Shown: one piece after another, positions 1 to 64,000 of the stretch
Position numbering within the stretch: position 1 is the first letter of the stretch
Layout: the number at the start of each line of letters is the position of its first letter
Assembly: GCA_031701365.1 (NCBI GenBank)
Contig: GCA_031701365.1_4118.1
Reading direction: 5' to 3' (one strand)
DNA: 64,000 nucleotides
Origin: Escherichia coli
GTDB lineage: Bacteria; Pseudomonadota; Gammaproteobacteria; Enterobacterales; Enterobacteriaceae
Notes under the pieces: model-generated
The model's database searches: none
What the model was told of the DNA's origin: nothing
The model's input: the letters and a program-made list of their open reading frames with translations, nothing else
Position numbers and translations under genes: made by a program

Positions 1-108
1 GAGAAAAAAGGTAAATTGGAACGTGAACGTGCTAAACAGGAAATTGCACAACTTTCCTATGAACTGGAAGACACTCTTCGTGAAATTGCCGAAAAAGCTA
101 ACAAGTAA
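1..108 (+). CDS. 3' end of an upstream gene (partial; EKKGKLERERAKQEIAQLSYELEDTLREIAEKANK*)
   Basis: Open frame from window edge to TAA at 106-108; charged helical tail; followed by hairpin/promoter. Confidence 0.5.
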   Translation, partial: EKKGKLERERAKQEIAQLSYELEDTLREIAEKANK

Positions 109-111
109 TAG

Positions 112-140
112 TTGACATATGAGTGCGTTTTTAATATAAT
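112..140 (+). promoter_or_regulatory. sigma70-type promoter (TTGACA-17-TATAAT)
   Basis: TTGACA 112-117, 17-nt spacer, TATAAT 135-140; 45 nt upstream of ATG 188. Confidence 0.6.
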
Positions 141-163
141 CTTATTGAAAACGCACTCTTTTT
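121..163 (+). terminator. hairpin GAGTGCGTTTT/AAAACGCACTC + T-run, overlapping the promoter
   Basis: Inverted repeat 121-131/148-158 followed by TTTTTAA. Confidence 0.5.
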
Positions 164-187
164 AATGTACAGATAAGGAACTAACTT

Positions 188-877
188 ATGAAACGTCGTC
201 ATATTAGTGTTGATATTGAAGCTCTTGGAACACCTGAACTTTCCGGTTATGATATTATTATCCCAAATTACGCAGCAGTAGTAGTTCCAAGTAAACCTGA
301 AAATGACATTCGTCAGTTCTTATATATTAAATTACCATACCAGGATCAAGTTGCTACTGGTTTAAAATCAGACGCAGGTGCAATGGATTTTTGGATGAAT
401 ACATGTCAGAAAGAATACCCTAATGCATATGCTGAAGTTGCCAGTACTATGAAACTCAAAGCACCTGAACTGTATGGACCGAATGGTCAATCACGACGAT
501 TTTTTGCATACAGTAGTATTGTTGATTTCTGGAAAGAATTACGTTACAATGATTATGGTGAAGAAGTTCCTCATTCAGTCTGGGGCAACGGATGTAACTT
601 CGATTGTAGTATTTTACAAGCAAACCATTTAAAACTAATGAACGCTGGTGAGTTGTGGAAGTATGATGCACCTGAAAATGCACGCACATTGAAACGTTTA
701 TTGAATGAAGAAGCTCGTATTGAAATGGATGAAATCGTTTCGGTACAGTTGGATAAATTTATCACATATGCAAATACGTGTGGGATTAATGGGTTGGAGT
801 TACATCATCCACTATTTGATGCAGCACGTGAAGCAATCCAGATTTCATTCTGTCTAAACAAGCTTAAAATGGATTAA
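188..877 (+). CDS. DEDD-family 3'-5' exonuclease (DexA-like)
   Basis: 229 aa; N-terminal 'ISVDIEALGT' (Exo I D-x-E-like) and later H/D motifs; size matches phage DexA-type exonucleases; RBS AAGGA. Confidence 0.5.
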   Translation: MKRRHISVDIEALGTPELSGYDIIIPNYAAVVVPSKPENDIRQFLYIKLPYQDQVATGLKSDAGAMDFWMNTCQKEYPNAYAEVASTMKLKAPELYGPNGQSRRFFAYSSIVDFWKELRYNDYGEEVPHSVWGNGCNFDCSILQANHLKLMNAGELWKYDAPENARTLKRLLNEEARIEMDEIVSVQLDKFITYANTCGINGLELHHPLFDAAREAIQISFCLNKLKMD

Positions 878-880
878 TAC

Positions 881-1975
881 ATGAATTTCATTATTCTGTT
901 AATACCTGCTCTTATCGTTGTATTCGTTATGAAATACATGTACGATAAGCATATCAGTACTAAAGAACTATTGATTCATATTGGTTGTTGTCTGGTTGGT
1001 GCGGCTCTTGTTCTTGGTATTTCATACGCAATCAACTATAGCCAGCTTTATGATGTTGAGATTCTGAATGGTCAAGTAACTTCAAAATACAGCCACAAAG
1101 AATATTGCACACAATCTAGTTCATGTAAGCACTATACATGGCATGAGAAGTGCCATACGCGATATGATAGTAAAGGTAAATCACATCGTGAGTGTGAATC
1201 ATATAAGGTTTTTGATTACTCATATGAAGTTGATTGGTATGTGAAAAGTACAGTAGGTGAGTTTGAGATTGAACGTGTGAACCGTCAAGGTACAATGACA
1301 CCACCACGTTGGCAGCAAGTTATTATTGGTGACTATGCCGCAGCAGAGAGTTCATATATCAACTATCTATTTGCTGATAAGAACTCATTGTTTAGTCCTG
1401 AAGAACTACACAACATGTATGATGAAAAGTATCTTAGTACTATTCCAGAATACCCAAGTGTAGTTGATTATTACAAAACACATCACGTAATTAACACTAC
1501 AAATTACAACGTTGATGGTTACGATGAATACCTTCGTAATGAGCTAAAAACGATGGGTGCACGTAAGCAGGTAAACATCCAAGTACTAGTATATGATTAC
1601 AAAGATGTGGATTTTGTTGATGCTACCCTTGCATCGTGGCGTGGTGGTAAGAAGAATGATGTTATTATGTTCTTTGGTATTGACAATGATGGTAACGTTG
1701 TTAAATTCAACAGTACATCATTTGCACAAGGAATGAAGAATGAAGAGTTACATGCAAAGATGCGTATTGATGCATTAAATGAAAAATTAACTCTTGACTT
1801 ACTAGTTAAAGAAGTACATAATATTGACAAACATTTTGAGAGACTCTCTAATAAAGAGTTTGAGTACTTGTCAGTTAAAATGGAACCTAGAAAAGATGTT
1901 CTTATCGGTGCTTCCATTGTGTTGTTGATTCTGTCTATTTTTATTGGCCTTTATATGAGGGATAACGATTTATGA
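881..1975 (+). CDS. membrane protein, N- and C-terminal TM helices, Cys/His-rich segment
   Basis: 364 aa; hydrophobic N-terminus and C-terminus; 'CTQSSSCKHYTWHEKCHTRY...HRECESYK' cluster. Confidence 0.55.
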   Translation: MNFIILLIPALIVVFVMKYMYDKHISTKELLIHIGCCLVGAALVLGISYAINYSQLYDVEILNGQVTSKYSHKEYCTQSSSCKHYTWHEKCHTRYDSKGKSHRECESYKVFDYSYEVDWYVKSTVGEFEIERVNRQGTMTPPRWQQVIIGDYAAAESSYINYLFADKNSLFSPEELHNMYDEKYLSTIPEYPSVVDYYKTHHVINTTNYNVDGYDEYLRNELKTMGARKQVNIQVLVYDYKDVDFVDATLASWRGGKKNDVIMFFGIDNDGNVVKFNSTSFAQGMKNEELHAKMRIDALNEKLTLDLLVKEVHNIDKHFERLSNKEFEYLSVKMEPRKDVLIGASIVLLILSIFIGLYMRDNDL

Positions 1976-2526
1976 ATGGTAAACTCCTTGCGTTAATTGG
2001 TATTTTGGTAGTTATCGTACTAATGGTGTTTGGTTCTATTAGTATGTATGTTGGTGCACATGATCGTGCAGTTGAGTTTGAAGGAAACATTAAAAAGTAT
2101 TATGATGCATCAGAAAGTCAACTTAGCAATTATACTCTTACTATTCAAGATAAGGTTCAAGTAGCCGATAAGTATAAAGATGCGTTGAAAGAAACGATTG
2201 AATCATACTTTAAAGGGCGTGAAGGTGTTGACCAGAAGTTTGTAATGTCACAGATTCAACAACAGGTTCCAAATCTTGATCCTAAAATTTATCAGGAATT
2301 GATGGTGACAATTGAAACAGGACGTACAAAGTTCAACAATCTTCAGAAAATGAAAATTGACCAGTGTACTGATTATGCTAAGTTCCGCAAAGGCTTCTGG
2401 AATTCCAAAATTCTTGATTCGAATACGTTTCCAAGTGAAAATATTGAACACCTTTGTACAGTAGTATCTGATACACGTACCAAGAAAGCAATGGATACTG
2501 GTATTCAAGAATCAATTAAACTATAA
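1972..2526 (+). CDS. membrane-anchored protein (single N-terminal TM)
   Basis: 184 aa; ATGA overlap with upstream gene; hydrophobic N-terminus. Confidence 0.55.
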   Translation: MNGKLLALIGILVVIVLMVFGSISMYVGAHDRAVEFEGNIKKYYDASESQLSNYTLTIQDKVQVADKYKDALKETIESYFKGREGVDQKFVMSQIQQQVPNLDPKIYQELMVTIETGRTKFNNLQKMKIDQCTDYAKFRKGFWNSKILDSNTFPSENIEHLCTVVSDTRTKKAMDTGIQESIKL

Positions 2527-2535
2527 TTAAATGTT

Positions 2536-2560
2536 GGGAGTACTTTGTACTCCCCTTTTC
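2536..2560 (+). terminator. rho-independent terminator GGGAGTAC-TTT-GTACTCCC + TTTT
   Basis: Perfect 8-bp stem containing AGTACT half-sites, then T-run. Confidence 0.6.
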
Positions 2561-2573
2561 TATGGGGTGTACT

Positions 2574-3131
2574 ATGTTTTTAAAAAATACTTATGAATTA
2601 ATTAAAATGCTTCAAAATATGAATTCAGGTGGATTGTTTCCCTATTACTCTGAGGATGAAACTCATCGTTTAGTACTTAAATTGGATGAGACTGGACGTA
2701 TTATATCACTAAGAACAACAGTCCCCAGTATAGAACCAGTAATTACCAAATCGACTCAAAATTCAGGAACTGCTGTTCAAACACCACAAATGTACACGAT
2801 TAGCACTCCACCTATTAAACGAGTTGCTTGTATTGTGAATATAAAAGTATCTAAGGACTATCGTGACTTAATATCAGTAGAATGGTCAGAACTAACATCA
2901 TCATTGGCAGCTAATGGATTTGTAGTAACAAATCCAAGTCCAGCACAAAATGTGAAAGAAGGACAACAGATCATGAGTGCATTGTATCTTAGTAATGGTT
3001 GTGTTATCATCAATGGTAAGTTGTATAGCGATGCCGACCCCACTGCATTCACTGAAGATTTGATTAGTGATAAAGAATACAGCATTCTAGAAATTATGAA
3101 TTTGAAAAAGGTATATGAAAACCATGACTAG
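2574..3131 (+). CDS. hypothetical protein
   Basis: ORF track 2562..3131; ATG 2562 lies in the terminator T-run, so ATG 2574 with upstream GGGG is preferred. Confidence 0.5.
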   Translation: MFLKNTYELIKMLQNMNSGGLFPYYSEDETHRLVLKLDETGRIISLRTTVPSIEPVITKSTQNSGTAVQTPQMYTISTPPIKRVACIVNIKVSKDYRDLISVEWSELTSSLAANGFVVTNPSPAQNVKEGQQIMSALYLSNGCVIINGKLYSDADPTAFTEDLISDKEYSILEIMNLKKVYENHD

Positions 3132-3696
3132 ATTTCATCAAGATGATTTGCCATTTATCCAAGAACTAGAAGAACTGGTGATAAGTATTATGGATGAAAT
3201 TAGTACTTGGGATATAACAGTTTTTCGAAATGTATATGATAAAGTTGTGAATTTTAAAAATGTTAATATTGAAGTAAAACATAATAATTTTTACTTAACA
3301 AAACAATTCATTCTAACTCGACCAGGATCAAAGCCAGTTAAACGTAATTTATCATTCGGACACCTGATTGGTGCAGAAAATGTACATGATGAATGGGTTG
3401 ATTCAATCTATTCGTATACAAAAGAACTTATTCCTGATATTGAGAAAAGATATTATCTTAGTATCACATTAGATGAACAAGGAAAACTAAATGCGTATTC
3501 CATAAATTCATCAGCACACGTTCCATTACATTCAACGTCAATTGGTGATAAACAATTACTAATCGATTCATCAACATGGCACAATAGGGAAAGTTTCTCC
3601 GCTGAAACTTTTCAGTACTCGGTATCTGAACCAAAGTCTCCATTTGATTTTGTGTTTGTTAATAACATCCTTTTACGTTTTGGTGTAGGAGTCTAA
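3115..3696 (+). CDS. hypothetical protein (weak FFQ-like C-terminal motif 'AETFQYSVSE')
   Basis: 193 aa ORF, overlaps upstream stop. Confidence 0.5.
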   Translation: MKTMTRFHQDDLPFIQELEELVISIMDEISTWDITVFRNVYDKVVNFKNVNIEVKHNNFYLTKQFILTRPGSKPVKRNLSFGHLIGAENVHDEWVDSIYSYTKELIPDIEKRYYLSITLDEQGKLNAYSINSSAHVPLHSTSIGDKQLLIDSSTWHNRESFSAETFQYSVSEPKSPFDFVFVNNILLRFGVGV

Positions 3697-3698
3697 TT

Positions 3699-4052
3699 AT
3701 GCTAATTTATTTGAGTGTTCTTGTTATTTCATTACTGGTATCATTAGCAGTACTGAAAGCTGTTGCAATCGGTCGTAGTAAAATTGACAATACTGAAACG
3801 AGTTCCGTTCTAGATTTGATTATGGATCATCCTAAAGTCTGTGGTATTATTGTATTGTTTGTTATTCTGATTAATACGTATATTGTCAGGGATCATTTAT
3901 ATAATATGTATGATTGTAGTGTTAGATCTATATCACAAGGTGTTGAAACTGACTATAGCTGGTACTATGAGAAATGTAGATTTAAAAATCAGCATGGTAT
4001 TTGGGTTGATTTTGACAAACTACGTGGAACTCCTTCAGGAGAAGAAGAATAA
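3699..4052 (+). CDS. small membrane protein (two TM helices)
   Basis: 117 aa, hydrophobic N-terminal half. Confidence 0.5.
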   Translation: MLIYLSVLVISLLVSLAVLKAVAIGRSKIDNTETSSVLDLIMDHPKVCGIIVLFVILINTYIVRDHLYNMYDCSVRSISQGVETDYSWYYEKCRFKNQHGIWVDFDKLRGTPSGEEE

Positions 4053-4054
4053 TT

Positions 4055-4546
4055 ATGTTTGAGTTCCCAGAAGAGTCATTTGACTTTATTGACCCTACTG
4101 ATGATGGATACCGACACATTAACATTTATAGTAAAGCTAGAACTAAGTTAGGTAGAGATCTATCTAACTTTTCTTCGCATAGCTTCACACTTGAACCATA
4201 TGGTTGGTTCCCTTCAGTTGAAACATTTTACTTTTGGTTTTTAACTGGACAAAAACATGATGACCTTAGAAAAGTATCTGGTGCAGCAGCAAAAGCAGCC
4301 GCTAACAAATATATGCATGATCGAATTGAAATGACGGATGATTGTATTTCTATTATTCAAGATGCTATTTGTGCTAAGATAATTCAAAATCCAGAGTTAG
4401 CCGAAAGATTAAGAAAAAGCAAGTTACCTTTTTACCATTACTATGTATATGGTGGTAAAGTTGTAGATGTATCCGACGAACATGATTGGTTTGTTAAAAC
4501 ATTCGAATATATAAGAACGGTGTTAAAGGAAAACTATAATGGGTAA
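4055..4546 (+). CDS. hypothetical protein
   Basis: 163 aa ORF, tight spacing to neighbours. Confidence 0.5.
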   Translation: MFEFPEESFDFIDPTDDGYRHINIYSKARTKLGRDLSNFSSHSFTLEPYGWFPSVETFYFWFLTGQKHDDLRKVSGAAAKAAANKYMHDRIEMTDDCISIIQDAICAKIIQNPELAERLRKSKLPFYHYYVYGGKVVDVSDEHDWFVKTFEYIRTVLKENYNG

Positions 4547-4817
4547 ATGTTGGGTATGCTTCAAGGTGTTTGATGAAGAATATGAAATAATATTAGATGT
4601 ATTGCCACAGCAGTACATGGTGTGTAATGAAAAATACAAATTGGACACCTACCCGACCCCCAAGTACATGGGAATATGTCCTTTGTGTGATGCAAATGGC
4701 GTGTCCAATAGTGAGATTTCATTCACTAACCAAGCTACAACTAACTGTGTATCTGGGTATATAAGAGAGAATCGAGAATATTTTATTAGGAGATTATATG
4801 AACGACAAAATCTTTGA
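4539..4817 (+). CDS. small Cys-rich (zinc-ribbon-like) protein
   Basis: 92 aa; CxxC ... CxxC pairs (CWVC, CPLC). Confidence 0.45.
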   Translation: MGKCWVCFKVFDEEYEIILDVLPQQYMVCNEKYKLDTYPTPKYMGICPLCDANGVSNSEISFTNQATTNCVSGYIRENREYFIRRLYERQNL

Positions 4818-5028
4818 TACATATGACATCGATACTTTACTAACACCATCTGATAACAGTACTGTTAAAATGGACATGTACTGGATTGTCGTTGATAAAA
4901 AAGTATTTAGACATAAAATTACTAAAGTTTGGCAATGTAATAAAAACAAATCTATTGTTGAAGGATTGGCACAATGCATTCCTAATGCAGAGGTTTTATT
5001 TTTACCATACGCATATACAAAGGAATAA
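4798..5028 (+). CDS. hypothetical protein
   Basis: 76 aa ORF. Confidence 0.4.
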   Translation: MNDKIFDTYDIDTLLTPSDNSTVKMDMYWIVVDKKVFRHKITKVWQCNKNKSIVEGLAQCIPNAEVLFLPYAYTKE

Positions 5029-5029
5029 A

Positions 5030-5191
5030 ATGAAAAAAACTTGGAAAATATTCACAATACCTGCTATAATGTTGTTATTGGCACTTTTCACACCGCAGAG
5101 TCATGTATTGTCTCTTAATATTGTGGAAATAATTCTTCTTGTAATTCACTGTGTCGTGTGTTATAATTATGTAAAAGGTGATAAAGAATGA
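5030..5191 (+). CDS. small membrane protein
   Basis: ATG 5030 after AAGGA; 'MKKTWKIFTIPAIMLLLALF...'; track ORF 4886..5191 trimmed. Confidence 0.4.
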   Translation: MKKTWKIFTIPAIMLLLALFTPQSHVLSLNIVEIILLVIHCVVCYNYVKGDKE

Positions 5192-5610
5192 AGTTCTTTA
5201 AAATTCGAATTGGTGTAAGTTCTGGTTTATCTCATTGGGTATTTTATGATTTACCTGATAGTTATACTATTGATGATGTAATTGATTTATATACCGAAGA
5301 TCAACAATGGGTGTTAGATACCGAAACACATAGAATTGATTGTCAAGAGATTAGTGAAGAAGATTACAAGCACGGAAAGCAAGCCATGAAGTATTTTGAA
5401 ACAAATATCAAAATGCTGTCTGAAAACGTATTTCCTGTAAAAGAATGGGCAATTTTACTTGCTAATCCTAAAAAACCTGTTAGAATTGGTTATCCAAATT
5501 TTCATATGGTGTATCGTATGAATGATAAGCGAGAGCTTAACTATCAATACGATTACGATTCATCTAAGTTTGGAGTTCTTAAACAATTTTTAAAGGCTTA
5601 TCCAGTATGA
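5188..5610 (+). CDS. hypothetical protein
   Basis: 140 aa ORF, ATGA overlap. Confidence 0.5.
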   Translation: MKFFKIRIGVSSGLSHWVFYDLPDSYTIDDVIDLYTEDQQWVLDTETHRIDCQEISEEDYKHGKQAMKYFETNIKMLSENVFPVKEWAILLANPKKPVRIGYPNFHMVYRMNDKRELNYQYDYDSSKFGVLKQFLKAYPV

Positions 5611-5942
5611 GTGAAGATAGTAAAGAGTATATTTTACGTTGTTCTTGTGGCGATAAAATGGAGCATTGCGTTCACATTGCACAATTTGACTTGACAGAGG
5701 AATATGGAGATGATAAACTTGGTCAATGTCTGATAAGTATGCGTTTAAATCCTTTTTTAAAATGGTATAACCGTGTATGGGTTGCAGTAAAGTATGTTTT
5801 TGGTGTAAACGACTATCAATATGTAGAAGCAACAATTGATGTTGACATTCTAAAAGAAGTTGTGTTACAATTAGAAGATACTAGAACTGATGAGGTTAAA
5901 AAAGAACAAAGAGAAAAACGTACTGATGTGAAGGTTTTATGA
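5607..5942 (+). CDS. hypothetical protein (Cys/His cluster)
   Basis: 111 aa; 'CSCGDKMEHCVH'. Confidence 0.5.
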   Translation: MSEDSKEYILRCSCGDKMEHCVHIAQFDLTEEYGDDKLGQCLISMRLNPFLKWYNRVWVAVKYVFGVNDYQYVEATIDVDILKEVVLQLEDTRTDEVKKEQREKRTDVKVL

Positions 5943-6133
5943 GTACTGAACTTTATGAAAAAAAGTACTGTACAAATTGCTCAACTGAGTATACAATACA
6001 AGGTATGTTGATTTGTACAATATGTCAGTCAAAGAAATCAGCAACTTTCATCGTTGATGATAGATTTGGTGATTTGAAACAGTTTAAAGCAAACCGCAAT
6101 CTTCGTATTTTTAGCAATCTAAATAAGGAATAA
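5939..6133 (+). CDS. small zinc-ribbon-like protein
   Basis: 64 aa; CTNC ... CTIC. Confidence 0.45.
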   Translation: MSTELYEKKYCTNCSTEYTIQGMLICTICQSKKSATFIVDDRFGDLKQFKANRNLRIFSNLNKE

Positions 6134-6136
6134 TAT

Positions 6137-6565
6137 ATGAATATCGAACAAACTATCCGTGAACATTCTTTCTTCGCTCCAGAAACTGGTCGTGTTATTG
6201 AGAGCGTCAAAATCGAAGAACTAATGGTCAATGTTAAATACAAAGAACCAAATGATGAGATTAGCAGTACTTTTTGTGCTCTACGTGCACCATTCCGTAA
6301 TGAAAAAGCTAAGAAACCAGCATATGTTCTTGCCATTGCACTGGGTTGTGTTGTAAAACTTGCAGTTGATGAAAATCTTCTGAATATTAAAGTTGCACCA
6401 AGCAATGACGATGAAAACATTGATTTGAACTTTGATGGTTCTCTTGATGAAGATGTATTTTTCCAACAGTCACTTGTTTACGACTTCCGTACAGTGACAC
6501 ATTCTCACATCAAGTTCATTAATGAAATGGTTGAGATTGTTGCTGAATACGAAGAATCTCTCTAA
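6137..6565 (+). CDS. FFQ-motif family protein
   Basis: 142 aa; C-terminal 'DEDVFFQQSLVYDF'. Confidence 0.6.
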   Translation: MNIEQTIREHSFFAPETGRVIESVKIEELMVNVKYKEPNDEISSTFCALRAPFRNEKAKKPAYVLAIALGCVVKLAVDENLLNIKVAPSNDDENIDLNFDGSLDEDVFFQQSLVYDFRTVTHSHIKFINEMVEIVAEYEESL

Positions 6566-6576
6566 GTAAATACAAA

Positions 6577-6600
6577 AGCCTCCATCATGGAGGCTTTTAT
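6577..6600 (+). terminator. rho-independent terminator (AGCCTCCATG/CATGGAGGCT + TTTAT)
   Basis: Palindromic stem directly after stop at 6565. Confidence 0.6.
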
Positions 6601-6618
6601 CACATAAGGAAATGAAAT

Positions 6619-7170
6619 ATGATAGACCAAATTAAAATCCTTACAAAGCAAATCACTGATTTTCTTTCTGATAAAGATGGATTTAATACAGAAGTAAAAA
6701 TGCACGGTGTTAGTGTTGATGTAATTGCACCAAATGGTAATGTAACAAGTTACGACATGTATGAATTACTTCTTTATACTCTAGCAGTACGTAAACTAGG
6801 TAGTGATATTGAACTCAACATCAATACTGATGAAAGTGGAAATAAAATTTTTGCAATCAACACCAGTGCTAAATTCGATATCAGTACTGAAATTAAAAAA
6901 ATAAATGAAAGTTTTATTGGCTTTAAGCATGAATCAATTCAAAGTGTTTTTATTGGAAAGCAAACTTCTAATAGTGAATGCCCATATTGTGTAATGACTT
7001 TATATAAAGATGGAAACTGGATGCGTCAAGATTTAGTATTTGCTGAACTTCTGTATGCATTTACACATGAACTTAAAATCGAATTGGACGATAGTGTTTA
7101 TTGCTTTAAGAAAATTCGCAATATAACTAAAGATATACAAACCCAACTTAAAGAATTAAATGATAAATAA
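6619..7170 (+). CDS. hypothetical protein
   Basis: 183 aa ORF with RBS. Confidence 0.55.
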   Translation: MIDQIKILTKQITDFLSDKDGFNTEVKMHGVSVDVIAPNGNVTSYDMYELLLYTLAVRKLGSDIELNINTDESGNKIFAINTSAKFDISTEIKKINESFIGFKHESIQSVFIGKQTSNSECPYCVMTLYKDGNWMRQDLVFAELLYAFTHELKIELDDSVYCFKKIRNITKDIQTQLKELNDK

Positions 7171-7285
7171 ATATACCAGAAATGGTTAACATATCATGTT
7201 ACTTTCCTCCCTTACATAATAATGATGCGTTATTATATTTTCATTTTGTTCTTATTCCCCTTTTGGTACAAAATCATTTTAGTAC

Positions 7286-7310
7286 TGCCCCGTTCTTCGG
7301 GGCATTTTTA
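7286..7310 (+). terminator. rho-independent terminator (TGCCCCG-TTCTT-CGGGGCA + T-run)
   Basis: GC stem + TTTTTATT; lies inside track ORF 7182..7727, so that ORF start is trimmed. Confidence 0.6.
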
Positions 7311-7331
7311 TTATCTAAAATTCGAGTATAT

Positions 7332-7727
7332 ATGAAAAATAATATTGGAACTTCAATAATTAAACCACTTTCTTATTACCTTGAAAAATTTAGAAGCACA
7401 AATGGTAAAAAATTTAATAATATATTTCAGTTCTCTCACAAAGAATATATTACAATTGATCATTTTTCAAAGAAACTAATGTATGTAAATGATAATATTA
7501 ATATTATTAGATTATCTTTCGATATTGAGTTAGATAAATTAACATTTACTGAATACATTAATAAAAAAACTTCTTTTTTATGTCAATACAATAGGAAAGT
7601 ATATAGTAATATTTCTATGTATCTAAATGATGAATATCACTTTCAACAATCTACAATAGAAGAAGTATTATTCAGTACTGAAGAATTAAAAGAACTATAT
7701 TACTGGTATAATTATTTTACATCTTGA
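7332..7727 (+). CDS. FFQ-motif family protein
   Basis: ATG 7332 downstream of terminator; C-terminal 'DEYHFQQSTIEEV'. Confidence 0.55.
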   Translation: MKNNIGTSIIKPLSYYLEKFRSTNGKKFNNIFQFSHKEYITIDHFSKKLMYVNDNINIIRLSFDIELDKLTFTEYINKKTSFLCQYNRKVYSNISMYLNDEYHFQQSTIEEVLFSTEELKELYYWYNYFTS

Positions 7728-7782
7728 CATTATTGTGGGTTTATCCTACAATACATGATGATGCTGCATTGAGGATAAATTT

Positions 7783-8193
7783 ATGAGTTTAGATTTACAC
7801 AATGAAATAAAATATTTTTTAGATTTGAACATATCAGAATTGAACCACCACGTCAATCATATGACTAGTACTGTATGGTGGTCTAATGAACAAGACGACC
7901 CAATTATCCAACTAAGTGATGAATCGTCAATTATGCGATTTTATAAGATTAATTATAAAAAGAACATCAAGATCACATATGTACCATACAAAAACATACT
8001 ACTAGTCGAAACACTTAATCCAAGTTCTTTATTAAAAATCACCGATTTAGATACATTACAAACAAGTGAATCTTTATTCCAACGTTCATTAGTTGATGAT
8101 CTTGGTGGTATTACTTTTGAAGATATATTACAATTCAAGAAGATGTATAGTGAATTGTTAGAGATTAAAAACACTTTAGTAATGAGGAATTGA
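7783..8193 (+). CDS. FFQ-motif family protein
   Basis: 'SESLFQRSLVDDLGGITFEDILQF'. Confidence 0.6.
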   Translation: MSLDLHNEIKYFLDLNISELNHHVNHMTSTVWWSNEQDDPIIQLSDESSIMRFYKINYKKNIKITYVPYKNILLVETLNPSSLLKITDLDTLQTSESLFQRSLVDDLGGITFEDILQFKKMYSELLEIKNTLVMRN

Positions 8194-8194
8194 T

Positions 8195-8599
8195 ATGGTA
8201 AGTTTACTAGATATTGACAATACCAGTTTAGTGCTGGTGAAAAAAGGTTTAATTCCCAATTCTACAAAAATTGATTATGCTGTTATTGAAACAAATATGG
8301 GAAATATCTGGTATGATTCAGAAAGTGATATTGTGATTAGCTGTGTAGACAGTGATCGTTCTGAATGTTGTAGAGTCGGGCATGACGGACAATTTGTTTT
8401 TGAATTTCGTTATTGGAAGGACTCAAAATTTCACCAAGAACTGGTTGCATTGTCAAATGAACTGTATACAGAAGAAACTTTCTTCATGGAAAGTACTATT
8501 AATAATGTTGGTTCAGTAACGTATGAGCACTATAAAAAAGTATATGCACTATTCAGAGAAGTTATGAAAATTATCAGAACTGCTGAAGGTAAAGAATAA
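8195..8599 (+). CDS. FFQ-motif family protein
   Basis: 'TEETFFMESTINNVGSVTYEHY'. Confidence 0.6.
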   Translation: MVSLLDIDNTSLVLVKKGLIPNSTKIDYAVIETNMGNIWYDSESDIVISCVDSDRSECCRVGHDGQFVFEFRYWKDSKFHQELVALSNELYTEETFFMESTINNVGSVTYEHYKKVYALFREVMKIIRTAEGKE

Positions 8600-8600
8600 C

Positions 8601-8978
8601 ATGACTACTATATATGATATTTTGGGTGTTCTGAGTAAAAATATAGATGATGATTTTGTTATTGTTCAAGATACTAGAAATACATTTCAACTACCATTAG
8701 GTTCACCAGATAGGTTAATTTTTAATAGATACTCAAATGAACTAACTTACATCCATGATGGGATTGCAATTGTATCAGTTTCTATAAACGACTATACAAT
8801 ACGATATGTATATGACTTCAACGATTATTGTACAAGAATCCACAGTATTGATATTTCCGAAGAGGAACTATTCCAATTGTCAGTGATTGAGAAAAATGTA
8901 ATAGGAATTACAGAAATTGATATTATTAAAAAAGCATTAAACTATACAAATATAAGAATTAATGGTGGGTGCAGATGA
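8601..8978 (+). CDS. FFQ-motif family protein
   Basis: 'SEEELFQLSVIEKNVIGITEID'. Confidence 0.6.
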   Translation: MTTIYDILGVLSKNIDDDFVIVQDTRNTFQLPLGSPDRLIFNRYSNELTYIHDGIAIVSVSINDYTIRYVYDFNDYCTRIHSIDISEEELFQLSVIEKNVIGITEIDIIKKALNYTNIRINGGCR

Positions 8979-9430
8979 ATGTTGACGAAATAAAAAATCA
9001 TTTTGAAATTGCAATGTCATGTGAATTTGACACACAACGTGTTCATTACCCGAAAGAACATATACGCATTTGTTGTGAATTGTCAGATGATTGTAATATT
9101 TTTATTGGAAAAACCTATGACATGATCGATCTTTCATGTATAGATCCATTGGAAAGAAAAACAAAATATTTATATCTGTACAACACAACATCAGATACGA
9201 TTGCAATACAACTAATATCAACCACAACATCCCAAAGTTATTATAACATAACTGAGGTTAGTAGTTTAACGTTAACCGAAGAAGGATTCTTTCAACAATC
9301 GCTTATTCGTGAAATTGGTGTTAGTTATGATGAGTTAAATGTATTAGTAGATTGTTTTGAAAAATTGAGTACTTTTGTATTATCCCTTTTTAATATACAG
9401 TCGCAAAATCCAATGGTGGTGAAATGCTAA
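8969..9430 (+). CDS. FFQ-motif family protein
   Basis: 'TEEGFFQQSLIREIGVSYDELN'. Confidence 0.6.
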   Translation: MQMNVDEIKNHFEIAMSCEFDTQRVHYPKEHIRICCELSDDCNIFIGKTYDMIDLSCIDPLERKTKYLYLYNTTSDTIAIQLISTTTSQSYYNITEVSSLTLTEEGFFQQSLIREIGVSYDELNVLVDCFEKLSTFVLSLFNIQSQNPMVVKC

Positions 9431-9864
9431 ATCCAAGTAAATTTCTCCACTTACTTTCGATAACATCAATACCGGATCTTACCAGTGAAACTAATGAATA
9501 TCGTGAAGCTGGGGTGGTGTCTATGGAACTCGATACATTTGACCACAAATGCTATGTGACATATGACCCACCGCGTTATGGTAAAGAACATTCTTCTTTT
9601 ATTTTTGTATTCGTATACACTGTATATGATAATACAACACTTGATGATGTTTGTATTGACACTTACGAAATTTGTGATAATATCATAACTGATGACAACA
9701 ATAACTCATTTGATATGTCACTATATAACACAGAAGAATCGTTGTTTCAACTTAGTACTGTTATTGATGCACCATCATTAGAAGATATAAAACAATTTCA
9801 CGAACATCTTGACGCAGTTCGTGAGATGTTCTATAATCATTATCCAGAAGTAGAGTTCAATTAA
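9424..9864 (+). CDS. FFQ-motif family protein
   Basis: 'TEESLFQLSTVIDAPSLEDIKQF'. Confidence 0.6.
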   Translation: MLNPSKFLHLLSITSIPDLTSETNEYREAGVVSMELDTFDHKCYVTYDPPRYGKEHSSFIFVFVYTVYDNTTLDDVCIDTYEICDNIITDDNNNSFDMSLYNTEESLFQLSTVIDAPSLEDIKQFHEHLDAVREMFYNHYPEVEFN

Positions 9865-9878
9865 CTAAAGGTAATAAG

Positions 9879-10139
9879 ATGACTAAAGTAGTTCGTAAAC
9901 GCCACATGATGAACATGGATGAATTTCGCACATTTGACAAATATCGTACTATGTTTCGTATGCTTTCACAGGGCCGTCCAATCGTCATTGTAACAGAGAA
10001 TTACATGTCACCTGAGATTATGTTTGGTAATTATGAAAAGGTCTTCATGTTGTACGTGAAGCGTGGATTACTTACAATCAAGACATTAGCTGAAGCAACT
10101 GATGAAGATATGGATGGTGATAATACCTTTACCATGTGA
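9879..10139 (+). CDS. hypothetical protein
   Basis: 86 aa ORF with RBS. Confidence 0.5.
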   Translation: MTKVVRKRHMMNMDEFRTFDKYRTMFRMLSQGRPIVIVTENYMSPEIMFGNYEKVFMLYVKRGLLTIKTLAEATDEDMDGDNTFTM

Positions 10140-10178
10140 GGAAATATATGTCTGAAAAGCCAAAAGAACCATTAGATC

Positions 10179-10469
10179 GTGATGATGATTTTTATGACGA
10201 ACGATATGGAGATGATGATGAGTGAACATAGTGCTGTGCTTAAAAAGATTTTAAAGGATCTTGATGGTGAGTTTAATGTCACAGAAGAAGAATATCAGAA
10301 TTGGAAGAAAGGTTTTGAACAACTAACCGAGTACGATAAAGTGTTCAATATGATTGGCGTAATTAGCCAGTACTTACTCGGTGGAGGACGTGCAAGTGCT
10401 TCAATTCTGGCATCTGCAATCATCTGTACATCACGATGGTGTGATGAAAAAAGTTTGGAAGATTTCTAA
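10179..10469 (+). CDS. hypothetical protein (Met-rich N-terminus, start uncertain)
   Basis: 96 aa ORF; several candidate ATGs; a 25-aa acidic ORF 10148..10225 overlaps the start. Confidence 0.4.
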   Translation: MMMIFMTNDMEMMMSEHSAVLKKILKDLDGEFNVTEEEYQNWKKGFEQLTEYDKVFNMIGVISQYLLGGGRASASILASAIICTSRWCDEKSLEDF

Positions 10470-10521
10470 ATAAGATGCTATAATATATTATAGTACCTTA
10501 ACAATATAAAAAGGATTTTAT

Positions 10522-11382
10522 ATGAAACCTATCCGAGTACTTTCTCTTTTTAATGGAATGAGTGTGGGATATATGGCATTGCAAGATGCTGGTATCCCAG
10601 TTGAAAAATATTATTCATCCGAAATTGATAAGTACGCAATAGCTGAATCTCAATCTAACTTTCCTGATATTATCCAATTGGGTGATGTAACTAAGTGGAG
10701 AGAATGGGATATTGAGTGGGACAAAATAGATTTATTAATGGGTGGTTTCCCATGCCAAGCTTGGTCAGTTGCAGGTAAACAGGGTGGTTTAAATGATATA
10801 CGTGGGCAGTTATTTTTAGTAATGGTTGAAATTTTTGATCATATCAAAAGTCTCAATCCTAACTTGAAATTTCTGTTTGAAAATGTTAAAATGAAGGAAG
10901 ATTTCAAAGAATACATTAATAGTATTTTAGGAATCACGCCAGTACTGATAAACTCCCAGCATTATACGCCTCACTTCAGGCAGAGATATTACTGGTACAG
11001 TACTGATAAGCTTTTTATACCACCTGCATTATCCAATGCACCTAAACTTCAAGATATTATTGAAGATGGTTGGTACACTGACAGAACCGCTTCGTACTGT
11101 ATAGATGCTAACTATTTTAAAGGTGGTGATTGTAACCAGTACTTTAATAAATCCAGACGACAATTGGTGTTTCGTGACCCAGTGATCAGTCGTCAATATC
11201 TATTAGAGAATGGCAAAAGAAATATTGACTATAGACACTTAAGTGTAGTAGAATGTTGTAAATTACAGGGTGTTCCTGAAGATTTCTTTAAAGTGTCTAG
11301 TAAGACACAAGCATACAAAATGCTTGGGAATGGATGGACTATGCCAGTTATATCACATTTACTAAGAGAGATATTCTTTTGA
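10522..11382 (+). CDS. DNA (cytosine-5)-methyltransferase, orphan
   Basis: 286 aa; motif I-like 'LSLFNGMSVG', catalytic 'GGFPCQAWS' (PCQ), 'FENV' (ENV), C-terminal 'GNGWTMPV'. Confidence 0.75.
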   Translation: MKPIRVLSLFNGMSVGYMALQDAGIPVEKYYSSEIDKYAIAESQSNFPDIIQLGDVTKWREWDIEWDKIDLLMGGFPCQAWSVAGKQGGLNDIRGQLFLVMVEIFDHIKSLNPNLKFLFENVKMKEDFKEYINSILGITPVLINSQHYTPHFRQRYYWYSTDKLFIPPALSNAPKLQDIIEDGWYTDRTASYCIDANYFKGGDCNQYFNKSRRQLVFRDPVISRQYLLENGKRNIDYRHLSVVECCKLQGVPEDFFKVSSKTQAYKMLGNGWTMPVISHLLREIFF

Positions 11383-11864
11383 ACATAAACAAATACCAAA
11401 CTTATATAAAACGTACAGAAAGTTTCAAACGGCTGGCTGTAAAATCTGAATTAGAATTTAATTTGTATTATCCTAATATTGGTGATGAGGTATTTTATTG
11501 CTCTCATTCAAAGAATGGAACTTTACTTAAATCGGGTAAAGGAACTATTGTTGATATGACCGCAAATTTCAGAGGTAAACTTAATGTAATCTACAAAGTA
11601 CAAGATTCAAGTACTGAGTGTATTCATGAAGTGATGCATAACATACCTGCATATCCAAAAGATTTTGTTCAGCTAATATCTCGAAGGGAGAAACCTATGT
11701 TTTATTGTGGTTACGACAAATTAACCAAACAAATTATTCCTAATACTATGGGAAAATTTAAAAGTGATGTGAAATCTGAACTTGAAAAGAAATTTGGCAC
11801 GTCATGGGAAACTGAAAACGAGTTTATCGAAATTCGTTTAATTGAAATTACTATACTTGAATAA
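11334..11864 (+). CDS. hypothetical protein
   Basis: 176 aa ORF overlapping the methyltransferase 3' end by 49 nt; start uncertain. Confidence 0.45.
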   Translation: MDYASYITFTKRDILLNINKYQTYIKRTESFKRLAVKSELEFNLYYPNIGDEVFYCSHSKNGTLLKSGKGTIVDMTANFRGKLNVIYKVQDSSTECIHEVMHNIPAYPKDFVQLISRREKPMFYCGYDKLTKQIIPNTMGKFKSDVKSELEKKFGTSWETENEFIEIRLIEITILE

Positions 11865-11870
11865 TTACAA

Positions 11871-11894
11871 ATCCACGCAATGCGTGGATTTTTC
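11871..11894 (+). terminator. rho-independent terminator (ATCCACGC-AAT-GCGTGGAT + T-run)
   Basis: Perfect 8-bp stem then TTTTTC. Confidence 0.6.
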
Positions 11895-11906
11895 ATAGGT
11901 GCATAT

Positions 11907-12110
11907 ATGCCAAATCCTTATGTTAAAATTATTAATAATATTCTCGATTCATGGGAAGATGTTATTACTGGTAAAAAGAAACCATCACCAGTACATGCTT
12001 TATCTGGGAAACTTCAATTCAGAATGTCAAACCAAACTGAAACATTTAATAATCATGATATTTGCATTACATTAAAAACACCTATTAGTATTGTAATTAA
12101 AAAAAAATAA
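11907..12110 (+). CDS. hypothetical protein; possible N-terminal part of a frameshifted FFQ-family gene
   Basis: ATG 11907 after AGGTG; ends at TAA immediately after an A9 run (12099-12107). Confidence 0.4.
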   Translation: MPNPYVKIINNILDSWEDVITGKKKPSPVHALSGKLQFRMSNQTETFNNHDICITLKTPISIVIKKK

Positions 12111-12120
12111 AGATGATGAA

Positions 12121-12423
12121 TTGACATTATCTATTGGTCGTGATAAAATCATTTTAAGTAATTTGTCTGAAGAAGAATTCTTTCAAAGAAGTACTATTAT
12201 CGATATGAAAGATTTCACATATGAATCATTGGTTGAACTCAATACACGTTTTAACGATATTCAGGAACGATTGCGACCAATTCTTCGTATCGAAGAAGAA
12301 GCCTGGATTGAAAGTATTAGGAAGATGCAAGAAATGTTGAAAGAAAATATTAACAATCTGGGTAAAGCTACAATGGAATTTGGTAAAACTTTTAAACTGA
12401 ACTTTTTAAAGGATCGTAAATGA
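12121..12423 (+). CDS. FFQ-motif family protein fragment (TTG start in track; possibly fused to 11907..12110 by frameshift)
   Basis: 'SEEEFFQRSTIIDM' near N-terminus; frame open back to 12097 with no ATG. Confidence 0.4.
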   Translation: MTLSIGRDKIILSNLSEEEFFQRSTIIDMKDFTYESLVELNTRFNDIQERLRPILRIEEEAWIESIRKMQEMLKENINNLGKATMEFGKTFKLNFLKDRK

Positions 12424-12875
12424 AAATTGATAATTTGATTCATGTTTTAGGATCTTTACATAAAATATTATCACATCTACATGAGATAAAGAAACTGGGA
12501 TTTAACATCTCAAATTCAATTGAAACTACATTTAAATATCAATCAATTACTGGTGATGGTTATTACATAATCGAATATACTTATGAAACCGATCCAGACT
12601 TCTATCCTCTTACGTTGAGAATTTATCCAACAAATCCGAGAGGAATTCACGACATATCATCAATTTCACTTGATCCAGATGGTGAAACGAGTATTGAATA
12701 CAATAATGATTCAAAACCAGAATTTTACATTGATGATATTAAAATGATGTTCAACGATGAATATGTGTTCCAGCAAAGTACAGTGCATGATGTTGGAAGT
12801 ACTAATGGACAATTTTGGAATACATGTTATTATCATATGATTGAAATTTGTAAATTACTAAAAGGCGATGATTAA
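12420..12875 (+). CDS. FFQ-motif family protein
   Basis: 'DEYVFQQSTVHDVG'. Confidence 0.6.
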   Translation: MKIDNLIHVLGSLHKILSHLHEIKKLGFNISNSIETTFKYQSITGDGYYIIEYTYETDPDFYPLTLRIYPTNPRGIHDISSISLDPDGETSIEYNNDSKPEFYIDDIKMMFNDEYVFQQSTVHDVGSTNGQFWNTCYYHMIEICKLLKGDD

Positions 12876-13258
12876 TGAAATACAGCATTGAAGTACATTA
12901 CACTACAGGGGACACTGAAAATTGTTATGACGTTCTTAATACAATTGATATTCAATGGTCTTCTAAAGAGGAAGCAGTTGCTGCTTTACAGTGCCTAAAA
13001 GAGCATTGGGTGTTTTATATGAAGCAAGATAATTGCTATACTAAAGAACACGAAACTATCGTTGAAAATGCTAAACAAAAAGAGTGGTTTGACCCAATAT
13101 CACCAGAATATTCATTCTTGGTTAAAGTTGGCGATGTGACAGTTCCATTACGAACACCGTGGAACGGCTACTTTGAAACTCTTCATAATGCACGAGTTGT
13201 CGCTGTTGATAATCCTGAGCAAATCGATTTCGATTCATTGGACTGGAAAAAACTATGA
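12875..13258 (+). CDS. hypothetical protein
   Basis: 127 aa ORF. Confidence 0.5.
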   Translation: MKYSIEVHYTTGDTENCYDVLNTIDIQWSSKEEAVAALQCLKEHWVFYMKQDNCYTKEHETIVENAKQKEWFDPISPEYSFLVKVGDVTVPLRTPWNGYFETLHNARVVAVDNPEQIDFDSLDWKKL

Positions 13259-13698
13259 CAGTACTGCACCAATTGAAGAAGGTTAAGCATCCAGTTGTAT
13301 ACGAGGATTGGAAGCGACAAAAGACAATGGGTGATTTTTATTTCCCAAAATCTAAAGTTCTTGCGAATTCAAGATGTACATATGTCACACATAATGGTAA
13401 AGATACCGTATTTGTTGAAATGGGTTTCAATCCATCAAATACAATGTTCAGTACTAACCAGACATTTTACAAATTTCATATCAATAAAGATTCATTTTCA
13501 ATTATGATTATAAAATTTTTAGTTGAAGATCTGGTATACAGTGAAGAAAAAGTTCCTTTATCATTAGTGGATATTCCTTATGATAATTTAGAGGAAATGT
13601 ACTTCCAACAGTTGACAGTGCAAGAAAACTTCGGTATGATAGGACTTCAAGAGTTAGAGATGATTAAGCAAATTCGTGATATCTACTTTAAGGAGTAA
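13255..13698 (+). CDS. FFQ-motif family protein
   Basis: 'EEMYFQQLTVQENFG'. Confidence 0.6.
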   Translation: MTVLHQLKKVKHPVVYEDWKRQKTMGDFYFPKSKVLANSRCTYVTHNGKDTVFVEMGFNPSNTMFSTNQTFYKFHINKDSFSIMIIKFLVEDLVYSEEKVPLSLVDIPYDNLEEMYFQQLTVQENFGMIGLQELEMIKQIRDIYFKE

Positions 13699-13700
13699 CT

Positions 13701-13844
13701 ATGCCAGTACGTAACAGTACTTCACGCTTTACGCTTCAACAGAAAGCAGATCTTTTGAATATGGCTAACAAAGATTCTAATTTTTACTATCTAGTACTCG
13801 GTGGGTCAGTAGAAAAGATTGACCTACGTGAGTGTATGAAATAA
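13701..13844 (+). CDS. small protein (47 aa)
   Basis: ATG 13701 after AAGGAG; below track cutoff; hand-translated. Confidence 0.4.
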   Translation: MPVRNSTSRFTLQQKADLLNMANKDSNFYYLVLGGSVEKIDLRECMK

Positions 13845-13860
13845 CAAAAGGGGACTAAAA

Positions 13861-14031
13861 ATGAGTCTACGTGAATCATGGGAACAATTTAAAGAAGAGA
13901 TTGGTTATCGTGGTGTTAAGATTGAAAAAATCAATCGAACCGAAAGCATCAAAGCCAGTACTAATGGCACTACCTATGATCGTTATGATGAAAAGTATGG
14001 TTTGCATTCTAAACCGAAGGATACTGAATAA
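13861..14031 (+). CDS. small protein (56 aa)
   Basis: ATG with G-rich RBS; TAATG overlap with next ORF. Confidence 0.4.
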   Translation: MSLRESWEQFKEEIGYRGVKIEKINRTESIKASTNGTTYDRYDEKYGLHSKPKDTE

Positions 14032-14174
14032 TGGTATACACTAACATTTTTACTGGTATTATGCGTAAATTTATTAATGGTACTGGATACGTATCTAATG
14101 ACAACGGTAGTACATGGGTAAAAAATAATACGTCTGAATCTTTAGTAAAAAGTCTTCCGTATTATAAAGCTTGA
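14031..14174 (+). CDS. small protein (47 aa)
   Basis: Translationally coupled to previous ORF; stop TGA lies in next promoter -35. Confidence 0.35.
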   Translation: MVYTNIFTGIMRKFINGTGYVSNDNGSTWVKNNTSESLVKSLPYYKA

Positions 14175-14199
14175 CACATGAAAATGGAGTATATATAAT
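14171..14199 (+). promoter_or_regulatory. sigma70-type promoter (TTGACA-17-TATAAT)
   Basis: TTGACA 14171-76; TATAAT 14194-99. Confidence 0.6.
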
Positions 14200-14231
14200 A
14201 CTCCTATATTAATTAAACGAGGATATACGAA

Positions 14232-14804
14232 ATGGCTGGTGTTGATAAAATTTGTGAATTCAGTTCAGATTATGAAGGTTACGAGATGTACAAGTCCAAG
14301 CGTAATCACATTCAAGTACTGTCAAAGTACCGTAAAGAATTCCGAGGCCACAAAGCAACATTGTATGTTTTTGAGAATGGATATTCTGAAGTTTTCACAA
14401 GTGGTGGGTACAGTACAGCTAACATGGCACATATCAACCCAAACCCAACTGAAGATGATTGGAATAGTGGTAACGCTTTTCGTATTTCAATTTTGAATAA
14501 AATGAATCGTTACGACCGTTATTGTACATTCTTTGAAAATATTTCAGAATACAAGCAAGCATTAAAGAAATATAATCAACGCTTACTAATGAATTATGAT
14601 TACATTCTTCATGTGCCAACTGTTCCAGGTCAGGTTAATGGTCTGTATACGAATAGCACACATGATTTAACTGCGGTGAAGCGTCGCCTCAAACGTATGT
14701 TGGGTTGTCGTAATTTAACAATCAAGGTTATGCGTAATGAATCAATGTATAACTTTTTAGATGTACTACACTACACACTGAAGGATAATAATGGAAACAA
14801 TTAA
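14232..14804 (+). CDS. hypothetical protein
   Basis: 190 aa ORF downstream of promoter. Confidence 0.55.
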   Translation: MAGVDKICEFSSDYEGYEMYKSKRNHIQVLSKYRKEFRGHKATLYVFENGYSEVFTSGGYSTANMAHINPNPTEDDWNSGNAFRISILNKMNRYDRYCTFFENISEYKQALKKYNQRLLMNYDYILHVPTVPGQVNGLYTNSTHDLTAVKRRLKRMLGCRNLTIKVMRNESMYNFLDVLHYTLKDNNGNN

Positions 14805-14988
14805 GTTTATGTTTGAGGTGTTTGTTGCATTCATCTTATGTGCTGTGTCTATTACTATTTCTTTAATCCCAGTAATCGTTTACCAAGTTAATGGTGGGAC
14901 AGATCCAACAATTGATATTTTACTTCGTTGTTTCGGCTTTTTTATATGGTTGGCGATGTTTATGTACTACATGCATCTTGAGGATTGA
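14791..14988 (+). CDS. small membrane protein
   Basis: 65 aa, two hydrophobic helices. Confidence 0.5.
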   Translation: METIKFMFEVFVAFILCAVSITISLIPVIVYQVNGGTDPTIDILLRCFGFFIWLAMFMYYMHLED

Positions 14989-15821
14989 TTATGTCATTAG
15001 AAAAAATAATCATTTCTGAATTCCGAAAGTATATCATGGATTGTGATAGAGATGTGCAGCGTAAGTTCAATGAGTACCTTGACAAATATCCGTATTTGAT
15101 GTTTAATCCGTTTGAAACTGATGATGATTTATATCTTGGTTTTTACATAGGATTTACTCAACGAATTCTTCATAAAGATGAAATGAAACAATCTGAGATT
15201 TGGGTAGAAACTGACTCATCAGAGTCTAATGTTTTTTATCTTTATACATATTATGCCGAAATTGTTAGAGATACGACACCTGATGGTTGTCTATTTATAC
15301 AATCGTCTGATATTGAAAGAATATATATCGAACCTGTATCTTTAGATATGGTTGCCCAGCTTCCAACTATCCAACAGTTAGGTGCAGACGAATTAACTTA
15401 TTCTGTATTTGAATATCTAGGTAGAGATGATTTGACTCAAGAAATTGATAAAATGGTTTCTAAATATACTTCATCACTTATTTCAAATGGTAAACTTAAA
15501 TTAGAATTAATTTTTGAAGATACTAGTATTAATCCAGTAAGAGGGGTAACAATTGGAAAAGTTACCATACGTGTTGTTTACGATAATGAAGTATTAGGAT
15601 ATATTTCAAAACGTGGACATGATTTATGTATAATTAGTACATTCGTTGTTTCTCGTAAAAAATGGAATGATTTAATGCAAAAAATCGTGGACGGTAGTAA
15701 AATTCGTGATATAATATGTAATGACATGGTAATTATTAATCCTGATGTTGACTGTGATGTATATTTTCCAGTTCCTGGATTTACACGAGAAAACTTTAGT
15801 AAATTGAAGGATAAGAAATGA
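14985..15821 (+). CDS. hypothetical protein
   Basis: 278 aa ORF, ATGA overlap. Confidence 0.55.
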   Translation: MIMSLEKIIISEFRKYIMDCDRDVQRKFNEYLDKYPYLMFNPFETDDDLYLGFYIGFTQRILHKDEMKQSEIWVETDSSESNVFYLYTYYAEIVRDTTPDGCLFIQSSDIERIYIEPVSLDMVAQLPTIQQLGADELTYSVFEYLGRDDLTQEIDKMVSKYTSSLISNGKLKLELIFEDTSINPVRGVTIGKVTIRVVYDNEVLGYISKRGHDLCIISTFVVSRKKWNDLMQKIVDGSKIRDIICNDMVIINPDVDCDVYFPVPGFTRENFSKLKDKK

Positions 15822-16108
15822 AAATTTTAGAAGTCTTGCTAGAAAAAGATGCATCTGGTACTCTTTATGTTGGTAATGAGTTCAGTCCAGATCCAATTGA
15901 TATGTTACAGAGAATCCAAACACTGACTCAAAACATCTCGGTTAAAAAACCGTTTCAGAAAGAATTGGAAATCTTTTGTGATAAAGATATCGAACAGCAT
16001 GATAATGTGATTTCAGATATTAAAAGTCTATTGACAAAAAATGGTTATGTAGAGTATAATCCTCCTATCGTAATCGTTATTCCAGACTTCATGAAAGGAA
16101 CAATCTAA
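15818..16108 (+). CDS. hypothetical protein
   Basis: 96 aa ORF. Confidence 0.5.
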   Translation: MKILEVLLEKDASGTLYVGNEFSPDPIDMLQRIQTLTQNISVKKPFQKELEIFCDKDIEQHDNVISDIKSLLTKNGYVEYNPPIVIVIPDFMKGTI

Positions 16109-16377
16109 TGACTAAAGACGAAATGAAATCTCGCTTAAGCGAACTGAAGAAAGAACGTAAACTAGTACGTTTAGACTGGGATATCCTTAACAGGAAAGAT
16201 GAGCAATCATATGCTAACTGGAGTTCTGATAAAGTACGAAATGACCGTTCTAAAGAAGATGCAAAGCAATTCATGGCATTATCGAAGCGACTATCATCTT
16301 TGAACAGTGAAATTACTGGCCTTCAGAAAGAGATCATTTCCATTCTTAAAGCGGAGATTGAATCACTCTATGAATAA
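16108..16377 (+). CDS. hypothetical coiled-coil protein
   Basis: 89 aa, charged heptad-like sequence. Confidence 0.5.
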   Translation: MTKDEMKSRLSELKKERKLVRLDWDILNRKDEQSYANWSSDKVRNDRSKEDAKQFMALSKRLSSLNSEITGLQKEIISILKAEIESLYE

Positions 16378-16666
16378 ACATGAAGTAATTCATTTTGATG
16401 ATAAGATCTATATTCCAAATATTGATAGTACTGAAACATATTACCTAATCAATAAGATTATGGCTGAAACAAATACGTGTTGTCGTCAACAGCCAGGAAA
16501 ATATGAGTTCAGTCAGACTATTGGTTATTACCGATATGATATGTTAGAATCATTTACAATTGATAAGTCTAAAGTTATTGACATTCTTGTACAGAATGGA
16601 TATAATGAACAACGTGTAAATGATACGGATTTACCAGTTTCAAAAATTGTTCTTTCTAATAATTAA
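16370..16666 (+). CDS. hypothetical protein
   Basis: ATG 16370 overlapping previous stop by 8 nt (track ORF 16307 trimmed). Confidence 0.45.
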   Translation: MNKHEVIHFDDKIYIPNIDSTETYYLINKIMAETNTCCRQQPGKYEFSQTIGYYRYDMLESFTIDKSKVIDILVQNGYNEQRVNDTDLPVSKIVLSNN

Positions 16667-16669
16667 AAA

Positions 16670-16698
16670 TTGGACAAGAACAGATATTGTGATATAAT
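16670..16698 (+). promoter_or_regulatory. extended -10 promoter (TTGGAC-17-TGaTATAAT)
   Basis: TGTGATATAAT at 16688-98; same motif recurs at 36676-36687. Confidence 0.5.
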
Positions 16699-16781
16699 GT
16701 TTGTTATCGGCAGATATTAAAATGCAAACCATTCCTCAATGATGAGGGTTTTTCATAAAAAAGAAATAAAAGGGTATTAAA

Positions 16782-16991
16782 ATGGCTAAAGAAACTAACG
16801 CACAAGTACTAGATATCACCGACTTCGACCGCACTGTGAACTACATTCAATTCCAGATTCATCAAGCAGAAGAAGCTCTAGCAGTATTCCACGGTACTGG
16901 TGCAAGGCCAATCCGTTTTGCTCACTTGATTGCATGGAAGAAAAGTCTTCAAGAAGAACTATCTGAACTGCGTAAAGCAAATCGTAAGTAA
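16782..16991 (+). CDS. small protein flanked by hairpins
   Basis: 69 aa; terminator-like hairpins both sides (16728-16755, 17002-17032). Confidence 0.5.
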   Translation: MAKETNAQVLDITDFDRTVNYIQFQIHQAEEALAVFHGTGARPIRFAHLIAWKKSLQEELSELRKANRK

Positions 16992-17056
16992 TTTATCTTA
17001 CCGCCTCATCATTTTTGATGGGGCATTTTAATCATATAAAGTAAGAGGATTTATAA

Positions 17057-17563
17057 ATGAGTGTTGAATATTGGTTTTTGTTTGTGTGTATTGGTACACT
17101 TGCATTAATCACCATTGGATTGATTTTCAATACCATGATTAGTGGAAGTAAGTACTTTAAGACATTCCAACTTTTAATGTCTGCTATGCCATATAGTGCT
17201 GATGCCGAAAAAACAATTTCTCTAATTTTAGATAAGTTCGATGCAAATCTTTTGGTGGCTAAAATTTCAGCATGTGATACAAATATTTCATTTTACACTG
17301 TAGAGACAGAACAGAATGGGATTGATACACAATACTCAAATCCAGTAGTTGCTGAAATTTTCATTGGTTCAAAATATTATGCCTATGGATATGTAAGAAA
17401 ATATTATTCAGAAGCAAAAGCTGAGTTGACGAAGAAGCGACCATCAATAAAAACTTTAAAACGCATCATTGCGTTGGAAAAATCACTTCGTGGTCAAACA
17501 AGCGTTAATGAGCCACCATCAGTGATTAAATCCAAAAAAAGTAATGTTGTGGAGTTGGAGTAA
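17057..17563 (+). CDS. membrane-anchored protein
   Basis: 168 aa; N-terminal TM. Confidence 0.5.
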   Translation: MSVEYWFLFVCIGTLALITIGLIFNTMISGSKYFKTFQLLMSAMPYSADAEKTISLILDKFDANLLVAKISACDTNISFYTVETEQNGIDTQYSNPVVAEIFIGSKYYAYGYVRKYYSEAKAELTKKRPSIKTLKRIIALEKSLRGQTSVNEPPSVIKSKKSNVVELE

Positions 17564-17853
17564 TGGAACCAGAAAAATCAAGAAAAATTCTTATTGATGT
17601 CCAAACTAAATTACTAGATATTATGGAAATCATCAATGAGTTACCACAGGGTTATCAGTACAAAGTTCGTGAAATGTTATCTTGTGCCGAAACCGTTGTT
17701 TCTATGTACGATGATATTCAACATGGTATTATCCCTGATATTCTCAAAGATGACGTAAATATTAACACTGAGGTAAAAGAAACTAAATTAGAATCAGAAA
17801 CAGTATCTAATAAAAAAGTTCTAGACCTTAGTGGTATAAAAATTAATATCTAA
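17563..17853 (+). CDS. hypothetical protein
   Basis: 96 aa ORF. Confidence 0.5.
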   Translation: MEPEKSRKILIDVQTKLLDIMEIINELPQGYQYKVREMLSCAETVVSMYDDIQHGIIPDILKDDVNINTEVKETKLESETVSNKKVLDLSGIKINI

Positions 17854-17875
17854 AAAACATCCAATAGGAGAAGTA

Positions 17876-18025
17876 ATGAGTAATCAAAAAATCGACTTAG
17901 TAGTAAAACTTCAAGAGATTCAAGCACTAGCTAAAGACCTTGATAACACACGTGCATCAGTAGTTGATTCACTATGTGCAACAATCCTGACTGTTTTTAC
18001 AGATTACGAAAAGAAATCTGATTAA
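17876..18025 (+). CDS. small protein (49 aa)
   Basis: ATG after AGGAG; followed by terminator; hand-translated. Confidence 0.4.
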   Translation: MSNQKIDLVVKLQEIQALAKDLDNTRASVVDSLCATILTVFTDYEKKSD

Positions 18026-18041
18026 ACGTTACTTTGTAAAT

Positions 18042-18068
18042 ACCCAGTCAAGTACTGGGTATTTTTTT
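18042..18068 (+). terminator. rho-independent terminator (ACCCAGT-CAAGT-ACTGGGT + T7)
   Basis: Perfect stem and long T-run. Confidence 0.65.
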
Positions 18069-18079
18069 AAGGAAATAAA

Positions 18080-18472
18080 ATGACTGAATCAGAACTACAC
18101 GAAATGATAGATTTCATTTATGAAATGGTGCAAGATAAAAATAACATCAATACAATTACTACTGGACCAAGACAAATTGGTAACCAAATGACCTATTCGT
18201 TGTCTTTATGGTTACACCCTAACTTCAAGGTTGATTGTTTGTATTACCGTCCTGATATTGATGCCTATTATTTTATAAATCATGATGCATTAATGAAACC
18301 AAATAAGAAACCAGTTGATGATTCTTTTGTGACATATCCATTTTACCTTGCTCATTCAGATGAAGATGAATTTCAAAAATCTACAGTTTTAAACAAAGGT
18401 GAAATTTGCATCCCTTATGCACTTAAAGATAAAATGATTCACATCACCGAAGTTATGAAAACATGCTTGTAA
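18080..18472 (+). CDS. FFQ-motif family protein
   Basis: 'DEDEFQKSTVLNKGEI'. Confidence 0.55.
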   Translation: MTESELHEMIDFIYEMVQDKNNINTITTGPRQIGNQMTYSLSLWLHPNFKVDCLYYRPDIDAYYFINHDALMKPNKKPVDDSFVTYPFYLAHSDEDEFQKSTVLNKGEICIPYALKDKMIHITEVMKTCL

Positions 18473-18520
18473 GTGCAATGAATCTCTAGTATAATACTAT
18501 GACTTTTTTAAGGAGAACAT

Positions 18521-19090
18521 ATGAACTTTATTAAATTCAACACATCTGAGTTAGAAGCATACTTTAATACAAATAATAAATTCAATATTATTCTTAAAGA
18601 CGGAACAACTGTTATCGGAGTATCATTGCTTTCATTTGATGGCGAAAAACTCAAAACTGTTTATAAATTCACCAATCTTGATGGTGATTACTGGGATACA
18701 TCAGATGTATCTAAAATTTGTACACATTATGTATTTGAATCAATTGAAGTTGGTGATGGATGGGCATTGACCTGTAATGGTAATAAAGTATTTTCTGGTA
18801 ACATATTTGGGGTAATTTCAAGTAAAGAAATCGTAGACCATCATCTTCATGTTCTCAATAATAACGCCAACACTTATACACCTGATAATATCAAAATTCA
18901 CGATATTGTAACATATACTGATTATAATGGTTTCAGTCATAAAGCAATCGTAACTGAAGTTAAAAAACCAAAAAATTATTTCGACCACGGTTTAATTGAA
19001 GTATATATGGTAGGTGGCGACACACAATACTTTGAACATTTCACTTATACTGGTTGGGATAGATTTCTAACCGTTATTGAGGAATACTAA
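18521..19090 (+). CDS. hypothetical protein
   Basis: 189 aa ORF; promoter-like TTGTAA-17-TATAAT at 18467-18495. Confidence 0.55.
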   Translation: MNFIKFNTSELEAYFNTNNKFNIILKDGTTVIGVSLLSFDGEKLKTVYKFTNLDGDYWDTSDVSKICTHYVFESIEVGDGWALTCNGNKVFSGNIFGVISSKEIVDHHLHVLNNNANTYTPDNIKIHDIVTYTDYNGFSHKAIVTEVKKPKNYFDHGLIEVYMVGGDTQYFEHFTYTGWDRFLTVIEEY

Positions 19091-19091
19091 C

Positions 19092-19580
19092 ATGCCTATT
19101 CGTGGTGTACCAGAGCCATTAAATGAAGTATTAAAATATGTTAATATTGAACTGCGAGATGTAAATCTTCGAAGAAATAATATATATTACTTTAAATCAA
19201 CTGAAATGTGTTCAGTGCAAGTAATTATAGGTACATCTGTTAAGATAACTCGTGTACTTGATGGTAGTACAGATTTCGTCGAATACAACGTACTTACTAA
19301 CAAAGTAACACACACATATAAATGGAGTGGGTATAAAACTATTAAGTATGAGTTTGATGTTGCTAGAACTGAAGAAGAACGATTTATGTTAAGTACTATC
19401 AATCCAGCAAACTACCCTGAACTTGATACATTTTTGCTAATTTTAAAACTGTATAATGAAGCAAATGGGAAAGCTAAGGAGTATGATAGAATTATGTATG
19501 AACGCAAAAAAGAACGTGCTCAGAAAAGTTATGATCTTTATGATAACCCATATGTAAAATATAATAAGGGGAGAAAATGA
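19092..19580 (+). CDS. FFQ-motif family protein
   Basis: ATG 19092 after GAGGA; 'TEEERFMLSTINPANYPEL'. Confidence 0.55.
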   Translation: MPIRGVPEPLNEVLKYVNIELRDVNLRRNNIYYFKSTEMCSVQVIIGTSVKITRVLDGSTDFVEYNVLTNKVTHTYKWSGYKTIKYEFDVARTEEERFMLSTINPANYPELDTFLLILKLYNEANGKAKEYDRIMYERKKERAQKSYDLYDNPYVKYNKGRK

Positions 19581-19981
19581 ATAACGAAGTTGAAATTATC
19601 ATAACTCCACCTATACAAAGCCTTGATGTATCTATTAGTGATTTTTTAGAAAAATATTATGAATGGTTTAATGAAGATTCAGTAATTTATAACCATTCAT
19701 TACCTGATGGTTTCGTTGAGCTTATTGAATTAAATGCCAAATCACTATACTTCTGTGTTGAATACAATGATTATATGACAGATGAAGCATATCGTTTTCG
19801 TTGTACATTGTATCCTAACCATTTTTCCATTGGTTATAAAGACTATCAGTACTGCACCACTAACTACAGTGTAGAGGAAGAATTTCAGTACAATTTACTT
19901 TATCCAGATTTAGATTATACTATTGCAGTACTGTTATCTAAAATTATGGATTTTTATAAAGGTAAATACAGTGCAGCCTAA
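19577..19981 (+). CDS. FFQ-motif family protein (divergent)
   Basis: 'VEEEFQYNLLYPDL'. Confidence 0.5.
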   Translation: MNNEVEIIITPPIQSLDVSISDFLEKYYEWFNEDSVIYNHSLPDGFVELIELNAKSLYFCVEYNDYMTDEAYRFRCTLYPNHFSIGYKDYQYCTTNYSVEEEFQYNLLYPDLDYTIAVLLSKIMDFYKGKYSAA

Positions 19982-20152
19982 AACATTTGACGAGTGGTAT
20001 CAAATGCATTACAATATAAATGCAGGTGATGTATACTTCTTTAAGTTGGAGTTGTTTTTATTGTTAAATGATCCCGAATCGTACTATAACAATATCATTC
20101 ACTGTGATGATTTTAGTACATATTTTAGTATAGCCGTTATGGATATTAAGAG

Positions 20153-20329
20153 ATGACACATGAAGAATGGTTAGATGAACTAAAATTCAAACATAATCCT
20201 TTTGGTTTTGGTATACGCCAAGGTCATTATGATGTGTTAAAAGATAAACAACTTTTCAAATCATTTGTACTTGATGCGGATAGCAACCACTGGTTCATCT
20301 ATGAGCTTGCAATTAGAGACAAAAAATAG
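20153..20329 (+). CDS. MTHEEW-family mini-protein
   Basis: 58 aa starting MTHEEWL; hand-translated. Confidence 0.4.
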   Translation: MTHEEWLDELKFKHNPFGFGIRQGHYDVLKDKQLFKSFVLDADSNHWFIYELAIRDKK

Positions 20330-20334
20330 TAAGA

Positions 20335-20670
<336 letters not shown>

Positions 20671-20671
20671 A

Positions 20672-20854
20672 ATGACACACGAAGAATGGATGTCCAAACA
20701 GCATAAAGAACATGACTGCTTTGGGAATGGTATTCGTCAGGTACATTATGATATTCTCAAAGATATAAATTTATTCATAAAATATGTTTTGGATGAAAAT
20801 AAACATTGGTTTATATATGAGATTGCATATAGAAACTCAAATAAACAAAAATAA
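20672..20854 (+). CDS. MTHEEW-family mini-protein
   Basis: Starts MTHEEWM; ends 'HWFIYEIAYR' like the 20153 copy ('HWFIYELAIR'). Confidence 0.45.
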   Translation: MTHEEWMSKQHKEHDCFGNGIRQVHYDILKDINLFIKYVLDENKHWFIYEIAYRNSNKQK

Positions 20855-20868
20855 ATAAGGAATATATT

Positions 20869-21087
20869 ATGGAAACAACGTTATTTGAAGTTATTCAAGC
20901 ATTAAAAACTGGTGATGACATTCAAGTATTGCTACATGGTTATCGTTTAAAAGGCACTGTGGTTTTAGTTAATGACACAACGTTAGTTATTGCCGAAACA
21001 AATCCATATGATAGTAATCAAGTTGCTAATATCCATATTGATATTAAAAGCATTATTGGTGTAGGCGTAAATAAAAATCAAGAATAA
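20869..21087 (+). CDS. hypothetical protein
   Basis: 72 aa ORF. Confidence 0.45.
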   Translation: METTLFEVIQALKTGDDIQVLLHGYRLKGTVVLVNDTTLVIAETNPYDSNQVANIHIDIKSIIGVGVNKNQE

Positions 21088-21165
21088 CAAATGTTTTTGA
21101 AAAAACCAGAAAATGAATGATTTTTTTGGGACAACTCAAAAATATATGATATAATAATTAGTACA

Positions 21166-21255
<90 letters not shown>

Positions 21256-21259
21256 ATAT

Positions 21260-21361
<102 letters not shown>

Positions 21362-21364
21362 AAC

Positions 21365-21487
21365 CATGACGCATGAAGAATGGATGAATGACATTAATTT
21401 TAGATATGCAGGTTTCGGTAACTGGAGAAAGTATCATTGGGAAATCATGTCAGACCCAGCAGAATACGATAAACTTATAAACCATGA
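21365..21487 (+). CDS. MTHEEW-family mini-protein
   Basis: 40 aa starting MTHEEWM. Confidence 0.35.
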
Positions 21488-21526
21488 AGCGTATCCGTGG
21501 TTCTTTATTGAAATAATGGTACGAAC

Positions 21527-21692
<166 letters not shown>

Positions 21693-21700
21693 AAAAAAAG

Positions 21701-21733
<33 letters not shown>

Positions 21734-21734
21734 A

Positions 21735-22114
<380 letters not shown>

Positions 22115-22171
22115 CTAAATAATTCAGTACTGAGAATATTAATATGTTTAAAGATGAACGTCCAGATTTGT

Positions 22172-22209
<38 letters not shown>

Positions 22210-22214
22210 GAATT

Positions 22215-22557
22215 CCACAATCAGACGTATATGGTGTAAGTTACGTCGATGCTATCCAGAACAAGATCTCTGGTACTCTAGGAAGTGGTGAATGTTAACC
22301 TAGACGGGTTTGATAATTGGACGATAGGCAATTATTACTTGACTAGCAGGTTGAAACTAGAGGTGACAGTCCTTCACCAAACTGGAAAACCGGATGGACT
22401 TTTATTTAAAAGGGTAAGGCGTGGAAATATGTTTACAGAAGTTGCTTTTAGTAGCCTGTACGCACCACGTCAAGGTAGCCGAAAGGTAAGTTAAAACGGG
22501 TGGTTATAAAGCTGAATTAACAGCGGCGTTTAAAAGCGTCACCATCCATTTTTTTTT
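22215..22557 (+). ncRNA. candidate small stable RNA inside the tRNA cluster
   Basis: ~340 nt without a convincing ORF, higher GC, promoter directly upstream, ends in a T9 run (22549-22557). Confidence 0.3.
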
Positions 22558-22573
22558 AATTAAAGTTGGCAAT

Positions 22574-23067
<494 letters not shown>

Positions 23068-23070
23068 TAC

Positions 23071-23226
<156 letters not shown>

Positions 23227-23247
23227 CATAAACAATGAGAGGTATAA

Positions 23248-23765
<518 letters not shown>

Positions 23766-23805
23766 CAGGGGAGGTTGTGATTCCCGATTCAGTAGTTTTA
23801 AAGCT

Positions 23806-23914
<109 letters not shown>

Positions 23915-24075
23915 AGAGGTACTTAGAGTATACTCAGTTCACCTTTAGCTAAAATGGTCACGGTAGAATATTGTTGCAACAGTATTCAGTACTACTTTTT
24001 TAATTGACATAACTTTGAATGGAGTGTATTATGTTCCAAGAAGAAAACTGGGGTTTTTAACATAACGGGGAATGT

Positions 24076-24218
<143 letters not shown>

Positions 24219-24261
24219 AATGCGAAAGAGTATGGAGACTTGTTGGTTATCTTACTTCCTA

Positions 24262-24350
<89 letters not shown>

Positions 24351-24351
24351 T

Positions 24352-24813
<462 letters not shown>

Positions 24814-24821
<8 letters not shown>

Positions 24822-25179
24822 TCTAATAGTACGTATAATGCAAGATGTTTGTAATAACCTTTATACAGGCAATTTTGACGATCCGAACATAAAAATATTA
24901 TGTTATGATGGTTTTACAATGGTACATCCAGCCTATTCAAATAATATATACGTAGCATATACAAGTGAAAATCTATTGTATCAATTTGATATATATAGTA
25001 CAATGACAAAGATAATTTTGGATGCATCTAAACCAGCAATCTTTATTGCTTCTCATGATTACCATTATACTGAAGAATCACTATTTCAGTACTCAATGAT
25101 TAATGACATTGGTGGGTTGACATTGGATGAGGTTAATGCTATACTAGCTGTCTCACGTTTGGTTAAAACCCACAATTAG
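24814..25179 (+). CDS. FFQ-motif family protein
   Basis: 'TEESLFQYSMINDIGGLTLDEVNAIL'. Confidence 0.6.
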
Positions 25180-25188
25180 GAGATTCAT

Positions 25189-25380
25189 ATGTTCTGGAAT
25201 TTATTATGCTTGTTTGGTCGCACATTAGTACTTGCAATTATTCATACACCTGGCATTCGTAATTATGTTTCTTATGAATTTAAGAAAGATTATCACAACG
25301 GTACTGAAGTACGTGCCACTAAAATGTGCAAAGACTTCAATGTATCCGTTCCTCCATTTAAGAAGTACGAGGATGAATAA
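25189..25380 (+). CDS. small membrane-anchored protein
   Basis: 63 aa; hydrophobic N-terminus. Confidence 0.45.
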   Translation: MFWNLLCLFGRTLVLAIIHTPGIRNYVSYEFKKDYHNGTEVRATKMCKDFNVSVPPFKKYEDE

Positions 25381-25664
25381 TGGAATTCATTGTTGCACCT
25401 GATGAACTTAAAACATTCACGTTCAGAGATAATAATAATTATCCTTATACAAATCATTCATTGAATTCATTACATGTTATTTCAATCATTGCATCTGAAT
25501 ATAGAGATAATCCATGTATTGATTTTAAAACCACTGATGGTGAATATACATGGGTGATCCCAAAAGATAAATATAGTTATCAAGGGGCAGTAGATATTCG
25601 TGACTCGATTCTAAAACAAATCGAAGATGGAAATACTCATCCTAAACTAAAAACTCAGTACTGA
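25380..25664 (+). CDS. hypothetical protein
   Basis: 94 aa ORF, ATG overlaps previous stop. Confidence 0.5.
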   Translation: MEFIVAPDELKTFTFRDNNNYPYTNHSLNSLHVISIIASEYRDNPCIDFKTTDGEYTWVIPKDKYSYQGAVDIRDSILKQIEDGNTHPKLKTQY

Positions 25665-25819
25665 AATCGTTTAACCCGATAGCTTCTAGTCAGTACTGAT
25701 TCCTCCTTATGTATAGAAGCTATCACTTTTTACGTATAATGATATTACCCTCAAATTCATTATATTCGTTACCCTCTAACAGTATCTTTTTATTCCTCTT
25801 GGATGCTGTAATTTAGAAG

Positions 25820-25849
25820 TTGACATTTTAACTTCTTATATGTTATACT
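25820..25849 (+). promoter_or_regulatory. sigma70-type promoter (TTGACA-18-TATACT)
   Basis: TTGACA 25820-25; TATACT 25844-49. Confidence 0.45.
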
Positions 25850-25852
25850 TAA

Positions 25853-25879
25853 GGCTGATTCAATGAATCGGCCTTTTTT
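25853..25879 (+). terminator. hairpin GGCTGATTC-AAT-GAATCGGCC + T6 (leader terminator/attenuator-like)
   Basis: 9-bp stem with one G-U, then TTTTTT; between promoter and next start codon. Confidence 0.5.
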
Positions 25880-25897
25880 CTTATATAGGTGAATGCA

Positions 25898-26317
25898 ATG
25901 AGTTATTTGTTTACTTTAATTGATAAGTATGTTGACATTGTATACCGTCAAGTTTGTAGTGATACGTTTGAAACAAAAAACCCAATTAGAGATGGCATTT
26001 TTGATGTTGTCGTTGGATCATTTTTGAATGGGTACACCGAGTCATTATACAACAGTAATAATATTTTTATTTCAGTTCAATCAAGGCATACATCAGACTA
26101 TGCTGTTAGCATTGATATTTGGGAAAATAATATAGAAATAGACATAACGGAAAATACTAACATTTGTGTTGATGATACATTTAATCAATTAACTGAAGAA
26201 ATGTACTTGCAGTTGAATTTTGTACATGATCTTACAAATATCAGTTATGATACATTAAGGAAAATATGTTTTCTTAGTGGGGTGATTCGTAGTAATATGA
26301 GTAAGTATGGGAAGTGA
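25898..26317 (+). CDS. FFQ-motif family protein (divergent)
   Basis: ATG 25898 after AGGTG; 'TEEMYLQLNFVHDLTNISYDTL'. Confidence 0.5.
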   Translation: MSYLFTLIDKYVDIVYRQVCSDTFETKNPIRDGIFDVVVGSFLNGYTESLYNSNNIFISVQSRHTSDYAVSIDIWENNIEIDITENTNICVDDTFNQLTEEMYLQLNFVHDLTNISYDTLRKICFLSGVIRSNMSKYGK

Positions 26318-26735
26318 AATGTTAAAAATTCCACCTAAGTCGTTAACACATCTTATTGAATGTGGTGTAATATTTTCCGAAGGTGATACCTCATCATACA
26401 CATCGGTCGATGAACCTTATAATTTTTCATACCAATCTTATAAAAATAATTCTAAAATTTCTTGTAGAGAGGCTGAAAACATATTAATAGATGTTTCGTT
26501 ACATAATGTTCCGAAATTTTACATTGATATCTTTGGTGATTCTTTGACAATTCGAACATATGATTATTTTATTAACAAAGACCTCTTGAATCTTCCAATT
26601 GAACATGATAGTATAGATTCAGAACTTTTCTTTCAACTATCAACTGTTTATGATTTACAGGGTTTAACTGTTGAACAGTTGAATGGTATTTTTGAGATTT
26701 CACGAAACATACGAAGCAGGAACACAAATGTCTAA
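26307..26735 (+). CDS. FFQ-motif family protein
   Basis: 'DSELFFQLSTVYDLQGLTVEQLNGIF'. Confidence 0.6.
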   Translation: MGSEMLKIPPKSLTHLIECGVIFSEGDTSSYTSVDEPYNFSYQSYKNNSKISCREAENILIDVSLHNVPKFYIDIFGDSLTIRTYDYFINKDLLNLPIEHDSIDSELFFQLSTVYDLQGLTVEQLNGIFEISRNIRSRNTNV

Positions 26736-27138
26736 TATTTTAAATGAAAAAACAGTTGATGTGGCTATTGGCGTTCTTAACACTGCAACTTCATTTCAGA
26801 AGAAACACAGTGTTGTATACTTTGGTGAAGATTGTTGGCTGAGCTATACTAATAATTCGTTTATAATTCGTGTAGAGGCTGATGATATTGGATTAACCGT
26901 TCAGGTAGGATATACCAAAACTGGTAAACAAATCACTGTCATTGTCGATAAACTTACGTCTTCTTTTTATGATAGTATAAATGATTGTGAACACTATAGT
27001 TCAACATTTTATGATACCGAAGAAGAACATTTTATGGATAGTACTGTTAAAGAGTTAGCTATTCCATATAATCTAATGAAAGCCGTGAGTGATTTAATTT
27101 TAAAATATAAAAAAATAGGAGTTACTAATGCAATTTAA
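26728..27138 (+). CDS. FFQ-motif family protein
   Basis: ATG 26728 (AGGA upstream); 'TEEEHFMDSTVKELAIPYNL'. Confidence 0.5.
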   Translation: MSNILNEKTVDVAIGVLNTATSFQKKHSVVYFGEDCWLSYTNNSFIIRVEADDIGLTVQVGYTKTGKQITVIVDKLTSSFYDSINDCEHYSSTFYDTEEEHFMDSTVKELAIPYNLMKAVSDLILKYKKIGVTNAI

Positions 27139-27574
27139 TGGTAAAGTTTCCAAAGTAGGTTTGGTTTTTGAAAACTGTGAATTTGTTGATATTGATGTAA
27201 AGAATGTTTTATGGATGCATATTGCTGATGAGAAGACTCTTTGTAGCCGTTTTTCAAACGGACTGACAATTAGTACTGTAATCGGTGAGTTTGGTATTGC
27301 TTTACGAAGCAATACACCATCTGATTTCATGGATAACTCTACATTGTTGGAACGTTTGAAAATGCGTGACGTGACACACGTTTATCTTTATGATACTAAC
27401 GGTGTTATTCAACGTTATGTAGTCGAATGGGCTGATTACAACCTTAATGGGCAATATTCAGTTAACCAGCGTGTTCAACTAACGCCAGGTGGAAATATTG
27501 TGTTTGTTAGTTCAACTGGCAAATTAATCAGTGTAGATGATAAAAACATTGACCTATTCACAGCATATAACTAA
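27128..27574 (+). CDS. hypothetical protein
   Basis: 148 aa ORF. Confidence 0.5.
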   Translation: MQFNGKVSKVGLVFENCEFVDIDVKNVLWMHIADEKTLCSRFSNGLTISTVIGEFGIALRSNTPSDFMDNSTLLERLKMRDVTHVYLYDTNGVIQRYVVEWADYNLNGQYSVNQRVQLTPGGNIVFVSSTGKLISVDDKNIDLFTAYN

Positions 27575-27585
27575 TACGAGCTTCT

Positions 27586-28005
27586 ATGAAAACAATCAAA
27601 ATTCATTTCAAAGACACTTGGACAGAAGTAAGTACTGGTAATATTCAGGATATTTTATATAGTACTGAAACTATTCATGTTTATGATGAAGAAACTGCTG
27701 CCGAGCAGTTAAAAGTTTTGCATCGTAGTGTTGGTGAGCACACTGAATATGGAATTAAACATACTCGTGAATTACTTACTACTAATCACATTGAAACCCG
27801 TAAAGCAAACTTATCAAAAGAAGAAATGTTTGATTTCATCCTGAACCATAAAGTTCATATTGAACCTGATGGGTCGATATGGGAGAACACTGCTGGACAA
27901 AAAGTGCTGAAAAAATATCATGTTTCTATTGATAATGTAAAAATGTCAGGGTATGATTTGGAAGATGCAATTAATGAATATGTATCTAGGCAGAGGGCAA
28001 ATTGA
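27586..28005 (+). CDS. hypothetical protein
   Basis: 139 aa ORF. Confidence 0.5.
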   Translation: MKTIKIHFKDTWTEVSTGNIQDILYSTETIHVYDEETAAEQLKVLHRSVGEHTEYGIKHTRELLTTNHIETRKANLSKEEMFDFILNHKVHIEPDGSIWENTAGQKVLKKYHVSIDNVKMSGYDLEDAINEYVSRQRAN

Positions 28006-28376
28006 TGAGCTTGATAACATTTACAATTATTTGTTGCATTACTATTGTACTTTGTCGCCTGATTCATGTATACTCATATCATAAAGCGTTGCGAATCGAA
28101 CAAGAGATTTACAACGAAAACCGAGAACCAGAACCAGTCAAGAAGCCACCTTCCCCTTATGGGTTGAAACGTGAGATGCATTCTCAAAGTAAAAAGTGGG
28201 GTTATGCAATTACTAAAAATGGCTACATCTATACTGCAAGTAATGGTTATTTTCAAATTCACCACGAATTAGAAGTGGCAGTTCAAATTTTGTGGGAGAT
28301 GGAGGACATAGGTGGTTATGAGCGTACTAAGTTTGAATTCATATCAAATGATCCAGGAACTTCACGAGAAACATGA
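28002..28376 (+). CDS. membrane-anchored protein
   Basis: 124 aa; N-terminal TM. Confidence 0.5.
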   Translation: MMSLITFTIICCITIVLCRLIHVYSYHKALRIEQEIYNENREPEPVKKPPSPYGLKREMHSQSKKWGYAITKNGYIYTASNGYFQIHHELEVAVQILWEMEDIGGYERTKFEFISNDPGTSRET

Positions 28377-28521
28377 TATAATTGTTGATGTGGAGAAGAA
28401 GGAAGTCATTATGAAAAAGCAAGCATATAGAATTTTAGAAGACTTCCATCTAAAAGCATTTATAATGAAGTTCTGTACAGATGAACATCTTACCGGACGA
28501 GTAATACGTAAGGAGTTGTAA

Positions 28522-28863
28522 ATGAACTTAAGTTCAACAATTCAGTACTTGAGCAGTAACTTCGAGAAAATTATTTCTCGCGGTGGGATGATTGTACACC
28601 CAGAAACAGAGGAAATGTACATCATTGGATTTGATAAAAATTCTTATGATCAAGTACTTGTAATTTCCAAGTTAGAAAGTTATAATGAAGTTGTTCAGTT
28701 TTGCTGTACCGAATTTGGTATCTATATTAAAGACGCTGAAACAAATACAATTTCGCATTATTTTTATCACACATTGATGGGTACTAAAGATTTCGGTTTG
28801 AAGTTCGATGATTTAGTACAATGTCACTATATGTTTAAAACCTTCCCAGCTAGTGGGCACTAA
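28522..28863 (+). CDS. hypothetical protein
   Basis: 113 aa ORF. Confidence 0.5.
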   Translation: MNLSSTIQYLSSNFEKIISRGGMIVHPETEEMYIIGFDKNSYDQVLVISKLESYNEVVQFCCTEFGIYIKDAETNTISHYFYHTLMGTKDFGLKFDDLVQCHYMFKTFPASGH

Positions 28864-28876
28864 GGAGTATATCAAT

Positions 28877-29665
28877 ATGAGCAACATTTTCTTCAAAACT
28901 ATTTCTTTCAAAAAAGCATCTTACTCCTACGCCTACGTTGATGGTAAAGTGCTTAATATTGTACTGGATGGTGTTGATGTACCAGTTGAATTTAAAACAC
29001 ATGAAGAAGCAGTTGAAGGTGCTAAAGAATTGAATTCAATTCTTAATGGTGAAGTAAGTCAAAAACAAAATGTAAAATCTGATTTAGATGTACTTTTGGA
29101 AAAAATCAAAACTGGTGAAGTATTAGAAATTTTAGACAACTGTAATGAAAAACTTCGTAATGTAGTTAATAATGTTCGTGACCAGATTCAAGAAAAAGCA
29201 CTAGAGCAAGCATTCAAACATGTATCCAAGAATGCTGAATCTCGTATTGATGGTATGGTTAAAAATCTTGATGATGTACTATCCCATCTCTTTACTAAAG
29301 AATACGAACAAGAAGTTGAAGAAGAACCAGTAAAAGAAACCAAAAAAGAAAAACGTAGCTTTGGTTCAGGTGATGATGTGTTTGGCTTTACGAATGTCCG
29401 AACAAGTGCAGATGAACCAAAAGAAATTAGTGAGATGCTCATTGGTGACATGACAACTAAGCAGCTTCGTAATGAAATTGACAAGTTTGTAACTAGTTGT
29501 ATCAAATCAGAACGTGCACAAAGTATGTTTAAAAGCATTAGTGAGAACTTTGGTCCAGAAGCAACTGAGCAGGCACTAACTGCATTTAAAGAATTGATTT
29601 ATAATGTAGCCATTAGCAATCCAGATAAAACACTTGAAGAAGTTCTACGTGACAATTTCAAATAA
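28877..29665 (+). CDS. hypothetical charged/helical protein
   Basis: ATG 28877 after AAGGAG (track start 28853 is GTG); ~262 aa, E/K-rich. Confidence 0.55.
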   Translation: MSNIFFKTISFKKASYSYAYVDGKVLNIVLDGVDVPVEFKTHEEAVEGAKELNSILNGEVSQKQNVKSDLDVLLEKIKTGEVLEILDNCNEKLRNVVNNVRDQIQEKALEQAFKHVSKNAESRIDGMVKNLDDVLSHLFTKEYEQEVEEEPVKETKKEKRSFGSGDDVFGFTNVRTSADEPKEISEMLIGDMTTKQLRNEIDKFVTSCIKSERAQSMFKSISENFGPEATEQALTAFKELIYNVAISNPDKTLEEVLRDNFK

Positions 29666-29677
29666 TTAGATAAAATT

Positions 29678-29707
29678 AAAGCCACTACAATGTAGTGGCT
29701 TTTTTTA
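29678..29707. terminator. bidirectional rho-independent terminator
   Basis: Stem GCCACTA/TAGTGGC flanked by A-run and T-run; sits between convergent genes. Confidence 0.65.
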
Positions 29708-30862
29708 TTATGCGTTGTAACCAACTATTACGACTGAGCAGTCAAGCGGTTCTACTACTTTAAGAATTACATTATCATCTTCATCCACTTGTATTTCACT
29801 ATGAACTACATGATTGTCTGAAGAATATAATTGAACTTGTGGTAGTGCTTTACCATGTTCAGTTACTGGAACTGAGATAGAGTACATAGAGTCTTCACCG
29901 AGAACCCACTCACTTAAAGTATATTCTTTATGGAAAGGAGTAGTATGCAGTGTTTTTCCGATTATACTCAAAGAAACAGGTAAATTATCAGTTTGATACA
30001 CAGTAATATTACCTTCTGCGTCTACAGAAAGATCTACACCAACTTGATATAAGTCACCACTGTATGCTTGAAGTGCTAAGTACTGTCCACGATCATGAAC
30101 ATCAAATGGAACAACCGCAGAAAATACACCTTCCGAAACAGGTTCAAATTGGGATAGAAGAACTGATGTAACAAAATCAATATCCTCACCACTTTCAAGA
30201 ACATCAAATTCCACCACTTTAGTGTTATAATATGGAGAAGTGAGCGTAGCAGTACCTTTCCCTGATTGTGTGATAACATCAACTGGAATTGTAAATGCAT
30301 CATTAACAAATTGGGTAGTAAAGTATTCTGTTCCGTCTGGTAATACGATTGTTATTACCATACCATTAGTATCAATTTCTGAACCAGTATTGAATAATTT
30401 ACCACTAATTGAGTCATTACCAACAAATACTGGTGAAATGAGAATATTATCTATATCACGATCTATAATACCACATTCAGGTGTATACATATGATACAAG
30501 GTTTGTGAACTACCTAAAATTGTTTTATGTAGCATGAATTTATATACAAATCCAGTATCAGTTTCTTGTGGCTCTTCGGAATATCCACGAACAAAGAAAC
30601 AATTTTTATTAATTTCACTTAATAGTTGGTCATTAGTTTTATTGTAATTTAATAGATAACCTTTATTATCTTTAGTTGTTATTTGTACTTTACGATATAT
30701 TATATTAGTTCTGGGATCAACTAAATCATATAATCTATGGCTTCTTTGGCGATAGATTCTAATATTTTTTAGTCTAGTTCCATCGTTGAGGATTGCACCA
30801 TCAACAACATAACCACATTCACCAAACTTATAGCGTCCAGCCGCAGCAATTGACCTTGACAT
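29708..30862 (-). CDS. hypothetical protein, only complete minus-strand gene in the window
   Basis: 384 aa; strong SD (GGAGGG) before ATG; beta-rich, T/S/V/G-rich composition. Confidence 0.6.
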   Translation of the reverse strand: MSRSIAAAGRYKFGECGYVVDGAILNDGTRLKNIRIYRQRSHRLYDLVDPRTNIIYRKVQITTKDNKGYLLNYNKTNDQLLSEINKNCFFVRGYSEEPQETDTGFVYKFMLHKTILGSSQTLYHMYTPECGIIDRDIDNILISPVFVGNDSISGKLFNTGSEIDTNGMVITIVLPDGTEYFTTQFVNDAFTIPVDVITQSGKGTATLTSPYYNTKVVEFDVLESGEDIDFVTSVLLSQFEPVSEGVFSAVVPFDVHDRGQYLALQAYSGDLYQVGVDLSVDAEGNITVYQTDNLPVSLSIIGKTLHTTPFHKEYTLSEWVLGEDSMYSISVPVTEHGKALPQVQLYSSDNHVVHSEIQVDEDDNVILKVVEPLDCSVVIVGYNA

Positions 30863-30978
30863 TTATCCCTCCATTGGTATAATTATTATAACGTATTTAT
30901 TATGCATATCCAAAAAATGAGCTTGACGGGTGTATGATTTGGTGTTATCATGTAGTGAATGAATAATGAGGTGTTTTT

Positions 30979-31563
30979 ATGAATGTTATTGATAATAGAT
31001 TAGTACTGAAAAATGGAAAAATGACTGTTAAGTTATATAAAGATGAAGCTGATTCTTTCATGGCAAAAGCGATTGAAAAATCAGAACGATATAAACTTTT
31101 GGCTCCAGCCAGTAAATCGCCATATGGTTTTAATCATGCACATAGTCATTTTGTTGGTATGGTATGTGAGCACGCATCTTTAGTACTTTTTAATGAAATT
31201 GAAAACAATACTGGTATTAAACTTAATATCGATCCAGCATTCCAAAATGAAGCACGTGACGGTGAATGTGATATTAAGGTAAACAACCTTCGTATTGAAG
31301 TAAAAGGTATCAAGTATAAATCATGGACTGACTTTGGACCATGTGTTAGTACTCGACAGTTAAAAAATATCCAGAAAAAAGCTGACGTAATACTATGGGT
31401 ATTGTATAATGAGAAAAAACAAGAGTTCACGTTTGAGGGATTCAACTATGTAAAAGATATTAGTTCTATCCCAGTTATCCTCACTGGTGTACCAGGGCGA
31501 CCAATGATTGAAAATCACCCAGTACTCGGTATTATGAAACCACTACAGGAGTTACCATTGTGA
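30979..31563 (+). CDS. hypothetical protein
   Basis: 194 aa ORF; divergent from minus-strand gene. Confidence 0.55.
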   Translation: MNVIDNRLVLKNGKMTVKLYKDEADSFMAKAIEKSERYKLLAPASKSPYGFNHAHSHFVGMVCEHASLVLFNEIENNTGIKLNIDPAFQNEARDGECDIKVNNLRIEVKGIKYKSWTDFGPCVSTRQLKNIQKKADVILWVLYNEKKQEFTFEGFNYVKDISSIPVILTGVPGRPMIENHPVLGIMKPLQELPL

Positions 31564-31787
31564 TTACTGCAACTGTATATCAAGATATCAATGAAGAATT
31601 TCATTCTAAAATTGCGTTCTTATCATTTCCTGTACTCCCAGTAGTTGGGTCAACGTTGAATCTTACCATTTGTGGGTTTGAGAAATATTATAAAGTTCTA
31701 GATATTGAGTACTGTGCTGATGTGTATTCATGTAATAGTGAAATTGCAATTCCAGTATCAATCGATATTATTGTAAAAGAGGTTTGA
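31560..31787 (+). CDS. hypothetical protein
   Basis: 75 aa ORF. Confidence 0.45.
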   Translation: MITATVYQDINEEFHSKIAFLSFPVLPVVGSTLNLTICGFEKYYKVLDIEYCADVYSCNSEIAIPVSIDIIVKEV

Positions 31788-31789
31788 TT

Positions 31790-32245
31790 ATGTTTAAGAA
31801 TTTTATGGTTATCGTAGCAGTACTGTTTGGTACATCATGTTTTATTTCCCCAGTACACGCAGAAGAACAACGTCAAACTATTAAAACTATTGGGACTGGT
31901 AAAACTCCCCCTAAACGTACTGCTGACGAATACATGCCTGAAATGCGTGAACGTTATCGTCAGACATACAGGGAAAAACATGCTAATGATAAACCCATCA
32001 AGAAGCATAAATGGGAAGTTGTTAAATCTCCTTCATTTTGTGCTGGATATGCTAAAGTAAAGATTGAGCAGCACAAAAAACAGTACTATAAAGATATGTA
32101 TTCCTTCTATGACTCCAGAATTTCTGACACAGATATGATGGCAGGGAAGGTTGATAAAGAAGAATTTCTACAAGGCTATGATATGATGGACGATGACAAA
32201 ATCATGGAATGCGTTGAAGTGTATGAAAAATACAGAGGCTTCTGA
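31790..32245 (+). CDS. secreted protein (signal peptide)
   Basis: ATG 31790; 'MFKNFMVIVAVLFGTSCFISPVHA|EEQ'. Confidence 0.5.
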   Translation: MFKNFMVIVAVLFGTSCFISPVHAEEQRQTIKTIGTGKTPPKRTADEYMPEMRERYRQTYREKHANDKPIKKHKWEVVKSPSFCAGYAKVKIEQHKKQYYKDMYSFYDSRISDTDMMAGKVDKEEFLQGYDMMDDDKIMECVEVYEKYRGF

Positions 32246-32721
32246 TGTTAACAATAGTGTTGTTGGTTAGTCCATTTGTGTATTTTGTGCTGTATAATAT
32301 TTTTAGTAATGCTAATCATTTTAAATATGCACAAACAATTGCAAAACATGAAGGATTTTGGAATTTTTTCCCAGCGTTACTATGCTCATATCTATACCAT
32401 GAACGCTATTTCATTTTTCCTGAATATAAAAATTATGGTTATGATTCTAAAGTAAATGGTATAATTGAGTACTGTATAAGAAATTATATTAATAATAATG
32501 ATAACGTCCAAGTAAGAATAGGAAATGGTAATATATCAAGAATAGTTTTCATACCTGATATACAAGACCCAATATACTTATATCCATATGATTATAGTAT
32601 TAGTGTAGGTTGTTCGATACATGGTAGTAAATCTATGTACGATTATTTTATCTTACCACCAACACAAATTAGATTAATAGAAAAATATTTGAGGGAAAAG
32701 TTTGACAACAAAGATTCTTAG
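32245..32721 (+). CDS. membrane-anchored protein
   Basis: 158 aa; N-terminal TM. Confidence 0.5.
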   Translation: MLTIVLLVSPFVYFVLYNIFSNANHFKYAQTIAKHEGFWNFFPALLCSYLYHERYFIFPEYKNYGYDSKVNGIIEYCIRNYINNNDNVQVRIGNGNISRIVFIPDIQDPIYLYPYDYSISVGCSIHGSKSMYDYFILPPTQIRLIEKYLREKFDNKDS

Positions 32722-32762
32722 TATTATAATTAACACACCAAGTAACCCAAGGGGGATGGAAA

Positions 32763-33221
32763 ATGGATGTATTAGCTACAAATTTCAAACGTAATGTTGA
32801 AGAGCGTGAAGGTTATTTTAGTATTAGTGAAGTTGTCGATGACAATTTCAAACAATACATTTTTAATAGTGCAATTAAATTAAAATGCACAAAGGATTCA
32901 CCTGATCGTAGCTTTACTAAATGGATTGCATATTGGGAGGATTCACCAGTTGCAATTGAAATGACTGTGATTACAACAGTACTTGAAACTGGTTACATCA
33001 AAGCCATTATAGTTGATAAGAAAGTCCGTACTCTTGATGAAATTAATCCATATCCAGCCCGAAATTCTAAAGTTTTTGGTGTGTTGGTTGATGGTAAATT
33101 TATGATAGAAAAAGATGCAAAGGAATATGTAATTAATAAACTTCAAACTACATCAGAAAAAAAGGAAGTAGTGGACCAAAACTCTGTTGATGCAATCAAA
33201 AAAGCATGGGGACTAAAGTAA
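32763..33221 (+). CDS. hypothetical protein
   Basis: 152 aa ORF with RBS GGGGGATGG. Confidence 0.5.
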   Translation: MDVLATNFKRNVEEREGYFSISEVVDDNFKQYIFNSAIKLKCTKDSPDRSFTKWIAYWEDSPVAIEMTVITTVLETGYIKAIIVDKKVRTLDEINPYPARNSKVFGVLVDGKFMIEKDAKEYVINKLQTTSEKKEVVDQNSVDAIKKAWGLK

Positions 33222-33222
33222 T

Positions 33223-33645
33223 ATGTTCACACTAAGTAATGCAAAATATCTTTTTCTTATTAGTATTATTGGTTGGGTTATGGCTCCAGTGCTAAATGCA
33301 CTGGGGTTTTCCGATGAACATAAACTTTTAAATGTTTCAGGTTTAATTCAGGGTATTTCATGGTATACATTAATTACATTTTCAGTGTGCATCAATACAT
33401 TTGCCCGTGATTATCGACGTTTGTTATATCTGAAAGTATTTGGAACTACACGATATAGTTTTGTTTACACTTTCATTTTAGTACCGTGTATGTTATATGC
33501 ATTTGTATTTGATTACTATACATATCTATGGGTATGTGGAACTATGTTTGTTATGTTGGAATACATCAGAACTGTTCAAAACTCATATGCCGATGAGTTT
33601 CATGATCTAGAAGTTAAACGAAAATTAACGGAGCTAAACAAATGA
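33223..33645 (+). CDS. integral membrane protein (about 4 TM)
   Basis: 140 aa, multiple hydrophobic segments. Confidence 0.5.
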   Translation: MFTLSNAKYLFLISIIGWVMAPVLNALGFSDEHKLLNVSGLIQGISWYTLITFSVCINTFARDYRRLLYLKVFGTTRYSFVYTFILVPCMLYAFVFDYYTYLWVCGTMFVMLEYIRTVQNSYADEFHDLEVKRKLTELNK

Positions 33646-34067
33646 GAGGCTATAATAAGATTTGTATTTTTGTATTTTTAGTTTGTGCATTCAATTCGTT
33701 TGGTTACTACTGTACAGAAAATAATATTTCATATGGTTTAAATCCTTTGTGGTTTACAATTTCCAATGTAGCACAAATTGGTATTGCTCTTATGTCTGCA
33801 CTTATGTTCTGTCCAATTGTCACTATGGATACTGATCATGAAAGGCTTGGATTTCTCCGTGATACTGGAGACGAACCTTACAGTAGATTGATTGTGTTGT
33901 ATCCATTTATTGTTATTTTAGGTACTAACATCCAACTTGGGTCATTATCTAATAGTGTTACATCAGCAGCTATTGCTATATTTGCATTCACATTTTTTAT
34001 GGTACACAAATCAGTACTTAATTGGTATATCACAAAAATGGCAGAAGAAGGTACTAAAAATACTTGA
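33642..34067 (+). CDS. integral membrane protein (about 4 TM)
   Basis: 141 aa; stop TGA lies in downstream promoter -35. Confidence 0.5.
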   Translation: MRGYNKICIFVFLVCAFNSFGYYCTENNISYGLNPLWFTISNVAQIGIALMSALMFCPIVTMDTDHERLGFLRDTGDEPYSRLIVLYPFIVILGTNIQLGSLSNSVTSAAIAIFAFTFFMVHKSVLNWYITKMAEEGTKNT

Positions 34068-34092
34068 CATAATTTAGTATGTTATATATAAT
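34064..34092 (+). promoter_or_regulatory. sigma70-type promoter (TTGACA-17-TATAAT)
   Basis: TTGACA 34064-69; TATAAT 34087-92. Confidence 0.55.
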
Positions 34093-34126
34093 TATTTTGT
34101 TAAAAACAAATTAGAGTAAGGAACTT

Positions 34127-34378
34127 ATGAACATCGATAAGGTCAAAGAACTTAGTGCTGCACTAATTAAGAATGAAGAAGTTTGTGAAGAACTTCGCAG
34201 TACTATCAAAGTTGAGTACGCACGACTCCAAGGTATGCTTCAAGAATCAGAATGGGTAGTAACTAAATCTATCGAAGCAATCTATAAGGATATCGAATCC
34301 CTTTTCAACAAGAAAAGTAAGATTGAATCTGATTCATATAACAAACGTAAAGAGTTATCTACTGCACTTGGTATCTAA
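34127..34378 (+). CDS. small helical protein
   Basis: 83 aa. Confidence 0.5.
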   Translation: MNIDKVKELSAALIKNEEVCEELRSTIKVEYARLQGMLQESEWVVTKSIEAIYKDIESLFNKKSKIESDSYNKRKELSTALGI

Positions 34379-34384
34379 AAGTAT

Positions 34385-34413
34385 TTGACATAACAAATAA
34401 TATGGAGTACAAT
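34385..34413 (+). promoter_or_regulatory. sigma70-type promoter (TTGACA-17-TACAAT)
   Basis: TTGACA 34385-90; TACAAT 34408-13. Confidence 0.55.
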
Positions 34414-34452
34414 GTGCTCCTAATTTAATTATCAGCTAAAAAGGAAAACATT

Positions 34453-34713
34453 ATGAAATCTATTCTCGTTGCAGTTAACCTGGTTGCTTCCCCATCTTTC
34501 AACTTCAAACAAGTTGTTGCTGATAATCTGAAGAAGATCTGTCCAAACGCTGAATTGACTTTCTGTGTGTTTGATTCAGAAAAAGTAACTAAAGTTGATC
34601 TAAACTATCTTTTGAACGAAGTACAAAGCGTTTCTGGTGAAAGTAACTTAAAAGTTATTCATGAGATTGCAGAAGATTATGATGACACTCTAGTAATTTC
34701 GGAGAAATTCTAA
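34453..34713 (+). CDS. hypothetical protein
   Basis: 86 aa. Confidence 0.5.
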   Translation: MKSILVAVNLVASPSFNFKQVVADNLKKICPNAELTFCVFDSEKVTKVDLNYLLNEVQSVSGESNLKVIHEIAEDYDDTLVISEKF

Positions 34714-34718
34714 ATCAA

Positions 34719-35138
34719 ATGATTACATTCATTCAGTACTTAATCATTAAATTTTTTGGCTATTATACGATTGAGGGCAAAGCTACGCTTGCACATAAAA
34801 TCTTTGTAGCATTATGTACGGGTGATTATGACGTATTGAATAAGTACTGTAAATCTAAAGAATGTATTGATATAATGGCACTTCGTATCTATGAGTGCCG
34901 ATCCAATAGATACAATTTTTACCAGTACAGATTTGATAAAGAAGAATTTGATAGCATCAAAATGCTAAAGAATTTATGTAACAATAAAAAGAATATGCAT
35001 ATATCAGAATTTGTTGCTTTGTATTTTTATTTAAAAAGTTCATTGTATATGAACACGATGCAAAGATTCGATACTAGAATTAATGTATTCACCGATAAAG
35101 AATTTTATATATACGATAAATTCTTAGATAAGGTTTAA
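34719..35138 (+). CDS. hypothetical protein
   Basis: 139 aa. Confidence 0.5.
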   Translation: MITFIQYLIIKFFGYYTIEGKATLAHKIFVALCTGDYDVLNKYCKSKECIDIMALRIYECRSNRYNFYQYRFDKEEFDSIKMLKNLCNNKKNMHISEFVALYFYLKSSLYMNTMQRFDTRINVFTDKEFYIYDKFLDKV

Positions 35139-35139
35139 T

Positions 35140-35637
35140 ATGACAACTGTTTATATTGATAAACGATTAAATTTATTGATTACCGATTCTAGAGTTACGT
35201 CAACTATACCACGAAACTTATTTGGTTTTTTCCCACTAAGACCAAAATATCAATATGGAGTTGTTAATCAAAAAACTTTATATGTACATGACCGTTTATT
35301 CAGTGCTAGTGGGTCAGTAAGTGAAATTGATAAAGTACTGGATTGGTTAATTAATAAAGTACCAGTTATACCTGACAGAAAGTTAAGTTGCCATTGTGTG
35401 CTTCTTTCTAAAGATTATGTTATTCATATGATTTTAACTAAAGGAAAGTTTATTAAAAAACTTGAATATCTACATGAAGACTACACTTTCTTTATGGGAA
35501 GTGGTGGAGAATACATGCTAGATGCTGCTATTCATGAAGAACATACAACTTTATATGATAAAGTGTTTAGTACTTTCATGGATGTGCATAACCATGATTG
35601 CTTCACAGATGATAATATTAATGTATATCGATTTTGA
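35140..35637 (+). CDS. hypothetical protein immediately upstream of sigma factor
   Basis: 165 aa. Confidence 0.5.
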   Translation: MTTVYIDKRLNLLITDSRVTSTIPRNLFGFFPLRPKYQYGVVNQKTLYVHDRLFSASGSVSEIDKVLDWLINKVPVIPDRKLSCHCVLLSKDYVIHMILTKGKFIKKLEYLHEDYTFFMGSGGEYMLDAAIHEEHTTLYDKVFSTFMDVHNHDCFTDDNINVYRF

Positions 35638-35658
35638 TTTCGTCATTAGGAGATGTAA

Positions 35659-36624
35659 GTGAAAAAGCTTGATTTAAATACAATTGCCGAAGAAGTTCTG
35701 GATGAATGTTTTGCTAATGAAGAAGTCAACACACTAGAAGCCTTAGATTTCGTTGAAGATAAAGATGAAAATGAAGGTAAAGTACAAAGCAGTTTCAAAT
35801 ATAATATTACACTTAAGCGACCACCAAATGTTTCCAATGAAGATCTAATTCGTGATATTCAAGCTGGTATCAATGTAAAGAAAAACACTGAACTGTTAGT
35901 TCGTTACAATTATGGACTTATTATTGATGTAGCAAGTAAATGTACTTGTTATATCCCATTTGAAGATAAGATTTCATATGGTGTTGAGGGGTTCATGAGA
36001 GCACTAAAAACCTTTGATCTTAATAAGAATGTTAAGTTCATTACCTATGCTTCTTCTAGTATTTACATGACAGTTTATAACGAAAGTTCTGACGCTAACT
36101 ATATGGTACACTTCCCACGTTATATGAGTGTTCATAAGATCAAAGTAAAAAGATTCTGTCAGGAATATATGCGTAAACATGGTGTTCGCCCAACTCCTGA
36201 AATAATCTCAGAGGGTACTGGGATTGAGATTCAGCATGTTAATAACTGTTTGTTATTTCAAAGCGAATACACTTCTCTGGATGCACCATTAGACGGTGTT
36301 ACCGATGGTACACTAGGTGACATTATTCATTCACCTGCTTCTGATTTTAACCTCAATGTTGATAGTATCCGTGCACCTTTACGTTATGCTATCAATGAAC
36401 TGACCAACGAATTGAGTACTAAAGAACGTGAGATTATCCAGCGTGTTCATGGTCTAGGTGAATATGAACCTGAAACGCTTCGTGAGATTGCTGATAATGG
36501 TTTTGTTGATGATAATGGAAAATATGTTAAATCCCGTTCATCAATACACCGAAAGTACAGTGAAGCTATGCAAAAGCTTAAGAAGCTAGTACTTGCAAAA
36601 GGGTACGAATACGAAGATTTCTAA
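35659..36624 (+). CDS. sigma-70-family RNA polymerase sigma factor
   Basis: 321 aa, GTG start after AGGAG; region-2-like 'YGVEGFMRALKTFD...FITYASSSIYMTV', region-4-like 'LSTKEREIIQRVHGL...ETLREIA...SRSSIHRKYSEAMQKLKKL'. Confidence 0.6.
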   Translation: MKKLDLNTIAEEVLDECFANEEVNTLEALDFVEDKDENEGKVQSSFKYNITLKRPPNVSNEDLIRDIQAGINVKKNTELLVRYNYGLIIDVASKCTCYIPFEDKISYGVEGFMRALKTFDLNKNVKFITYASSSIYMTVYNESSDANYMVHFPRYMSVHKIKVKRFCQEYMRKHGVRPTPEIISEGTGIEIQHVNNCLLFQSEYTSLDAPLDGVTDGTLGDIIHSPASDFNLNVDSIRAPLRYAINELTNELSTKEREIIQRVHGLGEYEPETLREIADNGFVDDNGKYVKSRSSIHRKYSEAMQKLKKLVLAKGYEYEDF

Positions 36625-36630
36625 AGAAAA

Positions 36631-36657
36631 AAGGTTGGCTTATGCCAACCTTTTTTT
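36631..36657 (+). terminator. rho-independent terminator (AAGGTTGGC-TTAT-GCCAACCTT + T7)
   Basis: Perfect 9-bp stem and T-run after sigma gene stop. Confidence 0.7.
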
Positions 36658-36689
36658 ATGGGATGAAGTAAAAGTTTGTGATATAATTA

Positions 36690-37180
36690 TCTTGTACAAT
36701 TCTGTTGGCATGATATTCATGTACCTGATCCACTCGAAAACGTAGAGGGCAGTTGAGCAGTCCGACAGTGCGAACAGCAAAAGAAACCCGTTAGATGTGG
36801 GCATAGTTTGAACCCCTCACGGCAATGCGGCTGTATAAAGAACCACGTTAGGATAGCTGGTGGTTCCTTGATAGACATATAAGGATAACACCTTACGAAT
36901 TATCTAAGGGAGAGTTATCGAATTTTGTACAGGAAAGTTGCGTCCAAAATTTGAGTACTCACATTAAGTATTTGATTGCATAGATACTTAATGAAGATAC
37001 ACTATGTTTAAAAGTGTAGACCGTCATATGAAACTGAAGTAGAGAGAAACAGGATGACCCGCTTTCGCACTCGTTATGAGTAATCTTCAATGCAATAGCT
37101 CTGATACCATCAGCGTCAAATTTCCCTCCTTGTGGGGGGAAGAAAAATCCCTTCCTCAAATCCCGTCAATATTAAAAGTC
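36690..37180 (+). ncRNA. candidate structured non-coding RNA / non-coding island
   Basis: ~500 nt with stops in all plus frames, locally elevated GC, preceded by extended -10 (TGaTATAAT 36676-87), followed by promoter at 37182. Confidence 0.3.
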
Positions 37181-37274
37181 CTTGACAGTTATTAATCATT
37201 CGCGTAGAATACGTAGTATTAGAAGCGAACAGACATCTCGAAGAGATGGATGATTAACCATTAAGGAATATCCA

Positions 37275-37484
37275 ATGAATTCAGTAATCTTTTTAGTAGT
37301 CGCTTTCTCTGTTAATTCCGGTATACAAATAACCCCAATGAATTCCATGAATCAATGCATAGCAGTACGTGATAGTACATACGAACAAGTAAACAAAGAT
37401 ATTTGGATTACAGTTAATAAAGAACAAATGTGGTGTTACAATAGTAATACTAACACAAAGCTTATTGTAGGACAAACTCAATGA
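37275..37484 (+). CDS. small secreted/membrane protein
   Basis: 69 aa; hydrophobic N-terminus. Confidence 0.45.
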   Translation: MNSVIFLVVAFSVNSGIQITPMNSMNQCIAVRDSTYEQVNKDIWITVNKEQMWCYNSNTNTKLIVGQTQ

Positions 37485-37711
37485 GTTATGGTGTTCGTTT
37501 TGAGATTCGTTCTATTGTCATCGATGCAGAGAAACAAGTATCGTTAGATGGTGATATACGTGAAATTTATCTATCATGTATCCGTGCGAAATCTGAAGCA
37601 GATGCCTTAGTACAAATGTATAGTTTTAACTTTTCAAATGGATTCTATTTGGTACGAGTTGTTGAAGTTAAAAAAGTAATTCTTGGTTGTTGCATAGAAG
37701 GAATAATGTAA
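37481..37711 (+). CDS. hypothetical protein
   Basis: 76 aa ORF, ATGA overlap. Confidence 0.45.
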   Translation: MSYGVRFEIRSIVIDAEKQVSLDGDIREIYLSCIRAKSEADALVQMYSFNFSNGFYLVRVVEVKKVILGCCIEGIM

Positions 37712-38500
37712 ATGAGCACTATCGATGAACTGATTCAACGGAATTCAAAATATTACCAACCATCAGAAATTGTGGATAACATTACTAAATCTGAGTTTGG
37801 ACCGAACACACGCAAACTCATTCATGTAATGTCACGTGATGGCTTTAAATGTGATTGTTGTGGTGAATCAAATGTAGTATTCACTTTACACAAGCACAGT
37901 ACTAAAGAACGTTATAAATTCAGACCTTATGTACTTAAAGGGAAACGTCTTGTACGCATGACGTTAGACCATAACGTACTGGACTGTCTTCAGGGCGGTA
38001 ATGATAAAGAGAACATGACTGCATTGTGTGAAGATTGTAACGCATTACGTCAGCATAAGTTTGCTGAGTACAGTGAGTTTAAACACTGGTATCATAACGC
38101 GGATCGTTCAATCGAGCCTGACGTTAACTACTGCTTCATTGAGTACATTAAGAATGCAAAAGATACATACATTCTTAAATCAATGTCACCTATTACCGTG
38201 TTTCCTGAGAACCTATTCACTACATTAAAGAATAGTTTTATTGTAGGTGATATTGATGCATTCAAGTATTTTGACAAAGGTGCAAAACATTTTGAAATTC
38301 AATGTCTTAGTACTGCACTATGTGAACTCATTAAAATTTACATAAAAGAGTATTTGGGTATTGACAATGTACGTGTACCAGAGTATACTTTTTCTATTGA
38401 ATTCAATTGTGAATCAATCAAAGAGTTTGGAATTCTTTTCAATAAACAAATAGAACTTGCAATTCAAAACGAAATCAAGTACTATACTACTAACATTTAA
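37712..38500 (+). CDS. HNH endonuclease
   Basis: 262 aa; 'FKCDCCGES' (CxxC), 'TLDHNVLDCLQGGNDKENMTALCEDCNALRQHK' (DH...N...CxxC-N). Confidence 0.7.
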   Translation: MSTIDELIQRNSKYYQPSEIVDNITKSEFGPNTRKLIHVMSRDGFKCDCCGESNVVFTLHKHSTKERYKFRPYVLKGKRLVRMTLDHNVLDCLQGGNDKENMTALCEDCNALRQHKFAEYSEFKHWYHNADRSIEPDVNYCFIEYIKNAKDTYILKSMSPITVFPENLFTTLKNSFIVGDIDAFKYFDKGAKHFEIQCLSTALCELIKIYIKEYLGIDNVRVPEYTFSIEFNCESIKEFGILFNKQIELAIQNEIKYYTTNI

Positions 38501-38515
38501 TCAGAGGAAATTATC

Positions 38516-38698
38516 ATGCAAATCATCATTCTTATCGTTGGTATCATGTTGGGTGTTTATGGTCACTCATGGATGAACGAGAAGTTTCCTAATACGCGTC
38601 CTGAATATTGCAGTTCTAATGTATTCCAGAATGGTGAGAAACCAAAGGAAAGCATTGGTAAAAAGCTGGATAAAGTACTTGATGTGATCAATGAATAA
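38516..38698 (+). CDS. small membrane protein
   Basis: 60 aa; 'MQIIILIVGIMLGVYG'. Confidence 0.45.
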   Translation: MQIIILIVGIMLGVYGHSWMNEKFPNTRPEYCSSNVFQNGEKPKESIGKKLDKVLDVINE

Positions 38699-38708
38699 GG
38701 GCCATAAA

Positions 38709-38909
38709 ATGTTTAAACCGAATTCCAATGTTGGAAAGAAAGTTCAATTACTTGAGGATGTATCCACTCTGAGTGGGATTTTCCCAAGAGGTCACATCAT
38801 GACTATTATTGCCGAAACATCCCGTGGTTGGGACTTGGAAGATGCTGATGGTAATCGCATCCTTGAGGCTGGCTTCTATGGTCATCGTGAATATAAAATT
38901 ATCGATTAA
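38709..38909 (+). CDS. hypothetical protein
   Basis: ATG 38709 after AAGGG; track ORF 38691 trimmed. Confidence 0.45.
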   Translation: MFKPNSNVGKKVQLLEDVSTLSGIFPRGHIMTIIAETSRGWDLEDADGNRILEAGFYGHREYKIID

Positions 38910-39006
38910 GGATATAAAATGATGTTAGAGGCTATCGTTGGTATTGTTAGTTTTAGTCATCTGTGTTGCTTGCTTTGGGTATATGATGATTTTTGGTGAT
39001 TAATAC

Positions 39007-39034
39007 TTGACAGAAGATATCAGTACTGTATAAT
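39007..39034 (+). promoter_or_regulatory. CAGTACTG-class promoter (TTGACA-16-TATAAT)
   Basis: 'cttgacagaagatatcagtactgtataatgtttatatcaa'. Confidence 0.6.
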
Positions 39035-39079
39035 GTTTATATCAAACGAAATCCACTTTAACAAATGATAGGAAATATT

Positions 39080-39358
39080 ATGTCTTTTTCTAAAGAAGAA
39101 CGTGACCTTATTAAAAAAGCAATCTGGTTTTATGCTAATGAAGGGAAGTGCGATGAAGAAAAAGCACGTGAACTGTGTAATATCTTTGAGAAGAAACAAG
39201 ATCTAAAAGTGTATCGTATCCGTGATTTGGATGAAGGGGATCGTATTGTCCTAGCTGAAACAAAAGAAGAAGCAGAACAAATCTTCACTGATAAAAACGA
39301 AAATCCACATTGGATGGAAGAAGTCTGTGATGTTAAAAAAGGTACTTATATCGATTGA
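39080..39358 (+). CDS. hypothetical protein
   Basis: ATG 39080 with AGGA RBS; stop TGA embedded in next promoter -35. Confidence 0.5.
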   Translation: MSFSKEERDLIKKAIWFYANEGKCDEEKARELCNIFEKKQDLKVYRIRDLDEGDRIVLAETKEEAEQIFTDKNENPHWMEEVCDVKKGTYID

Positions 39359-39383
39359 CAGTACTGAATAATAGCAGTATAAT
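39355..39383 (+). promoter_or_regulatory. CAGTACTG-class promoter (TTGACA-17-TATAAT)
   Basis: 'ttgacagtactgaataatagcagtataatgtttatatcaa'. Confidence 0.6.
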
Positions 39384-39476
39384 GTTTATATCAAAGGGAA
39401 TGCAGTGAAAGGAAAGACAGCATAATCGTACTCGTCACTGCGTTTCCACCCTTTTAAATTAATTAAGGAATTAACT

Positions 39477-39785
39477 ATGTTTCAAACTAACACTCAAGGT
39501 TTTGTAATCATCGATTTGAATCAAAACAGCGGTTATTGGATGAAACCTACTGACGCATGTATGCAGTTTGATTTCTTAGGTTACAGAATTAGTGTAAGTA
39601 CTGGTGCTTCTGTACTGAGGGGTGGTTGTATCGTTGAACATCTGGTAACTGATCCAGAAGGTCGTGAGTATGAAATCGCAGGTTCAGTACAAGATGCCAT
39701 TATGTTTGTATGTCAGCGTGAAATGAATGGTTCGAACTCAAATGCACTGACTCATGCTCTTTCTCAAGAAGTGGAGGTTCGTTAA
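39477..39785 (+). CDS. hypothetical protein
   Basis: 102 aa; leader hairpin 39400-39440 upstream. Confidence 0.5.
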   Translation: MFQTNTQGFVIIDLNQNSGYWMKPTDACMQFDFLGYRISVSTGASVLRGGCIVEHLVTDPEGREYEIAGSVQDAIMFVCQREMNGSNSNALTHALSQEVEVR

Positions 39786-40036
39786 TGAAATACATTGTAG
39801 CAGTACTCGTCGCATTTTTACTCACTGCATGTGATGCTTCAACCAAAGAACGCACAAGTGATTTTGAACTCCCTACTGAATTAAAAGAAGCAGGATGTAA
39901 GATTTATCGTATGCAACAGGAAGGTGCTGGTGCAACGTTGTATACAGTTTATTGTCCTAATGCAAACACCAGTACTGGATACACTAGCGGAAAAACACGA
40001 ATCAACACTTCAGTGATTAATGGAGTACAACAATGA
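39785..40036 (+). CDS. putative lipoprotein
   Basis: 'MKYIVAVLVAFLLTAC|DAS' lipobox-like L-T-A-C. Confidence 0.55.
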   Translation: MKYIVAVLVAFLLTACDASTKERTSDFELPTELKEAGCKIYRMQQEGAGATLYTVYCPNANTSTGYTSGKTRINTSVINGVQQ

Positions 40037-40401
40037 GCCTTGATACAACCCGTGCAACAGATTTATTCACTCGTCTGAATGATGAAGAATATCTTGCTGA
40101 AATAAAGTACAAGCTTGAAAAACTGGCTCGAAGTGCTGAAGTAATTGAAGTTAAAGGTCATTTACCAATGGATCAATTCCATACGTTCAAAGAAGATATG
40201 GTTTATTATCCAAATGAAATTTGGATTGAGTGGGAACATTGGACTAACAAAACTCTACGCATTGAAGGTTATTGTGTGAATTATGAATCTGAACCTGGTG
40301 ATGTTACAAAAACTCTCTCCATTTGGTGTACAAAAACACATGAACTAGTTGAGGTGAATTTGAATTATATGAAAGGTTTCCGTTGGGGTGATATTCAATG
40401 A
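40033..40401 (+). CDS. hypothetical protein
   Basis: 122 aa. Confidence 0.5.
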   Translation: MSLDTTRATDLFTRLNDEEYLAEIKYKLEKLARSAEVIEVKGHLPMDQFHTFKEDMVYYPNEIWIEWEHWTNKTLRIEGYCVNYESEPGDVTKTLSIWCTKTHELVEVNLNYMKGFRWGDIQ

Positions 40402-40673
40402 TTAAAAAACTATTGACAGTTGTCTTTGTATTCTGTACAATGTTTCTTACAGCATGTAATGATGACGGCAGGTTTAGTGCAAAAGACTTAGTTCGTCAGG
40501 ATTGTAAATTCACAGGCAAGTCTTTTATTAACGAGTATGAAATATGTACACAATCAGGTCGTATCTGTGGTGGTTGGGAAAAACGTCAGGAGCGATTGTA
40601 TGTATATGAATGCCCTGGACATCACAACAAAGTACTAAGCACACACAAACTTGTTTATGATAAGGTTGAATAA
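40398..40673 (+). CDS. putative lipoprotein
   Basis: 'MIKKLLTVVFVFCTMFLTAC|NDD' lipobox-like. Confidence 0.55.
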   Translation: MIKKLLTVVFVFCTMFLTACNDDGRFSAKDLVRQDCKFTGKSFINEYEICTQSGRICGGWEKRQERLYVYECPGHHNKVLSTHKLVYDKVE

Positions 40674-40888
40674 TGACTACCAATGAAATGATGCAGGTTA
40701 TTTGGGATAAAGGTTGTGATATTAAAATCACTAGTACTGATGTTCGTGTATTCAAAACTGAATATATGGAGTACTTGGATCTTGATACTTATAATAATAT
40801 TGTATCAATTGAACACAAAGGTGCAGTACTGGAAACGATTGATGTAGTACTCAAGAAAGCTACCGACCTATTAGGAGTGGCAGTGTGA
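40673..40888 (+). CDS. hypothetical protein
   Basis: 71 aa. Confidence 0.45.
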   Translation: MTTNEMMQVIWDKGCDIKITSTDVRVFKTEYMEYLDLDTYNNIVSIEHKGAVLETIDVVLKKATDLLGVAV

Positions 40889-41039
40889 ATAACAAAGAGT
40901 GGGAAGATTACCGCAAGAAGTGCCGAGAGTTTGATAAAGAACTCACAGGTACAGTGAACGCGGTAATGTGGGTATCTGCAATTATTTCAGTACTTGGTTT
41001 GGGTGCTATTATTATTAATAAATTATTCTAAGGACTAAT

Positions 41040-41240
41040 ATGTTTACTTTATATCTTGCAGTAGTACTAACTAATGGTGAAATCACTCGCACCGTTGGTG
41101 AAGGTGTATATAAAACACCTGATCAGTGTTACTCTGCAACTCATTGGCCTCGTGATGCTGGTGATGAATCTCGCACTGAATACAAATGTATGAAGATTAA
41201 AGGTGACTTTGTAAATCTAAAGGTTATTGAGACTAAGTAA
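41040..41240 (+). CDS. small protein (hydrophobic N-terminus)
   Basis: 66 aa. Confidence 0.45.
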   Translation: MFTLYLAVVLTNGEITRTVGEGVYKTPDQCYSATHWPRDAGDESRTEYKCMKIKGDFVNLKVIETK

Positions 41241-41758
41241 TGGATATTAATGAGTTGTTGAAATTAGTGTTTAATCGTGAACGCCGCGATACAAGACCAA
41301 TTGAATATCAAGATGTGATACGCATTGAAACTGATTTCTGTTATGGTAAAACAACTCATGATCTTTTGAATCTCTCTGGAAAACGATATGCTGATATTTG
41401 TTTTTCAGAGAGAAGTGATGGTTCAGAAATAACAAGTACTGATATTGTTTGTTACGCACGCAGTGCTGATAAATCTTATGAAATAGAACTTATATATTCC
41501 CCTAGTTCTAAAACAAATCATCACCGCCATATTTTATATGATGTTTACACACCACCTGGTATTGCTGAATATTTTGTTATTGATTATAGTACTGAAGAAA
41601 ATGTGTTTCAACAAAGTTTGATTCATAACTTTGAGGTGAATGATCCATTAGTACCAAAGTTGTTCAAACTACTTGACACCATCGATGTTGACTTTGAATT
41701 TGTTATGTGCATTAGAACTTCTTTATTCAATGAATTCATGGAACTTTTTAATATATGA
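41240..41758 (+). CDS. FFQ-motif family protein
   Basis: 'TEENVFQQSLIHNFEV'. Confidence 0.55.
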   Translation: MDINELLKLVFNRERRDTRPIEYQDVIRIETDFCYGKTTHDLLNLSGKRYADICFSERSDGSEITSTDIVCYARSADKSYEIELIYSPSSKTNHHRHILYDVYTPPGIAEYFVIDYSTEENVFQQSLIHNFEVNDPLVPKLFKLLDTIDVDFEFVMCIRTSLFNEFMELFNI

Positions 41759-41976
41759 ATAGATACTATGTTGTGTATGAACACGTCTCTGAATTTAATA
41801 ACATACGCGGGTTTTCCAGAGTAGTCACCAAGATGGATGTATTCATTCGTGCTCTTAGTGAAGTAGATGCACTGTTTAAATTGTTTGATGAAATTACAAA
41901 GTATAACACACCTAAAACACACCGCTATGTGGAAACTGTACATTGCATTATGCTAACTGAAAGTGATGAGGAATGA
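41755..41976 (+). CDS. hypothetical protein
   Basis: 73 aa. Confidence 0.45.
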   Translation: MNRYYVVYEHVSEFNNIRGFSRVVTKMDVFIRALSEVDALFKLFDEITKYNTPKTHRYVETVHCIMLTESDEE

Positions 41977-41979
41977 TAA

Positions 41980-42198
41980 ATGAATTTATATCTAGTTGAA
42001 GGTTTAGTACAAGTCTATAAACCAGAAGGTGAAGGTCAACGTTTTTCACACGTAGAAGAATTTAAGTACGTTGTACAGGCTGATGGTCAGTACGATGCGG
42101 AAATTCAAGTAGATGAATCATTCCGTAAGAAAAATGAAATTGGTAAATTTCAATACCAGAACTTACAATACAAAGTATGGCCTAGCATAAATGACTAA
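41980..42198 (+). CDS. hypothetical protein
   Basis: 72 aa. Confidence 0.45.
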   Translation: MNLYLVEGLVQVYKPEGEGQRFSHVEEFKYVVQADGQYDAEIQVDESFRKKNEIGKFQYQNLQYKVWPSIND

Positions 42199-42406
42199 GA
42201 TGTGGTGGTGTCATGGTGTATATAACGTGTATGTAAATGGTAGATATAAAATGTCTAGTACCTATGCAAGACGTGTTAATGCGAACAACCAAGTTGATGC
42301 TGCCTGTGAGATCATTGAGTGGTATGCTGAGTTCAATGCACCTGACTATATGTACGAAATAGTTACAATAAATGTTGTACAAATCGATACATCTTTGATA
42401 CAATAA
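42191..42406 (+). CDS. hypothetical protein
   Basis: 71 aa. Confidence 0.45.
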   Translation: MTKMWWCHGVYNVYVNGRYKMSSTYARRVNANNQVDAACEIIEWYAEFNAPDYMYEIVTINVVQIDTSLIQ

Positions 42407-42437
42407 CCACATCAAAAAAATGCATATGAGGATACTT

Positions 42438-43100
42438 ATGTTAGTTAATCTTAATTTCATCACTTCACCTGACTGGGCATTACGTGGGGTTTCTTTAAAC
42501 TTCAAGGAAACTATGTTTGATTACATTGGTGAGTGTACATTGGTAAATGCAACTTTTGACCCAAATCATCCGTTCTGGGCTGAAATTCATGATCCAACTG
42601 TAAACAACAATACATCTGTTATGACTATTGTCCAGACTAAACATGCAGGTATCCTTGCAGGTTATCGACCTGGACATGCAATTGAACACTTCACTGATTA
42701 CGATGTAGTGGATGAATACCCAATGATCCATGAAGATGGAAGTCTATACACATCTGAAGACTTCCGTGCTATCTTTAATAGTACTGATGATATTCTACCA
42801 AGTGGACGTCCACGTCCTGAGTCTTATCTTATGCATTCATCTTATGGTGTAGCAGATACGCTTGAACAGATTATGAAGAAGTACAAGAACCTAATTGAAG
42901 GTCCAGAAGAAATTGTCCTGTGCTATCACCCAGTACTGAAGTCTGAACAACCAAAGGATGGTGGATGGCGTTGGCATAAGAATGGTGATTATATTGGTAC
43001 TAAACGAAGTAAAGAACGTTTTGAGTACTTGTATGATGAACCAGATGTTGATGTGGTTTTGTGTTATAATTTTATTAAGGTGAAAAAGAAATGTATCTAG
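42438..43100 (+). CDS. hypothetical protein
   Basis: ATG 42438 after GAGGA; ~220 aa. Confidence 0.5.
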   Translation: MLVNLNFITSPDWALRGVSLNFKETMFDYIGECTLVNATFDPNHPFWAEIHDPTVNNNTSVMTIVQTKHAGILAGYRPGHAIEHFTDYDVVDEYPMIHEDGSLYTSEDFRAIFNSTDDILPSGRPRPESYLMHSSYGVADTLEQIMKKYKNLIEGPEEIVLCYHPVLKSEQPKDGGWRWHKNGDYIGTKRSKERFEYLYDEPDVDVVLCYNFIKVKKKCI

Positions 43101-43330
43101 TACTAAGTTTTGTTGTTGCACTATTGTTTATGTTTTATCCTACACTAGTAGCATTAGCCACTAAACGACCGATTGTAGATATTACTACTGTATTCTTGCT
43201 AAACGTGGCATTAGTACTGGTTTCTATTATCATTCCCGTGAGCTTTACTGTTATTGATATTGTGTCGGTATTACTCTTCGTAATCAGTTATCTTATGCTT
43301 ATTGAAGAAAAACCAGTTGACAACCATTAG
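43091..43330 (+). CDS. small membrane protein
   Basis: 79 aa, two TM. Confidence 0.5.
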   Translation: MYLVLSFVVALLFMFYPTLVALATKRPIVDITTVFLLNVALVLVSIIIPVSFTVIDIVSVLLFVISYLMLIEEKPVDNH

Positions 43331-43344
43331 TAGTACTGTATAAT
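43317..43344 (+). promoter_or_regulatory. CAGTACTG-class promoter (TTGACA-16-TATAAT)
   Basis: 'ttgacaaccattagtagtactgtataatgg'. Confidence 0.55.
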
Positions 43345-43390
43345 GGTTCCTGTAGTCTGAAACTTAACACTTAAACTTGAGGTAAAAAAT

Positions 43391-43717
43391 ATGCTATCAG
43401 TACTAATTTCAATTCCGTCTTTAATTCTGATTTGGCTTCTGGTTTACGAATGCTTTATTACTGATGATAATGATAAAAAAGAGTTCTCTGAGTTGTTTAT
43501 GCTTGATTCACCAATTGTACGTATTTTCTATACAGTCGTTGTGGTTTCAGTAATTGTATGGGTTTTGAGTTTTATCTTTCCACTCGGTGCAGTAGTTAAA
43601 ACTTTGGATTTGGTTGAGAACTTTGTTGCAATTATGTGGCTAATCAAAGCACTATTTGCAGGAAATGTTAAAATTTGGATTGATATTATCAAATTCAAGT
43701 TCACGAATAAGATGTAA
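43391..43717 (+). CDS. integral membrane protein
   Basis: 108 aa, 3 hydrophobic helices. Confidence 0.5.
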   Translation: MLSVLISIPSLILIWLLVYECFITDDNDKKEFSELFMLDSPIVRIFYTVVVVSVIVWVLSFIFPLGAVVKTLDLVENFVAIMWLIKALFAGNVKIWIDIIKFKFTNKM

Positions 43718-43795
43718 CAGTCAAAATACCTCTATAGTATTAAATACTTCTGTACTATATATATGTACAGAAGTATTTCTCGTTAGAGGTTTGTT

Positions 43796-44155
43796 ATGAA
43801 AAGTTATATAAAATTAATAGCACTTGTGTGTGCATTATTTTCATGTTTTAGTTATGGTGCAGCAGCAGAAACATATTGTCGTAGTACTAAGGGAACGTGG
43901 CATGTATTGACTAACGACCCTAGAAATGGTAAAAATATAGTTGTTGATGGCGTGATTTATCGTTTTAAAGTAGAAAGTATTATTGGTAATAAAAAAATCT
44001 CGACTTATAGAGATGATTCTGGTACATTAGCAAACGTAATATTAATTGTAGACCCAAGAACTGGTAATGGTGATATCTATATAGTAATTTACTTGGACTC
44101 ATCGGTACGCCGTGACCTAGATATAGATAAATTGAACTTACACTGTGAAATATAG
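43796..44155 (+). CDS. secreted two-cysteine protein (family member 1)
   Basis: Signal peptide 'MKSYIKLIALVCALFSCFSYGAAA'; mature Cys near N- and C-termini; 'VVDGVIYRFKVESI'. Confidence 0.55.
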   Translation: MKSYIKLIALVCALFSCFSYGAAAETYCRSTKGTWHVLTNDPRNGKNIVVDGVIYRFKVESIIGNKKISTYRDDSGTLANVILIVDPRTGNGDIYIVIYLDSSVRRDLDIDKLNLHCEI

Positions 44156-44166
44156 GACTTAAAAAA

Positions 44167-44544
44167 ATGGTAAACACTATTTTACTTTTGTTGTTGAATA
44201 TTCCAATTATTCTGTCTTTTTTAATTTCTATTTTTATGGCAGGATATTGTTTAGTTGCAGTAATTCATTTTATTTTAACAAACAAATATGTCCTAATTTC
44301 TAAGCTTGATTCTATTTTTGCTTGCGATTCAATGGCTTATAACTTATGGTTAATTTGTTCTTGCATTATGGGAGTAACTTTCCTTCTGCATGTATTTGAT
44401 GTCCTTGACCAAAAGTTCGTATACATCAGTACTGGATTGGCACTTTATCCTGCTACGTGGTACTTGATTTACGTTGGTGATATATGGTATAGTACTTATA
44501 AAGAATATCAGCACAAGAAATCACTTAACGTTGGAGGAAAATAA
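44167..44544 (+). CDS. integral membrane protein
   Basis: 125 aa, multiple TM. Confidence 0.5.
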   Translation: MVNTILLLLLNIPIILSFLISIFMAGYCLVAVIHFILTNKYVLISKLDSIFACDSMAYNLWLICSCIMGVTFLLHVFDVLDQKFVYISTGLALYPATWYLIYVGDIWYSTYKEYQHKKSLNVGGK

Positions 44545-44546
44545 TC

Positions 44547-44897
44547 ATGAAAACTATTTTATTTTTTGTATGTATGTTAATGTGTGGGTTGTCATATGCT
44601 GAACCATTAGAAGGTTTAGTTTGTACAGATGGTAATATTAAACATATCTATCAAGGTGATAGTGACGATAGAGATATTGTATATATTGATGGACAATCAT
44701 ATACGTTTGTTAAAGAGCATACAGTAGGCGACATTAGCTTCACTGAGTTTTCCAACGATACAGACCCTAACTTCTTAGCGTTTATTGAAGTAGATGTGTA
44801 TGAAGATAGTAATGGTACACAATATGCTAAATTAGTTATGATGCGTCGTGGTGCTAAAGAAACTAGTTTTGGTGGCTTGTGTAAATATAAGGATTGA
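44547..44897 (+). CDS. secreted two-cysteine protein (family member 2)
   Basis: Signal peptide 'MKTILFFVCMLMCGLSYA'; 'YIDGQSYTFVKEHTV'; C-terminal Cys. Confidence 0.55.
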   Translation: MKTILFFVCMLMCGLSYAEPLEGLVCTDGNIKHIYQGDSDDRDIVYIDGQSYTFVKEHTVGDISFTEFSNDTDPNFLAFIEVDVYEDSNGTQYAKLVMMRRGAKETSFGGLCKYKD

Positions 44898-44901
44898 TAT
44901 T

Positions 44902-45093
44902 ATGTTGATTTATCAAGGTGATAATATTCGTGTTATGCAGCATCCCTACTTACAAATCTTTGATGTGCAGCAGTATATGGAAGGTGATGACCCAAGAACC
45001 TATGGTCGTAAGTATGATTACTTCACTGTAAAGCAGTGTAAAAATATTAACGAAGTACGACAATTAGTTCAAGAACTTCAAAACAAAGGTTGA
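44902..45093 (+). CDS. hypothetical protein
   Basis: ATG 44902; stop TGA inside the PeSL stem/-35. Confidence 0.45.
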   Translation: MLIYQGDNIRVMQHPYLQIFDVQQYMEGDDPRTYGRKYDYFTVKQCKNINEVRQLVQELQNKG

Positions 45094-45119
45094 CTTCGGT
45101 CAGCCTTTTTTGTTATAAT
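45086..45119 (+). promoter_or_regulatory. PeSL-like cassette: hairpin AAGGTTGAC-TTCG-GTCAGCCTT + T-run fused to promoter (TTGACT-18-TATAAT)
   Basis: Stem contains the -35; TATAAT 45114-19. Confidence 0.65.
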
Positions 45120-45147
45120 TCTATTAATAAATTAGAGGATTTTAATT

Positions 45148-45588
45148 ATGTATGTATATCGTTTTGAACTTAAATTTAGTTACATCGAACCTGACTTAAA
45201 ACCAGCCCTAACTGTTGGCCCGTTTGCACGGTATTCAGCCAGATACAGTACTAAAAATGGATTTGACCGTTTGCTCATGACTACACCTTCTCAATTCCAA
45301 CCTGAACCAACTGAGGATGGGATCTATTCAATCAAAAGTGGATGGGTATTTGGCTGTCAAAGTTTGAAAGATTTGTTCAGATTCTTCACTATGGACTTAG
45401 GTAAATTGCATCGTGCTGGGTTTGCTATATCTGTATATGAAGTTCCAGACCACCATGTAGACATTGGTCGTAATCAAGTTCAGTACTATTGCGGTAGTGC
45501 TAAATTAGTTCGTATCATGTCAGTTAAGGAAGCAAAGGATGAGTTCCGACAAAGTAAAAGAGAAACAAATGAGGTAATATATGGATAA
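45148..45588 (+). CDS. hypothetical protein
   Basis: 146 aa. Confidence 0.5.
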   Translation: MYVYRFELKFSYIEPDLKPALTVGPFARYSARYSTKNGFDRLLMTTPSQFQPEPTEDGIYSIKSGWVFGCQSLKDLFRFFTMDLGKLHRAGFAISVYEVPDHHVDIGRNQVQYYCGSAKLVRIMSVKEAKDEFRQSKRETNEVIYG

Positions 45589-45925
45589 AACTCAAATAGA
45601 ATTAAAGAAATTTGTTTCATTCTATCTTCCTGATGACCCACGTAATTCACAAAAAGATATTGAATATTATAATATCCTATCTAAACAGTTAATGAGAAAG
45701 TTTCAACAGTGTTTAACAATATTCAATACAGATGGAAGACGTAGATACCGAATCGTTTCAATGAATGATGAAAACGCAAATTTCTTTGATTACGATGTGG
45801 TTTTTAGAGCATATAATGATGATCGTATAAAATTAAATTATGATCAAATTATACTTGACCTGAATGTTATATGTGTTATAATCACTCACGTAGCCGAACT
45901 TAATGGTTTTAAAGAATGGTATTGA
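45581..45925 (+). CDS. hypothetical protein
   Basis: 114 aa. Confidence 0.5.
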   Translation: MDKTQIELKKFVSFYLPDDPRNSQKDIEYYNILSKQLMRKFQQCLTIFNTDGRRRYRIVSMNDENANFFDYDVVFRAYNDDRIKLNYDQIILDLNVICVIITHVAELNGFKEWY

Positions 45926-45939
45926 ATAGAGGATAACAT

Positions 45940-46206
45940 ATGAAGCTTAAATTACAATATAATGGATTTACTTTACGTAATGATACTGAATTTATTAATC
46001 GTTCTCCTGGTGCTGAACTGTTTTTACGAGAGATGAACATTCCTTTCATCATTACTACAGTGGGCGACCGTGAAGTTCTACAATACGCAGAGCATCCGAT
46101 CATTGATGTTCCTTGGTACTCTGAGCATATGTACATGGATATGGCACGTCGCTACAACTGTAAGTTCGTAGTTGAAGGTGATAAAATTACAGTCGAATTT
46201 AAATAA
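45940..46206 (+). CDS. hypothetical protein
   Basis: 88 aa. Confidence 0.5.
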   Translation: MKLKLQYNGFTLRNDTEFINRSPGAELFLREMNIPFIITTVGDREVLQYAEHPIIDVPWYSEHMYMDMARRYNCKFVVEGDKITVEFK

Positions 46207-46217
46207 GGTAAATTAAA

Positions 46218-46511
46218 ATGATCAGTACTTCAGTTAATGAAAGCATCGTCGCTGACGTAGAAATGGTTAAAGAATGTGCAGATGAAACTCTTCGTGATAT
46301 GTACATTAATGATTTAATTACTGAATACGGTAGTCGTGGTGTACACGAATTTATTCGTTTAAGTGGAGAGTTGATGAAAAATCGAATTCGTATGAAGCTT
46401 AACGTACATCCAAAAGCATGGGCATTTACATTAAAATACGCAGAAGATATTGTGAATTTGCGTCGAACTGAAGTATATGAACGTTTGCACAATGGTATGT
46501 TAGATAAATGA
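46218..46511 (+). CDS. hypothetical protein
   Basis: 97 aa. Confidence 0.5.
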   Translation: MISTSVNESIVADVEMVKECADETLRDMYINDLITEYGSRGVHEFIRLSGELMKNRIRMKLNVHPKAWAFTLKYAEDIVNLRRTEVYERLHNGMLDK

Positions 46512-46520
46512 TTGTAAAAT

Positions 46521-46550
46521 AGGAATTCTTAAATGAATTCCTTTTTGTTT
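46521..46550 (+). terminator. rho-independent terminator (AGGAATTC-loop-GAATTCCT + T-run)
   Basis: Perfect 8-bp stem then TTTTTGTTT. Confidence 0.65.
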
Positions 46551-46563
46551 ATAAGGTATAGTA

Positions 46564-46785
46564 ATGAAATATATAGTACTTGTACTGATATTATTCAGTA
46601 CTGTTGTAAGTGCTAAACAAAAAGAATATATTAAATGTATAAATTATGAAGAGAAATATGTTGAAACATATAAAAAAAGTATAATTAAAAACGTTTCGAT
46701 TACTAACAGAGCAACAATCATTGTACTTAAAAATGGGTTAATTATGCTATATAAACCACACGTTAAATGTGAAATTATTAATTGA
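46564..46785 (+). CDS. small secreted protein
   Basis: 'MKYIVLVLILFSTVVSA|KQ'. Confidence 0.5.
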   Translation: MKYIVLVLILFSTVVSAKQKEYIKCINYEEKYVETYKKSIIKNVSITNRATIIVLKNGLIMLYKPHVKCEIIN

Positions 46786-46792
46786 GGAAAAT

Positions 46793-47365
46793 ATGAATCG
46801 TAAAGGTCGTTTTAAAGTATCAAAAAAGAACAAAAGTTCTAGGTTTAAACCTATTGTTTTAACAGTTAAATCTAACAAAGAATTAACTGCACTTAGTAAA
46901 AAGATAATTTCATCTAAGATTGAAGTATCATACGTAAATTCATTAAAATATATGAATATAAAACCACTGGACAAACTCATTTCACTTATATTTCAGCGTA
47001 ATGATTTTGAGATATCAGTAGATGATTATAGAGCCTATAATGCTGGTTTCATTAATGTTACTTGTAATAAAAAGCTAACTGAGTTGGAAAACTTGTCATG
47101 TATAGTAAATCTAGATAAAGGTGTAGTGAAATACAATTTTGTACATTTTACTAATATTAATAATGGCATGGGTGTACAATCCAGACCTATAGTACCTACA
47201 TGTGATGTTACTAAATTAGCAAAGCTCAATGATGAAGAATATTTTCAAGAAAGTATTGTGACTGAGCATTTAGATGATATAATAGCTACTTACAAAGAGT
47301 GTATATGGGTTTTGAATGCTATAAAGCCTAAATTGTGTTTAATGAATATTGTTCGTGATTTATGA
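46793..47365 (+). CDS. FFQ-motif family protein
   Basis: ATG 46793 after GAGGA; 'DEEYFQESIVTEHLDDII'. Confidence 0.55.
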   Translation: MNRKGRFKVSKKNKSSRFKPIVLTVKSNKELTALSKKIISSKIEVSYVNSLKYMNIKPLDKLISLIFQRNDFEISVDDYRAYNAGFINVTCNKKLTELENLSCIVNLDKGVVKYNFVHFTNINNGMGVQSRPIVPTCDVTKLAKLNDEEYFQESIVTEHLDDIIATYKECIWVLNAIKPKLCLMNIVRDL

Positions 47366-47378
47366 ATGGGGAATCGTA

Positions 47379-47822
47379 ATGAGTTGGGTAAATGTTAATA
47401 GTATTGAACTTAACGAACAAGATATTTTTGCATTTGTAAATTTAACCAATAATACAGTACTAAAAGGGCGTTTGTTCAGTGCGAGTGATGGATATAAATG
47501 GATCTCTTTGATGGATGATAGTGGTGTGATTTATAATGTAATGCAATTACCCCAATGGGTATATAGTAACACTGCCGACGATGTTCTTGCCGCAGTTATG
47601 CGTGAGTTTGAAAAACTCCCAGGTGGTGATATCAAAAACAAAGTTTTTAATGCAGAACGTAAAAATTATACAGCACAGCAATTGGAATCCCTTGCCATTG
47701 CTGCTTATCAAGCTGCTATTAAGAAGCCAGAGTGCGTTATTCTTAAGTATGTACCAGACTTAAAACTTACGTTGGAAGACATGGATGCATTCATTTTTAC
47801 ATCTGAACTTGATCAGTACTAA
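47379..47822 (+). CDS. hypothetical protein
   Basis: ATG 47379 after GGGGA. Confidence 0.5.
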   Translation: MSWVNVNSIELNEQDIFAFVNLTNNTVLKGRLFSASDGYKWISLMDDSGVIYNVMQLPQWVYSNTADDVLAAVMREFEKLPGGDIKNKVFNAERKNYTAQQLESLAIAAYQAAIKKPECVILKYVPDLKLTLEDMDAFIFTSELDQY

Positions 47823-47937
47823 TTTAACTTTGGGACAACCATTCTTATTATGATATAATGTTTTATGTCATTCGATATAAATGACAACGGAACTATAAAT
47901 ATTATAGTAAAATTTATCTCTTATAGGAGTTATAAAA

Positions 47938-48321
47938 ATGGTTGATAAATGGAATAAGAAAGATCCATCACATGATGTTGATATTTCTGGTCTAGACAAT
48001 GCACATAAGCACAAGTATCTAGATTCACTAGGTCTTCTAAAACCAGACCAAAGTCTTGCACATGATCGTCCATCCCGTGAAAAAGCATTTAGCCTAGAAT
48101 CACTAGGTCATGAGCTTAATCGTGTGTTTGAGGATCACCCAATCTATGTACGTGATATTATCGAGAAACTTAAAGTAACTCCTAAAGAGCACTTTAAAGC
48201 AACAGTACACTCTGCATTCCGTGCATTGCATGATTCTCTCAAGAAAACTCACAATCTTCGTAAAATTCATGATGAAATCGTGAATGCAATCGAAAGTGAA
48301 AAACATAAGTTCAAGAAGTAA
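47938..48321 (+). CDS. basic charged protein, paralog of 48566..49843
   Basis: Shares 'Y(L/V)(D/N)SLGLL' and 'KEL(K/Q)..PKE..K' segments with the next gene. Confidence 0.5.
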   Translation: MVDKWNKKDPSHDVDISGLDNAHKHKYLDSLGLLKPDQSLAHDRPSREKAFSLESLGHELNRVFEDHPIYVRDIIEKLKVTPKEHFKATVHSAFRALHDSLKKTHNLRKIHDEIVNAIESEKHKFKK

Positions 48322-48327
48322 TAAAAA

Positions 48328-48361
48328 GGGGTTGACTAAGGTCAGCCCTTTGTTGTATCAT
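48328..48361 (+). promoter_or_regulatory. PeSL-like cassette (GGGGTTGAC-TAAG-GTCAGCCC; TTGACT-18-TATCAT)
   Basis: Variant loop TAAG; no strong T-run. Confidence 0.5.
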
Positions 48362-48390
48362 AACTTCTCAATATAACTGAGGTATCATAT

Positions 48391-48504
48391 ATGCAAGGTT
48401 TGAAATTTGTAGTTGCTGCACTCATCGCCGCAGTACTGGTTGGTGGTGTATTCTATGTAGTGGATCAAAAAGTAAATCCACCTGCACAAGAACAATCTAA
48501 GTAA
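48391..48504 (+). CDS. small membrane peptide (37 aa) between two PeSL cassettes
   Basis: 'MQGLKFVVAALIAAVLVGGVFYVV...'; hand-translated. Confidence 0.4.
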   Translation: MQGLKFVVAALIAAVLVGGVFYVVDQKVNPPAQEQSK

Positions 48505-48510
48505 CAAAAT

Positions 48511-48543
48511 AAGGTTGACTTCGGTCAGCCTTTTCTTTATACT
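48511..48543 (+). promoter_or_regulatory. PeSL-like cassette (AAGGTTGAC-TTCG-GTCAGCCTT; TTGACT-17-TATACT)
   Basis: Stem + T-run + -10 at 48538-43. Confidence 0.65.
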
Positions 48544-48565
48544 ATAAATATAGACATAGAGAAAA

Positions 48566-49843
48566 ATGAAATCTATGGAGAGAAATCAAATGCCAAGTAA
48601 TTTTACTGATAAAAATGGTGGTAACATGGCTGGTCACTCGGATAAATGGAGTGAACGCAACCGCCGACCAAATAGTTATCAAGCAGGTCAAGGTTCACGT
48701 GGATCACGTAACCAAGGAACTGGTCTAGCTGGTAAAGCAAACGCAGAAGCAGGTGAAGTTAAGAGTACTGAGAACATGACTGAGCTAGAAAAGCTACGTT
48801 ATGTTAATTCATTGGGACTTCTTAATGCTACACAAAAACAACGCCTAGCTGATATGGAACGTGAAGAAAAAGAAAAGTCTGCTCCTGCGAAAGAAGAACC
48901 AAAACAAGAAGCACCAAAGGCGGTTAACCCTGTCAAAGAATTGTCTGATAAGTTAGGTAAGATTTTTGCTAATAAACCACAACTTATCCAAGGTATTGTG
49001 AAAGAATTGCAATCTGTACCTAAAGAAGAATTAAAAGTCAAAGCACAAGCTGTACTTGATGCAATGAGTGGAAATACCAGTACTGAACCAACTGAAGTAT
49101 TCAGTACTATAATGCGTGCACTTGAAGGTACACCACAAGGTGATGTGCCTTCACAAGAGGAAGTAAGTCTTGAAAGCGTACTTAAAACATTTGATAGTAT
49201 TGGTAAAGAAGACCGTGCTAATGCTCAACAAGTTAAGAATGTACTAGCTAAGTTAGAAAACCGTCTGGAAGGTAAAGACGATAAGATTAAATTAGTATCT
49301 GATGCAGTTAACGATGCACTTAAATCTTATGTACAAGGTGAAAAGAGTCGTTTTGTAACTGCAATGGATGCTGCATTCAATACTATGAAAAAGTATGAAG
49401 CTGATCATGGTGAGAAGGTTACACGAGATGGTTATCTGATGCGTGATGATGAAGAAGGTGCAGTAGAACAGAACGATGTTCATTCAGACGAAGAAATTGA
49501 TGACATGGAAGCTGAACTGTCACAAGACCGCCAAATGACTGAAAAATCCCATAACGAACTACAGAAATTAATGCAATGGGTTGCAGATGTTGGTGAAAAA
49601 GCTGGTGCTGATAAGAAGAGTATAAATCGAAATCTTAGTTGGATTAAAGATAAAGTTGGTAACAACGCTCGTAAACTACAAAAAGCGTGGACTGATGTAG
49701 TGAATGGTGCTGTTGACATTGATGTTGAATCCGGTGAGGCATATGATTATGCATTGACTACACTTGATGACTCTTTCCGTGATTACGAAAATGGAAATGT
49801 AACTCCTTGGGAAAAGGACATCATGAGCAAATACGGTAAATGA
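48566..49843 (+). CDS. highly charged A/K/E-rich protein (internal-protein-like composition)
   Basis: 425 aa; low-complexity charged regions; paralogous segments with 47938..48321. Confidence 0.55.
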   Translation: MKSMERNQMPSNFTDKNGGNMAGHSDKWSERNRRPNSYQAGQGSRGSRNQGTGLAGKANAEAGEVKSTENMTELEKLRYVNSLGLLNATQKQRLADMEREEKEKSAPAKEEPKQEAPKAVNPVKELSDKLGKIFANKPQLIQGIVKELQSVPKEELKVKAQAVLDAMSGNTSTEPTEVFSTIMRALEGTPQGDVPSQEEVSLESVLKTFDSIGKEDRANAQQVKNVLAKLENRLEGKDDKIKLVSDAVNDALKSYVQGEKSRFVTAMDAAFNTMKKYEADHGEKVTRDGYLMRDDEEGAVEQNDVHSDEEIDDMEAELSQDRQMTEKSHNELQKLMQWVADVGEKAGADKKSINRNLSWIKDKVGNNARKLQKAWTDVVNGAVDIDVESGEAYDYALTTLDDSFRDYENGNVTPWEKDIMSKYGK

Positions 49844-49851
49844 TAAAACAA

Positions 49852-49885
49852 AAGGTTGACTTCGGTCAGCCTTTTTTTGTAAATA
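49852..49885 (+). promoter_or_regulatory. PeSL-like cassette (AAGGTTGAC-TTCG-GTCAGCCTT + T7; weak -10)
   Basis: Identical stem to other copies; -10 region degenerate. Confidence 0.55.
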
Positions 49886-49914
49886 CAAAAGAGGAATTAA
49901 GAAGAGGGATTACA

Positions 49915-50166
49915 ATGAAAAAATATATTATATTTGGAATTGTATTATTTTCCAGTACTGCTTATGGTGCAGATTATCATTGCTCCGTAGCAAGGCAGGA
50001 TTTCAGAAATGGGGAGTTCTATACTACCTCATACACAAAAGGAATAATACACGACACCGACAGAACTATTGGATTTAATGCGTTTGACAACAAAGATTCA
50101 TATACTTCAGGTATACTATCTGAGCGTAAGACTGATGTAATGGGAATAGAAAAAGAGTTCCGGTGA
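49915..50166 (+). CDS. small secreted protein
   Basis: ATG 49915; 'MKKYIIFGIVLFSSTAYG|ADYHC'. Confidence 0.5.
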   Translation: MKKYIIFGIVLFSSTAYGADYHCSVARQDFRNGEFYTTSYTKGIIHDTDRTIGFNAFDNKDSYTSGILSERKTDVMGIEKEFR

Positions 50167-50176
50167 TTCCGTAGCA

Positions 50177-50500
50177 ATGTGCAATGACATTGAAAGTACT
50201 AAAACAATTTATTATAATAATGAACGTAACTATCGTTTTCATAATTTAACCACAAATAAAAGTTTACTATTTTACAATTGTAAAGAAGTAATACTCCCAT
50301 CAGACAATAGCTGTACTCCAACTAATCAACCCCCAGCACAATGTAATACTCCCTCTGAACCTGATAAAAATAAAAAAGACAAAGATAAAGATAAAAAAGA
50401 AGACAAAAAACCTTTAAAAGATAAAAAGAAAGATAAAAAACCTAATCCGTTTAAAAATAATAAACCAGCACAACCCGATATGACGTGTAAAATAAAATAA
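50177..50500 (+). CDS. Lys/Asp-rich low-complexity protein
   Basis: 107 aa; 'KNKKDKDKDKKEDKKPLKDKKKDKKP'. Confidence 0.45.
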   Translation: MCNDIESTKTIYYNNERNYRFHNLTTNKSLLFYNCKEVILPSDNSCTPTNQPPAQCNTPSEPDKNKKDKDKDKKEDKKPLKDKKKDKKPNPFKNNKPAQPDMTCKIK

Positions 50501-50509
50501 GGATATATA

Positions 50510-50929
50510 ATGAAAAAGATTTTTTTAAGTATTATTTTAGTACTTTTTAGTTTTAATGTATATGCAACAGATGCTAAACAGGTTGCAAATACAGTAAAAG
50601 ATGTTATAGTAGATAATGCTCCTACATTAGAGGAAATTGGGGTAAAAACTTGTGATATAGTAATATATAATTTAGTTAATGATGAACGAGTTATGTTGAA
50701 TACGTATGAACAAGTAGTCCCATTGGTTGAATCTGGTGATGCTTTTAGCTTTACATATAAAGTTAAATTAACAGGAGGGGTTGAAGTTAATCTTGACATT
50801 GATACCGCTTCAGTACTAAAAGATAAACTAGGATATGTGTTCAATCGTATTCGTGAAGAAGGTCATCTTAAGTATGTTTATGAAAGTAAAATACTAAAAC
50901 GTGCAATAGTTATAGAAAACTGTAAATGA
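50510..50929 (+). CDS. secreted protein
   Basis: 'MKKIFLSIILVLFSFNVYA|TDA'. Confidence 0.5.
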   Translation: MKKIFLSIILVLFSFNVYATDAKQVANTVKDVIVDNAPTLEEIGVKTCDIVIYNLVNDERVMLNTYEQVVPLVESGDAFSFTYKVKLTGGVEVNLDIDTASVLKDKLGYVFNRIREEGHLKYVYESKILKRAIVIENCK

Positions 50930-50937
50930 TAATAAAA

Positions 50938-50970
50938 GGGTTGACTTCGGTCAGCCTTTTTTGTTATGAT
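50938..50970 (+). promoter_or_regulatory. PeSL-like cassette (GGGTTGAC-TTCG-GTCAGCC + T-run; TTGACT-18-TATGAT)
   Basis: Same stem-loop; -10 at 50965-70. Confidence 0.6.
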
Positions 50971-50998
50971 GTTGATATTAACTACAGAGGATAAAGTA

Positions 50999-51640
50999 AT
51001 GACTAAGCAAGAAATATTCAAAACTTTAATTGACATTTTGCGTCCATCAAAAACTCGTTGTGCGATGGAGTTTGATATTCCTTATGCTGAACGCGTAATC
51101 TTTCCACAAGTTAAAGCTGCTGGACTTACTTTGCTTGGAATGGGGATGTACTCTGTAGTAGTTGAACATAAAAACTATCCTGGGCGTGCATTTAAAGTAA
51201 CCACATCCCGTTGGGATGGTTTTCGTGCTTATGCAAAGTACTGCATTGAAAACGCAGGAACCAAGTTTCTTCCAGTGATCTACAGTGCAAACGAACAAGG
51301 AAACTTTGGATGGTATGAGATGGACAAGTACTATCCTATAATTAAACAAAAAAATAATTATGATGACTTTGTTAGTACTAAAATTGGAGATTTATATTCT
51401 TATGCACATGCTGGTCAGTACGCTACTTCAGTGAATGATATGCGTGGAAATTCTGAAGAGATTGCTATTGCGACGGTCGCTGCTAACATCATGAAAGAGT
51501 TTCACGGGCGTTTTGTACCAGACATTCATTCCAGTAATGTCATGATGGATAAAGATGGCAATGTATTCATTACTGATCCTCTTTCGTGTGATGTACGTAG
51601 AGAAATACCAGTTACTGAAGAAGATCCAGTTTTTTATTGA
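50999..51640 (+). CDS. protein-kinase-like fold protein (putative small kinase)
   Basis: Gly-loop-like 'LGMGMYSVVV', 'RAFKV' lysine, catalytic-loop-like 'DIHSSNVMMDKDGNVFITDP'. Confidence 0.45.
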   Translation: MTKQEIFKTLIDILRPSKTRCAMEFDIPYAERVIFPQVKAAGLTLLGMGMYSVVVEHKNYPGRAFKVTTSRWDGFRAYAKYCIENAGTKFLPVIYSANEQGNFGWYEMDKYYPIIKQKNNYDDFVSTKIGDLYSYAHAGQYATSVNDMRGNSEEIAIATVAANIMKEFHGRFVPDIHSSNVMMDKDGNVFITDPLSCDVRREIPVTEEDPVFY

Positions 51641-51701
51641 CAGAACTGATGTTCTGGTGTATTCTTAATAAACCATAAAAATTGCGGTAAAGGATAAAAT
51701 C

Positions 51702-51983
51702 ATGCGTTCATTTGAAAACTTAATAGGTAAGCATCTTTTATCTGAAATTGATGCAGACGTTAAAGAATTATCCAAATCAAAAAGTTACATTCATTTGGAT
51801 GAACTGTTTATTAAGTACGGTGAGATTGGTTTTAAGTCATTATTTGTTTTTACTATGAAAGTACATAGTTTAAAGTACTTCGATTTGAGTGCTAAAGATG
51901 GTGAACCGAATCTATATTACATGTATTACCTTAAGAACAAAGATGAAGCTAATACATTACTCTCTGAATATATATTGGGGTAA
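51702..51983 (+). CDS. hypothetical protein
   Basis: 93 aa. Confidence 0.5.
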   Translation: MRSFENLIGKHLLSEIDADVKELSKSKSYIHLDELFIKYGEIGFKSLFVFTMKVHSLKYFDLSAKDGEPNLYYMYYLKNKDEANTLLSEYILG

Positions 51984-51985
51984 AA

Positions 51986-52324
51986 ATGGAACAATATTTT
52001 GAATTAATAAACAAAGTATCATTTTATGTAGTATCTTTGGTTTGGGTGTATTATATGTTTTGCTACATTATTGCATTCTTCCGATACACTACTTTATATG
52101 AACGTATCTACTATGATGCCCCAATTTCATTCTTGATGTTTTGTGCATGTACGTGGGGAATATTAGAAGTACTGATATGTGGGTATAGTACTGATGAATT
52201 AAATCTGGTATCGGTCTTGACTGGGTTTTCATTTGTTGTTATGATAGCTGCCGTTCCAGTATGGTTGTTCTTTGGACTAGTTCATCGCATTGATATATGG
52301 CGTTCTAATATCCCTGAAAAGTAA
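51986..52324 (+). CDS. small 3-TM membrane protein family, member A
   Basis: 112 aa; basic patch after TM1; C-terminal 'RSNIPEK'. Confidence 0.6.
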   Translation: MEQYFELINKVSFYVVSLVWVYYMFCYIIAFFRYTTLYERIYYDAPISFLMFCACTWGILEVLICGYSTDELNLVSVLTGFSFVVMIAAVPVWLFFGLVHRIDIWRSNIPEK

Positions 52325-52333
52325 GGATTTGTA

Positions 52334-52675
52334 ATGATTTATTACACTAACATGTTTGCCTATGCTGTTGCTTGCATTTACATTGTTTACTTCTTATTCG
52401 GTGGAGTACTGTGCTTCTTTAAGTACAAAACGTTGTTCAACCGAATGTACCCAAATCATCCAATTGTAGTTGTACTTTTGATTCTTTCAGTTTCTCAAAT
52501 AATCGTTGAAACTACAATGGGTATCAGTAGTGTACATTATAGTTTTGGTACTATAGTAATTATTACTATGCTTATTGCATACATTTTAGTACTTGGATAT
52601 GGTATCTTTGGTAATATTGGTATGAAAATGTATCATCGAATTAAAACATTACGTGATAATCTACCGGAGCGTTGA
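52334..52675 (+). CDS. small 3-TM membrane protein family, member B
   Basis: 'FFKYKTLFNRMYP'; C-terminal 'RDNLPER'. Confidence 0.6.
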   Translation: MIYYTNMFAYAVACIYIVYFLFGGVLCFFKYKTLFNRMYPNHPIVVVLLILSVSQIIVETTMGISSVHYSFGTIVIITMLIAYILVLGYGIFGNIGMKMYHRIKTLRDNLPER

Positions 52676-52676
52676 T

Positions 52677-53021
52677 ATGTATAATTTGAACCTAATCTCA
52701 TATATTATAACAACACTGTTTACATTCTATGCCTTTGTTGGTATAATCCTACTGTACTTTAAATTTTATAAAGTGTTTAACCGTTTCTATCCTTCAATGG
52801 AGAATGAGTTTTTCTTTGTGTTGTACGTAGGTTACACATTAATGGCTACATGTTTCACTGTAGCCGATGGTGTCATCGGCATTAAAACTGATTCCCCAAA
52901 TGGTAGTACGCTGGTTGCATTTATTCTTACCGGATTCCTTGCAACTTATATTGCCTTCATTACAACATGGTCAGTGGTTGAATTTCTCTTGCGACTACGA
53001 AAGAATATGCCGAATCGATAG
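52677..53021 (+). CDS. small 3-TM membrane protein family, member C
   Basis: ATG 52677 after GGAG; 'YFKFYKVFNRFYP'; C-terminal 'RKNMPNR'. Confidence 0.6.
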   Translation: MYNLNLISYIITTLFTFYAFVGIILLYFKFYKVFNRFYPSMENEFFFVLYVGYTLMATCFTVADGVIGIKTDSPNGSTLVAFILTGFLATYIAFITTWSVVEFLLRLRKNMPNR

Positions 53022-53030
53022 GAGACATAT

Positions 53031-53285
53031 ATGTTTGCATTGCGTAACAAAAACACTAAAGAATTATTATGTATTGATACCGTATGGGATTGTGCGGGTT
53101 CAACTACAGTTCTTGAAGAAGGAACTGGATATTGCGTGTTTGTTGTACATGATAGGAATGAACTCGAATTATTACTTGCTGAGTTCAATGCTGGTGGTAA
53201 TCCTAACAGTACTGAATACCCTGAGATTATCAATCCAGCACCTCCAGGTTCATATGAAATCCTACCACTATGGGTGTTGAAATAA
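53031..53285 (+). CDS. hypothetical protein
   Basis: 84 aa. Confidence 0.5.
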   Translation: MFALRNKNTKELLCIDTVWDCAGSTTVLEEGTGYCVFVVHDRNELELLLAEFNAGGNPNSTEYPEIINPAPPGSYEILPLWVLK

Positions 53286-53665
53286 TGCGACAAATGTACA
53301 AAGTAACCGAGCTAAACAAGCGTCTGGTTAAACAATCTATGTTTGAGGATAAAGAGTCTTACTATAACTTTAAACGTGCTGTAGAGGCTGCTATCCACAT
53401 CCAGAAGCTTAAAGAACGTGGTTGTATTATTCTGGAAAATGGTTCGGAAGTTGTAACGGATGACTTTAGTGTAGCGTTTGATGTTTCACCTGATGGGACG
53501 CTATCAATGCCCCGCTTAGGAACTGGAAACATGACTGTTTGGGTTGGCTTCACTATGGGGAATGTACCTGGTACTGTGTACGTAGATGATGCGGAATTGA
53601 AAGACAGTTTCAAAAACTTATCTTATCTTGAACCACAATACGCACATGAAATGAATTTATTTTGA
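53285..53665 (+). CDS. hypothetical protein
   Basis: ATG 53285 (TAATG overlap). Confidence 0.5.
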   Translation: MRQMYKVTELNKRLVKQSMFEDKESYYNFKRAVEAAIHIQKLKERGCIILENGSEVVTDDFSVAFDVSPDGTLSMPRLGTGNMTVWVGFTMGNVPGTVYVDDAELKDSFKNLSYLEPQYAHEMNLF

Positions 53666-53666
53666 G

Positions 53667-53694
53667 TTGACAAACACATTCAGTACTGTATAAT
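53667..53694 (+). promoter_or_regulatory. CAGTACTG-class promoter (TTGACA-16-TATAAT)
   Basis: 'gttgacaaacacattcagtactgtataatgcttatcaa'. Confidence 0.6.
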
Positions 53695-53742
53695 GCTTAT
53701 CAAGGGGGATGAACTTCTCATCCCTACAATCGAGGAACTACC

Positions 53743-54297
53743 ATGATTACTTTTAAGAAAACTGCTAACCACATCCATGAAATCTACATTAACGGTCATA
53801 AAGCTGGCCTTCTTCGTTTACTCGCCCATCACCCTGATGCTACCGTATCTGATAATGAACCTAAAGATTGGCGTGTCTTTTTCTTTGGAAAGTACAGTGA
53901 TTTTCAAGTATCAAACCTGAAGAACATTCGTTCAGTATGCACGTTAACTGAAATTAAAGAAAAGTTAGCACAAGCATTGAAAACTAATCCAGATGGTGTT
54001 CTTCCACCTGATAACTTTGTAGAGAAAGGTTATGCCTTAGCTCATTTCAAAGATGGTACTATTCAATCTATCAGTACTGAATATGAATATCATTGGACTG
54101 AGTACTTCACTTATGGTTCGAGTAATACATTGATGGATTCACGTAGTAAATTGGAAGAAGTACTGACTCGTATGAATGAACGCGAGCGTCAGTTATATGA
54201 CAAACCAGAAATGTGGAGTTCAACTTACATTGACCGTATTGACTATGTTATTATGACTCCAATCTTTGACACTGCTTACTATGATTCTTTGAAATAA
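53743..54297 (+). CDS. hypothetical protein
   Basis: 184 aa. Confidence 0.55.
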   Translation: MITFKKTANHIHEIYINGHKAGLLRLLAHHPDATVSDNEPKDWRVFFFGKYSDFQVSNLKNIRSVCTLTEIKEKLAQALKTNPDGVLPPDNFVEKGYALAHFKDGTIQSISTEYEYHWTEYFTYGSSNTLMDSRSKLEEVLTRMNERERQLYDKPEMWSSTYIDRIDYVIMTPIFDTAYYDSLK

Positions 54298-54308
54298 GGA
54301 TAACTTAT

Positions 54309-54485
54309 ATGAAACTACGTACTCGTAATCGACTGATGGATGCACTGTACCATGAACAGCTTTCACTGAATGAAGTGAAGCGTCAGTTAATGTACACATA
54401 TCAGTTTCCCGCTCGCATTGCAAAACAACGTGCTAAAGAATTGCTGAAAGAAGCAATCGAGTACTGGGAATCTGATTCGTACTAA
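54309..54485 (+). CDS. small basic helical protein (58 aa)
   Basis: Hand-translated; below track cutoff. Confidence 0.35.
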   Translation: MKLRTRNRLMDALYHEQLSLNEVKRQLMYTYQFPARIAKQRAKELLKEAIEYWESDSY

Positions 54486-54513
54486 TTGTCACGTTAATTA
54501 AGTGAGGCGATAA

Positions 54514-54765
54514 ATGAAAATTTTATTAGTTCTAATACTACTAATTGTTTTACCATTTACGTTAGTATCCCCTGAACTTGCATGGAATGTGTTTGTGTAC
54601 TTACTATGTACTATGGTGGTAAATGGTATCTTGTTCTTAGTTCTATTCATAAATGGAATAGGACACGGTGGAGGATGGACCAGTACTGCTAATATTGTAC
54701 ATAAAACCACTATGTCTTTATTTGTAGTGTGGAATTTATTCTGGACTTGGTTTGTGTTCTTCTAA
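54514..54765 (+). CDS. small membrane protein
   Basis: 83 aa; 3 hydrophobic segments. Confidence 0.5.
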   Translation: MKILLVLILLIVLPFTLVSPELAWNVFVYLLCTMVVNGILFLVLFINGIGHGGGWTSTANIVHKTTMSLFVVWNLFWTWFVFF

Positions 54766-54773
54766 TTAAAAAT

Positions 54774-55145
54774 ATGAATATAGATTTGAAAGGTGCAACA
54801 CGAACTGTTATCCTCATTGGTGAATATGCTATCAAGATTCCAACCTTTAAAAGTTGGAAGCTATTCTTAACAGGGATGATAGCTAACCTCAATGAACGTT
54901 CGTGGATGCAGTACTCCAATCGTAGTGATACTGGTATCTGTCCTACTTTGTGGTCATCATGTACTGGACTAGTAACTGTACAGAAACGTTGTAAGCCAGT
55001 TCAACATAGGGGTTTATTTTGGGTGGAGTTGTGTGCTTTAGCATTGAATTCAGAGTTAAGTACTGACTTCTTTTATTCAGATGCGAAGCCAGAAAACTTT
55101 GGTTATCTGAATGGTAAGTTAGTTAAACTTGATTACGGAGATTAA
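54774..55145 (+). CDS. truncated protein-kinase-like ORF (N-lobe through DFG-like motif)
   Basis: 'GEYAIKIP' (beta3 Lys-like), 'SDAKPENFGYLNGKLVKLDYGD*' (D-x-K-P-x-N then DYG, stop directly after). Confidence 0.4.
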   Translation: MNIDLKGATRTVILIGEYAIKIPTFKSWKLFLTGMIANLNERSWMQYSNRSDTGICPTLWSSCTGLVTVQKRCKPVQHRGLFWVELCALALNSELSTDFFYSDAKPENFGYLNGKLVKLDYGD

Positions 55146-55227
55146 TATGTACGCGTGAAAGTCTAGTAGAAATTGAATACGACTAAGTAAACCAAGATTT
55201 TTTTGAAGTTACACAAAGGAACATAAC

Positions 55228-55422
55228 ATGTTATTAGTATATTCAAAGCGTTTCTGGATTTCATTTATTGTACTATCGCTAATCGGCTTCGGTGTGAGTA
55301 TACTCTTTTCGTGGGATGATTTGGATACATGGTATTATGAAGTTCCGTGGTACATGAAGATGGCTCCTTGTTACGCGGCATTGTTCGTGTCCTTCCTTAT
55401 TGTTGTCTTCAGTGAGGATTAG
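55228..55422 (+). CDS. small membrane protein
   Basis: 64 aa. Confidence 0.45.
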   Translation: MLLVYSKRFWISFIVLSLIGFGVSILFSWDDLDTWYYEVPWYMKMAPCYAALFVSFLIVVFSED

Positions 55423-55489
55423 TTGATGTAGTGGCAGTCAACTCGATGGGTATGAGATTGTTAAGTTGGGAATTATTGAGTAAAAGGTA

Positions 55490-55518
55490 TTGACACCGTT
55501 CCCATTTAACAGTATTAT
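55490..55518 (+). promoter_or_regulatory. sigma70-type promoter (TTGACA-17-TATTAT) with conserved leader
   Basis: Leader 'tgtacaccaagtaatgaggaat' nearly identical to 55859-55880. Confidence 0.5.
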
Positions 55519-55555
55519 GTATGTACACCAAGTAATGAGGAATAGGAGTGAAACA

Positions 55556-55816
55556 ATGTTAACACCTGAACAGCAAGAAGCCCAAATCGCTAAACACAGC
55601 CTTGACTTTCCTAACGGTATGACAGTTAAAGAACTGAAAGCACTCATTGCTGATTGGCCTGAAACTAACCAATACGGTGAAGATACTAAAGTACTGATCA
55701 GCACTCAAGATGGTATTGATTGCACAGTGCATTCATCTTGGTGCAGTGAAGTTCGTTTCAATGCAAACGATGAACTGGTATATGATCTTAGTTTGGATGT
55801 AGAAGACCGCAATTAA
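55556..55816 (+). CDS. hypothetical protein
   Basis: ATG 55556 after GAGGAATAGGAG. Confidence 0.5.
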   Translation: MLTPEQQEAQIAKHSLDFPNGMTVKELKALIADWPETNQYGEDTKVLISTQDGIDCTVHSSWCSEVRFNANDELVYDLSLDVEDRN

Positions 55817-55887
55817 GACAAATAAAAGGATTGACACTAGTTCTATAGTATTGTAACATGTGTACACCAAATAATGAGGAATCTGAA

Positions 55888-56247
55888 ATGGCATCTTTAA
55901 CTGAAATCACTGAACTGAATCCACTGGCAATTAGTACTGTTCAACGCACAAAGACGTTTTACTTTCGTCCAGTCGATGGTTGGAAGCGTGGTGAGAATGG
56001 CGACTATCGTGTTCTGGAAGATAATCTCGTTGAACGTGTGAATTCAGAACTTAATGTTTATGAAGGTGTTACGGTTGTACGTTCACATTCTCGTTATTTC
56101 GAATACTACATTGAGTCTTCATCGGTAAATGAAAACCGTTCATTTTCTGTTGACAATACTGATGCACTGCGTAATGCAGTATCTATTTTGTGCAATATTG
56201 CAGAAGAAATGGGTTTAACTATCGTAACGATTGGTGAGTTAGCATGA
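55888..56247 (+). CDS. hypothetical protein
   Basis: ATG 55888 after duplicated leader/RBS cassette. Confidence 0.5.
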   Translation: MASLTEITELNPLAISTVQRTKTFYFRPVDGWKRGENGDYRVLEDNLVERVNSELNVYEGVTVVRSHSRYFEYYIESSSVNENRSFSVDNTDALRNAVSILCNIAEEMGLTIVTIGELA

Positions 56248-56441
56248 TTAAAACTTTTATTCTTACAATGGTATTTGGTTCTTATGGTTATGGTGGTGGT
56301 GTGGCGACCGTTGAGTATCCAGTATACGAAGATTGCAAAGCTGCTGCTGAAGTGTTTGTAAAAACAACTAAAGATTTGGCTACCGTTACTGATGCCAAAG
56401 CGTGGTGTACAACTAAAAATACACCAGAAACTAAGAAGTAA
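56244..56441 (+). CDS. small secreted/membrane protein
   Basis: 65 aa; hydrophobic N-terminus then Gly-rich. Confidence 0.45.
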   Translation: MIKTFILTMVFGSYGYGGGVATVEYPVYEDCKAAAEVFVKTTKDLATVTDAKAWCTTKNTPETKK

Positions 56442-56448
56442 AAAATAA

Positions 56449-56482
56449 AGGGTTGACAGTAGTCATCCCTTTTTGCTATAAT
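56449..56482 (+). promoter_or_regulatory. PeSL-like cassette (AGGGTTGAC-AGTA-GTCATCCCT + T-run; TTGACA-18-TATAAT)
   Basis: Directly upstream of denV; shares 'ctttttgctataat(c/t)atttcatc' with copies 7 and 8. Confidence 0.65.
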
Positions 56483-56510
56483 CATTTCATCGAAACGAGA
56501 GGATGAAAAC

Positions 56511-56948
56511 ATGACACGCATTAACTTAGTACACGTTAAAGAACTTGCTGACCAACATCTGATGGCTGAATACCGTGAACTCCCACGTGTGTTTGGTGCT
56601 GTACAAAAACATGTTCAAGCAGGTAAACGAGTACGTGATTTCAAAATTAACAGTACTTATCTGTTAGGTTCAGGTCATGTAACATTCTTCTATAACAAGT
56701 TATTGTACTTACAGAAGCGTCATATTGATATTGTTAACGAATGTTTGCGTCGTGGTATGAAGATTCAAAACATTGAAGTAAACGACATTAGCAGCTTCCC
56801 TGCGGAGTTTTGCCAGGACTATGTGCCATCTGATTCAGAGATTAAAATGTCTCGTGACCGTTTGATTGAGAAGCTCCAGATGAAGCCTACGTGGTATAAG
56901 TTTACTGATGTTGAGTTACCTGAGTACTATACCGAGATGATTAAGTAA
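56511..56948 (+). CDS. denV: endonuclease V, pyrimidine-dimer DNA glycosylase (T4 DenV homolog)
   Basis: 145 aa; 'MTRINL...[33 protein letters not shown]...GHVTFFY' matches the T4 endonuclease V sequence as I recall it, including N-terminal Thr2 and catalytic-region residues. Confidence 0.9.
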
Positions 56949-56961
56949 ATAGAGATTAAAA

Positions 56962-57177
56962 ATGATACTTGACACTTCTAGATACAAGTTTTCAAACAAC
57001 CAGAACACAAATAGAACACACACCATGAAATGGTGGTTGAGACATCGTGATAAGGTTTTGAACACACACACCGTATCAGAACTTATCTCGGCAATTATAG
57101 AATTAAGCGATGATGATTGTGTTGAAAACAATATATATAATTTATGGAATGATTATATTAACATAACTAAGGGTTGA
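56962..57177 (+). CDS. hypothetical protein
   Basis: 71 aa. Confidence 0.45.
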   Translation: MILDTSRYKFSNNQNTNRTHTMKWWLRHRDKVLNTHTVSELISAIIELSDDDCVENNIYNLWNDYINITKG

Positions 57178-57203
57178 CTTCGGTCAGCCCTTTTTGCTAT
57201 AAT
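57171..57203 (+). promoter_or_regulatory. PeSL-like cassette (GGGTTGAC-TTCG-GTCAGCCC + T5; TTGACT-18-TATAAT)
   Basis: ~45-bp identical to copy at 59198. Confidence 0.7.
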
Positions 57204-57229
57204 TATTTCATCAACACAAGAGGTAACAA

Positions 57230-57466
57230 ATGAAACTATCTTTTATACGATTAGCTGAATTCTTCGGTACTGATATTATTACTTTACAACAAATTGCAGA
57301 CAATACTTCATTAAGTACACAAGAAGTACTTGACTTAGATGTAATTAAGTGTGATAATACTTCCATCGATTTCAAAGAAGGTCTTGTCGAAAAAGATAAG
57401 ATTCAGGCTAAGATTAATGGTGCTGGACGGGTTCAGTACTGGAAAGGAGTTTTGAGTAATGTATAA
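57230..57466 (+). CDS. hypothetical protein
   Basis: 78 aa. Confidence 0.5.
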   Translation: MKLSFIRLAEFFGTDIITLQQIADNTSLSTQEVLDLDVIKCDNTSIDFKEGLVEKDKIQAKINGAGRVQYWKGVLSNV

Positions 57467-58835
57467 CAATGAACATAAAAAATTAATTGAAAATTTTGAT
57501 GGTTATGTATATATAAAGTCAGAAAAACTTAATAACAACTGTTATATACATTATAATCATCCTGAACGTTATCTTCCAGTCAAAATTGAATTATCTGATC
57601 TTGTTAAAAGTGTTAAAAAAAATAAAAATCAACTAGCTCCACTACGAACAAAAGAAGAAATAGTTGAAATTGTTAGAAATAAATTTATTAATAAAAAACA
57701 ATATTCAATAAAAAAAATTGATTATAATAAAAGAAGTTCTGAGTGTATTGTTCATTATGATGACAATTCTGGAATTACATATACAGTTTCATTACAAACT
57801 TTAATATATAAAAATTGGGAACCAGAGACAGCTAAGCCAAGAAAGACATTGAATATGCATATTGAATATGCAAAGAAAAAATTACATGAATTAGGTCATG
57901 AATTTATAAAATTTAATAGTGATAAAATTGATAAAAAAACATATGTTATTTACAAACATAGCTCAAGAATATTACCATGTGAAATACAATATTACGAATT
58001 GCGTAGATGTGATGATAAATTAATACCTCATTTGACTATAGATGAAATAAAAGCAAAAGTTGAGCATGAAGCATCAATACAAAATGTAATAATAACAGAT
58101 ATTATAGAATGTATAAATTTATCATATTCTAATATAAAATATAAATTACCTGAAAATAATGATATAGGTGGTGAAGTACAATATATAAGTATGATTAAGG
58201 ATGGATTTTCGTTTAGACATAAAAATAATATCAAAACTGATAATTTTTATTATAATTATGGTGTGGAGTTTTGTAAAAAAAATGGTTTGGTATTCATAAA
58301 AGTGATTGAGTATAATAAAAAAATGACAAAATATCATTTTAAAATGCTAAATGGTGAAGATTGGAAACCAACTTATAGCTCTTTGGCACATAGTGGTTCT
58401 TTATGTAAAGGTGGATACCAAAATAATAATGCTGCCCGTGTATATGTGAATAATGACCATTGTGGTGAAGCTGACAATGCTGGGAAAACCATGCAAAAAA
58501 AATTCAATAATAGATTAACGGTTAGAAATAATTCATTTTATAAAAATTATGGTATTAAAAATTTTTGGAAAAATGAATTATTGATTTTATTTAATAATAA
58601 AAATGGTGGTAAATTAGCTACTGAATTGGAAAAAATAATTCATACAACTGCATTATGTGGAAGACCACATGGAAGAACCGGTTATTATGAAAAAGGCGAT
58701 GGGTGCACAGAAACATTCAACAACATCCATCGACCTAAAGTTAACGAAGCCATTAAAAAGTTCTTAGCAGAACATGAAGGTGAGTACATTATCGAACGTG
58801 ATATCAATGGTATTTTTGGTGAAGTAATTTTGTAA
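57459..58835 (+). CDS. AT-rich Lys/Asn/Tyr-rich protein with internal ~40-aa repeats (possible acquired/mobile gene; nuclease role unproven)
   Basis: 458 aa; four repeats of 'x-Y-x-I-K-...-Y-x-I-H-Y'-like module; Cys/His-containing C-terminal region; local composition markedly more AT-rich than flanks. Confidence 0.5.
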   Translation: MYNNEHKKLIENFDGYVYIKSEKLNNNCYIHYNHPERYLPVKIELSDLVKSVKKNKNQLAPLRTKEEIVEIVRNKFINKKQYSIKKIDYNKRSSECIVHYDDNSGITYTVSLQTLIYKNWEPETAKPRKTLNMHIEYAKKKLHELGHEFIKFNSDKIDKKTYVIYKHSSRILPCEIQYYELRRCDDKLIPHLTIDEIKAKVEHEASIQNVIITDIIECINLSYSNIKYKLPENNDIGGEVQYISMIKDGFSFRHKNNIKTDNFYYNYGVEFCKKNGLVFIKVIEYNKKMTKYHFKMLNGEDWKPTYSSLAHSGSLCKGGYQNNNAARVYVNNDHCGEADNAGKTMQKKFNNRLTVRNNSFYKNYGIKNFWKNELLILFNNKNGGKLATELEKIIHTTALCGRPHGRTGYYEKGDGCTETFNNIHRPKVNEAIKKFLAEHEGEYIIERDINGIFGEVIL

Positions 58836-58855
58836 AACAAAAGAGGTTAATTAAA

Positions 58856-59182
58856 ATGAAAAAGTTAATGTTAGTTATGTTAATGTGTTTATCAACAACA
58901 GTGAATGCAAAAACTGAAGCATCAACAACATGTAAATCCACAAAAACTGACACTATCTACAATTTGTATTTGGATGTAACAACACAAACAGCAAAAATAG
59001 ATGGAAAGAAGTTTATGTTTGAAAGTCAAGAAGTATTTAAAGATGGAAGTGGTTCGTATACTATTTTTTCAAATGATAAATTGAATCAAAAATTAAAAGT
59101 TTTTGTTATTAAACCTAATAAGATAAAATATATTATTACCTATAATGGTAAAAATATTGATATGGGTAATTGTGTGTATTAA
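58856..59182 (+). CDS. secreted two-cysteine protein (family member 3)
   Basis: 'MKKLMLVMLMCLSTTVNA|KTE'; 'KIDGKKFMFESQEV'; C-terminal 'GNCVY'. Confidence 0.55.
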   Translation: MKKLMLVMLMCLSTTVNAKTEASTTCKSTKTDTIYNLYLDVTTQTAKIDGKKFMFESQEVFKDGSGSYTIFSNDKLNQKLKVFVIKPNKIKYIITYNGKNIDMGNCVY

Positions 59183-59197
59183 ATATGTTTATAAAAA

Positions 59198-59230
59198 GGG
59201 TTGACTTCGGTCAGCCCTTTTTGCTATAAT
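59198..59230 (+). promoter_or_regulatory. PeSL-like cassette (GGGTTGAC-TTCG-GTCAGCCC + T5; TTGACT-18-TATAAT)
   Basis: Identical to 57171 copy through 'gctataattatttcatcaac'. Confidence 0.7.
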
Positions 59231-59258
59231 TATTTCATCAACTGATGAGGATAACGAA

Positions 59259-60029
59259 ATGACCAGAGAAGCACGCAGCATTCAAATCCAGAAAAACTTC
59301 AACTCCATGATGGTTGCTCTTGAGTGTTTGCTCGATGATAGCAGTACTGTAAAAAGTATGGTTGTCAGTGGTGCTCCTGGTGTTGGTAAGACTTACACCT
59401 TGTCCCAACGTCTCCAGAAGGCTCATGACGCAGCAGAATGGAACGTAGCTACTATCAGTGGTAAGATGACTACACTGGCTCTGTACGAAGTTCTGTACAA
59501 GAATCGTCACAGCACCAACGTATTAGTACTTGATGATATGGATAGCATCTTTGAATCAGAAGATGGTATGAACCTACTCAAAGCTGTTTTGGATAGTGGT
59601 AAGCGTACTGTATCTTATATGACTAGCTCTAAGTACTTGAGCACTAACGGCATTCCTAATAGCTTTGATTTTAATGGTCGCATCGTATTCATTACTAACA
59701 AAGATTTAGCGTTAGATGCTAAAGCTAAAACTAAAATGTCTGCTCATTATGCTGCTCTTATGTCTCGTTCTGTGTACGTGGATTTACAGATTCAGACTAA
59801 AAGTGATATCATGATTCATATTGAAAATGTAATGACTAAGACTAATATCCTTGCATCTAAAGGTGTTAACAGTAACGGTAGTAAAGCAATTCTGAACTGG
59901 ATGTTAAAACATGAAGATAATCTTCGTGCACCATCCCTGCGTATGCCTTTGTTGATTTCAGCAGTATATAACAACAATCCGTATGATTGGGAAGAACAAT
60001 GTGAAAACTTGTTCCTTGAGAAAATCTAA
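59259..60029 (+). CDS. P-loop NTPase (AAA-like ATPase)
   Basis: Walker A 'SGAPGVGKT', Walker B 'VLVLDDMD'. Confidence 0.65.
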   Translation: MTREARSIQIQKNFNSMMVALECLLDDSSTVKSMVVSGAPGVGKTYTLSQRLQKAHDAAEWNVATISGKMTTLALYEVLYKNRHSTNVLVLDDMDSIFESEDGMNLLKAVLDSGKRTVSYMTSSKYLSTNGIPNSFDFNGRIVFITNKDLALDAKAKTKMSAHYAALMSRSVYVDLQIQTKSDIMIHIENVMTKTNILASKGVNSNGSKAILNWMLKHEDNLRAPSLRMPLLISAVYNNNPYDWEEQCENLFLEKI

Positions 60030-60038
60030 TTACATATG

Positions 60039-60070
60039 TTGACAGTACTACCATCGTGTAGTACTATAAT
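60039..60070 (+). promoter_or_regulatory. AGTACT-containing promoter (TTGACA ... TACTATAAT)
   Basis: 'gttgacagtactaccatcgtgtagtactataatggg'; exact -10 ambiguous. Confidence 0.45.
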
Positions 60071-60096
60071 GGGAGTATAATCTGCGGAGAAGAAAT

Positions 60097-60438
60097 ATGC
60101 TTGAGTTTTTTAATTCAGATACAATGCTTGGTATCACGCTAATTTACATGTTTGTATTTTTGTGTTATCATTCAATTGTAATTAGTCTGTGGTATTTTAA
60201 AAGGAAAATTGTTTTTAAATTGTATTCGGATGATAATGTAGTCTTAGTTTTATATAGTATTATCCAAGGTGGGTTTATTTTATTTGGTGTGATGACATAT
60301 GCGATTTACATGTTACAAATTGATAATACACCACACATTACACAATATCTTGTGTTTTCAGGTCTAATCGTGTGGTTATTGGTGTGTACTATGTATTTTA
60401 TTATTAAAGCTCGTGATAACTTTAAATGGGGATTCTAA
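60097..60438 (+). CDS. small 3-TM membrane protein family, member D
   Basis: 'MLEFFNSDTMLGITLIYMFVFLCYH...WYFKRKIVFKLY'. Confidence 0.6.
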   Translation: MLEFFNSDTMLGITLIYMFVFLCYHSIVISLWYFKRKIVFKLYSDDNVVLVLYSIIQGGFILFGVMTYAIYMLQIDNTPHITQYLVFSGLIVWLLVCTMYFIIKARDNFKWGF

Positions 60439-60776
60439 TGTTAGAATTTTTTAAATCAGATACAATGATTAGTATTACTTTGATTTATCTTTTTGGTTTT
60501 TTCTTTTATCATGCACTGGTTGTAGTACTATGGTATTTTAAAAAGAAAATTGTTTTTAAACTGTATCCAGTGAGGAATTCATCACTAGTTCTTTACACAC
60601 TTGTTCAAGGTTTGTTTGCAATTGTTGGTCTTATGGCACACTTAATTTATTGTGCTAATCCTCACTTGAACTCAATCTCACAATATATTGTATTCTTTGG
60701 GTTGTTCATTTGGTTAGTTGTATACTTAATCCATCTCATTATTCATGGTAGAGATAAAATTCGCGGAGACTTCTAA
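60438..60776 (+). CDS. small 3-TM membrane protein family, member E
   Basis: 'MLEFFKSDTMISITLIYLFGFFFYH...WYFKKKIVFKLY'; close paralog of D. Confidence 0.6.
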   Translation: MLEFFKSDTMISITLIYLFGFFFYHALVVVLWYFKKKIVFKLYPVRNSSLVLYTLVQGLFAIVGLMAHLIYCANPHLNSISQYIVFFGLFIWLVVYLIHLIIHGRDKIRGDF

Positions 60777-61123
60777 TGTTTGAAGCTTATCTTGAGTTTT
60801 TAAGGAGTAGTCCAGTTGCACATTCACTTGCAGGGATTATTCTAACAACTTATGTATCATTTTGGGTAGTTATGTTTCTAGGATGGTATTTTAAACGACA
60901 ATTCTATAAACGTAATGGTGAAGATTTTATGAATTCTGCCATTAATCAATCGTTGTTTGCATCAACATTGATTGCATGTATTGTAGCAACACTCACAGGA
61001 AAGGTACTACCAGCTTTTTCCGCAGTTTACGGCACACTTGGGATGATATGTTTAACTTTTATATTGACCATTAAAATTTGTTGTGTTATGATTGAACTTC
61101 GAAATAAGATACCGGAGGAATGA
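60776..61123 (+). CDS. small 3-TM membrane protein family, member F
   Basis: 'WYFKRQFYKRN'; C-terminal 'RNKIPEE'. Confidence 0.6.
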   Translation: MFEAYLEFLRSSPVAHSLAGIILTTYVSFWVVMFLGWYFKRQFYKRNGEDFMNSAINQSLFASTLIACIVATLTGKVLPAFSAVYGTLGMICLTFILTIKICCVMIELRNKIPEE

Positions 61124-61458
61124 TGGAGTACTTTATTGATTTACTTCCGTGGTATATGAAAGTTAGTACCATGTACTATATTATTAGTGCTGGATTCTAC
61201 TTTCTGATGTGGTTCTTTAAACGACCAATTTCAGTATTCATCGCTGATAACATGCTGCAATTAAAATTACATGTATGGTTCTTGGCTTCTATGATTATGC
61301 CAACTATTCACTACTCGCTAATTAGTAGAGGGTTTCGTTCTAATGGTGAACCTGTAGTGCTTGTATTCTATTGGGTTTCAACTATAGTATATATTGGACT
61401 TTTTTTGTTGCCAGTGGTTCATAAATTACGTTCTAAAGTTCCTGATGCGAGGTACTAA
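61120..61458 (+). CDS. small 3-TM membrane protein family, member G
   Basis: 'WFFKRPISVF'; C-terminal 'RSKVPDARY'. Confidence 0.6.
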   Translation: MMEYFIDLLPWYMKVSTMYYIISAGFYFLMWFFKRPISVFIADNMLQLKLHVWFLASMIMPTIHYSLISRGFRSNGEPVVLVFYWVSTIVYIGLFLLPVVHKLRSKVPDARY

Positions 61459-61772
61459 TGGATATAGTAACATTGATTTACACGTTGTATTCATTCTATT
61501 TCATTATGTGTTGGGTTGGATTTTTATTTGTACTCAAGATGTTTGATTATGTTGAAAAACAGATAAAAGAATTTTGTATTCCTTTTATCGGTTCAACCAT
61601 TATTAGTGTTTCTTGTGTGTATTTTTTGGTTTTTGATCCACCAGATAACACTGCAATGATTGACTTGATGTTACTACCAACAACTGTTACTTTTTTATGT
61701 AGTCTGATGCCGCCGATTAGCCGTGGACTAACAGAATTTAGACGCAATCAAAAGCGTAAACGAGGGATGTAA
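61458..61772 (+). CDS. small membrane protein family, member H
   Basis: 104 aa; basic C-terminal tail. Confidence 0.55.
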   Translation: MDIVTLIYTLYSFYFIMCWVGFLFVLKMFDYVEKQIKEFCIPFIGSTIISVSCVYFLVFDPPDNTAMIDLMLLPTTVTFLCSLMPPISRGLTEFRRNQKRKRGM

Positions 61773-62140
61773 TGGAAATTGCTCTTATTATCTTAACTGC
61801 TATGTTGTTTATTAGTACTGTGGTTATAATTGGTAAATTCTTTTGTGTATCATTTTTAGAAACGGTATACGATGAAATTGCTGATGATTATGAACTACAA
61901 GCCGGATTTTTCATTACGTATTGGCTTAGTTTATTTTGTCTAGTCATTGCTTGGATTTTACATATCTTTAAATGGGGTATGGTAGACGGTGATCCTATTA
62001 TGGCAATTATTGTTCTAGTGTTTGGTATCCTTGGTGGTGCAGTGCATAATCTAATGGTTATCTGGCAAACTGTTCAATATGTTTTGGTTCCCTATTTCGA
62101 AAAGATGCACAGTACAATTAAAAAACGTAAACGAGGTTAG
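61772..62140 (+). CDS. small membrane protein family, member I
   Basis: 122 aa; basic tail 'KKRKRG'. Confidence 0.55.
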   Translation: MEIALIILTAMLFISTVVIIGKFFCVSFLETVYDEIADDYELQAGFFITYWLSLFCLVIAWILHIFKWGMVDGDPIMAIIVLVFGILGGAVHNLMVIWQTVQYVLVPYFEKMHSTIKKRKRG

Positions 62141-62141
62141 T

Positions 62142-62504
62142 ATGAACGGGATAGAATTATCTTTCGTTGGTCAATTACTAGTAATGGCGTATACATTTAT
62201 ATTCTCACTGAATGCATTCGTGTGCATTGGGAAGTACTTCCATAAGCGACCATTATCAAATATATATGATGTAATCCAAAAGAGATATAGTCCAGCATAT
62301 ACTGTGTTGGGTACAGTATTCAATTTTGGTTTTATTGTATTAATAATTGGACTGTTCACATCATCTTTGAATACAATAACCTTCGGTCTTATGATATGTT
62401 CATTGGTATTAGCAGTAATTATATGTTGTTTAGTACTGCACCTTGTGGTACTATTGTATATAAAGATCTCTGAAATCCACCAACGTTTGGGTATGAGGAA
62501 ATAA
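62142..62504 (+). CDS. small membrane protein family, member J
   Basis: ATG 62142; 'GKYFHKRP' after TM1. Confidence 0.55.
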   Translation: MNGIELSFVGQLLVMAYTFIFSLNAFVCIGKYFHKRPLSNIYDVIQKRYSPAYTVLGTVFNFGFIVLIIGLFTSSLNTITFGLMICSLVLAVIICCLVLHLVVLLYIKISEIHQRLGMRK

Positions 62505-62505
62505 T

Positions 62506-62877
62506 ATGAGTTACCGTGAGATATTTTCCATTATTTCAATTATTATGTTCAGTACTGGAACACTGGTATGGTTATTATACTTCTTCTGTATTAATCCAGT
62601 GTATAATATGTTATGTAATATTAAATCAAGTGCCGGATATATCACTTTTATGGTCTTTATGGGATATTATTGTCTAAGCATTTTAGGTGTTGTTTTGGTT
62701 GTTATATTTGATGTGGGACCAAATAGTGATGGTATGGAAATACATGAATTAATAACCATGTTTGGATGTATGATACCAACAGCACTACTGTTTGTAGCTA
62801 CTGGTAGTGGATTGATAAAATTATATAATTATTTAAAATCCATTCATAATTCCATTCATAATAAGCGTATGTCATAA
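62506..62877 (+). CDS. small membrane protein family, member K
   Basis: 123 aa; 3 TM; basic tail. Confidence 0.55.
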   Translation: MSYREIFSIISIIMFSTGTLVWLLYFFCINPVYNMLCNIKSSAGYITFMVFMGYYCLSILGVVLVVIFDVGPNSDGMEIHELITMFGCMIPTALLFVATGSGLIKLYNYLKSIHNSIHNKRMS

Positions 62878-62918
62878 TAAAAATCCAGTACTATTAAGTA
62901 CTGGATGTATAAGGAGTT

Positions 62919-63581
62919 ATGATGAAATCAAAATTAGGTTTGTTTTATAAAAACTATTTTGTTAAACAACGTAAATTTATAAAAAAATATTTCTCTGGCG
63001 AGAAGTCTAGTCCTATAATCTTTAAAAGACCAAGTTATAATACTTACTTAGCTGGTGCTAAACAGTCTAAGAAATTTATTACTCTTTTACATAAAAACAA
63101 AATTAAAGCTTCTTATGTTGAAACGAGAAGAAACTCATCAATAACTCCTGGTGATTTTATTGAGTACGGATGTTTCAATATTAAGTACAATGATAATACA
63201 TACTTTATGGATATTGATTGTAATACATCCAATCTTTTTAACATTGTAGTAAATCCATTAAAACAATATAATGTTTATGGTGATTCTATTATCAAATTAA
63301 TCAAAAACAAAGATAGCTTTGATTTTGAAATAAATGTTTTAGATGATAATTTTGACGAAGTACCAGTAAACCCTGAAATCTGTGATATTTTAAACAGTTT
63401 AAAAGGTAGTACCTACAATATATCATCTGATTTAATGTTTCAGTACTCATTAATCCATAAAGATATTGAAAAGTATATTGAATGCTCCAAAATTTTGAAT
63501 TATCTTTACGATGAATTTAAAAAGAGTTCTAAAATAACCGCATACACTTTGTACAATATTCCTAAAATGGTGAATCTTTGA
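62919..63581 (+). CDS. hypothetical protein (AT-rich)
   Basis: 220 aa; preceded by AGTACT palindromic hairpin 62883-62910. Confidence 0.5.
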   Translation: MMKSKLGLFYKNYFVKQRKFIKKYFSGEKSSPIIFKRPSYNTYLAGAKQSKKFITLLHKNKIKASYVETRRNSSITPGDFIEYGCFNIKYNDNTYFMDIDCNTSNLFNIVVNPLKQYNVYGDSIIKLIKNKDSFDFEINVLDDNFDEVPVNPEICDILNSLKGSTYNISSDLMFQYSLIHKDIEKYIECSKILNYLYDEFKKSSKITAYTLYNIPKMVNL

Positions 63582-64000
63582 CAAATACAGTACTGGCAAC
63601 TCCACCGTCTGTAATATATTGTCCAGTACTGTAAATTTGTATACCATCGGTTAAGTAAGTTCTGTATAAAGTTGCTGTAACATATACGTTATTCATATTC
63701 ATCTCTATTGGTAGTACACATTTGGTATAGGCTGAGACATCTGTTTGTGTACCTATACCTAATTGACCTGCGTTATCGCCTGTGTTATAACCAGTTGCGT
63801 AAACACCTAATGAAGTTATAATATGATTAGAAAAATATGAATAACCCACACTGCTTCTTATTATATCACCTGGTGCTTGTGTTGTTTGTCTTAACGAAAT
63901 ATATGTTTGTGATGTAGAACCATTTGCTAACTGACCAAAGTATTGTCCACCACCATGATATGCAAATAATTTATTAGTACTATTATTATTTGCTATAGCA
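63562..64000 (-). CDS. tail-fibre/adhesin-like late protein, C-terminal part (partial; 5' end beyond window)
   Basis: Minus-strand frame open from 63562 to the window edge; G/Y/T/S-rich ('GGGQYFGQLANGSTSQTYISL...GYNTGDNAGQLGIGTQTD'); convergent with plus-strand genes. Confidence 0.5.
   Translation of the reverse strand, partial: AIANNNSTNKLFAYHGGGQYFGQLANGSTSQTYISLRQTTQAPGDIIRSSVGYSYFSNHIITSLGVYATGYNTGDNAGQLGIGTQTDVSAYTKCVLPIEMNMNNVYVTATLYRTYLTDGIQIYSTGQYITDGGVASTVFVKDSPF

Follow-up and report, generated by a model that had tools for sequence, protein, structure and literature searches.

The window analysed here, the whole stretch of 64,000 bp, is part of an Asteriusvirus (a 121Q/PBECO4-like jumbo coliphage) and contains 167 copies of the palindrome AGTACT (2.6 per kb), making it the commonest hexamer present. 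The sites are spread at an even density of 7–17 per 4 kb, and the other features comprise a C5 cytosine DNA methyltransferase gene, early promoters, hairpins and a group of extended palindromes in a non-coding, tRNA-rich stretch (Table 1); family assignment is absent for most genes. Spacing between sites is near exponential (CV 0.85–0.93), which implies that density alone matters and not regular coverage; the commonest short distances are 20 and 40 bp. The flanks are symmetric (C at −1 in 73 sites, G at +1 in 80 sites), and the commonest octamer context is CAGTACTG with 38 copies.

Table 1. Features of the window discussed in the text
Feature	Position	Strand	Details
Array of 167 AGTACT sites	1..64000		All three frames and non-coding DNA; near-exponential spacing; symmetric context ttCAGTACTGaa
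Hairpin GGGAGUAC-UUU-GUACUCCC, then U-rich stretch	2536..2560	+	Centroid structure; AGTACT at 2539
C5 cytosine DNA methyltransferase	10522..11382	+	PF00145, E = 7.5e-38
Intrinsic-terminator-like hairpin AUACCCAGU/ACUGGGUAU, then U7 run	18042..18074	+	−13.7 kcal/mol, z = −3.3; AGTACT at 18051 spans loop and 3' arm
Promoter TTGACT-N16-TATAAT	21702..21729	+	Early sigma70-type; AGTACT 21717–21722 starts 7 bp before −10, centre near −16.5
Early promoter, two AGTACT boxes 20 bp apart	22176..22209	+	22176–22181 overlaps first T of −35 (AGTAC-TTGACT); 22196–22201 in spacer
Three extended palindromes	23749..23997		ATTCAGTACTGAAT 23749–23762; TATTCAGTACTGAATA 23868–23883; partial copy near 23984–23997
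Early promoter TTGACA-N16-TATAAT	39007..39034	+	Spacer AGTACT 39022–39027, offset −7
Early promoter, AGTACT abutting −35 (TTGAC-AGTACT)	39355..39383	+	AGTACT 39360–39365, offset −18
Early promoter	43317..43344	+	Spacer AGTACT 43332–43337, offset −7
Early promoter	53667..53694	+	Spacer AGTACT 53682–53687, offset −7
Hairpin of two AGTACT copies (UCCAGUACU-AUUA-AGUACUGGA)	62883..62906	+	−14.3 kcal/mol, z = −5.2; without U-run

The original prediction had put about 150 sites per 64 kb against 20–25 expected; the excess is in fact stronger, as ~18 are expected for the 167 counted. Dinucleotide-preserving shuffles of the window (n = 100) gave 17.6 ± 4.5 copies with a maximum of 31, and none of the 100 reached 167. 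The expectation was 21.6 for a zero-order model, 17.9 for Markov-1, 32.7 for Markov-2 and 63.3 for Markov-3, and under the last of these, the background proposed along with the prediction, AGTACT has the highest z-score (13) of all 4096 hexamers in the window. A Markov-4 model, which is built from the pentamers of the motif itself, gives 135.

As had been claimed, the enrichment covers all three reading frames (56/33/42 for the 131 in-gene sites) as well as non-coding DNA, where the density in the window is 3.5 per kb vs 2.4 per kb in coding DNA. Densities are higher where coding constraint is lower (non-coding 4.7 per kb vs coding 2.4 per kb) and reach 7.6 per kb among tiny early ORFs. Codon-pair bias, the objection that the prediction itself had named, is ruled out by a synonymous-codon shuffle that leaves all proteins and the codon usage unchanged: only 30.4 ± 5.1 in-gene sites remain. 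Indeed, Ser-Thr dipeptides are written AGT-ACT in 56 of 106 cases (14.8 expected), TAC is chosen in 31 of 35 xAG-Tyr-Txx contexts vs 30% elsewhere, and 129 of the 305 synonymous opportunities for the motif are used (30 expected), i.e. AGTACT fills ~40% of the positions that the proteins permit. Ser-Thr and Val-Leu also occur more often than expected as dipeptides; the force is strong enough to skew amino-acid dipeptides. One-mismatch neighbours of the motif are enriched 1.2–2.3-fold, not depleted. These data show that AGTACT is held at about ten times its expectation by a force acting on the double-stranded DNA sequence and not on proteins, codons or RNA. We therefore rejected the explanation, to which scarcely any weight can be given, that promoters, terminator stems, codon or codon-pair bias, tRNA supply, paralogous repeats or composition produce the excess as a side effect. 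Part of the sites do lie in promoters and terminator hairpins, the phage has a tRNA-Ser(GCU) for AGY codons (anticodon gct) as well as a tRNA-Thr with anticodon tgt, and the region densest in AGTACT is made up of numerous short paralogous ORFs whose promoters resemble one another. However, promoters and terminators account for only ~6% of the sites, 790 of the 913 sites in the whole genome of a relative are in genes and in all three frames, and single-copy conserved core genes are still enriched 6-fold; together with the Markov-1 to Markov-3 backgrounds, the synonymous shuffle, the dipeptide coding and the filled opportunities, this refutes it.

The promoter class with AGTACT in the −35/−10 spacer, described in the original prediction, exists. 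In early sigma70 promoters the motif takes fixed, helically phased offsets 10 bp apart; offsets of −7, −17 and −27/−28 are found in 23 of 33 promoters of 121Q, in 12 of 19 of GAP32 and also in the window, although the promoters of a given genome are in part paralogous to each other and the repeated offsets thus not independent events. The sites centre near −36.5, −26.5 and −16.5, and a pair of boxes separated by 20 bp is a frequent arrangement. Promoters of 121Q and GAP32 share the offset seen at 21702..21729, and the two-box architecture of 22176..22209 recurs in both phages. The three terminator stems said to contain AGTACT all form hairpins, of which those at 18042 and 62883 fold well and that at 2536 is plausible; a U-run follows the hairpin at 18042 but not that at 62883. 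The claimed palindromes of 14 bp (23749) and 16 bp (23868) are there as well; their self-folding is weak.

In the whole genome of a relative, AGTACT ranks first among 4096 hexamers with 913 copies vs 100.7 expected (9-fold), whereas 23 other palindromic hexamers, as well as GCGC, have zero copies; the contrast with restriction-palindrome depletion is thus sharper than had been claimed. Enrichment is 5.6–18-fold in 121Q, CMSTMSU (9.1-fold), K64-1, GAP32, Munch, Yen9-04, pEa_SNUABM_12 and Hallingskeid and 11-fold in XaC1; the enrichment extends to all genera sampled in the RaK2-like clade, and each shows the same bias in the flanks, against G at −1 and against C at +1. AGTACT is depleted in Pseudomonas phage MIJ3, a relative of the clade (0.25-fold), in T5 (1 vs 8.8 expected) and in FelixO1 (4 vs 11.1 expected), and it is neutral in E. 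coli (0.26 sites per kb). A whole clade of jumbo phages has made one palindrome its commonest hexamer while losing about two dozen others, and AGTACT in these ~350-kb genomes is a viral parallel to the "highly iterated palindromes" (HIPs) known, without explanation, from cyanobacteria.

The sites are conserved beyond background yet also turn over: 70% of them are conserved vs 43% of all hexamers, and differences from relatives fall at all six positions. Compared with CMSTMSU, third-codon positions are 87.0% identical inside AGTACT and 70.6% outside (p = 3e-5), and non-coding positions are 95.1% identical inside and 86.4% otherwise, showing that the force preserves synonymous and non-coding positions of the motif. 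In a comparison of five genera, 25 of 43 site columns are shared, and a partner with the same amino acids has AGTACT in 66% of cases. The force has been at work for as long as at least seven genera have been diverging. The same random spacing would also result from a mutational or gene-conversion drive, and the excess conservation could reflect continuous re-creation of sites. A related GTACT-core motif occurs in a low-GC temperate prophage family that is unrelated to the jumbo clade; Salmonella and Enterobacter prophages favour CGGTACTA. No DNA-binding gene common to this family and the jumbo clade was detected, and a purely clade-specific factor would leave the related motif unexplained.

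Two phage enzymes might have AGTACT as their target. The original prediction pointed to the orphan C5 cytosine methyltransferase, and the gene is indeed bona fide, occurs in Asteriusvirus, Hallingskeid and RaK2-like Klebsiella phages, and would find one cytosine per strand in AGTACT. The link itself did not hold, and its chance of being correct is very slim: the solved structures that match the product best over its full length are the catalytic domains of DNMT3A/B/C, CpG methyltransferases with a short, minimal target-recognition domain (TRD), and bisulfite sequencing of RaK2 found m5C in CpG context (PMC3622015), whereas the AGTACT cytosine is in CpT context. Moreover, the gene is broken in CMSTMSU (split across three frames), where the motif is still enriched, and homologues with 44–51% identity are found in phi92-like phages and in ICP1, for which no such trait is known. 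The other candidate is a clade-conserved, Dam-like N6-adenine methyltransferase of 173 aa (PF05869, 121Q gp417). Elhai's model reportedly explains cyanobacterial HIPs by methyl-directed biased repair or gene conversion, and AGTACT could likewise owe its abundance to a phage methyltransferase, with the methylatable allele copied over the variant in the frequent recombination heteroduplexes of a T4-like phage, with or without a function; we consider this rather unlikely. The PF05869 gene is the sole amino-methyltransferase ORF (motif NPPY) in the 350-kb genome, adjoins a cytidyltransferase in all enriched genera and has no Pseudomonas record at E < 1e-25. Methylation would also explain the tolerance of ~900 ScaI-type sites, could render promoter boxes methylation-sensitive and would supply the protection that avoidance of AGTACT by other enterophages suggests is required. 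A 6-bp palindrome is typical for type II or orphan methyltransferases, a drive would be consistent with the random spacing and with densities that rise as constraint falls, RaK2 DNA is cut by methylation-insensitive enzymes only (PMC3622015), and cognate orphan methyltransferases accompany HIPs (PMC4390886). However, PF05869 enzymes are usually GATC-type and an AGTACT specificity of the candidate is putative, a non-exhaustive search found no MutH- or Vsr-like partner, and the 22 kb examined of the temperate prophages with the related motif hold no methyltransferase. The enriched one-mismatch neighbours and the differences at all six positions also argue against it, as does an excess conservation like that of HIP1, which Xu et al. 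argued to favour selection over biased repair (PMC5861425).

Alternatively, a host protein might read AGTACT, most specifically the nucleoid-occlusion factor SlmA, which phage DNA filling the cell would activate or titrate, blocking host division. The SlmA binding site GTGAGTACTCAC has an AGTACT core (PMC3020112), nearly all enriched phages are on Enterobacterales while the Pseudomonas relative is depleted, the unrelated temperate lineage of the same hosts has the related motif, and infection by Sharanji, a close relative with no known division inhibitor, leads to filamentation with DNA spread through the cell (PMC11895373). We nevertheless regard this as improbable, since SlmA requires a purine at position 3 after G1 and T2 but lets central position 6 vary (PMC3020112), whereas in the phage sites positions 1 and 3 are preferably T and C, the central TA is strict, and G at −1 and C at +1 are disfavoured. 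Flanks match the SlmA site at chance level (at least 4 of 6 positions in 5 of 167 sites), AGCGCT has 0 copies in the whole relative genome, XaC1 was isolated on Xanthomonas and is enriched, T5 and FelixO1 deplete AGTACT on the same hosts, and CGGTACTA breaks the A4 that SlmA requires. A role as replication or recombination signal, e.g. a T4-type primase template or a loading or nicking site for recombination-dependent replication, palindromic so as to work for forks in either direction, is highly improbable. The clade has a T4-like primase, a gp41-like helicase, UvsX/Y/W and topoisomerase II, a palindrome is equal for both strands, and random spacing fits a need for density over exact position; but 2.6–7.6 sites per kb are far above any priming need, the fixed promoter positions are left unexplained, the temperate prophages have no comparable replisome in the regions seen, and MIJ3 has a homologous primase without the motif. 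Known phage and bacterial primases recognise trinucleotides, for which no enrichment is needed.

We tentatively favour AGTACT as a lineage-specific highly iterated palindrome of RaK2-like jumbo phages that is read by a putative dimeric phage factor. Both the symmetric context of 8–12 bp and the positions taken in early sigma70 promoters suggest a homodimeric, phage-encoded DNA-binding protein, which would bind the promoter boxes as operators and control early transcription, most simply by shut-off. The ~900 further copies would give phage DNA about ten times the site density of host DNA, so that an abundant binder would load preferentially on phage DNA, and AGTACT may thereby act as a sequence-based self-mark to organise, protect or regulate the replicating genome. 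As AGTACT is a restriction target avoided by other enterophages, the sites must be shielded, by methylation or by occupancy. TF1 of SPO1 has a similar preference, achieved via hydroxymethyluracil; KorB/ParB-type regulators, which combine operator and genome-wide roles, are a second analogy. Searches for the binder gave no candidate protein: there was no HU/TF1 homologue, and no SlmA/TetR homologue in the loci searched. Of the original proposal of a recognition site for a phage DNA-binding, modification or transcription function, the general part agrees with a signal that is DNA-level, symmetric, conserved, clade-linked and promoter-phased, and only the tie to the C5 enzyme fell. If a binding protein exists, the extended palindromes at 23749..23997 are the best candidates for its high-affinity sites.

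We counted 167 copies of AGTACT in the 64-kb window, compared to 17.6 ± 4.5 (maximum 31) in 100 dinucleotide-preserving shuffles, and the z-score of the motif under a Markov-3 background is the highest among all 4096 hexamers, which confirms the over-representation claimed by the original prediction. It is the commonest hexamer of the window (33% G/C), ahead of all words made up of A and T only. Expected counts are 21.6 (zero order), 17.9 (Markov-1), 32.7 (Markov-2) and 63.3 (Markov-3); the value of 135 under Markov-4 results from circularity, as most AGTAC and GTACT pentamers are themselves parts of AGTACT. The window is 95–98% identical to the ~350-kb Asteriusvirus jumbo coliphages (121Q, PBECO4, G17, Sharanji, phAPEC6) and almost every gene in it is small, early and located on the + strand. 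For EC22.5-2, a close relative whose 350 kb we assembled from an unannotated record, 913 AGTACT sites were counted where 100.7 would be expected, and AGTACT ranks first among the hexamers here too; the excess over Markov-1 is 9.07-fold in this whole genome and 9.3-fold in the window. The sites are evenly distributed over the window (7–17 per 4 kb) and, as also predicted, are found in coding and non-coding DNA and in all reading frames (56/33/42 in-gene sites), with 3.5 sites per kb in non-coding vs 2.4 in coding DNA (4.7 vs 2.4 genome-wide). The flanks of the 167 sites are symmetric, with C at position -1 in 73 and G at position +1 in 80 of them, T-rich outer flanks at -2/-3 and A-rich ones at +2/+3, resulting in the extended consensus ttCAGTACTGaa. 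The core is perfectly palindromic and shows no strand or orientation bias (63 GTACTA and 62 TAGTAC in the window); a mild asymmetry is confined to the Cronobacter phage GAP32 and to the temperate prophages described below.

Phage genomes are the textbook example of palindrome avoidance. The depletion of restriction targets, which was assumed as the usual case, indeed holds for many palindromes, with AGTACT behaving in the opposite way. In EC22.5-2 (relative genome OR845138.1), 23 of the 64 palindromic hexamers do not occur at all in 350 kb, for expectations reaching 48 (e.g. CCATGG, TGGCCA, GCATGC, CTGCAG, GGTACC, GGATCC, GTCGAC and CTCGAG), and GCGC is absent both here (180 expected) and from the window. 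The second most enriched palindrome behind AGTACT reaches only 1.55-fold. AGTACT itself is the target of ScaI and Eco255I, a typical type II palindrome that is depleted in other enterophages but 9–18-fold enriched here: T5 contains 1 copy (8.8 expected) and FelixO1 contains 4 (11.1 expected), i.e. both phages avoid it as a restriction target. The clade is an extreme case, in that many palindromes are lost entirely, yet the commonest hexamer is a classical restriction site. EcoRI, EcoRV, NdeI and ACGT-containing sites are kept at about 1-fold in EC22.5-2, which hints at selective protection by phage methyltransferases.

Codon-pair bias had been named beforehand as an explanation that might account for the excess in full. 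When synonymous codons are redistributed with proteins and overall codon usage kept, 30.4 ± 5.1 in-gene sites are obtained instead of the 131 observed, and shuffling the codon order leaves 20. The dipeptide Ser-Thr is encoded as AGT-ACT in 56 of 106 cases (14.8 predicted from codon usage), and TAC is used for Tyr in 31 of 35 xAG-Tyr-Txx contexts, compared to 30% elsewhere. Even the dipeptide content is shifted, with 106 Ser-Thr (70 expected) and 157 Val-Leu (110 expected), and no excess of the reversed dipeptides. Of the 305 positions at which AGTACT would be compatible with the protein, 129 are filled (30 expected). Codon-pair bias is therefore excluded, and explanations by codon usage or tRNAs are likewise ruled out by both shuffles and by the occupancy per frame. 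Taken together with the conservation and the distribution described in the following, we show that AGTACT is maintained by a force acting on the DNA level, at high density, with excess conservation and throughout the clade.

A comparison of the window with the E. coli phage CMSTMSU, to which it is 84% identical at the nucleotide level, shows that 70% of the aligned sites are kept (55 of 78), compared to 43% for all hexamers; 23 and 32 sites are private to one of the two genomes, with mismatches at all six positions. Third-codon identity is 87.0% inside and 70.6% outside the sites (Fisher p = 3e-5), and non-coding identity is 95.1% inside sites vs 86.4%. For seven core genes from five genera, with proteins ~71% identical, at least two genomes have the site in common in 25 of the 43 columns; where the partner has the same amino acids, the site is present too in 144 of 217 cases (66%; five genera). 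The spacing of the sites is near-exponential (CV 0.85–0.93; 0.72 in the core genes), thus their density counts and regular placement does not, although small peaks make 20 and 40 bp the commonest short site-to-site distances genome-wide. The density climbs as constraint drops, up to 7.6 per kb among the tiny early ORFs of 121Q. One-mismatch neighbours of AGTACT are mildly enriched and none is depleted (including AGTATT and AATACT), the AGTAC half-site is about 2–3-fold enriched, and other xGTACy words are neutral or absent (0 copies each of CGTACG and GGTACC). This argues against very-short-patch (Vsr-type) repair at the cytosine, with which differences at all six positions do not fit either, and against GTAC as the true core, as only AGTACT and, more weakly, its AGTAC half-site are enriched.

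An excess of AGTACT is found in all sampled members of the RaK2-like clade of jumbo phages and ranges from 5.6- to 18-fold: Munch (Salmonella) 5.6-fold, 121Q core genes (E. coli) 6.0-fold, fHe-Yen9-04 (Yersinia) 7.5-fold, pEa_SNUABM_12 and Hallingskeid (both Erwinia) 7.9- and 8.5-fold, CMSTMSU (E. coli) 9.1-fold, XaC1 (recorded on Xanthomonas) 11-fold, K64-1 (Klebsiella) 12-fold and GAP32 (Cronobacter) 18-fold, the latter with 5.1 sites per kb. A common flank rule applies to the enriched phages, by which position -1 disfavours G and position +1 disfavours C. Among the controls, MIJ3, a Pseudomonas phage at greater distance whose terminase is 43% identical and whose G/C content is the same, has 3 AGTACT sites vs 11.8 expected, and E. 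coli K-12 contains 0.26 per kb, which is about the zero-order expectation. Together with the clade-wide excess and the depletion in T5 and FelixO1, these controls show that the trait belongs to the phage clade; a general property of A/T-rich enterophages or of the host is rejected, given the low counts in these two enterophages and the neutral frequency in E. coli.

A subset of the sites is placed precisely. We found 41 near-consensus sigma70 promoters in the window, 39 of them on the + strand; about eight carry AGTACT, beginning 7–8, 18 or 28 bp upstream of the -10 hexamer. In 121Q (116–166 kb) the motif is present in 23 of 33 promoters (offset -7, n = 12; -27, n = 10; -17, n = 2), and in GAP32 in 12 of 19 (-7, n = 8; -27 to -29, n = 11), where two boxes exactly 20 bp apart are frequent (AGTAC-TTGCAA...AGTACT-N-TATAAT). 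Early promoters with two boxes are located, for instance, at 22176-22209 in the window and at 7788 in GAP32. The site centres are located at about -36.5, -26.5 and -16.5, and these 10-bp steps place the boxes on one face of the helix. The promoters are partly paralogous inside one genome; the architecture is common to genera with otherwise differing promoter sequences. Two hairpins of the window are built from AGTACT (see the table). Promoter contexts account for ~56 of the 913 sites (6%), and 790 are located inside genes; these signals thus use AGTACT, but a promoter or terminator role is rejected as the cause of its abundance. For the late genes (core region), T4-type TATAAATA promoter motifs were found. 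The window also encodes a sigma70-family factor of 321 aa with regions 2, 3 and 4 (PF04542, PF04539, PF04545). The cassette aagggTTGACTtcggtcagccctttttgcTATAAT is present in four copies, with the -35 hexamer placed within a GC-rich hairpin that is followed by a T-run, so that terminator and promoter overlap; the high z-scores of TCGGTC and CTTCGG are due to this cassette.

Coordinates of features in the window and in related sequences
Feature	Sequence	Coordinates	Strand	Remark
C5 methyltransferase ORF	window	10522-11382		PF00145
Orthologue of the C5 gene	CMSTMSU (L003)	20545-21373		split over three frames
Sigma70-family factor	window	35659-36624	+	
EEE[YFL]FQxS[TL]V family	window	8601-8978	+	
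EEE[YFL]FQxS[TL]V family	window	12121-12423	+	
EEE[YFL]FQxS[TL]V family	window	21761-22114	+	
EEE[YFL]FQxS[TL]V family	window	46769-47365	+	
AGTACT-built hairpin	window	18042-18074		with U-run
AGTACT-built hairpin	window	62883-62906		
Cassette aagggTTGACTtcggtcagccctttttgcTATAAT	window	45085-45125		
Cassette aagggTTGACTtcggtcagccctttttgcTATAAT	window	56448-56488		
Cassette aagggTTGACTtcggtcagccctttttgcTATAAT	window	57169-57209		
Cassette aagggTTGACTtcggtcagccctttttgcTATAAT	window	59196-59236		
Six tRNA genes	window	20357-24340		
AGTACT in tRNA gene	window	20384		tRNA-Gly, anticodon arm
Degenerate tRNA-like region	window	23740-23800		
Lysozyme gene	~30-kb AGTACT-rich contig L020	4672-5121		GH24-type
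Lysozyme-domain protein	EC22.5-2	210852-211340		
RCC1-like gene block	121Q (116-131 kb)	L010 1-15300	-	~14 tandem paralogues

A search of IMG/VR for clusters in which three AGTACT copies are separated by short gaps also led beyond the jumbo clade. Most matches were due to chance or tandem repeats; informative were the jumbo contigs and four ~30-kb contigs from isolate genomes, in which AGTACT is the first- or second-ranked hexamer and whose genes include a GpA terminase and a portal of the lambda type. Their homologues are ~33-kb prophages of low G/C content (35–40%) with a serine recombinase in Klebsiella, Salmonella, Enterobacter and E. coli; contig JAADCL010000004.1 of Klebsiella sp. Ap-873 and ABZDMV010000001.1 of E. 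coli belong to this family. GTACTA is enriched about 5-fold in all four prophage loci examined (L131, L135–L137), with a strand bias of roughly 2:1. A strong excess of AGTACT itself is confined to two members, those of E. coli (59 vs 9.8 expected) and Klebsiella (37 vs 7.4), and the Salmonella and Enterobacter prophages favour CGGTACTA. A strand-specific Chi-like TGGTGGT is found in the temperate prophages only. Such a related and slightly variable GTACT-core motif, in a lineage that is unrelated but exchanges genes, suggests mimicry by the prophages or else a recognition function that is mobile and can evolve in its specificity. Between the prophages and the jumbo clade we found no structural or replication genes in common; the overlap consists of a lysozyme and a small-protein family, and it includes neither a methyltransferase nor a recognisable DNA-binding protein. 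The GH24-type lysozyme of one AGTACT-rich ~30-kb contig is closely related to jumbo lysozyme-domain proteins (E = 7e-41), which adds to the signs of gene exchange among AGTACT-rich phages that are otherwise unrelated. The small proteins (phrog_13866 and related families) have an invariant C-terminal EEE[YFL]FQxS[TL]V, encoded by varied codons; among the 594 ORFs of the jumbo genome, 15 count as strict and 38 as loose paralogues. Further matches are located in contigs of ~350 kb, i.e. of jumbo-phage size, in short unassigned contigs and in enterobacterial chromosomes, presumably in low-G/C prophages. PHROGs and Pfam searches with the prophage early genes and the large window ORFs remained mostly without assignment. 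As a side observation, 121Q contains a block of tandem genes annotated as RCC1-like 'regulator of chromosome condensation', which are probably beta-propeller proteins; AGTACT is found there about 3 times per kb, as elsewhere.

In a literature search for AGTACT, CAGTACTG, ScaI in combination with jumbo phages, and Asteriusvirus, no earlier description of the enrichment was found, and none of an iterated palindrome in any phage. Among known phenomena, HIP1 of cyanobacteria comes closest. AGTACT shows three features of a highly iterated palindrome (HIP): a many-fold excess, occurrence in ORFs in all frames and in intergenic DNA, and conservation beyond background. HIP1 (GCGATCGC) and the alternate cyanobacterial HIPs are short palindromes in many-fold excess as well, with at least ~1 copy per gene; like AGTACT, HIP1 lies in ORFs (all frames) and between them and is conserved beyond background, and in both cases the commonest deviants are one-mismatch variants at the outer positions (PMC4390886, PMC5861425). 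The conservation excess of HIP1 was used by Xu et al. to argue for selection, and the periodicity of HIPs was found to be long-range, at 10–90 kb (Xu et al. 2018, PMC5861425). Unlike HIP1, AGTACT is an A/T-rich 6-mer carried by a virus clade with a motif-neutral host genome; it coexists with 23 eliminated palindromic hexamers and occupies fixed, helically phased positions in early promoters. Other iterated signals are less similar. USS/DUS and Chi occur at ~1 site per kb, also in coding DNA with effects on peptides; in terminators they frequently form inverted-repeat pairs, with which the terminator hairpins built from AGTACT may be compared, and molecular drive may have led to their accumulation. 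USS and Chi are, however, asymmetric and act in an orientation-dependent manner on single strands, in uptake or with RecBCD, unlike the perfect palindrome of a lytic phage that has no uptake step.

As to what reads the motif, the original idea of a recognition site gains support from the DNA-level force, the symmetric flanks and the clade-wide occurrence. We infer that a homodimeric factor reads AGTACT, one that these phages encode or that moves among them. The proposed link to the C5-cytosine methyltransferase of the window is not supported, on indirect evidence. Over its full 286 residues the best solved relatives of this enzyme are the catalytic domains of DNMT3A/B/C (CpG), followed by HaeIII and HhaI; it is DNMT3-like and probably CpG-specific. 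In RaK2, bisulfite sequencing detected m5C in CpG context, and the DNA is cut solely by methylation-insensitive enzymes (PMC3622015), whereas the cytosine of AGTACT is in CpT context. In CMSTMSU the C5 gene is split with the AGTACT excess unchanged; as that record is flagged UNVERIFIED, the split may reflect either a genuine pseudogene or an error in sequencing. Taken together, these points make the C5 link unlikely. The second of the two methyltransferases of the AGTACT-rich phage is encoded by the one amino-methyltransferase ORF of the whole EC22.5-2 genome (173 aa, motif NPPY, Dam-like family PF05869; EC22.5-2 91151-91672, gp417 in 121Q). Every enriched genus has kept its gene, with a cytidyltransferase gene as neighbour, whereas at E < 1e-25 there is no match from Pseudomonas; if AGTACT is methylated, this enzyme would be the best candidate. 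A cognate AGTACT methyltransferase or restriction endonuclease was not identified in the phage.

Among host factors, SlmA deserves attention, as the E. coli SlmA-binding sequence (SBS) GTGAGTACTCAC, a palindrome bound by a dimer, has AGTACT as its core (PMC3020112), and infection by Sharanji leads to filamentation although no division inhibitor is known (PMC11895373). The SBS is similar to the AGTACT array in its central hexamer, its palindromic nature and its genome-dispersed sites, but occurs ~50 times per E. coli chromosome vs ~900 AGTACT per phage genome; SlmA needs G1, T2 and a purine at position 3, with the central position being variable (PMC3020112). These flanks are absent or disfavoured around the phage sites (of 167, 18 have G at -1 and 10 have C at +1; SBS-flank matches at or below chance), and the central TA, flexible for SlmA, is strict in the phage. 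The host pattern is mixed, with XaC1 on Xanthomonas enriched 11-fold, MIJ3 on Pseudomonas without the trait and the enteric phages T5 and FelixO1 depleted. A direct role of SlmA is unlikely, and because of the flanks it was rejected as the reader; no SlmA-like gene was found in the window and the fragments of relatives searched. An HU/TF1-like phage protein was rejected as well, since no homologue was found among the 594 ORFs of the Asteriusvirus genome. A possible half-site likeness of AGTACT to LexA and TrpR sites was set aside on arrangement.

The mechanism we tentatively favour, at somewhat less than even chance, involves a phage protein that binds DNA, either a regulator or a nucleoid protein. 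Such a candidate protein would bind the promoter boxes as operators, and the genome-wide array would act for it as a density-based self-mark. Functional analogies, not relatives, may be seen in KorB and in TF1 of SPO1. TF1, an abundant phage protein of the HU family, tells phage DNA from host DNA and favours certain sites at early promoters; it turns early transcription off and is also required at a later stage of infection. It reads hydroxymethyluracil DNA, as opposed to an iterated sequence motif, hence the likeness is hypothetical only. The main alternative, which we consider improbable, is that AGTACT is the target of a methyltransferase and was amplified through biased conversion directed by methylation, the model of Elhai for HIPs; genomes carrying HIP encode a cognate orphan DNA methyltransferase (Elhai 2015, PMC4390886). 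This model explains well the random spacing of AGTACT and the need for protection from ScaI-type enzymes, but explains less well its excess conservation. It is compatible with a regulator, because methylation could shield the sites. Explanations by a host factor, a replication signal, the C5 methyltransferase or a by-product rank lower.

A broader reading, which we hold to be rather unlikely, is that in these jumbo phages, which have neither a nucleus-like compartment nor wholesale base substitution, AGTACT is a sequence-encoded 'self' mark at ~10-fold the density of the host; its dedicated reader, either a phage protein or a modification enzyme, would coat, organise or shield the replicating genome and would use phased operator boxes to time early transcription. 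If so, the GTACT-core motif of the prophages, a family that shares the small proteins with the jumbo phages, would mean that the recognition module moves horizontally or that prophages mimic the mark. Independent of the mechanism, a strong and long-lived selective or drive process acts on the DNA and distorts codon choice and dipeptide content in hundreds of genes, and the phage must have a dedicated shielding of about 900 ScaI-type sites. The function of HIP1 in cyanobacteria has been an open question for 30 years, for which 121Q, PBECO4, Sharanji and phAPEC6 offer a small, tractable and fast-evolving system. The motif also gives a handle on DNA organisation or protection and on early-gene shut-off in jumbo phages that do not form a nucleus. 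In practice, AGTACT is a one-line diagnostic for the clade in metagenomes, and it matters for recoding and engineering these phages.

The six tRNA genes of the window are Gly-TCC, Ser-TGA, Ser-GCT, Met, Asn and Thr-TGT, and the region resembling a degenerate tRNA has a T-arm-like GGGAGGTTGTGATTCCC, with a 14-bp palindrome in place of the anticodon arm.

What the first reader, a model, noticed from the sequence alone, without database searches (positions are those of the whole stretch)
10522..11382. Orphan C5-cytosine DNA methyltransferase
The ORF has the catalytic PCQ motif (GGFPCQAWS), an ENV motif (FENV) and an N-terminal FxGxG-like AdoMet motif, with no adjacent restriction endonuclease candidate. 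Established knowledge: T-even phages classically use hydroxymethyl-cytosine plus Dam-type adenine methylation. A C5-MTase suggests either unmodified cytosine in this phage with site-specific protection, or an anti-restriction role. Its target could be related to the enriched AGTACT motif, but that is speculation.
Basis: partly seen in the sequence, partly recalled or inferred. Interest (0 to 1): 0.5.

Follow-up and report, generated by a model that had tools for sequence, protein, structure and literature searches.

The report
Known jumbo-phage orphan cytosine methyltransferase
The ORF is a real, intact DNA cytosine-C5 methyltransferase with no partner nuclease. It is the already-annotated gp91 gene of 121Q/PBECO4-type jumbo coliphages rather than a T-even gene, it most likely shields phage DNA from host restriction enzymes, and it is probably unrelated to the very abundant AGTACT motif.

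Summary
Observation confirmed. ORF 10522-11382 (+, 286 aa) is a complete C5-cytosine DNA methyltransferase: Pfam PF00145 E=7.5e-38, all catalytic motifs invariant in the family, AlphaFold pLDDT 93. No nuclease, Vsr, TET or second methyltransferase lies in the 64 kb.

Context corrected. The window is an Asteriusvirus (Rak2-like jumbo phage, 99.4-99.6% identical to 121Q and SHEFM2K), not a T-even phage. The identical protein is already annotated (121Q gp91) and mentioned in the literature, but it is uncharacterised.

New detail. It is a short-recognition-domain form. Its nearest solved relatives are DNMT3A/B/C catalytic domains (TM ~0.8), not E. coli Dcm.

Target unknown. The best lead is CCWGG. 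Nanopore data on two Erwinia jumbo phages with 76-78% identical orthologues show 5mC at CCWGG, and CCWGG is the one GC-rich short palindrome these phages do not purge.

The AGTACT link is disfavoured. Those same phages are even richer in AGTACT, yet it was not reported modified. AGTACT sites show no C-to-T decay. Unrelated phages carrying this enzyme family avoid AGTACT.

Two side observations appear unreported. (C)AGTACT(G) is 9-12-fold over-represented across the clade (888-945 sites per genome). GCGC is absent from whole 340-348 kb genomes (131-197 expected).

The parts
10455..10484 (+). Sigma-70-like promoter candidate (TTGGAA, 18 nt spacer, TG-extended TATAAT), 38 nt upstream of the start codon. 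It suggests early, host-RNA-polymerase-driven expression.
   Evidence: 10 of 12 consensus matches with a TG extension. The number of such sites in the region is not above the shuffle expectation, so only position supports it (inference).
10511..10515 (+). Shine-Dalgarno-like AAGGA, 6 nt before the ATG.
   Evidence: Read directly from the sequence.
10522..11382 (+). Orphan DNA cytosine-C5 methyltransferase CDS (286 aa plus stop), orthologue of 121Q gp91.
10537..10569 (+). Motif I (aa 6-16, VLSLFNGMSVG), the AdoMet-binding loop.
   Evidence: F10 and G12 are invariant in the family. It aligns to DNMT3 LFDGIATG.
10741..10767 (+). Motif IV (aa 74-82, GGFPCQAWS), containing the catalytic nucleophile Cys78.
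   Evidence: P77 and C78 are invariant and Q79 is >=90% conserved. This segment is deleted in Salmonella phage SD-1_S14.
10873..10887 (+). Motif VI (aa 118-122, LFENV). Glu120 protonates cytosine N3.
   Evidence: E120, N121 and V122 are invariant.
10972..10995 (+). Motif VIII (aa 151-158, HFRQRYYW).
   Evidence: R153 and R155 are invariant.
11080..11172 (+). Core of the short target-recognition region (aa 187-217, DRTASYCIDANYFKGGDCNQYFNKSRRQLVF).
   Evidence: Conserved in Rak2-like, Proteus RS51pmB, PHB05 and ICP1 homologues. The Rak2-like forms lack the ~45-aa insert of PHB05/ICP1 that follows it. It aligns to the DNMT3 TRD loop.
11230..11358 (+). Motifs IX-X (aa 237-279: YRHLSVVECCKLQGVPEDFF ... 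QAYKMLGNGWTMPVISH).
   Evidence: R238, E244, G269, N270 and G271 are invariant.
11334..11864 (+). Overlapping downstream ORF (121Q gp92 orthologue; start ATG 11334, or TTG 11379 overlapping the methyltransferase stop codon). Function unknown. It is probably co-transcribed but is not a conserved partner.
   Evidence: phrog_28599, unknown function; no Pfam or PADLOC hit. Different genes follow the methyltransferase in RaK2, CBB, Hallingskeid and Kaldavass.

Best explanation
ORF 10522-11382 encodes an active, stand-alone (orphan) S-adenosyl-methionine-dependent DNA cytosine-C5 methyltransferase of a Rak2-like jumbo myovirus (genus Asteriusvirus). It probably uses the standard mechanism of the family: the target cytosine is flipped out, Cys78 of the PCQ motif attacks C6, Glu120 of ENV protonates N3, and the methyl group of AdoMet is transferred to C5. 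It is probably transcribed early from a host-type promoter and methylates a short sequence in replicating phage DNA. Those sites then escape host Type II restriction enzymes. This complements the phage's main anti-restriction strategy, which is wholesale purging of palindromic sites. It has no cognate nuclease. Its recognition domain is unusually short (DNMT3-like architecture). The target is not established. My best guess (about 0.4) is CCWGG, the same mark the host Dcm enzyme makes. That mark would protect against EcoRII-type enzymes while staying invisible to the methylation-dependent nuclease McrBC, which needs purine-5mC. Shown here: gene, motifs, fold, orphan status, clade conservation. 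Inferred: activity in vivo, timing, protective role, target.
For: Identity and integrity: PF00145 E=7.5e-38; TIGR00675 above cutoff; all catalytic residues invariant across 39 homologues; AlphaFold2 pLDDT 93.2, pTM 0.90; Foldseek and profile searches hit C5 methyltransferases over the full length.

Orphan status: no nuclease, defence or partner family among the neighbours or anywhere in the window, and the downstream gene is not conserved across genera.

Purifying selection: orthologues at 64-100% identity occur in five genera of Rak2-like phages.

Protective-methylation context: RaK2 DNA is reported to be resistant to methylation-sensitive enzymes and bisulfite-positive for 5mC (PMC3622015). 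The same phages purge many palindromes completely (13-15 hexamer palindromes and GCGC absent from whole genomes).

CCWGG lead: Hallingskeid CDS0275 and Kaldavass CDS0246 are the orthologues. Their DNA carries 5mC at CCWGG, and Hallingskeid has two methyltransferases and two motifs. A phage grown on a Pantoea host of the same family (Erwiniaceae) is cut by Dcm-sensitive EcoRII, so that host lacks Dcm activity. CCWGG is at 0.8-1.6x expectation in all Rak2-like genomes, while CCSGG, GGWCC, GGSCC, CCGG and GGCC are purged (TH47 whole genome CCWGG 240/218 against CCSGG 20/77).

Promoter position.
Against: No experiment exists on this protein. The nanopore authors state that host methylases were not excluded for CCWGG, and E. 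coli and Klebsiella hosts have Dcm.

The enzyme is not a Dcm orthologue. BLASTP to E. coli Dcm aligns only motifs IV-VIII (E=3e-8), the Dcm subfamily model scores 21 bits against a cutoff of 710, and a ~60-aa recognition region reading a 5-bp site is unusual.

The ICP1 homologue shares the recognition core but sits in DNA with no CCWGG at all (0 against 16 expected), although it carries an extra ~45-aa insert.

RaK2 bisulfite data point to a CpG-containing site.

The substitution spectrum between relatives shows no context-specific C-to-T hot spot.

Two Salmonella-grown sibling phages carry different frameshifting deletions in the gene, so it is dispensable on at least one host.
Confidence: 0.7

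Rival explanations
1. It is a CpG-type or otherwise low-specificity methyltransferase. With its DNMT3-like minimal recognition domain it reads only 2-4 bp, for example CG or a CG-containing tetranucleotide, and methylates many sites across the phage genome.
For: The nearest solved relatives are the CpG-specific DNMT3A/B/C over the full length (E~1e-36, TM ~0.8). The RaK2 paper reports methylated CpG by bisulfite and resistance to CpG-sensitive enzymes. In the RaK2 lineage CCGG, CGCG and CCSGG are not purged (0.98-1.07). There is a modest generic CpG excess in C/T polymorphism (~1.3x at synonymous sites).
Against: In the window's own genus CpG-containing palindromes are purged (TH47: GCGC 0/197, CCGG 0.51, CGCG 0.72, CCSGG 0.26), which would be unnecessary if CpG were methylated. 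The RaK2 enzyme differs in exactly the catalytic loop (SPCTDVS plus an 8-aa insert). Nanopore profiling of two closer orthologue-bearing phages found no CG motif. ACG/GCG methylation would expose the phage to McrBC in K-12, on which Sharanji grows (McrBC specificity is from my own knowledge).
Confidence: 0.15
2. It methylates AGTACT (or GTAC), and the hyper-abundant palindrome plus the orphan methyltransferase form a viral counterpart of the cyanobacterial HIP1 system.
For: AGTACT is the commonest hexamer in the window. It is 9-12x over-represented clade-wide and sits at the DNA level in all codon phases (138 in genes against 39.6 +/- 5.8 after synonymous shuffling). Its sites are conserved above background (0.70 against 0.43). 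Other enterobacterial phages avoid it, so unprotected sites look risky. HIP1 gives a precedent for a hyper-abundant palindrome tied to orphan methyltransferases (PMC4390886, PMC5861425).
Against: Hallingskeid and Kaldavass have 78 and 65 AGTACT per 18.9 kb plus the orthologue, yet AGTACT was not among the modified motifs. There is no C-to-T decay at AGTA[C]T. PHB05, ICP1 and RS51pmB carry the same enzyme family with a conserved recognition core but have 0, 1 and 0 AGTACT sites. A-5mC would be an McrBC substrate at ~2.6 sites per kb.
Confidence: 0.04
3. Its substrate is host DNA, not phage DNA. The enzyme recognises GCGC, of which the phage has none and the host has ~6 per kb. It thereby marks the host chromosome, for example for attack by methylation-dependent nucleases such as McrBC, while the phage stays unmarked.
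For: GCGC is completely absent from two whole genomes (0/197 and 0/131) and from every Rak2-like sample, and is abundant in E. coli (5.9 per kb). In PHB05 and ICP1, which carry long-form homologues, GCGC is the only GC-only tetranucleotide palindrome that is not avoided (1.10 and 1.28 against 0.17-0.79 for the others). M.HhaI (GCGC) is the best bacterial structure match (E~1e-30). A host-only target would leave no trace in virion-DNA methylomes.
Against: This is entirely indirect. The purge is explained more simply by restriction avoidance, since 13-15 other palindromes are also purged. The short form lacks the recognition insert of the PHB05/ICP1 enzymes. No methyl-dependent nuclease was identified.
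Confidence: 0.05
4. It is a DNMT2-like tRNA cytosine-C5 methyltransferase acting on the phage's own tRNAs.
For: The gene lies in the tRNA-rich accessory region: six tRNA genes at 20.4-24.3 kb, tRNAs within 10 kb in CBB, Hallingskeid and Kaldavass, and a peptidyl-tRNA hydrolase nearby in CBB and RaK2. DNMT2 shows that a protein with all DNA-methyltransferase motifs can be a tRNA enzyme (PMC3227630).
Against: Similarity to DNMT2 is much weaker (E 1e-16 to 1e-18, N-terminal half only) than to DNMT3, HhaI or HaeIII. No CFT motif is present in the recognition region (read from the sequence). Co-location is loose in a region of >100 miscellaneous small genes.
Confidence: 0.03
5. It is an inactive or currently useless relic.
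For: Two sibling phages have independent frameshifting deletions (179 bp and 64 bp) in the gene. No phage-specific methylation motif has been unambiguously assigned to it.
Against: All catalytic residues are invariant and the recognition core is conserved across five genera and several unrelated phage lineages. The model is confident and complete.
Confidence: 0.04

Closest known systems
Escherichia phage 121Q gp91 / PBECO4 / phAPEC6 / SHEFM2K 'DNA-cytosine methyltransferase' (Asteriusvirus)
   Same: The same gene. Protein identity is 99.7-100% and the surrounding DNA is 98.8-99.6% identical. It is already annotated as a cytosine methyltransferase and mentioned as 'suggesting protective DNA methylation' (PMC7247149).
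   Different: Nothing of substance. None of these has been characterised biochemically, and some records mislabel it 'HaeIII methylase'.
Orthologues in other Rak2-like jumbo phages: RaK2 gp194, CBB gp580 (locus tag FDG95_gp580), GAP32, Hallingskeid CDS0275, Kaldavass CDS0246
   Same: 64-78% identical, same short form, same genomic neighbourhood type, same AGTACT-rich and GCGC-free genomes. These provide the only experimental hints: 5mC at CCWGG in the Erwinia phages, and methylated CpG in RaK2.
   Different: RaK2 gp194 has a changed motif IV (SPCTDVS) and an 8-aa insert in the catalytic loop. Its genome tolerates CCGG, CGCG and CCSGG, which the window's genus purges, so its specificity may differ.
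Mammalian DNMT3A/3B/3C catalytic domains
   Same: Nearest solved structures by sequence (E~1e-36 with the family profile) and by fold (TM 0.73-0.81, 25-28% identity), aligned end to end at about the same length. Both have only a short TRD loop instead of a large recognition subdomain, and both have the FxGxxxG motif I variant.
   Different: No PWWP or ADD regulatory domains and no DNMT3L-type partner. Motif IV is PCQ rather than PCN. The setting is viral/prokaryotic. CpG specificity was not shown and is compositionally unlikely in this genus. It resembles DNMT3 in architecture but is not a member of that family.
E. coli Dcm / M.EcoRII (CCWGG)
   Same: Possible functional analogue: an orphan C5 methyltransferase making C-5mC-WGG, the mark seen on DNA of orthologue-bearing relatives.
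   Different: Not homologous beyond the catalytic core (29% identity over motifs IV-VIII only; NF007772 21 bits against cutoff 710). It is 286 aa against 472 aa and has no adjacent vsr (compare).
M.HhaI / M.HaeIII (classical Type II R-M methyltransferases)
   Same: Same ten-motif catalytic core and mechanism, with full-length profile alignment (E 1e-30 and 1e-27).
   Different: They have a larger recognition domain and a cognate endonuclease. Here there is none, and the HaeIII target GGCC and the HhaI target GCGC are purged from the phage genome, so the 'HaeIII methylase' label in some records is almost certainly wrong.
Cyanobacterial HIP1 (GCGATCGC) with orphan methyltransferases
   Same: A hyper-abundant short palindrome, conserved above background, in a genome that also encodes orphan methyltransferases (PMC4390886, PMC5861425). 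(C)AGTACT(G) behaves similarly here.
   Different: In HIP1 the methyltransferases demonstrably recognise sub-sites of the palindrome. Here the available methylome data on relatives do not show AGTACT modification.

Membership tests
DNA cytosine-C5 methyltransferase (Pfam PF00145 / TIGR00675) | Score above the curated family thresholds | tested here: met
   PF00145 131.2 bits against cutoff 22; TIGR00675 119.2 against 100.65.
DNA cytosine-C5 methyltransferase (Pfam PF00145 / TIGR00675) | Catalytic motifs I (FxGxG-type), IV (PCQ, Cys nucleophile), VI (ENV), VIII (RxR) and X (GN) present and conserved | tested here: met
   F10, G12, P77, C78, E120, N121, V122, R153, R155, G269 and N270 are invariant in 39 homologues; read directly.
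DNA cytosine-C5 methyltransferase (Pfam PF00145 / TIGR00675) | Two-lobed methyltransferase fold | tested here: met
   AF2 pLDDT 93.2. The top 50 Foldseek PDB hits are all C5 methyltransferases, TM 0.73-0.81.
DNA cytosine-C5 methyltransferase (Pfam PF00145 / TIGR00675) | Methyl transfer to C5 of cytosine in DNA | not testable with these tools
   Indirect evidence only: 5mC in DNA of orthologue-bearing relatives.
Type II restriction-modification system | Cognate restriction endonuclease encoded next to the methyltransferase | tested here: not met
   No nuclease or defence family in the neighbours or in 128 window ORFs. Novel nuclease folds cannot be excluded.
Dcm / M.EcoRII subfamily | Homologous recognition domain and N-terminal extension (subfamily model NF007772) | tested here: not met
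   21.4 bits against cutoff 710. BLASTP to K-12 Dcm covers motifs IV-VIII only. Dcm-type PDB chains match only the C-terminal motifs.
Dcm / M.EcoRII subfamily | Adjacent vsr mismatch endonuclease | tested here: not met
   No Vsr family in the window, unlike the E. coli dcm-vsr overlap.
Dcm / M.EcoRII subfamily | CCWGG specificity | not testable with these tools
   Suggestive only: 5mC at CCWGG in relatives and CCWGG uniquely tolerated.
DNMT3 family | Catalytic domain with a minimal TRD loop and full-length similarity | tested here: met
   E~1e-36 over profile positions 3-274; TM ~0.8 in both directions.
DNMT3 family | N-terminal chromatin-reading domains (PWWP, ADD) and eukaryotic origin | tested here: not met
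   The 286-aa protein is the catalytic domain only and the genome is a phage.
DNMT2 tRNA methyltransferases | Closest similarity to DNMT2 and a CFT motif in the recognition region | tested here: not met
   DNMT2 chains score E 1e-16 to 1e-18 over the N-terminal half only, far behind DNMT3 and HhaI. No CFT tripeptide is present in aa 159-236.
TET/JBP-coupled 5mC hypermodification cassettes | TET/JBP dioxygenase (and a glycosyltransferase) near the methyltransferase | tested here: not met
   No such family in 128 window ORFs. TET/JBP is reported absent from jumbo phages (PMC7824862).
T-even hydroxymethylcytosine system | The genome is a T-even phage with dCMP hydroxymethylase and glucosyltransferases | tested here: not met
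   The genome is Asteriusvirus. None of these families is in the window. They are reported absent in RaK2 and CBB. The rest of this genome was not scanned here.
HIP-type palindrome plus methyltransferase system | Hyper-abundant palindrome under selection | tested here: met
   AGTACT is 9-12x and CAGTACTG 42-80x over expectation. It exceeds the synonymous-shuffle null and its sites are conserved 0.70 against 0.43.
HIP-type palindrome plus methyltransferase system | The methyltransferase recognises the palindrome or a sub-site of it | tested here: inconclusive
   AGTACT was not reported modified in two AGTACT-rich relatives. There is no deamination footprint. The same enzyme family occurs in AGTACT-free phages. 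No direct methylome of this phage exists.

The most novel reading that the evidence does not exclude
The methyltransferase may not be there to protect phage DNA at all. These phages have removed every GCGC from 340-348 kb genomes, while the host carries ~6 per kb. The enzyme family's long-form relatives sit in genomes where GCGC is the one GC-only palindrome left untouched. On this reading, the jumbo-phage enzyme methylates GCGC (or another host-only site) on the host chromosome early in infection. That would turn the host's own methylation-dependent nucleases (McrBC-type, which cut purine-5mC DNA) or a phage nuclease against the host genome, while the site-free phage genome stays invisible. 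This is a 'mark the enemy' inversion of restriction-modification. A related, equally unproven reading ties the enzyme to the hyper-abundant (C)AGTACT(G) palindrome as a viral HIP1-like system.
Probability: 0.05. Interest if true: 0.85.

Novelty: already known. Interest (0 to 1): 0.3.

Why it matters
As a gene call it adds nothing new. Orphan methyltransferases are common in phages, and this exact protein is already in GenBank and in papers.

What remains open, and is now more sharply posed, is its specificity. It belongs to a widespread phage family with a DNMT3-sized, minimal recognition domain, and it is not related to Dcm. Yet the only methylome data on orthologue-bearing phages point to the Dcm mark, CCWGG. 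If confirmed, that would be a compact 'host-mark mimic': it would protect against EcoRII-type enzymes without triggering methylation-dependent restriction. It would also be a second structural solution for reading CCWGG.

The work also shows that these jumbo phages rely mainly on extreme sequence editing. GCGC and 13-15 hexamer palindromes are completely purged, and AGTACT is enriched about ten-fold. That editing is the more surprising biology here, and I found no report of it in the searchable literature.

Tried and rejected
(1) Deamination footprint. I aligned the window to TH47 (84% identity over 41 kb) and ECO103 4-12-1 (96% over 47 kb) and scanned all contexts for excess C/T differences. 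T[C]GA came out as a hot spot (2.6x, p=3e-9; 3.7x, p=7e-7). It collapsed to the generic CpG level (~1.3x) once only synonymous third positions were used. After polarisation with TH47 as outgroup it showed more gains than losses (12 against 4). Rejected as a codon-phase artefact; the spectrum says nothing about the target.

(2) Inferring the target from the principle that a methyltransferase's site must exist in its own genome. This excludes AGTACT for PHB05, ICP1 and RS51pmB, and CCWGG for ICP1. Transfer to the window's enzyme is weakened by the ~45-aa recognition-domain insert in PHB05 and ICP1.

(3) Looking for a named, characterised homologue. 8000 homologues were found, but none of the 120 best hits listed carries a specificity; their names are generic or contradictory ('HpaII', 'HaeIII', 'DNMT1').

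(4) Literature on the specificity of the phi92-like and ICP1 homologues: nothing found.

(5) Whether Erwinia hosts have Dcm: only indirect evidence from one Pantoea strain.

(6) TET-coupled hypermodification, Vsr partnership and R-M membership were rejected on gene content.

(7) The 'HaeIII methylase' annotation was rejected, because GGCC is purged (0.41-0.52) rather than protected.

(8) A DNMT3 ancestry claim was not pursued. The PDB is sparsely sampled for bacterial enzymes, and the literature leaves the prokaryotic precursor open.
Full report
**1. The observation**

An ORF of 286 codons runs from ATG 10522 to TGA 11382 on the + strand. It matches the C5-cytosine DNA methyltransferase family far beyond chance:
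- Pfam PF00145, E=7.5e-38, 131 bits against a gathering score of 22.
- NCBIfam TIGR00675 'dcm' superfamily, 119 bits against 100.65.
- phrog_116 'DNA methyltransferase', E=5e-60 over the full length.

So are motifs II, III, VIII (R153-Q-R155), IX and X (GNG 269-271). In an alignment of 39 homologues at 51-86% identity every catalytic residue is invariant. An AlphaFold2 model built on that alignment is confident throughout (mean pLDDT 93.2, pTM 0.90, no segment below 50). The protein is not 'catalytically dead on closer alignment'.

**2. Where the window comes from**

The 3 kb around the gene is 99.4-99.6% identical to Escherichia phages IA-38, SHEFM2K, SP27, slurp01, phAPEC6, G17, Sharanji and 121Q, and 98.8% identical to PBECO4. 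These are 348-373 kb jumbo myoviruses of the genus Asteriusvirus, part of the Rak2-like group ('group 2.2' of PMC7824862). They are not T-even phages.

The protein is 100% identical to the PBECO4, phAPEC6 and SHEFM2K proteins and 99.7% identical to 121Q gp91, which is annotated 'DNA-cytosine-methyltransferase'. [quoted passage not shown] The Sharanji paper calls it a HaeIII methylase (PMC11895373). As a gene call the finding is therefore already known. No paper I could find characterises the enzyme.

**3. Orphan status**

- The eight flanking ORFs have no significant Pfam match and only unknown-function PHROG families.
- Nine neighbours have no PADLOC defence-model hit, while the methyltransferase itself matches generic 'MTase_II' and 'orphan methyltransferase' models.
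- A Pfam scan of 128 ORFs covering the whole window found only 12 families: a DenV-type glycosylase, a sigma factor, an exoribonuclease-like domain and AAA/STAND ATPases. There was no R-M nuclease, Vsr, TET/JBP, hydroxymethylase or second methyltransferase.
- The ORF that overlaps the 3' end (121Q gp92 orthologue) has unknown function. It is replaced by different genes in RaK2, CBB, Hallingskeid and Kaldavass, so it is not a conserved partner.
- A sigma-70-like promoter with an extended -10 (10455-10484) and an AAGGA ribosome-binding site precede the gene. This fits early expression, but it is a consensus match only.

**4. What kind of C5 methyltransferase**

The closest solved structures are the catalytic domains of DNMT3A, 3B and 3C. 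This holds for the single sequence (E~3e-23, aligned 2-282), for the family profile (E~1e-36 to 1e-34 over the full length), and for the fold (all top 50 Foldseek hits, TM 0.73-0.81 in both directions, 25-28% identity). M.HhaI (1e-30), M.HaeIII (1e-27), DNMT2 (1e-16 to 1e-18), M.MpeI (1e-11) and Dcm-type chains (2.5e-11, C-terminal motifs only) follow.

The reason is architectural. Between motif VIII and motif IX there are only about 80 residues. Their conserved core, DRxKSYCIDANYxKGG...QYFNKSRRQLVF (aa 187-217), aligns with the DNMT3 TRD loop.

Homologues in unrelated phages share this core. These include the phi92-like coliphage PHB05 (51% identity by tblastn), Vibrio phage ICP1 (44%) and Proteus phage RS51pmB (48%). 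PHB05 and ICP1 carry an extra ~45-aa insert after it, and RS51pmB is shorter still.

The jumbo-phage enzyme is thus a short-recognition-domain member of a large, mostly phage and metagenomic family. All 8000 scored candidates had E<=1e-10, many of them 268-300 aa. It resembles DNMT3 in build, but it has none of the DNMT3 regulatory domains and I do not file it there.

It is not a Dcm orthologue. BLASTP against E. coli K-12 Dcm aligns only motifs IV-VIII (29% identity over 114 aligned positions, E=3e-8), and the Dcm subfamily model scores 21 bits against a cutoff of 710.

**5. What relatives tell us about methylation**

- *RaK2* (gp194, 64% identical). The authors report, as data not shown, that the DNA is cut only by enzymes insensitive to Dam, Dcm, CpG and EcoKI methylation. 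They also report that bisulfite sequencing shows a methylated CpG; the motif itself is lost from the text held here. No hydroxymethylase or glucosyltransferase genes were found (PMC3622015).
- *CBB.* It has adenine and cytosine methylases and no HMC genes (PMC5259590).
- *Erwinia jumbo phages Hallingskeid and Kaldavass.* Nanopore comparison of native and amplified DNA found 6mA at GATC and 5mC at CCWGG in both, plus TGCAT in Kaldavass. The authors caution that host methylases were not excluded (PMC11780129). I confirmed that the methyltransferases they list, CDS0275 and CDS0246, are the orthologues of this ORF at 78% and 76.5% identity. Hallingskeid has two phage methyltransferases and two motifs.
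- *Indirect support for a phage origin of the CCWGG mark.* A phage grown on Pantoea agglomerans, which is in the same family as Erwinia, is cut by Dcm-sensitive EcoRII but resists Dam-sensitive MboI. That host therefore has Dam but no Dcm activity (PMC8306585).

**6. Composition as evidence on the target**

These phages purge restriction-type palindromes to an extreme degree. In 339.9 kb of the Asteriusvirus TH47 and in a complete 347.5 kb RaK2-like genome, GCGC is absent (197 and 131 expected). In addition, 15 and 13 hexamer palindromes with at least 8 expected copies are absent, including CTTAAG (0 against 80 expected) in the RaK2-like genome.

Against that background CCWGG stands out as tolerated:

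| Site (TH47, whole genome) | Observed/expected | Ratio |
|---|---|---|
| CCWGG | 240/218 | 1.10 |
| CCSGG | 20/77 | 0.26 |
| GGWCC | 102/207 | 0.49 |
| GGSCC | 56/90 | 0.62 |
| CCGG | 115/227 | 0.51 |
| GGCC | 139/267 | 0.52 |

The same contrast appears in the window, CBB, Hallingskeid and Kaldavass.

'Purge or protect' logic therefore fits CCWGG being methylated, by the host, by the phage, or by both. C-5mC-WGG is also the one cytosine mark that enterobacterial hosts tolerate by construction, because McrBC needs purine-5mC (from my own knowledge). This fits Sharanji growing on K-12 MG1655.

In the RaK2 lineage CCGG, CGCG and CCSGG are not purged (0.98-1.07). That agrees with its published CpG methylation and with its divergent catalytic loop (SPCTDVS plus an 8-aa insert). 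So specificity probably differs between RaK2 and the window's genus.

Counter-evidence for CCWGG is the ICP1 homologue. It shares the recognition core but lies in DNA with no CCWGG at all (0 against 16 expected). ICP1 does, however, carry the extra insert.

**7. The AGTACT idea**

The enrichment is real and large.
- *Size.* There are 167 sites in the window against 17.6 +/- 4.5 in shuffles. AGTACT is the commonest hexamer in the window, and flanking preferences extend it to CAGTACTG (38 against 0.74 expected).
- *A clade trait.* AGTACT is 9-13x over expectation in Asteriusvirus, RaK2, CBB, Hallingskeid and Kaldavass. Whole genomes carry 888 and 945 sites, and CAGTACTG is 42-80x over expectation.
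- *A DNA-level signal.* There are 138 sites in genes against 39.6 +/- 5.8 after synonymous-codon shuffling. All three codon phases are used, and density is higher between genes.
- *Under selection.* 70% of sites are conserved against TH47, compared with 43% for any hexamer, and there is turnover in both directions.

None of this ties it to the methyltransferase.
- The two nanopore-profiled phages have the densest AGTACT (78 and 65 sites per 18.9 kb), but AGTACT was not among the modified motifs.
- The C of AGTACT shows fewer, not more, C/T differences (0.026 against 0.11).
- PHB05, ICP1 and RS51pmB carry the same enzyme family and have 0, 1 and 0 AGTACT sites against 6-11 expected.

I rate this link at about 4%.

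**8. Attempts to read the target from the substitution spectrum failed**

A raw scan flagged T[C]GA as a hot spot. It disappeared after restricting to synonymous third positions, and the polarised counts show more gains than losses. Only a generic ~1.3x CpG effect remains.

**9. Dispensability**

Two Asteriusvirus isolates propagated on Salmonella Typhimurium carry different frameshifting deletions inside the gene. SD-1_S14 lacks 179 bp, including the PCQ motif. SD-6_S16 lacks 64 bp just downstream of it. Their siblings SD-2_S15 and SD-15_S21 are intact. The gene is therefore accessory, as expected for an anti-restriction function. These assemblies carry many other deletions, so I do not read this as counter-selection.

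**10. Verdict**

It is wrong on the T-even framing and probably wrong on AGTACT.

The gene is already known, and its target is not. The most likely mechanism is early, site-specific protective methylation of phage DNA, which complements massive site purging. CCWGG is the leading candidate target (about 0.4), and a CpG-type or other short site is the next candidate.

The more surprising biology is compositional: a virus-wide highly iterated palindrome and the complete elimination of GCGC. No paper in the searchable library holds both 'AGTACT' and 'jumbo phage'. I did not search the literature for the GCGC purge.

Noticed in passing
whole window (167 sites, e.g. 10536, 10941, 10999, 11138 inside the methyltransferase gene); L002, L003, L006-L009; whole genomes OU509535.1 and MT446416.1: (C)AGTACT(G) is a highly iterated palindrome. 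It is the commonest hexamer in the window, 9-12x over expectation in five genera of Rak2-like jumbo phages, with 888-945 sites per genome and CAGTACTG 42-80x over expectation. It is independent of codon usage, present in all codon phases and in intergenic DNA, and its sites are conserved above background. Host E. coli DNA has ~0.25 per kb against ~2.6 per kb in the phage. One 20-kb stretch of the RaK2-like genome (positions 30-50 kb) has three times the average density. Function unknown, and no report was found in the searchable literature.
   Followed up: partly
whole window; L002, L003, L006-L009; whole genomes OU509535.1 (347.5 kb) and MT446416.1 (339.9 kb): GCGC is completely absent: 0 against 27 expected in the window, and 0 against 131 and 197 in whole genomes. 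Host DNA has ~6 per kb. Another 13-15 hexamer palindromes are also absent (e.g. CTTAAG 0/80, GCATGC, CTGCAG, CAGCTG, TGGCCA). This could reflect restriction avoidance taken to an extreme, or a GCGC-directed nuclease active in every infection (phage-encoded?). It was not resolved.
   Followed up: partly
L004 (PHB05), L005 (ICP1), L010 (RS51pmB): Phages of other lineages that carry the same methyltransferase family avoid AGTACT (0/11, 1/7, 0/6). In PHB05 and ICP1, GCGC is the only GC-only tetranucleotide palindrome not avoided (1.10 and 1.28 against 0.17-0.79). This hints that the long-form enzymes may protect GCGC. ICP1 has purged CCNGG and GGNCC completely. RS51pmB is 4x enriched in ACCGGT.
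   Followed up: partly
6137-6565, 8195-8599, 8601-8978, 8969-9430, 9424-9864, 12121-12423, 12420-12875, 13255-13698, 41240-41758: A paralogous family of nine small ORFs (100-172 aa) shares a C-terminal motif [ED]E-x-x-F-Q-Q-S-[TL]-[IV] followed by a helix-like stretch. Eight of them flank the methyltransferase gene. No Pfam match, and their PHROG families have unknown function.
   Followed up: partly
11880-12110 and 12121-12423: These two ORFs match the N- and C-terminal parts of one PHROG family (phrog_38573) and correspond to the single intact 171-aa gp93 of 121Q. In this window the gene is split by a stop codon, either as a pseudogene or through a sequencing error.
   Followed up: no
L011 (SD-1_S14) and L012 (SD-6_S16), corresponding to window 10682-10860 and ~10767-10830: Two independent frameshifting deletions (179 bp and 64 bp) lie inside the methyltransferase gene of Salmonella-propagated Asteriusvirus isolates. 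These are natural knockouts usable for a methylome or plating comparison.
   Followed up: yes
whole window and relatives: GATC is depleted to about half of expectation (97/188 in the window; 549/1024 in TH47), even though these phages encode an N6-adenine methyltransferase and relatives carry 6mA at GATC. GCWGC is ~1.6-2x over-represented in most of the Rak2-like genomes sampled (Kaldavass 0.79; e.g. 365/189 in TH47).
   Followed up: no
L009 (Kaldavass), L008 (Hallingskeid): Lineage-specific purges. TGCA is at 0.27 of expectation in Kaldavass, the phage in which TGCAT is reported modified and which has a third methyltransferase. TTAA is at 0.22 in Hallingskeid.
   Followed up: no
20357-24340: A cluster of six tRNA genes (Gly-TCC, Ser-TGA, Ser-GCT, Met-CAT, Asn-GTT, Thr-TGT) lies 9-13 kb downstream of the methyltransferase. 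In other Rak2-like phages the gene lies in a similar tRNA-rich accessory region, near a peptidyl-tRNA hydrolase in CBB and RaK2.
   Followed up: partly
L003 3326-3529 (CBB gp365, locus tag FDG95_gp365): CBB annotates a small 'anti-restriction nuclease' similar to a T4-like phage protein (Arn-type; T4 Arn inhibits McrBC, from memory). It would be relevant to how a 5mC-bearing phage survives methylation-dependent restriction. I did not check whether the window's phage has one.
   Followed up: no
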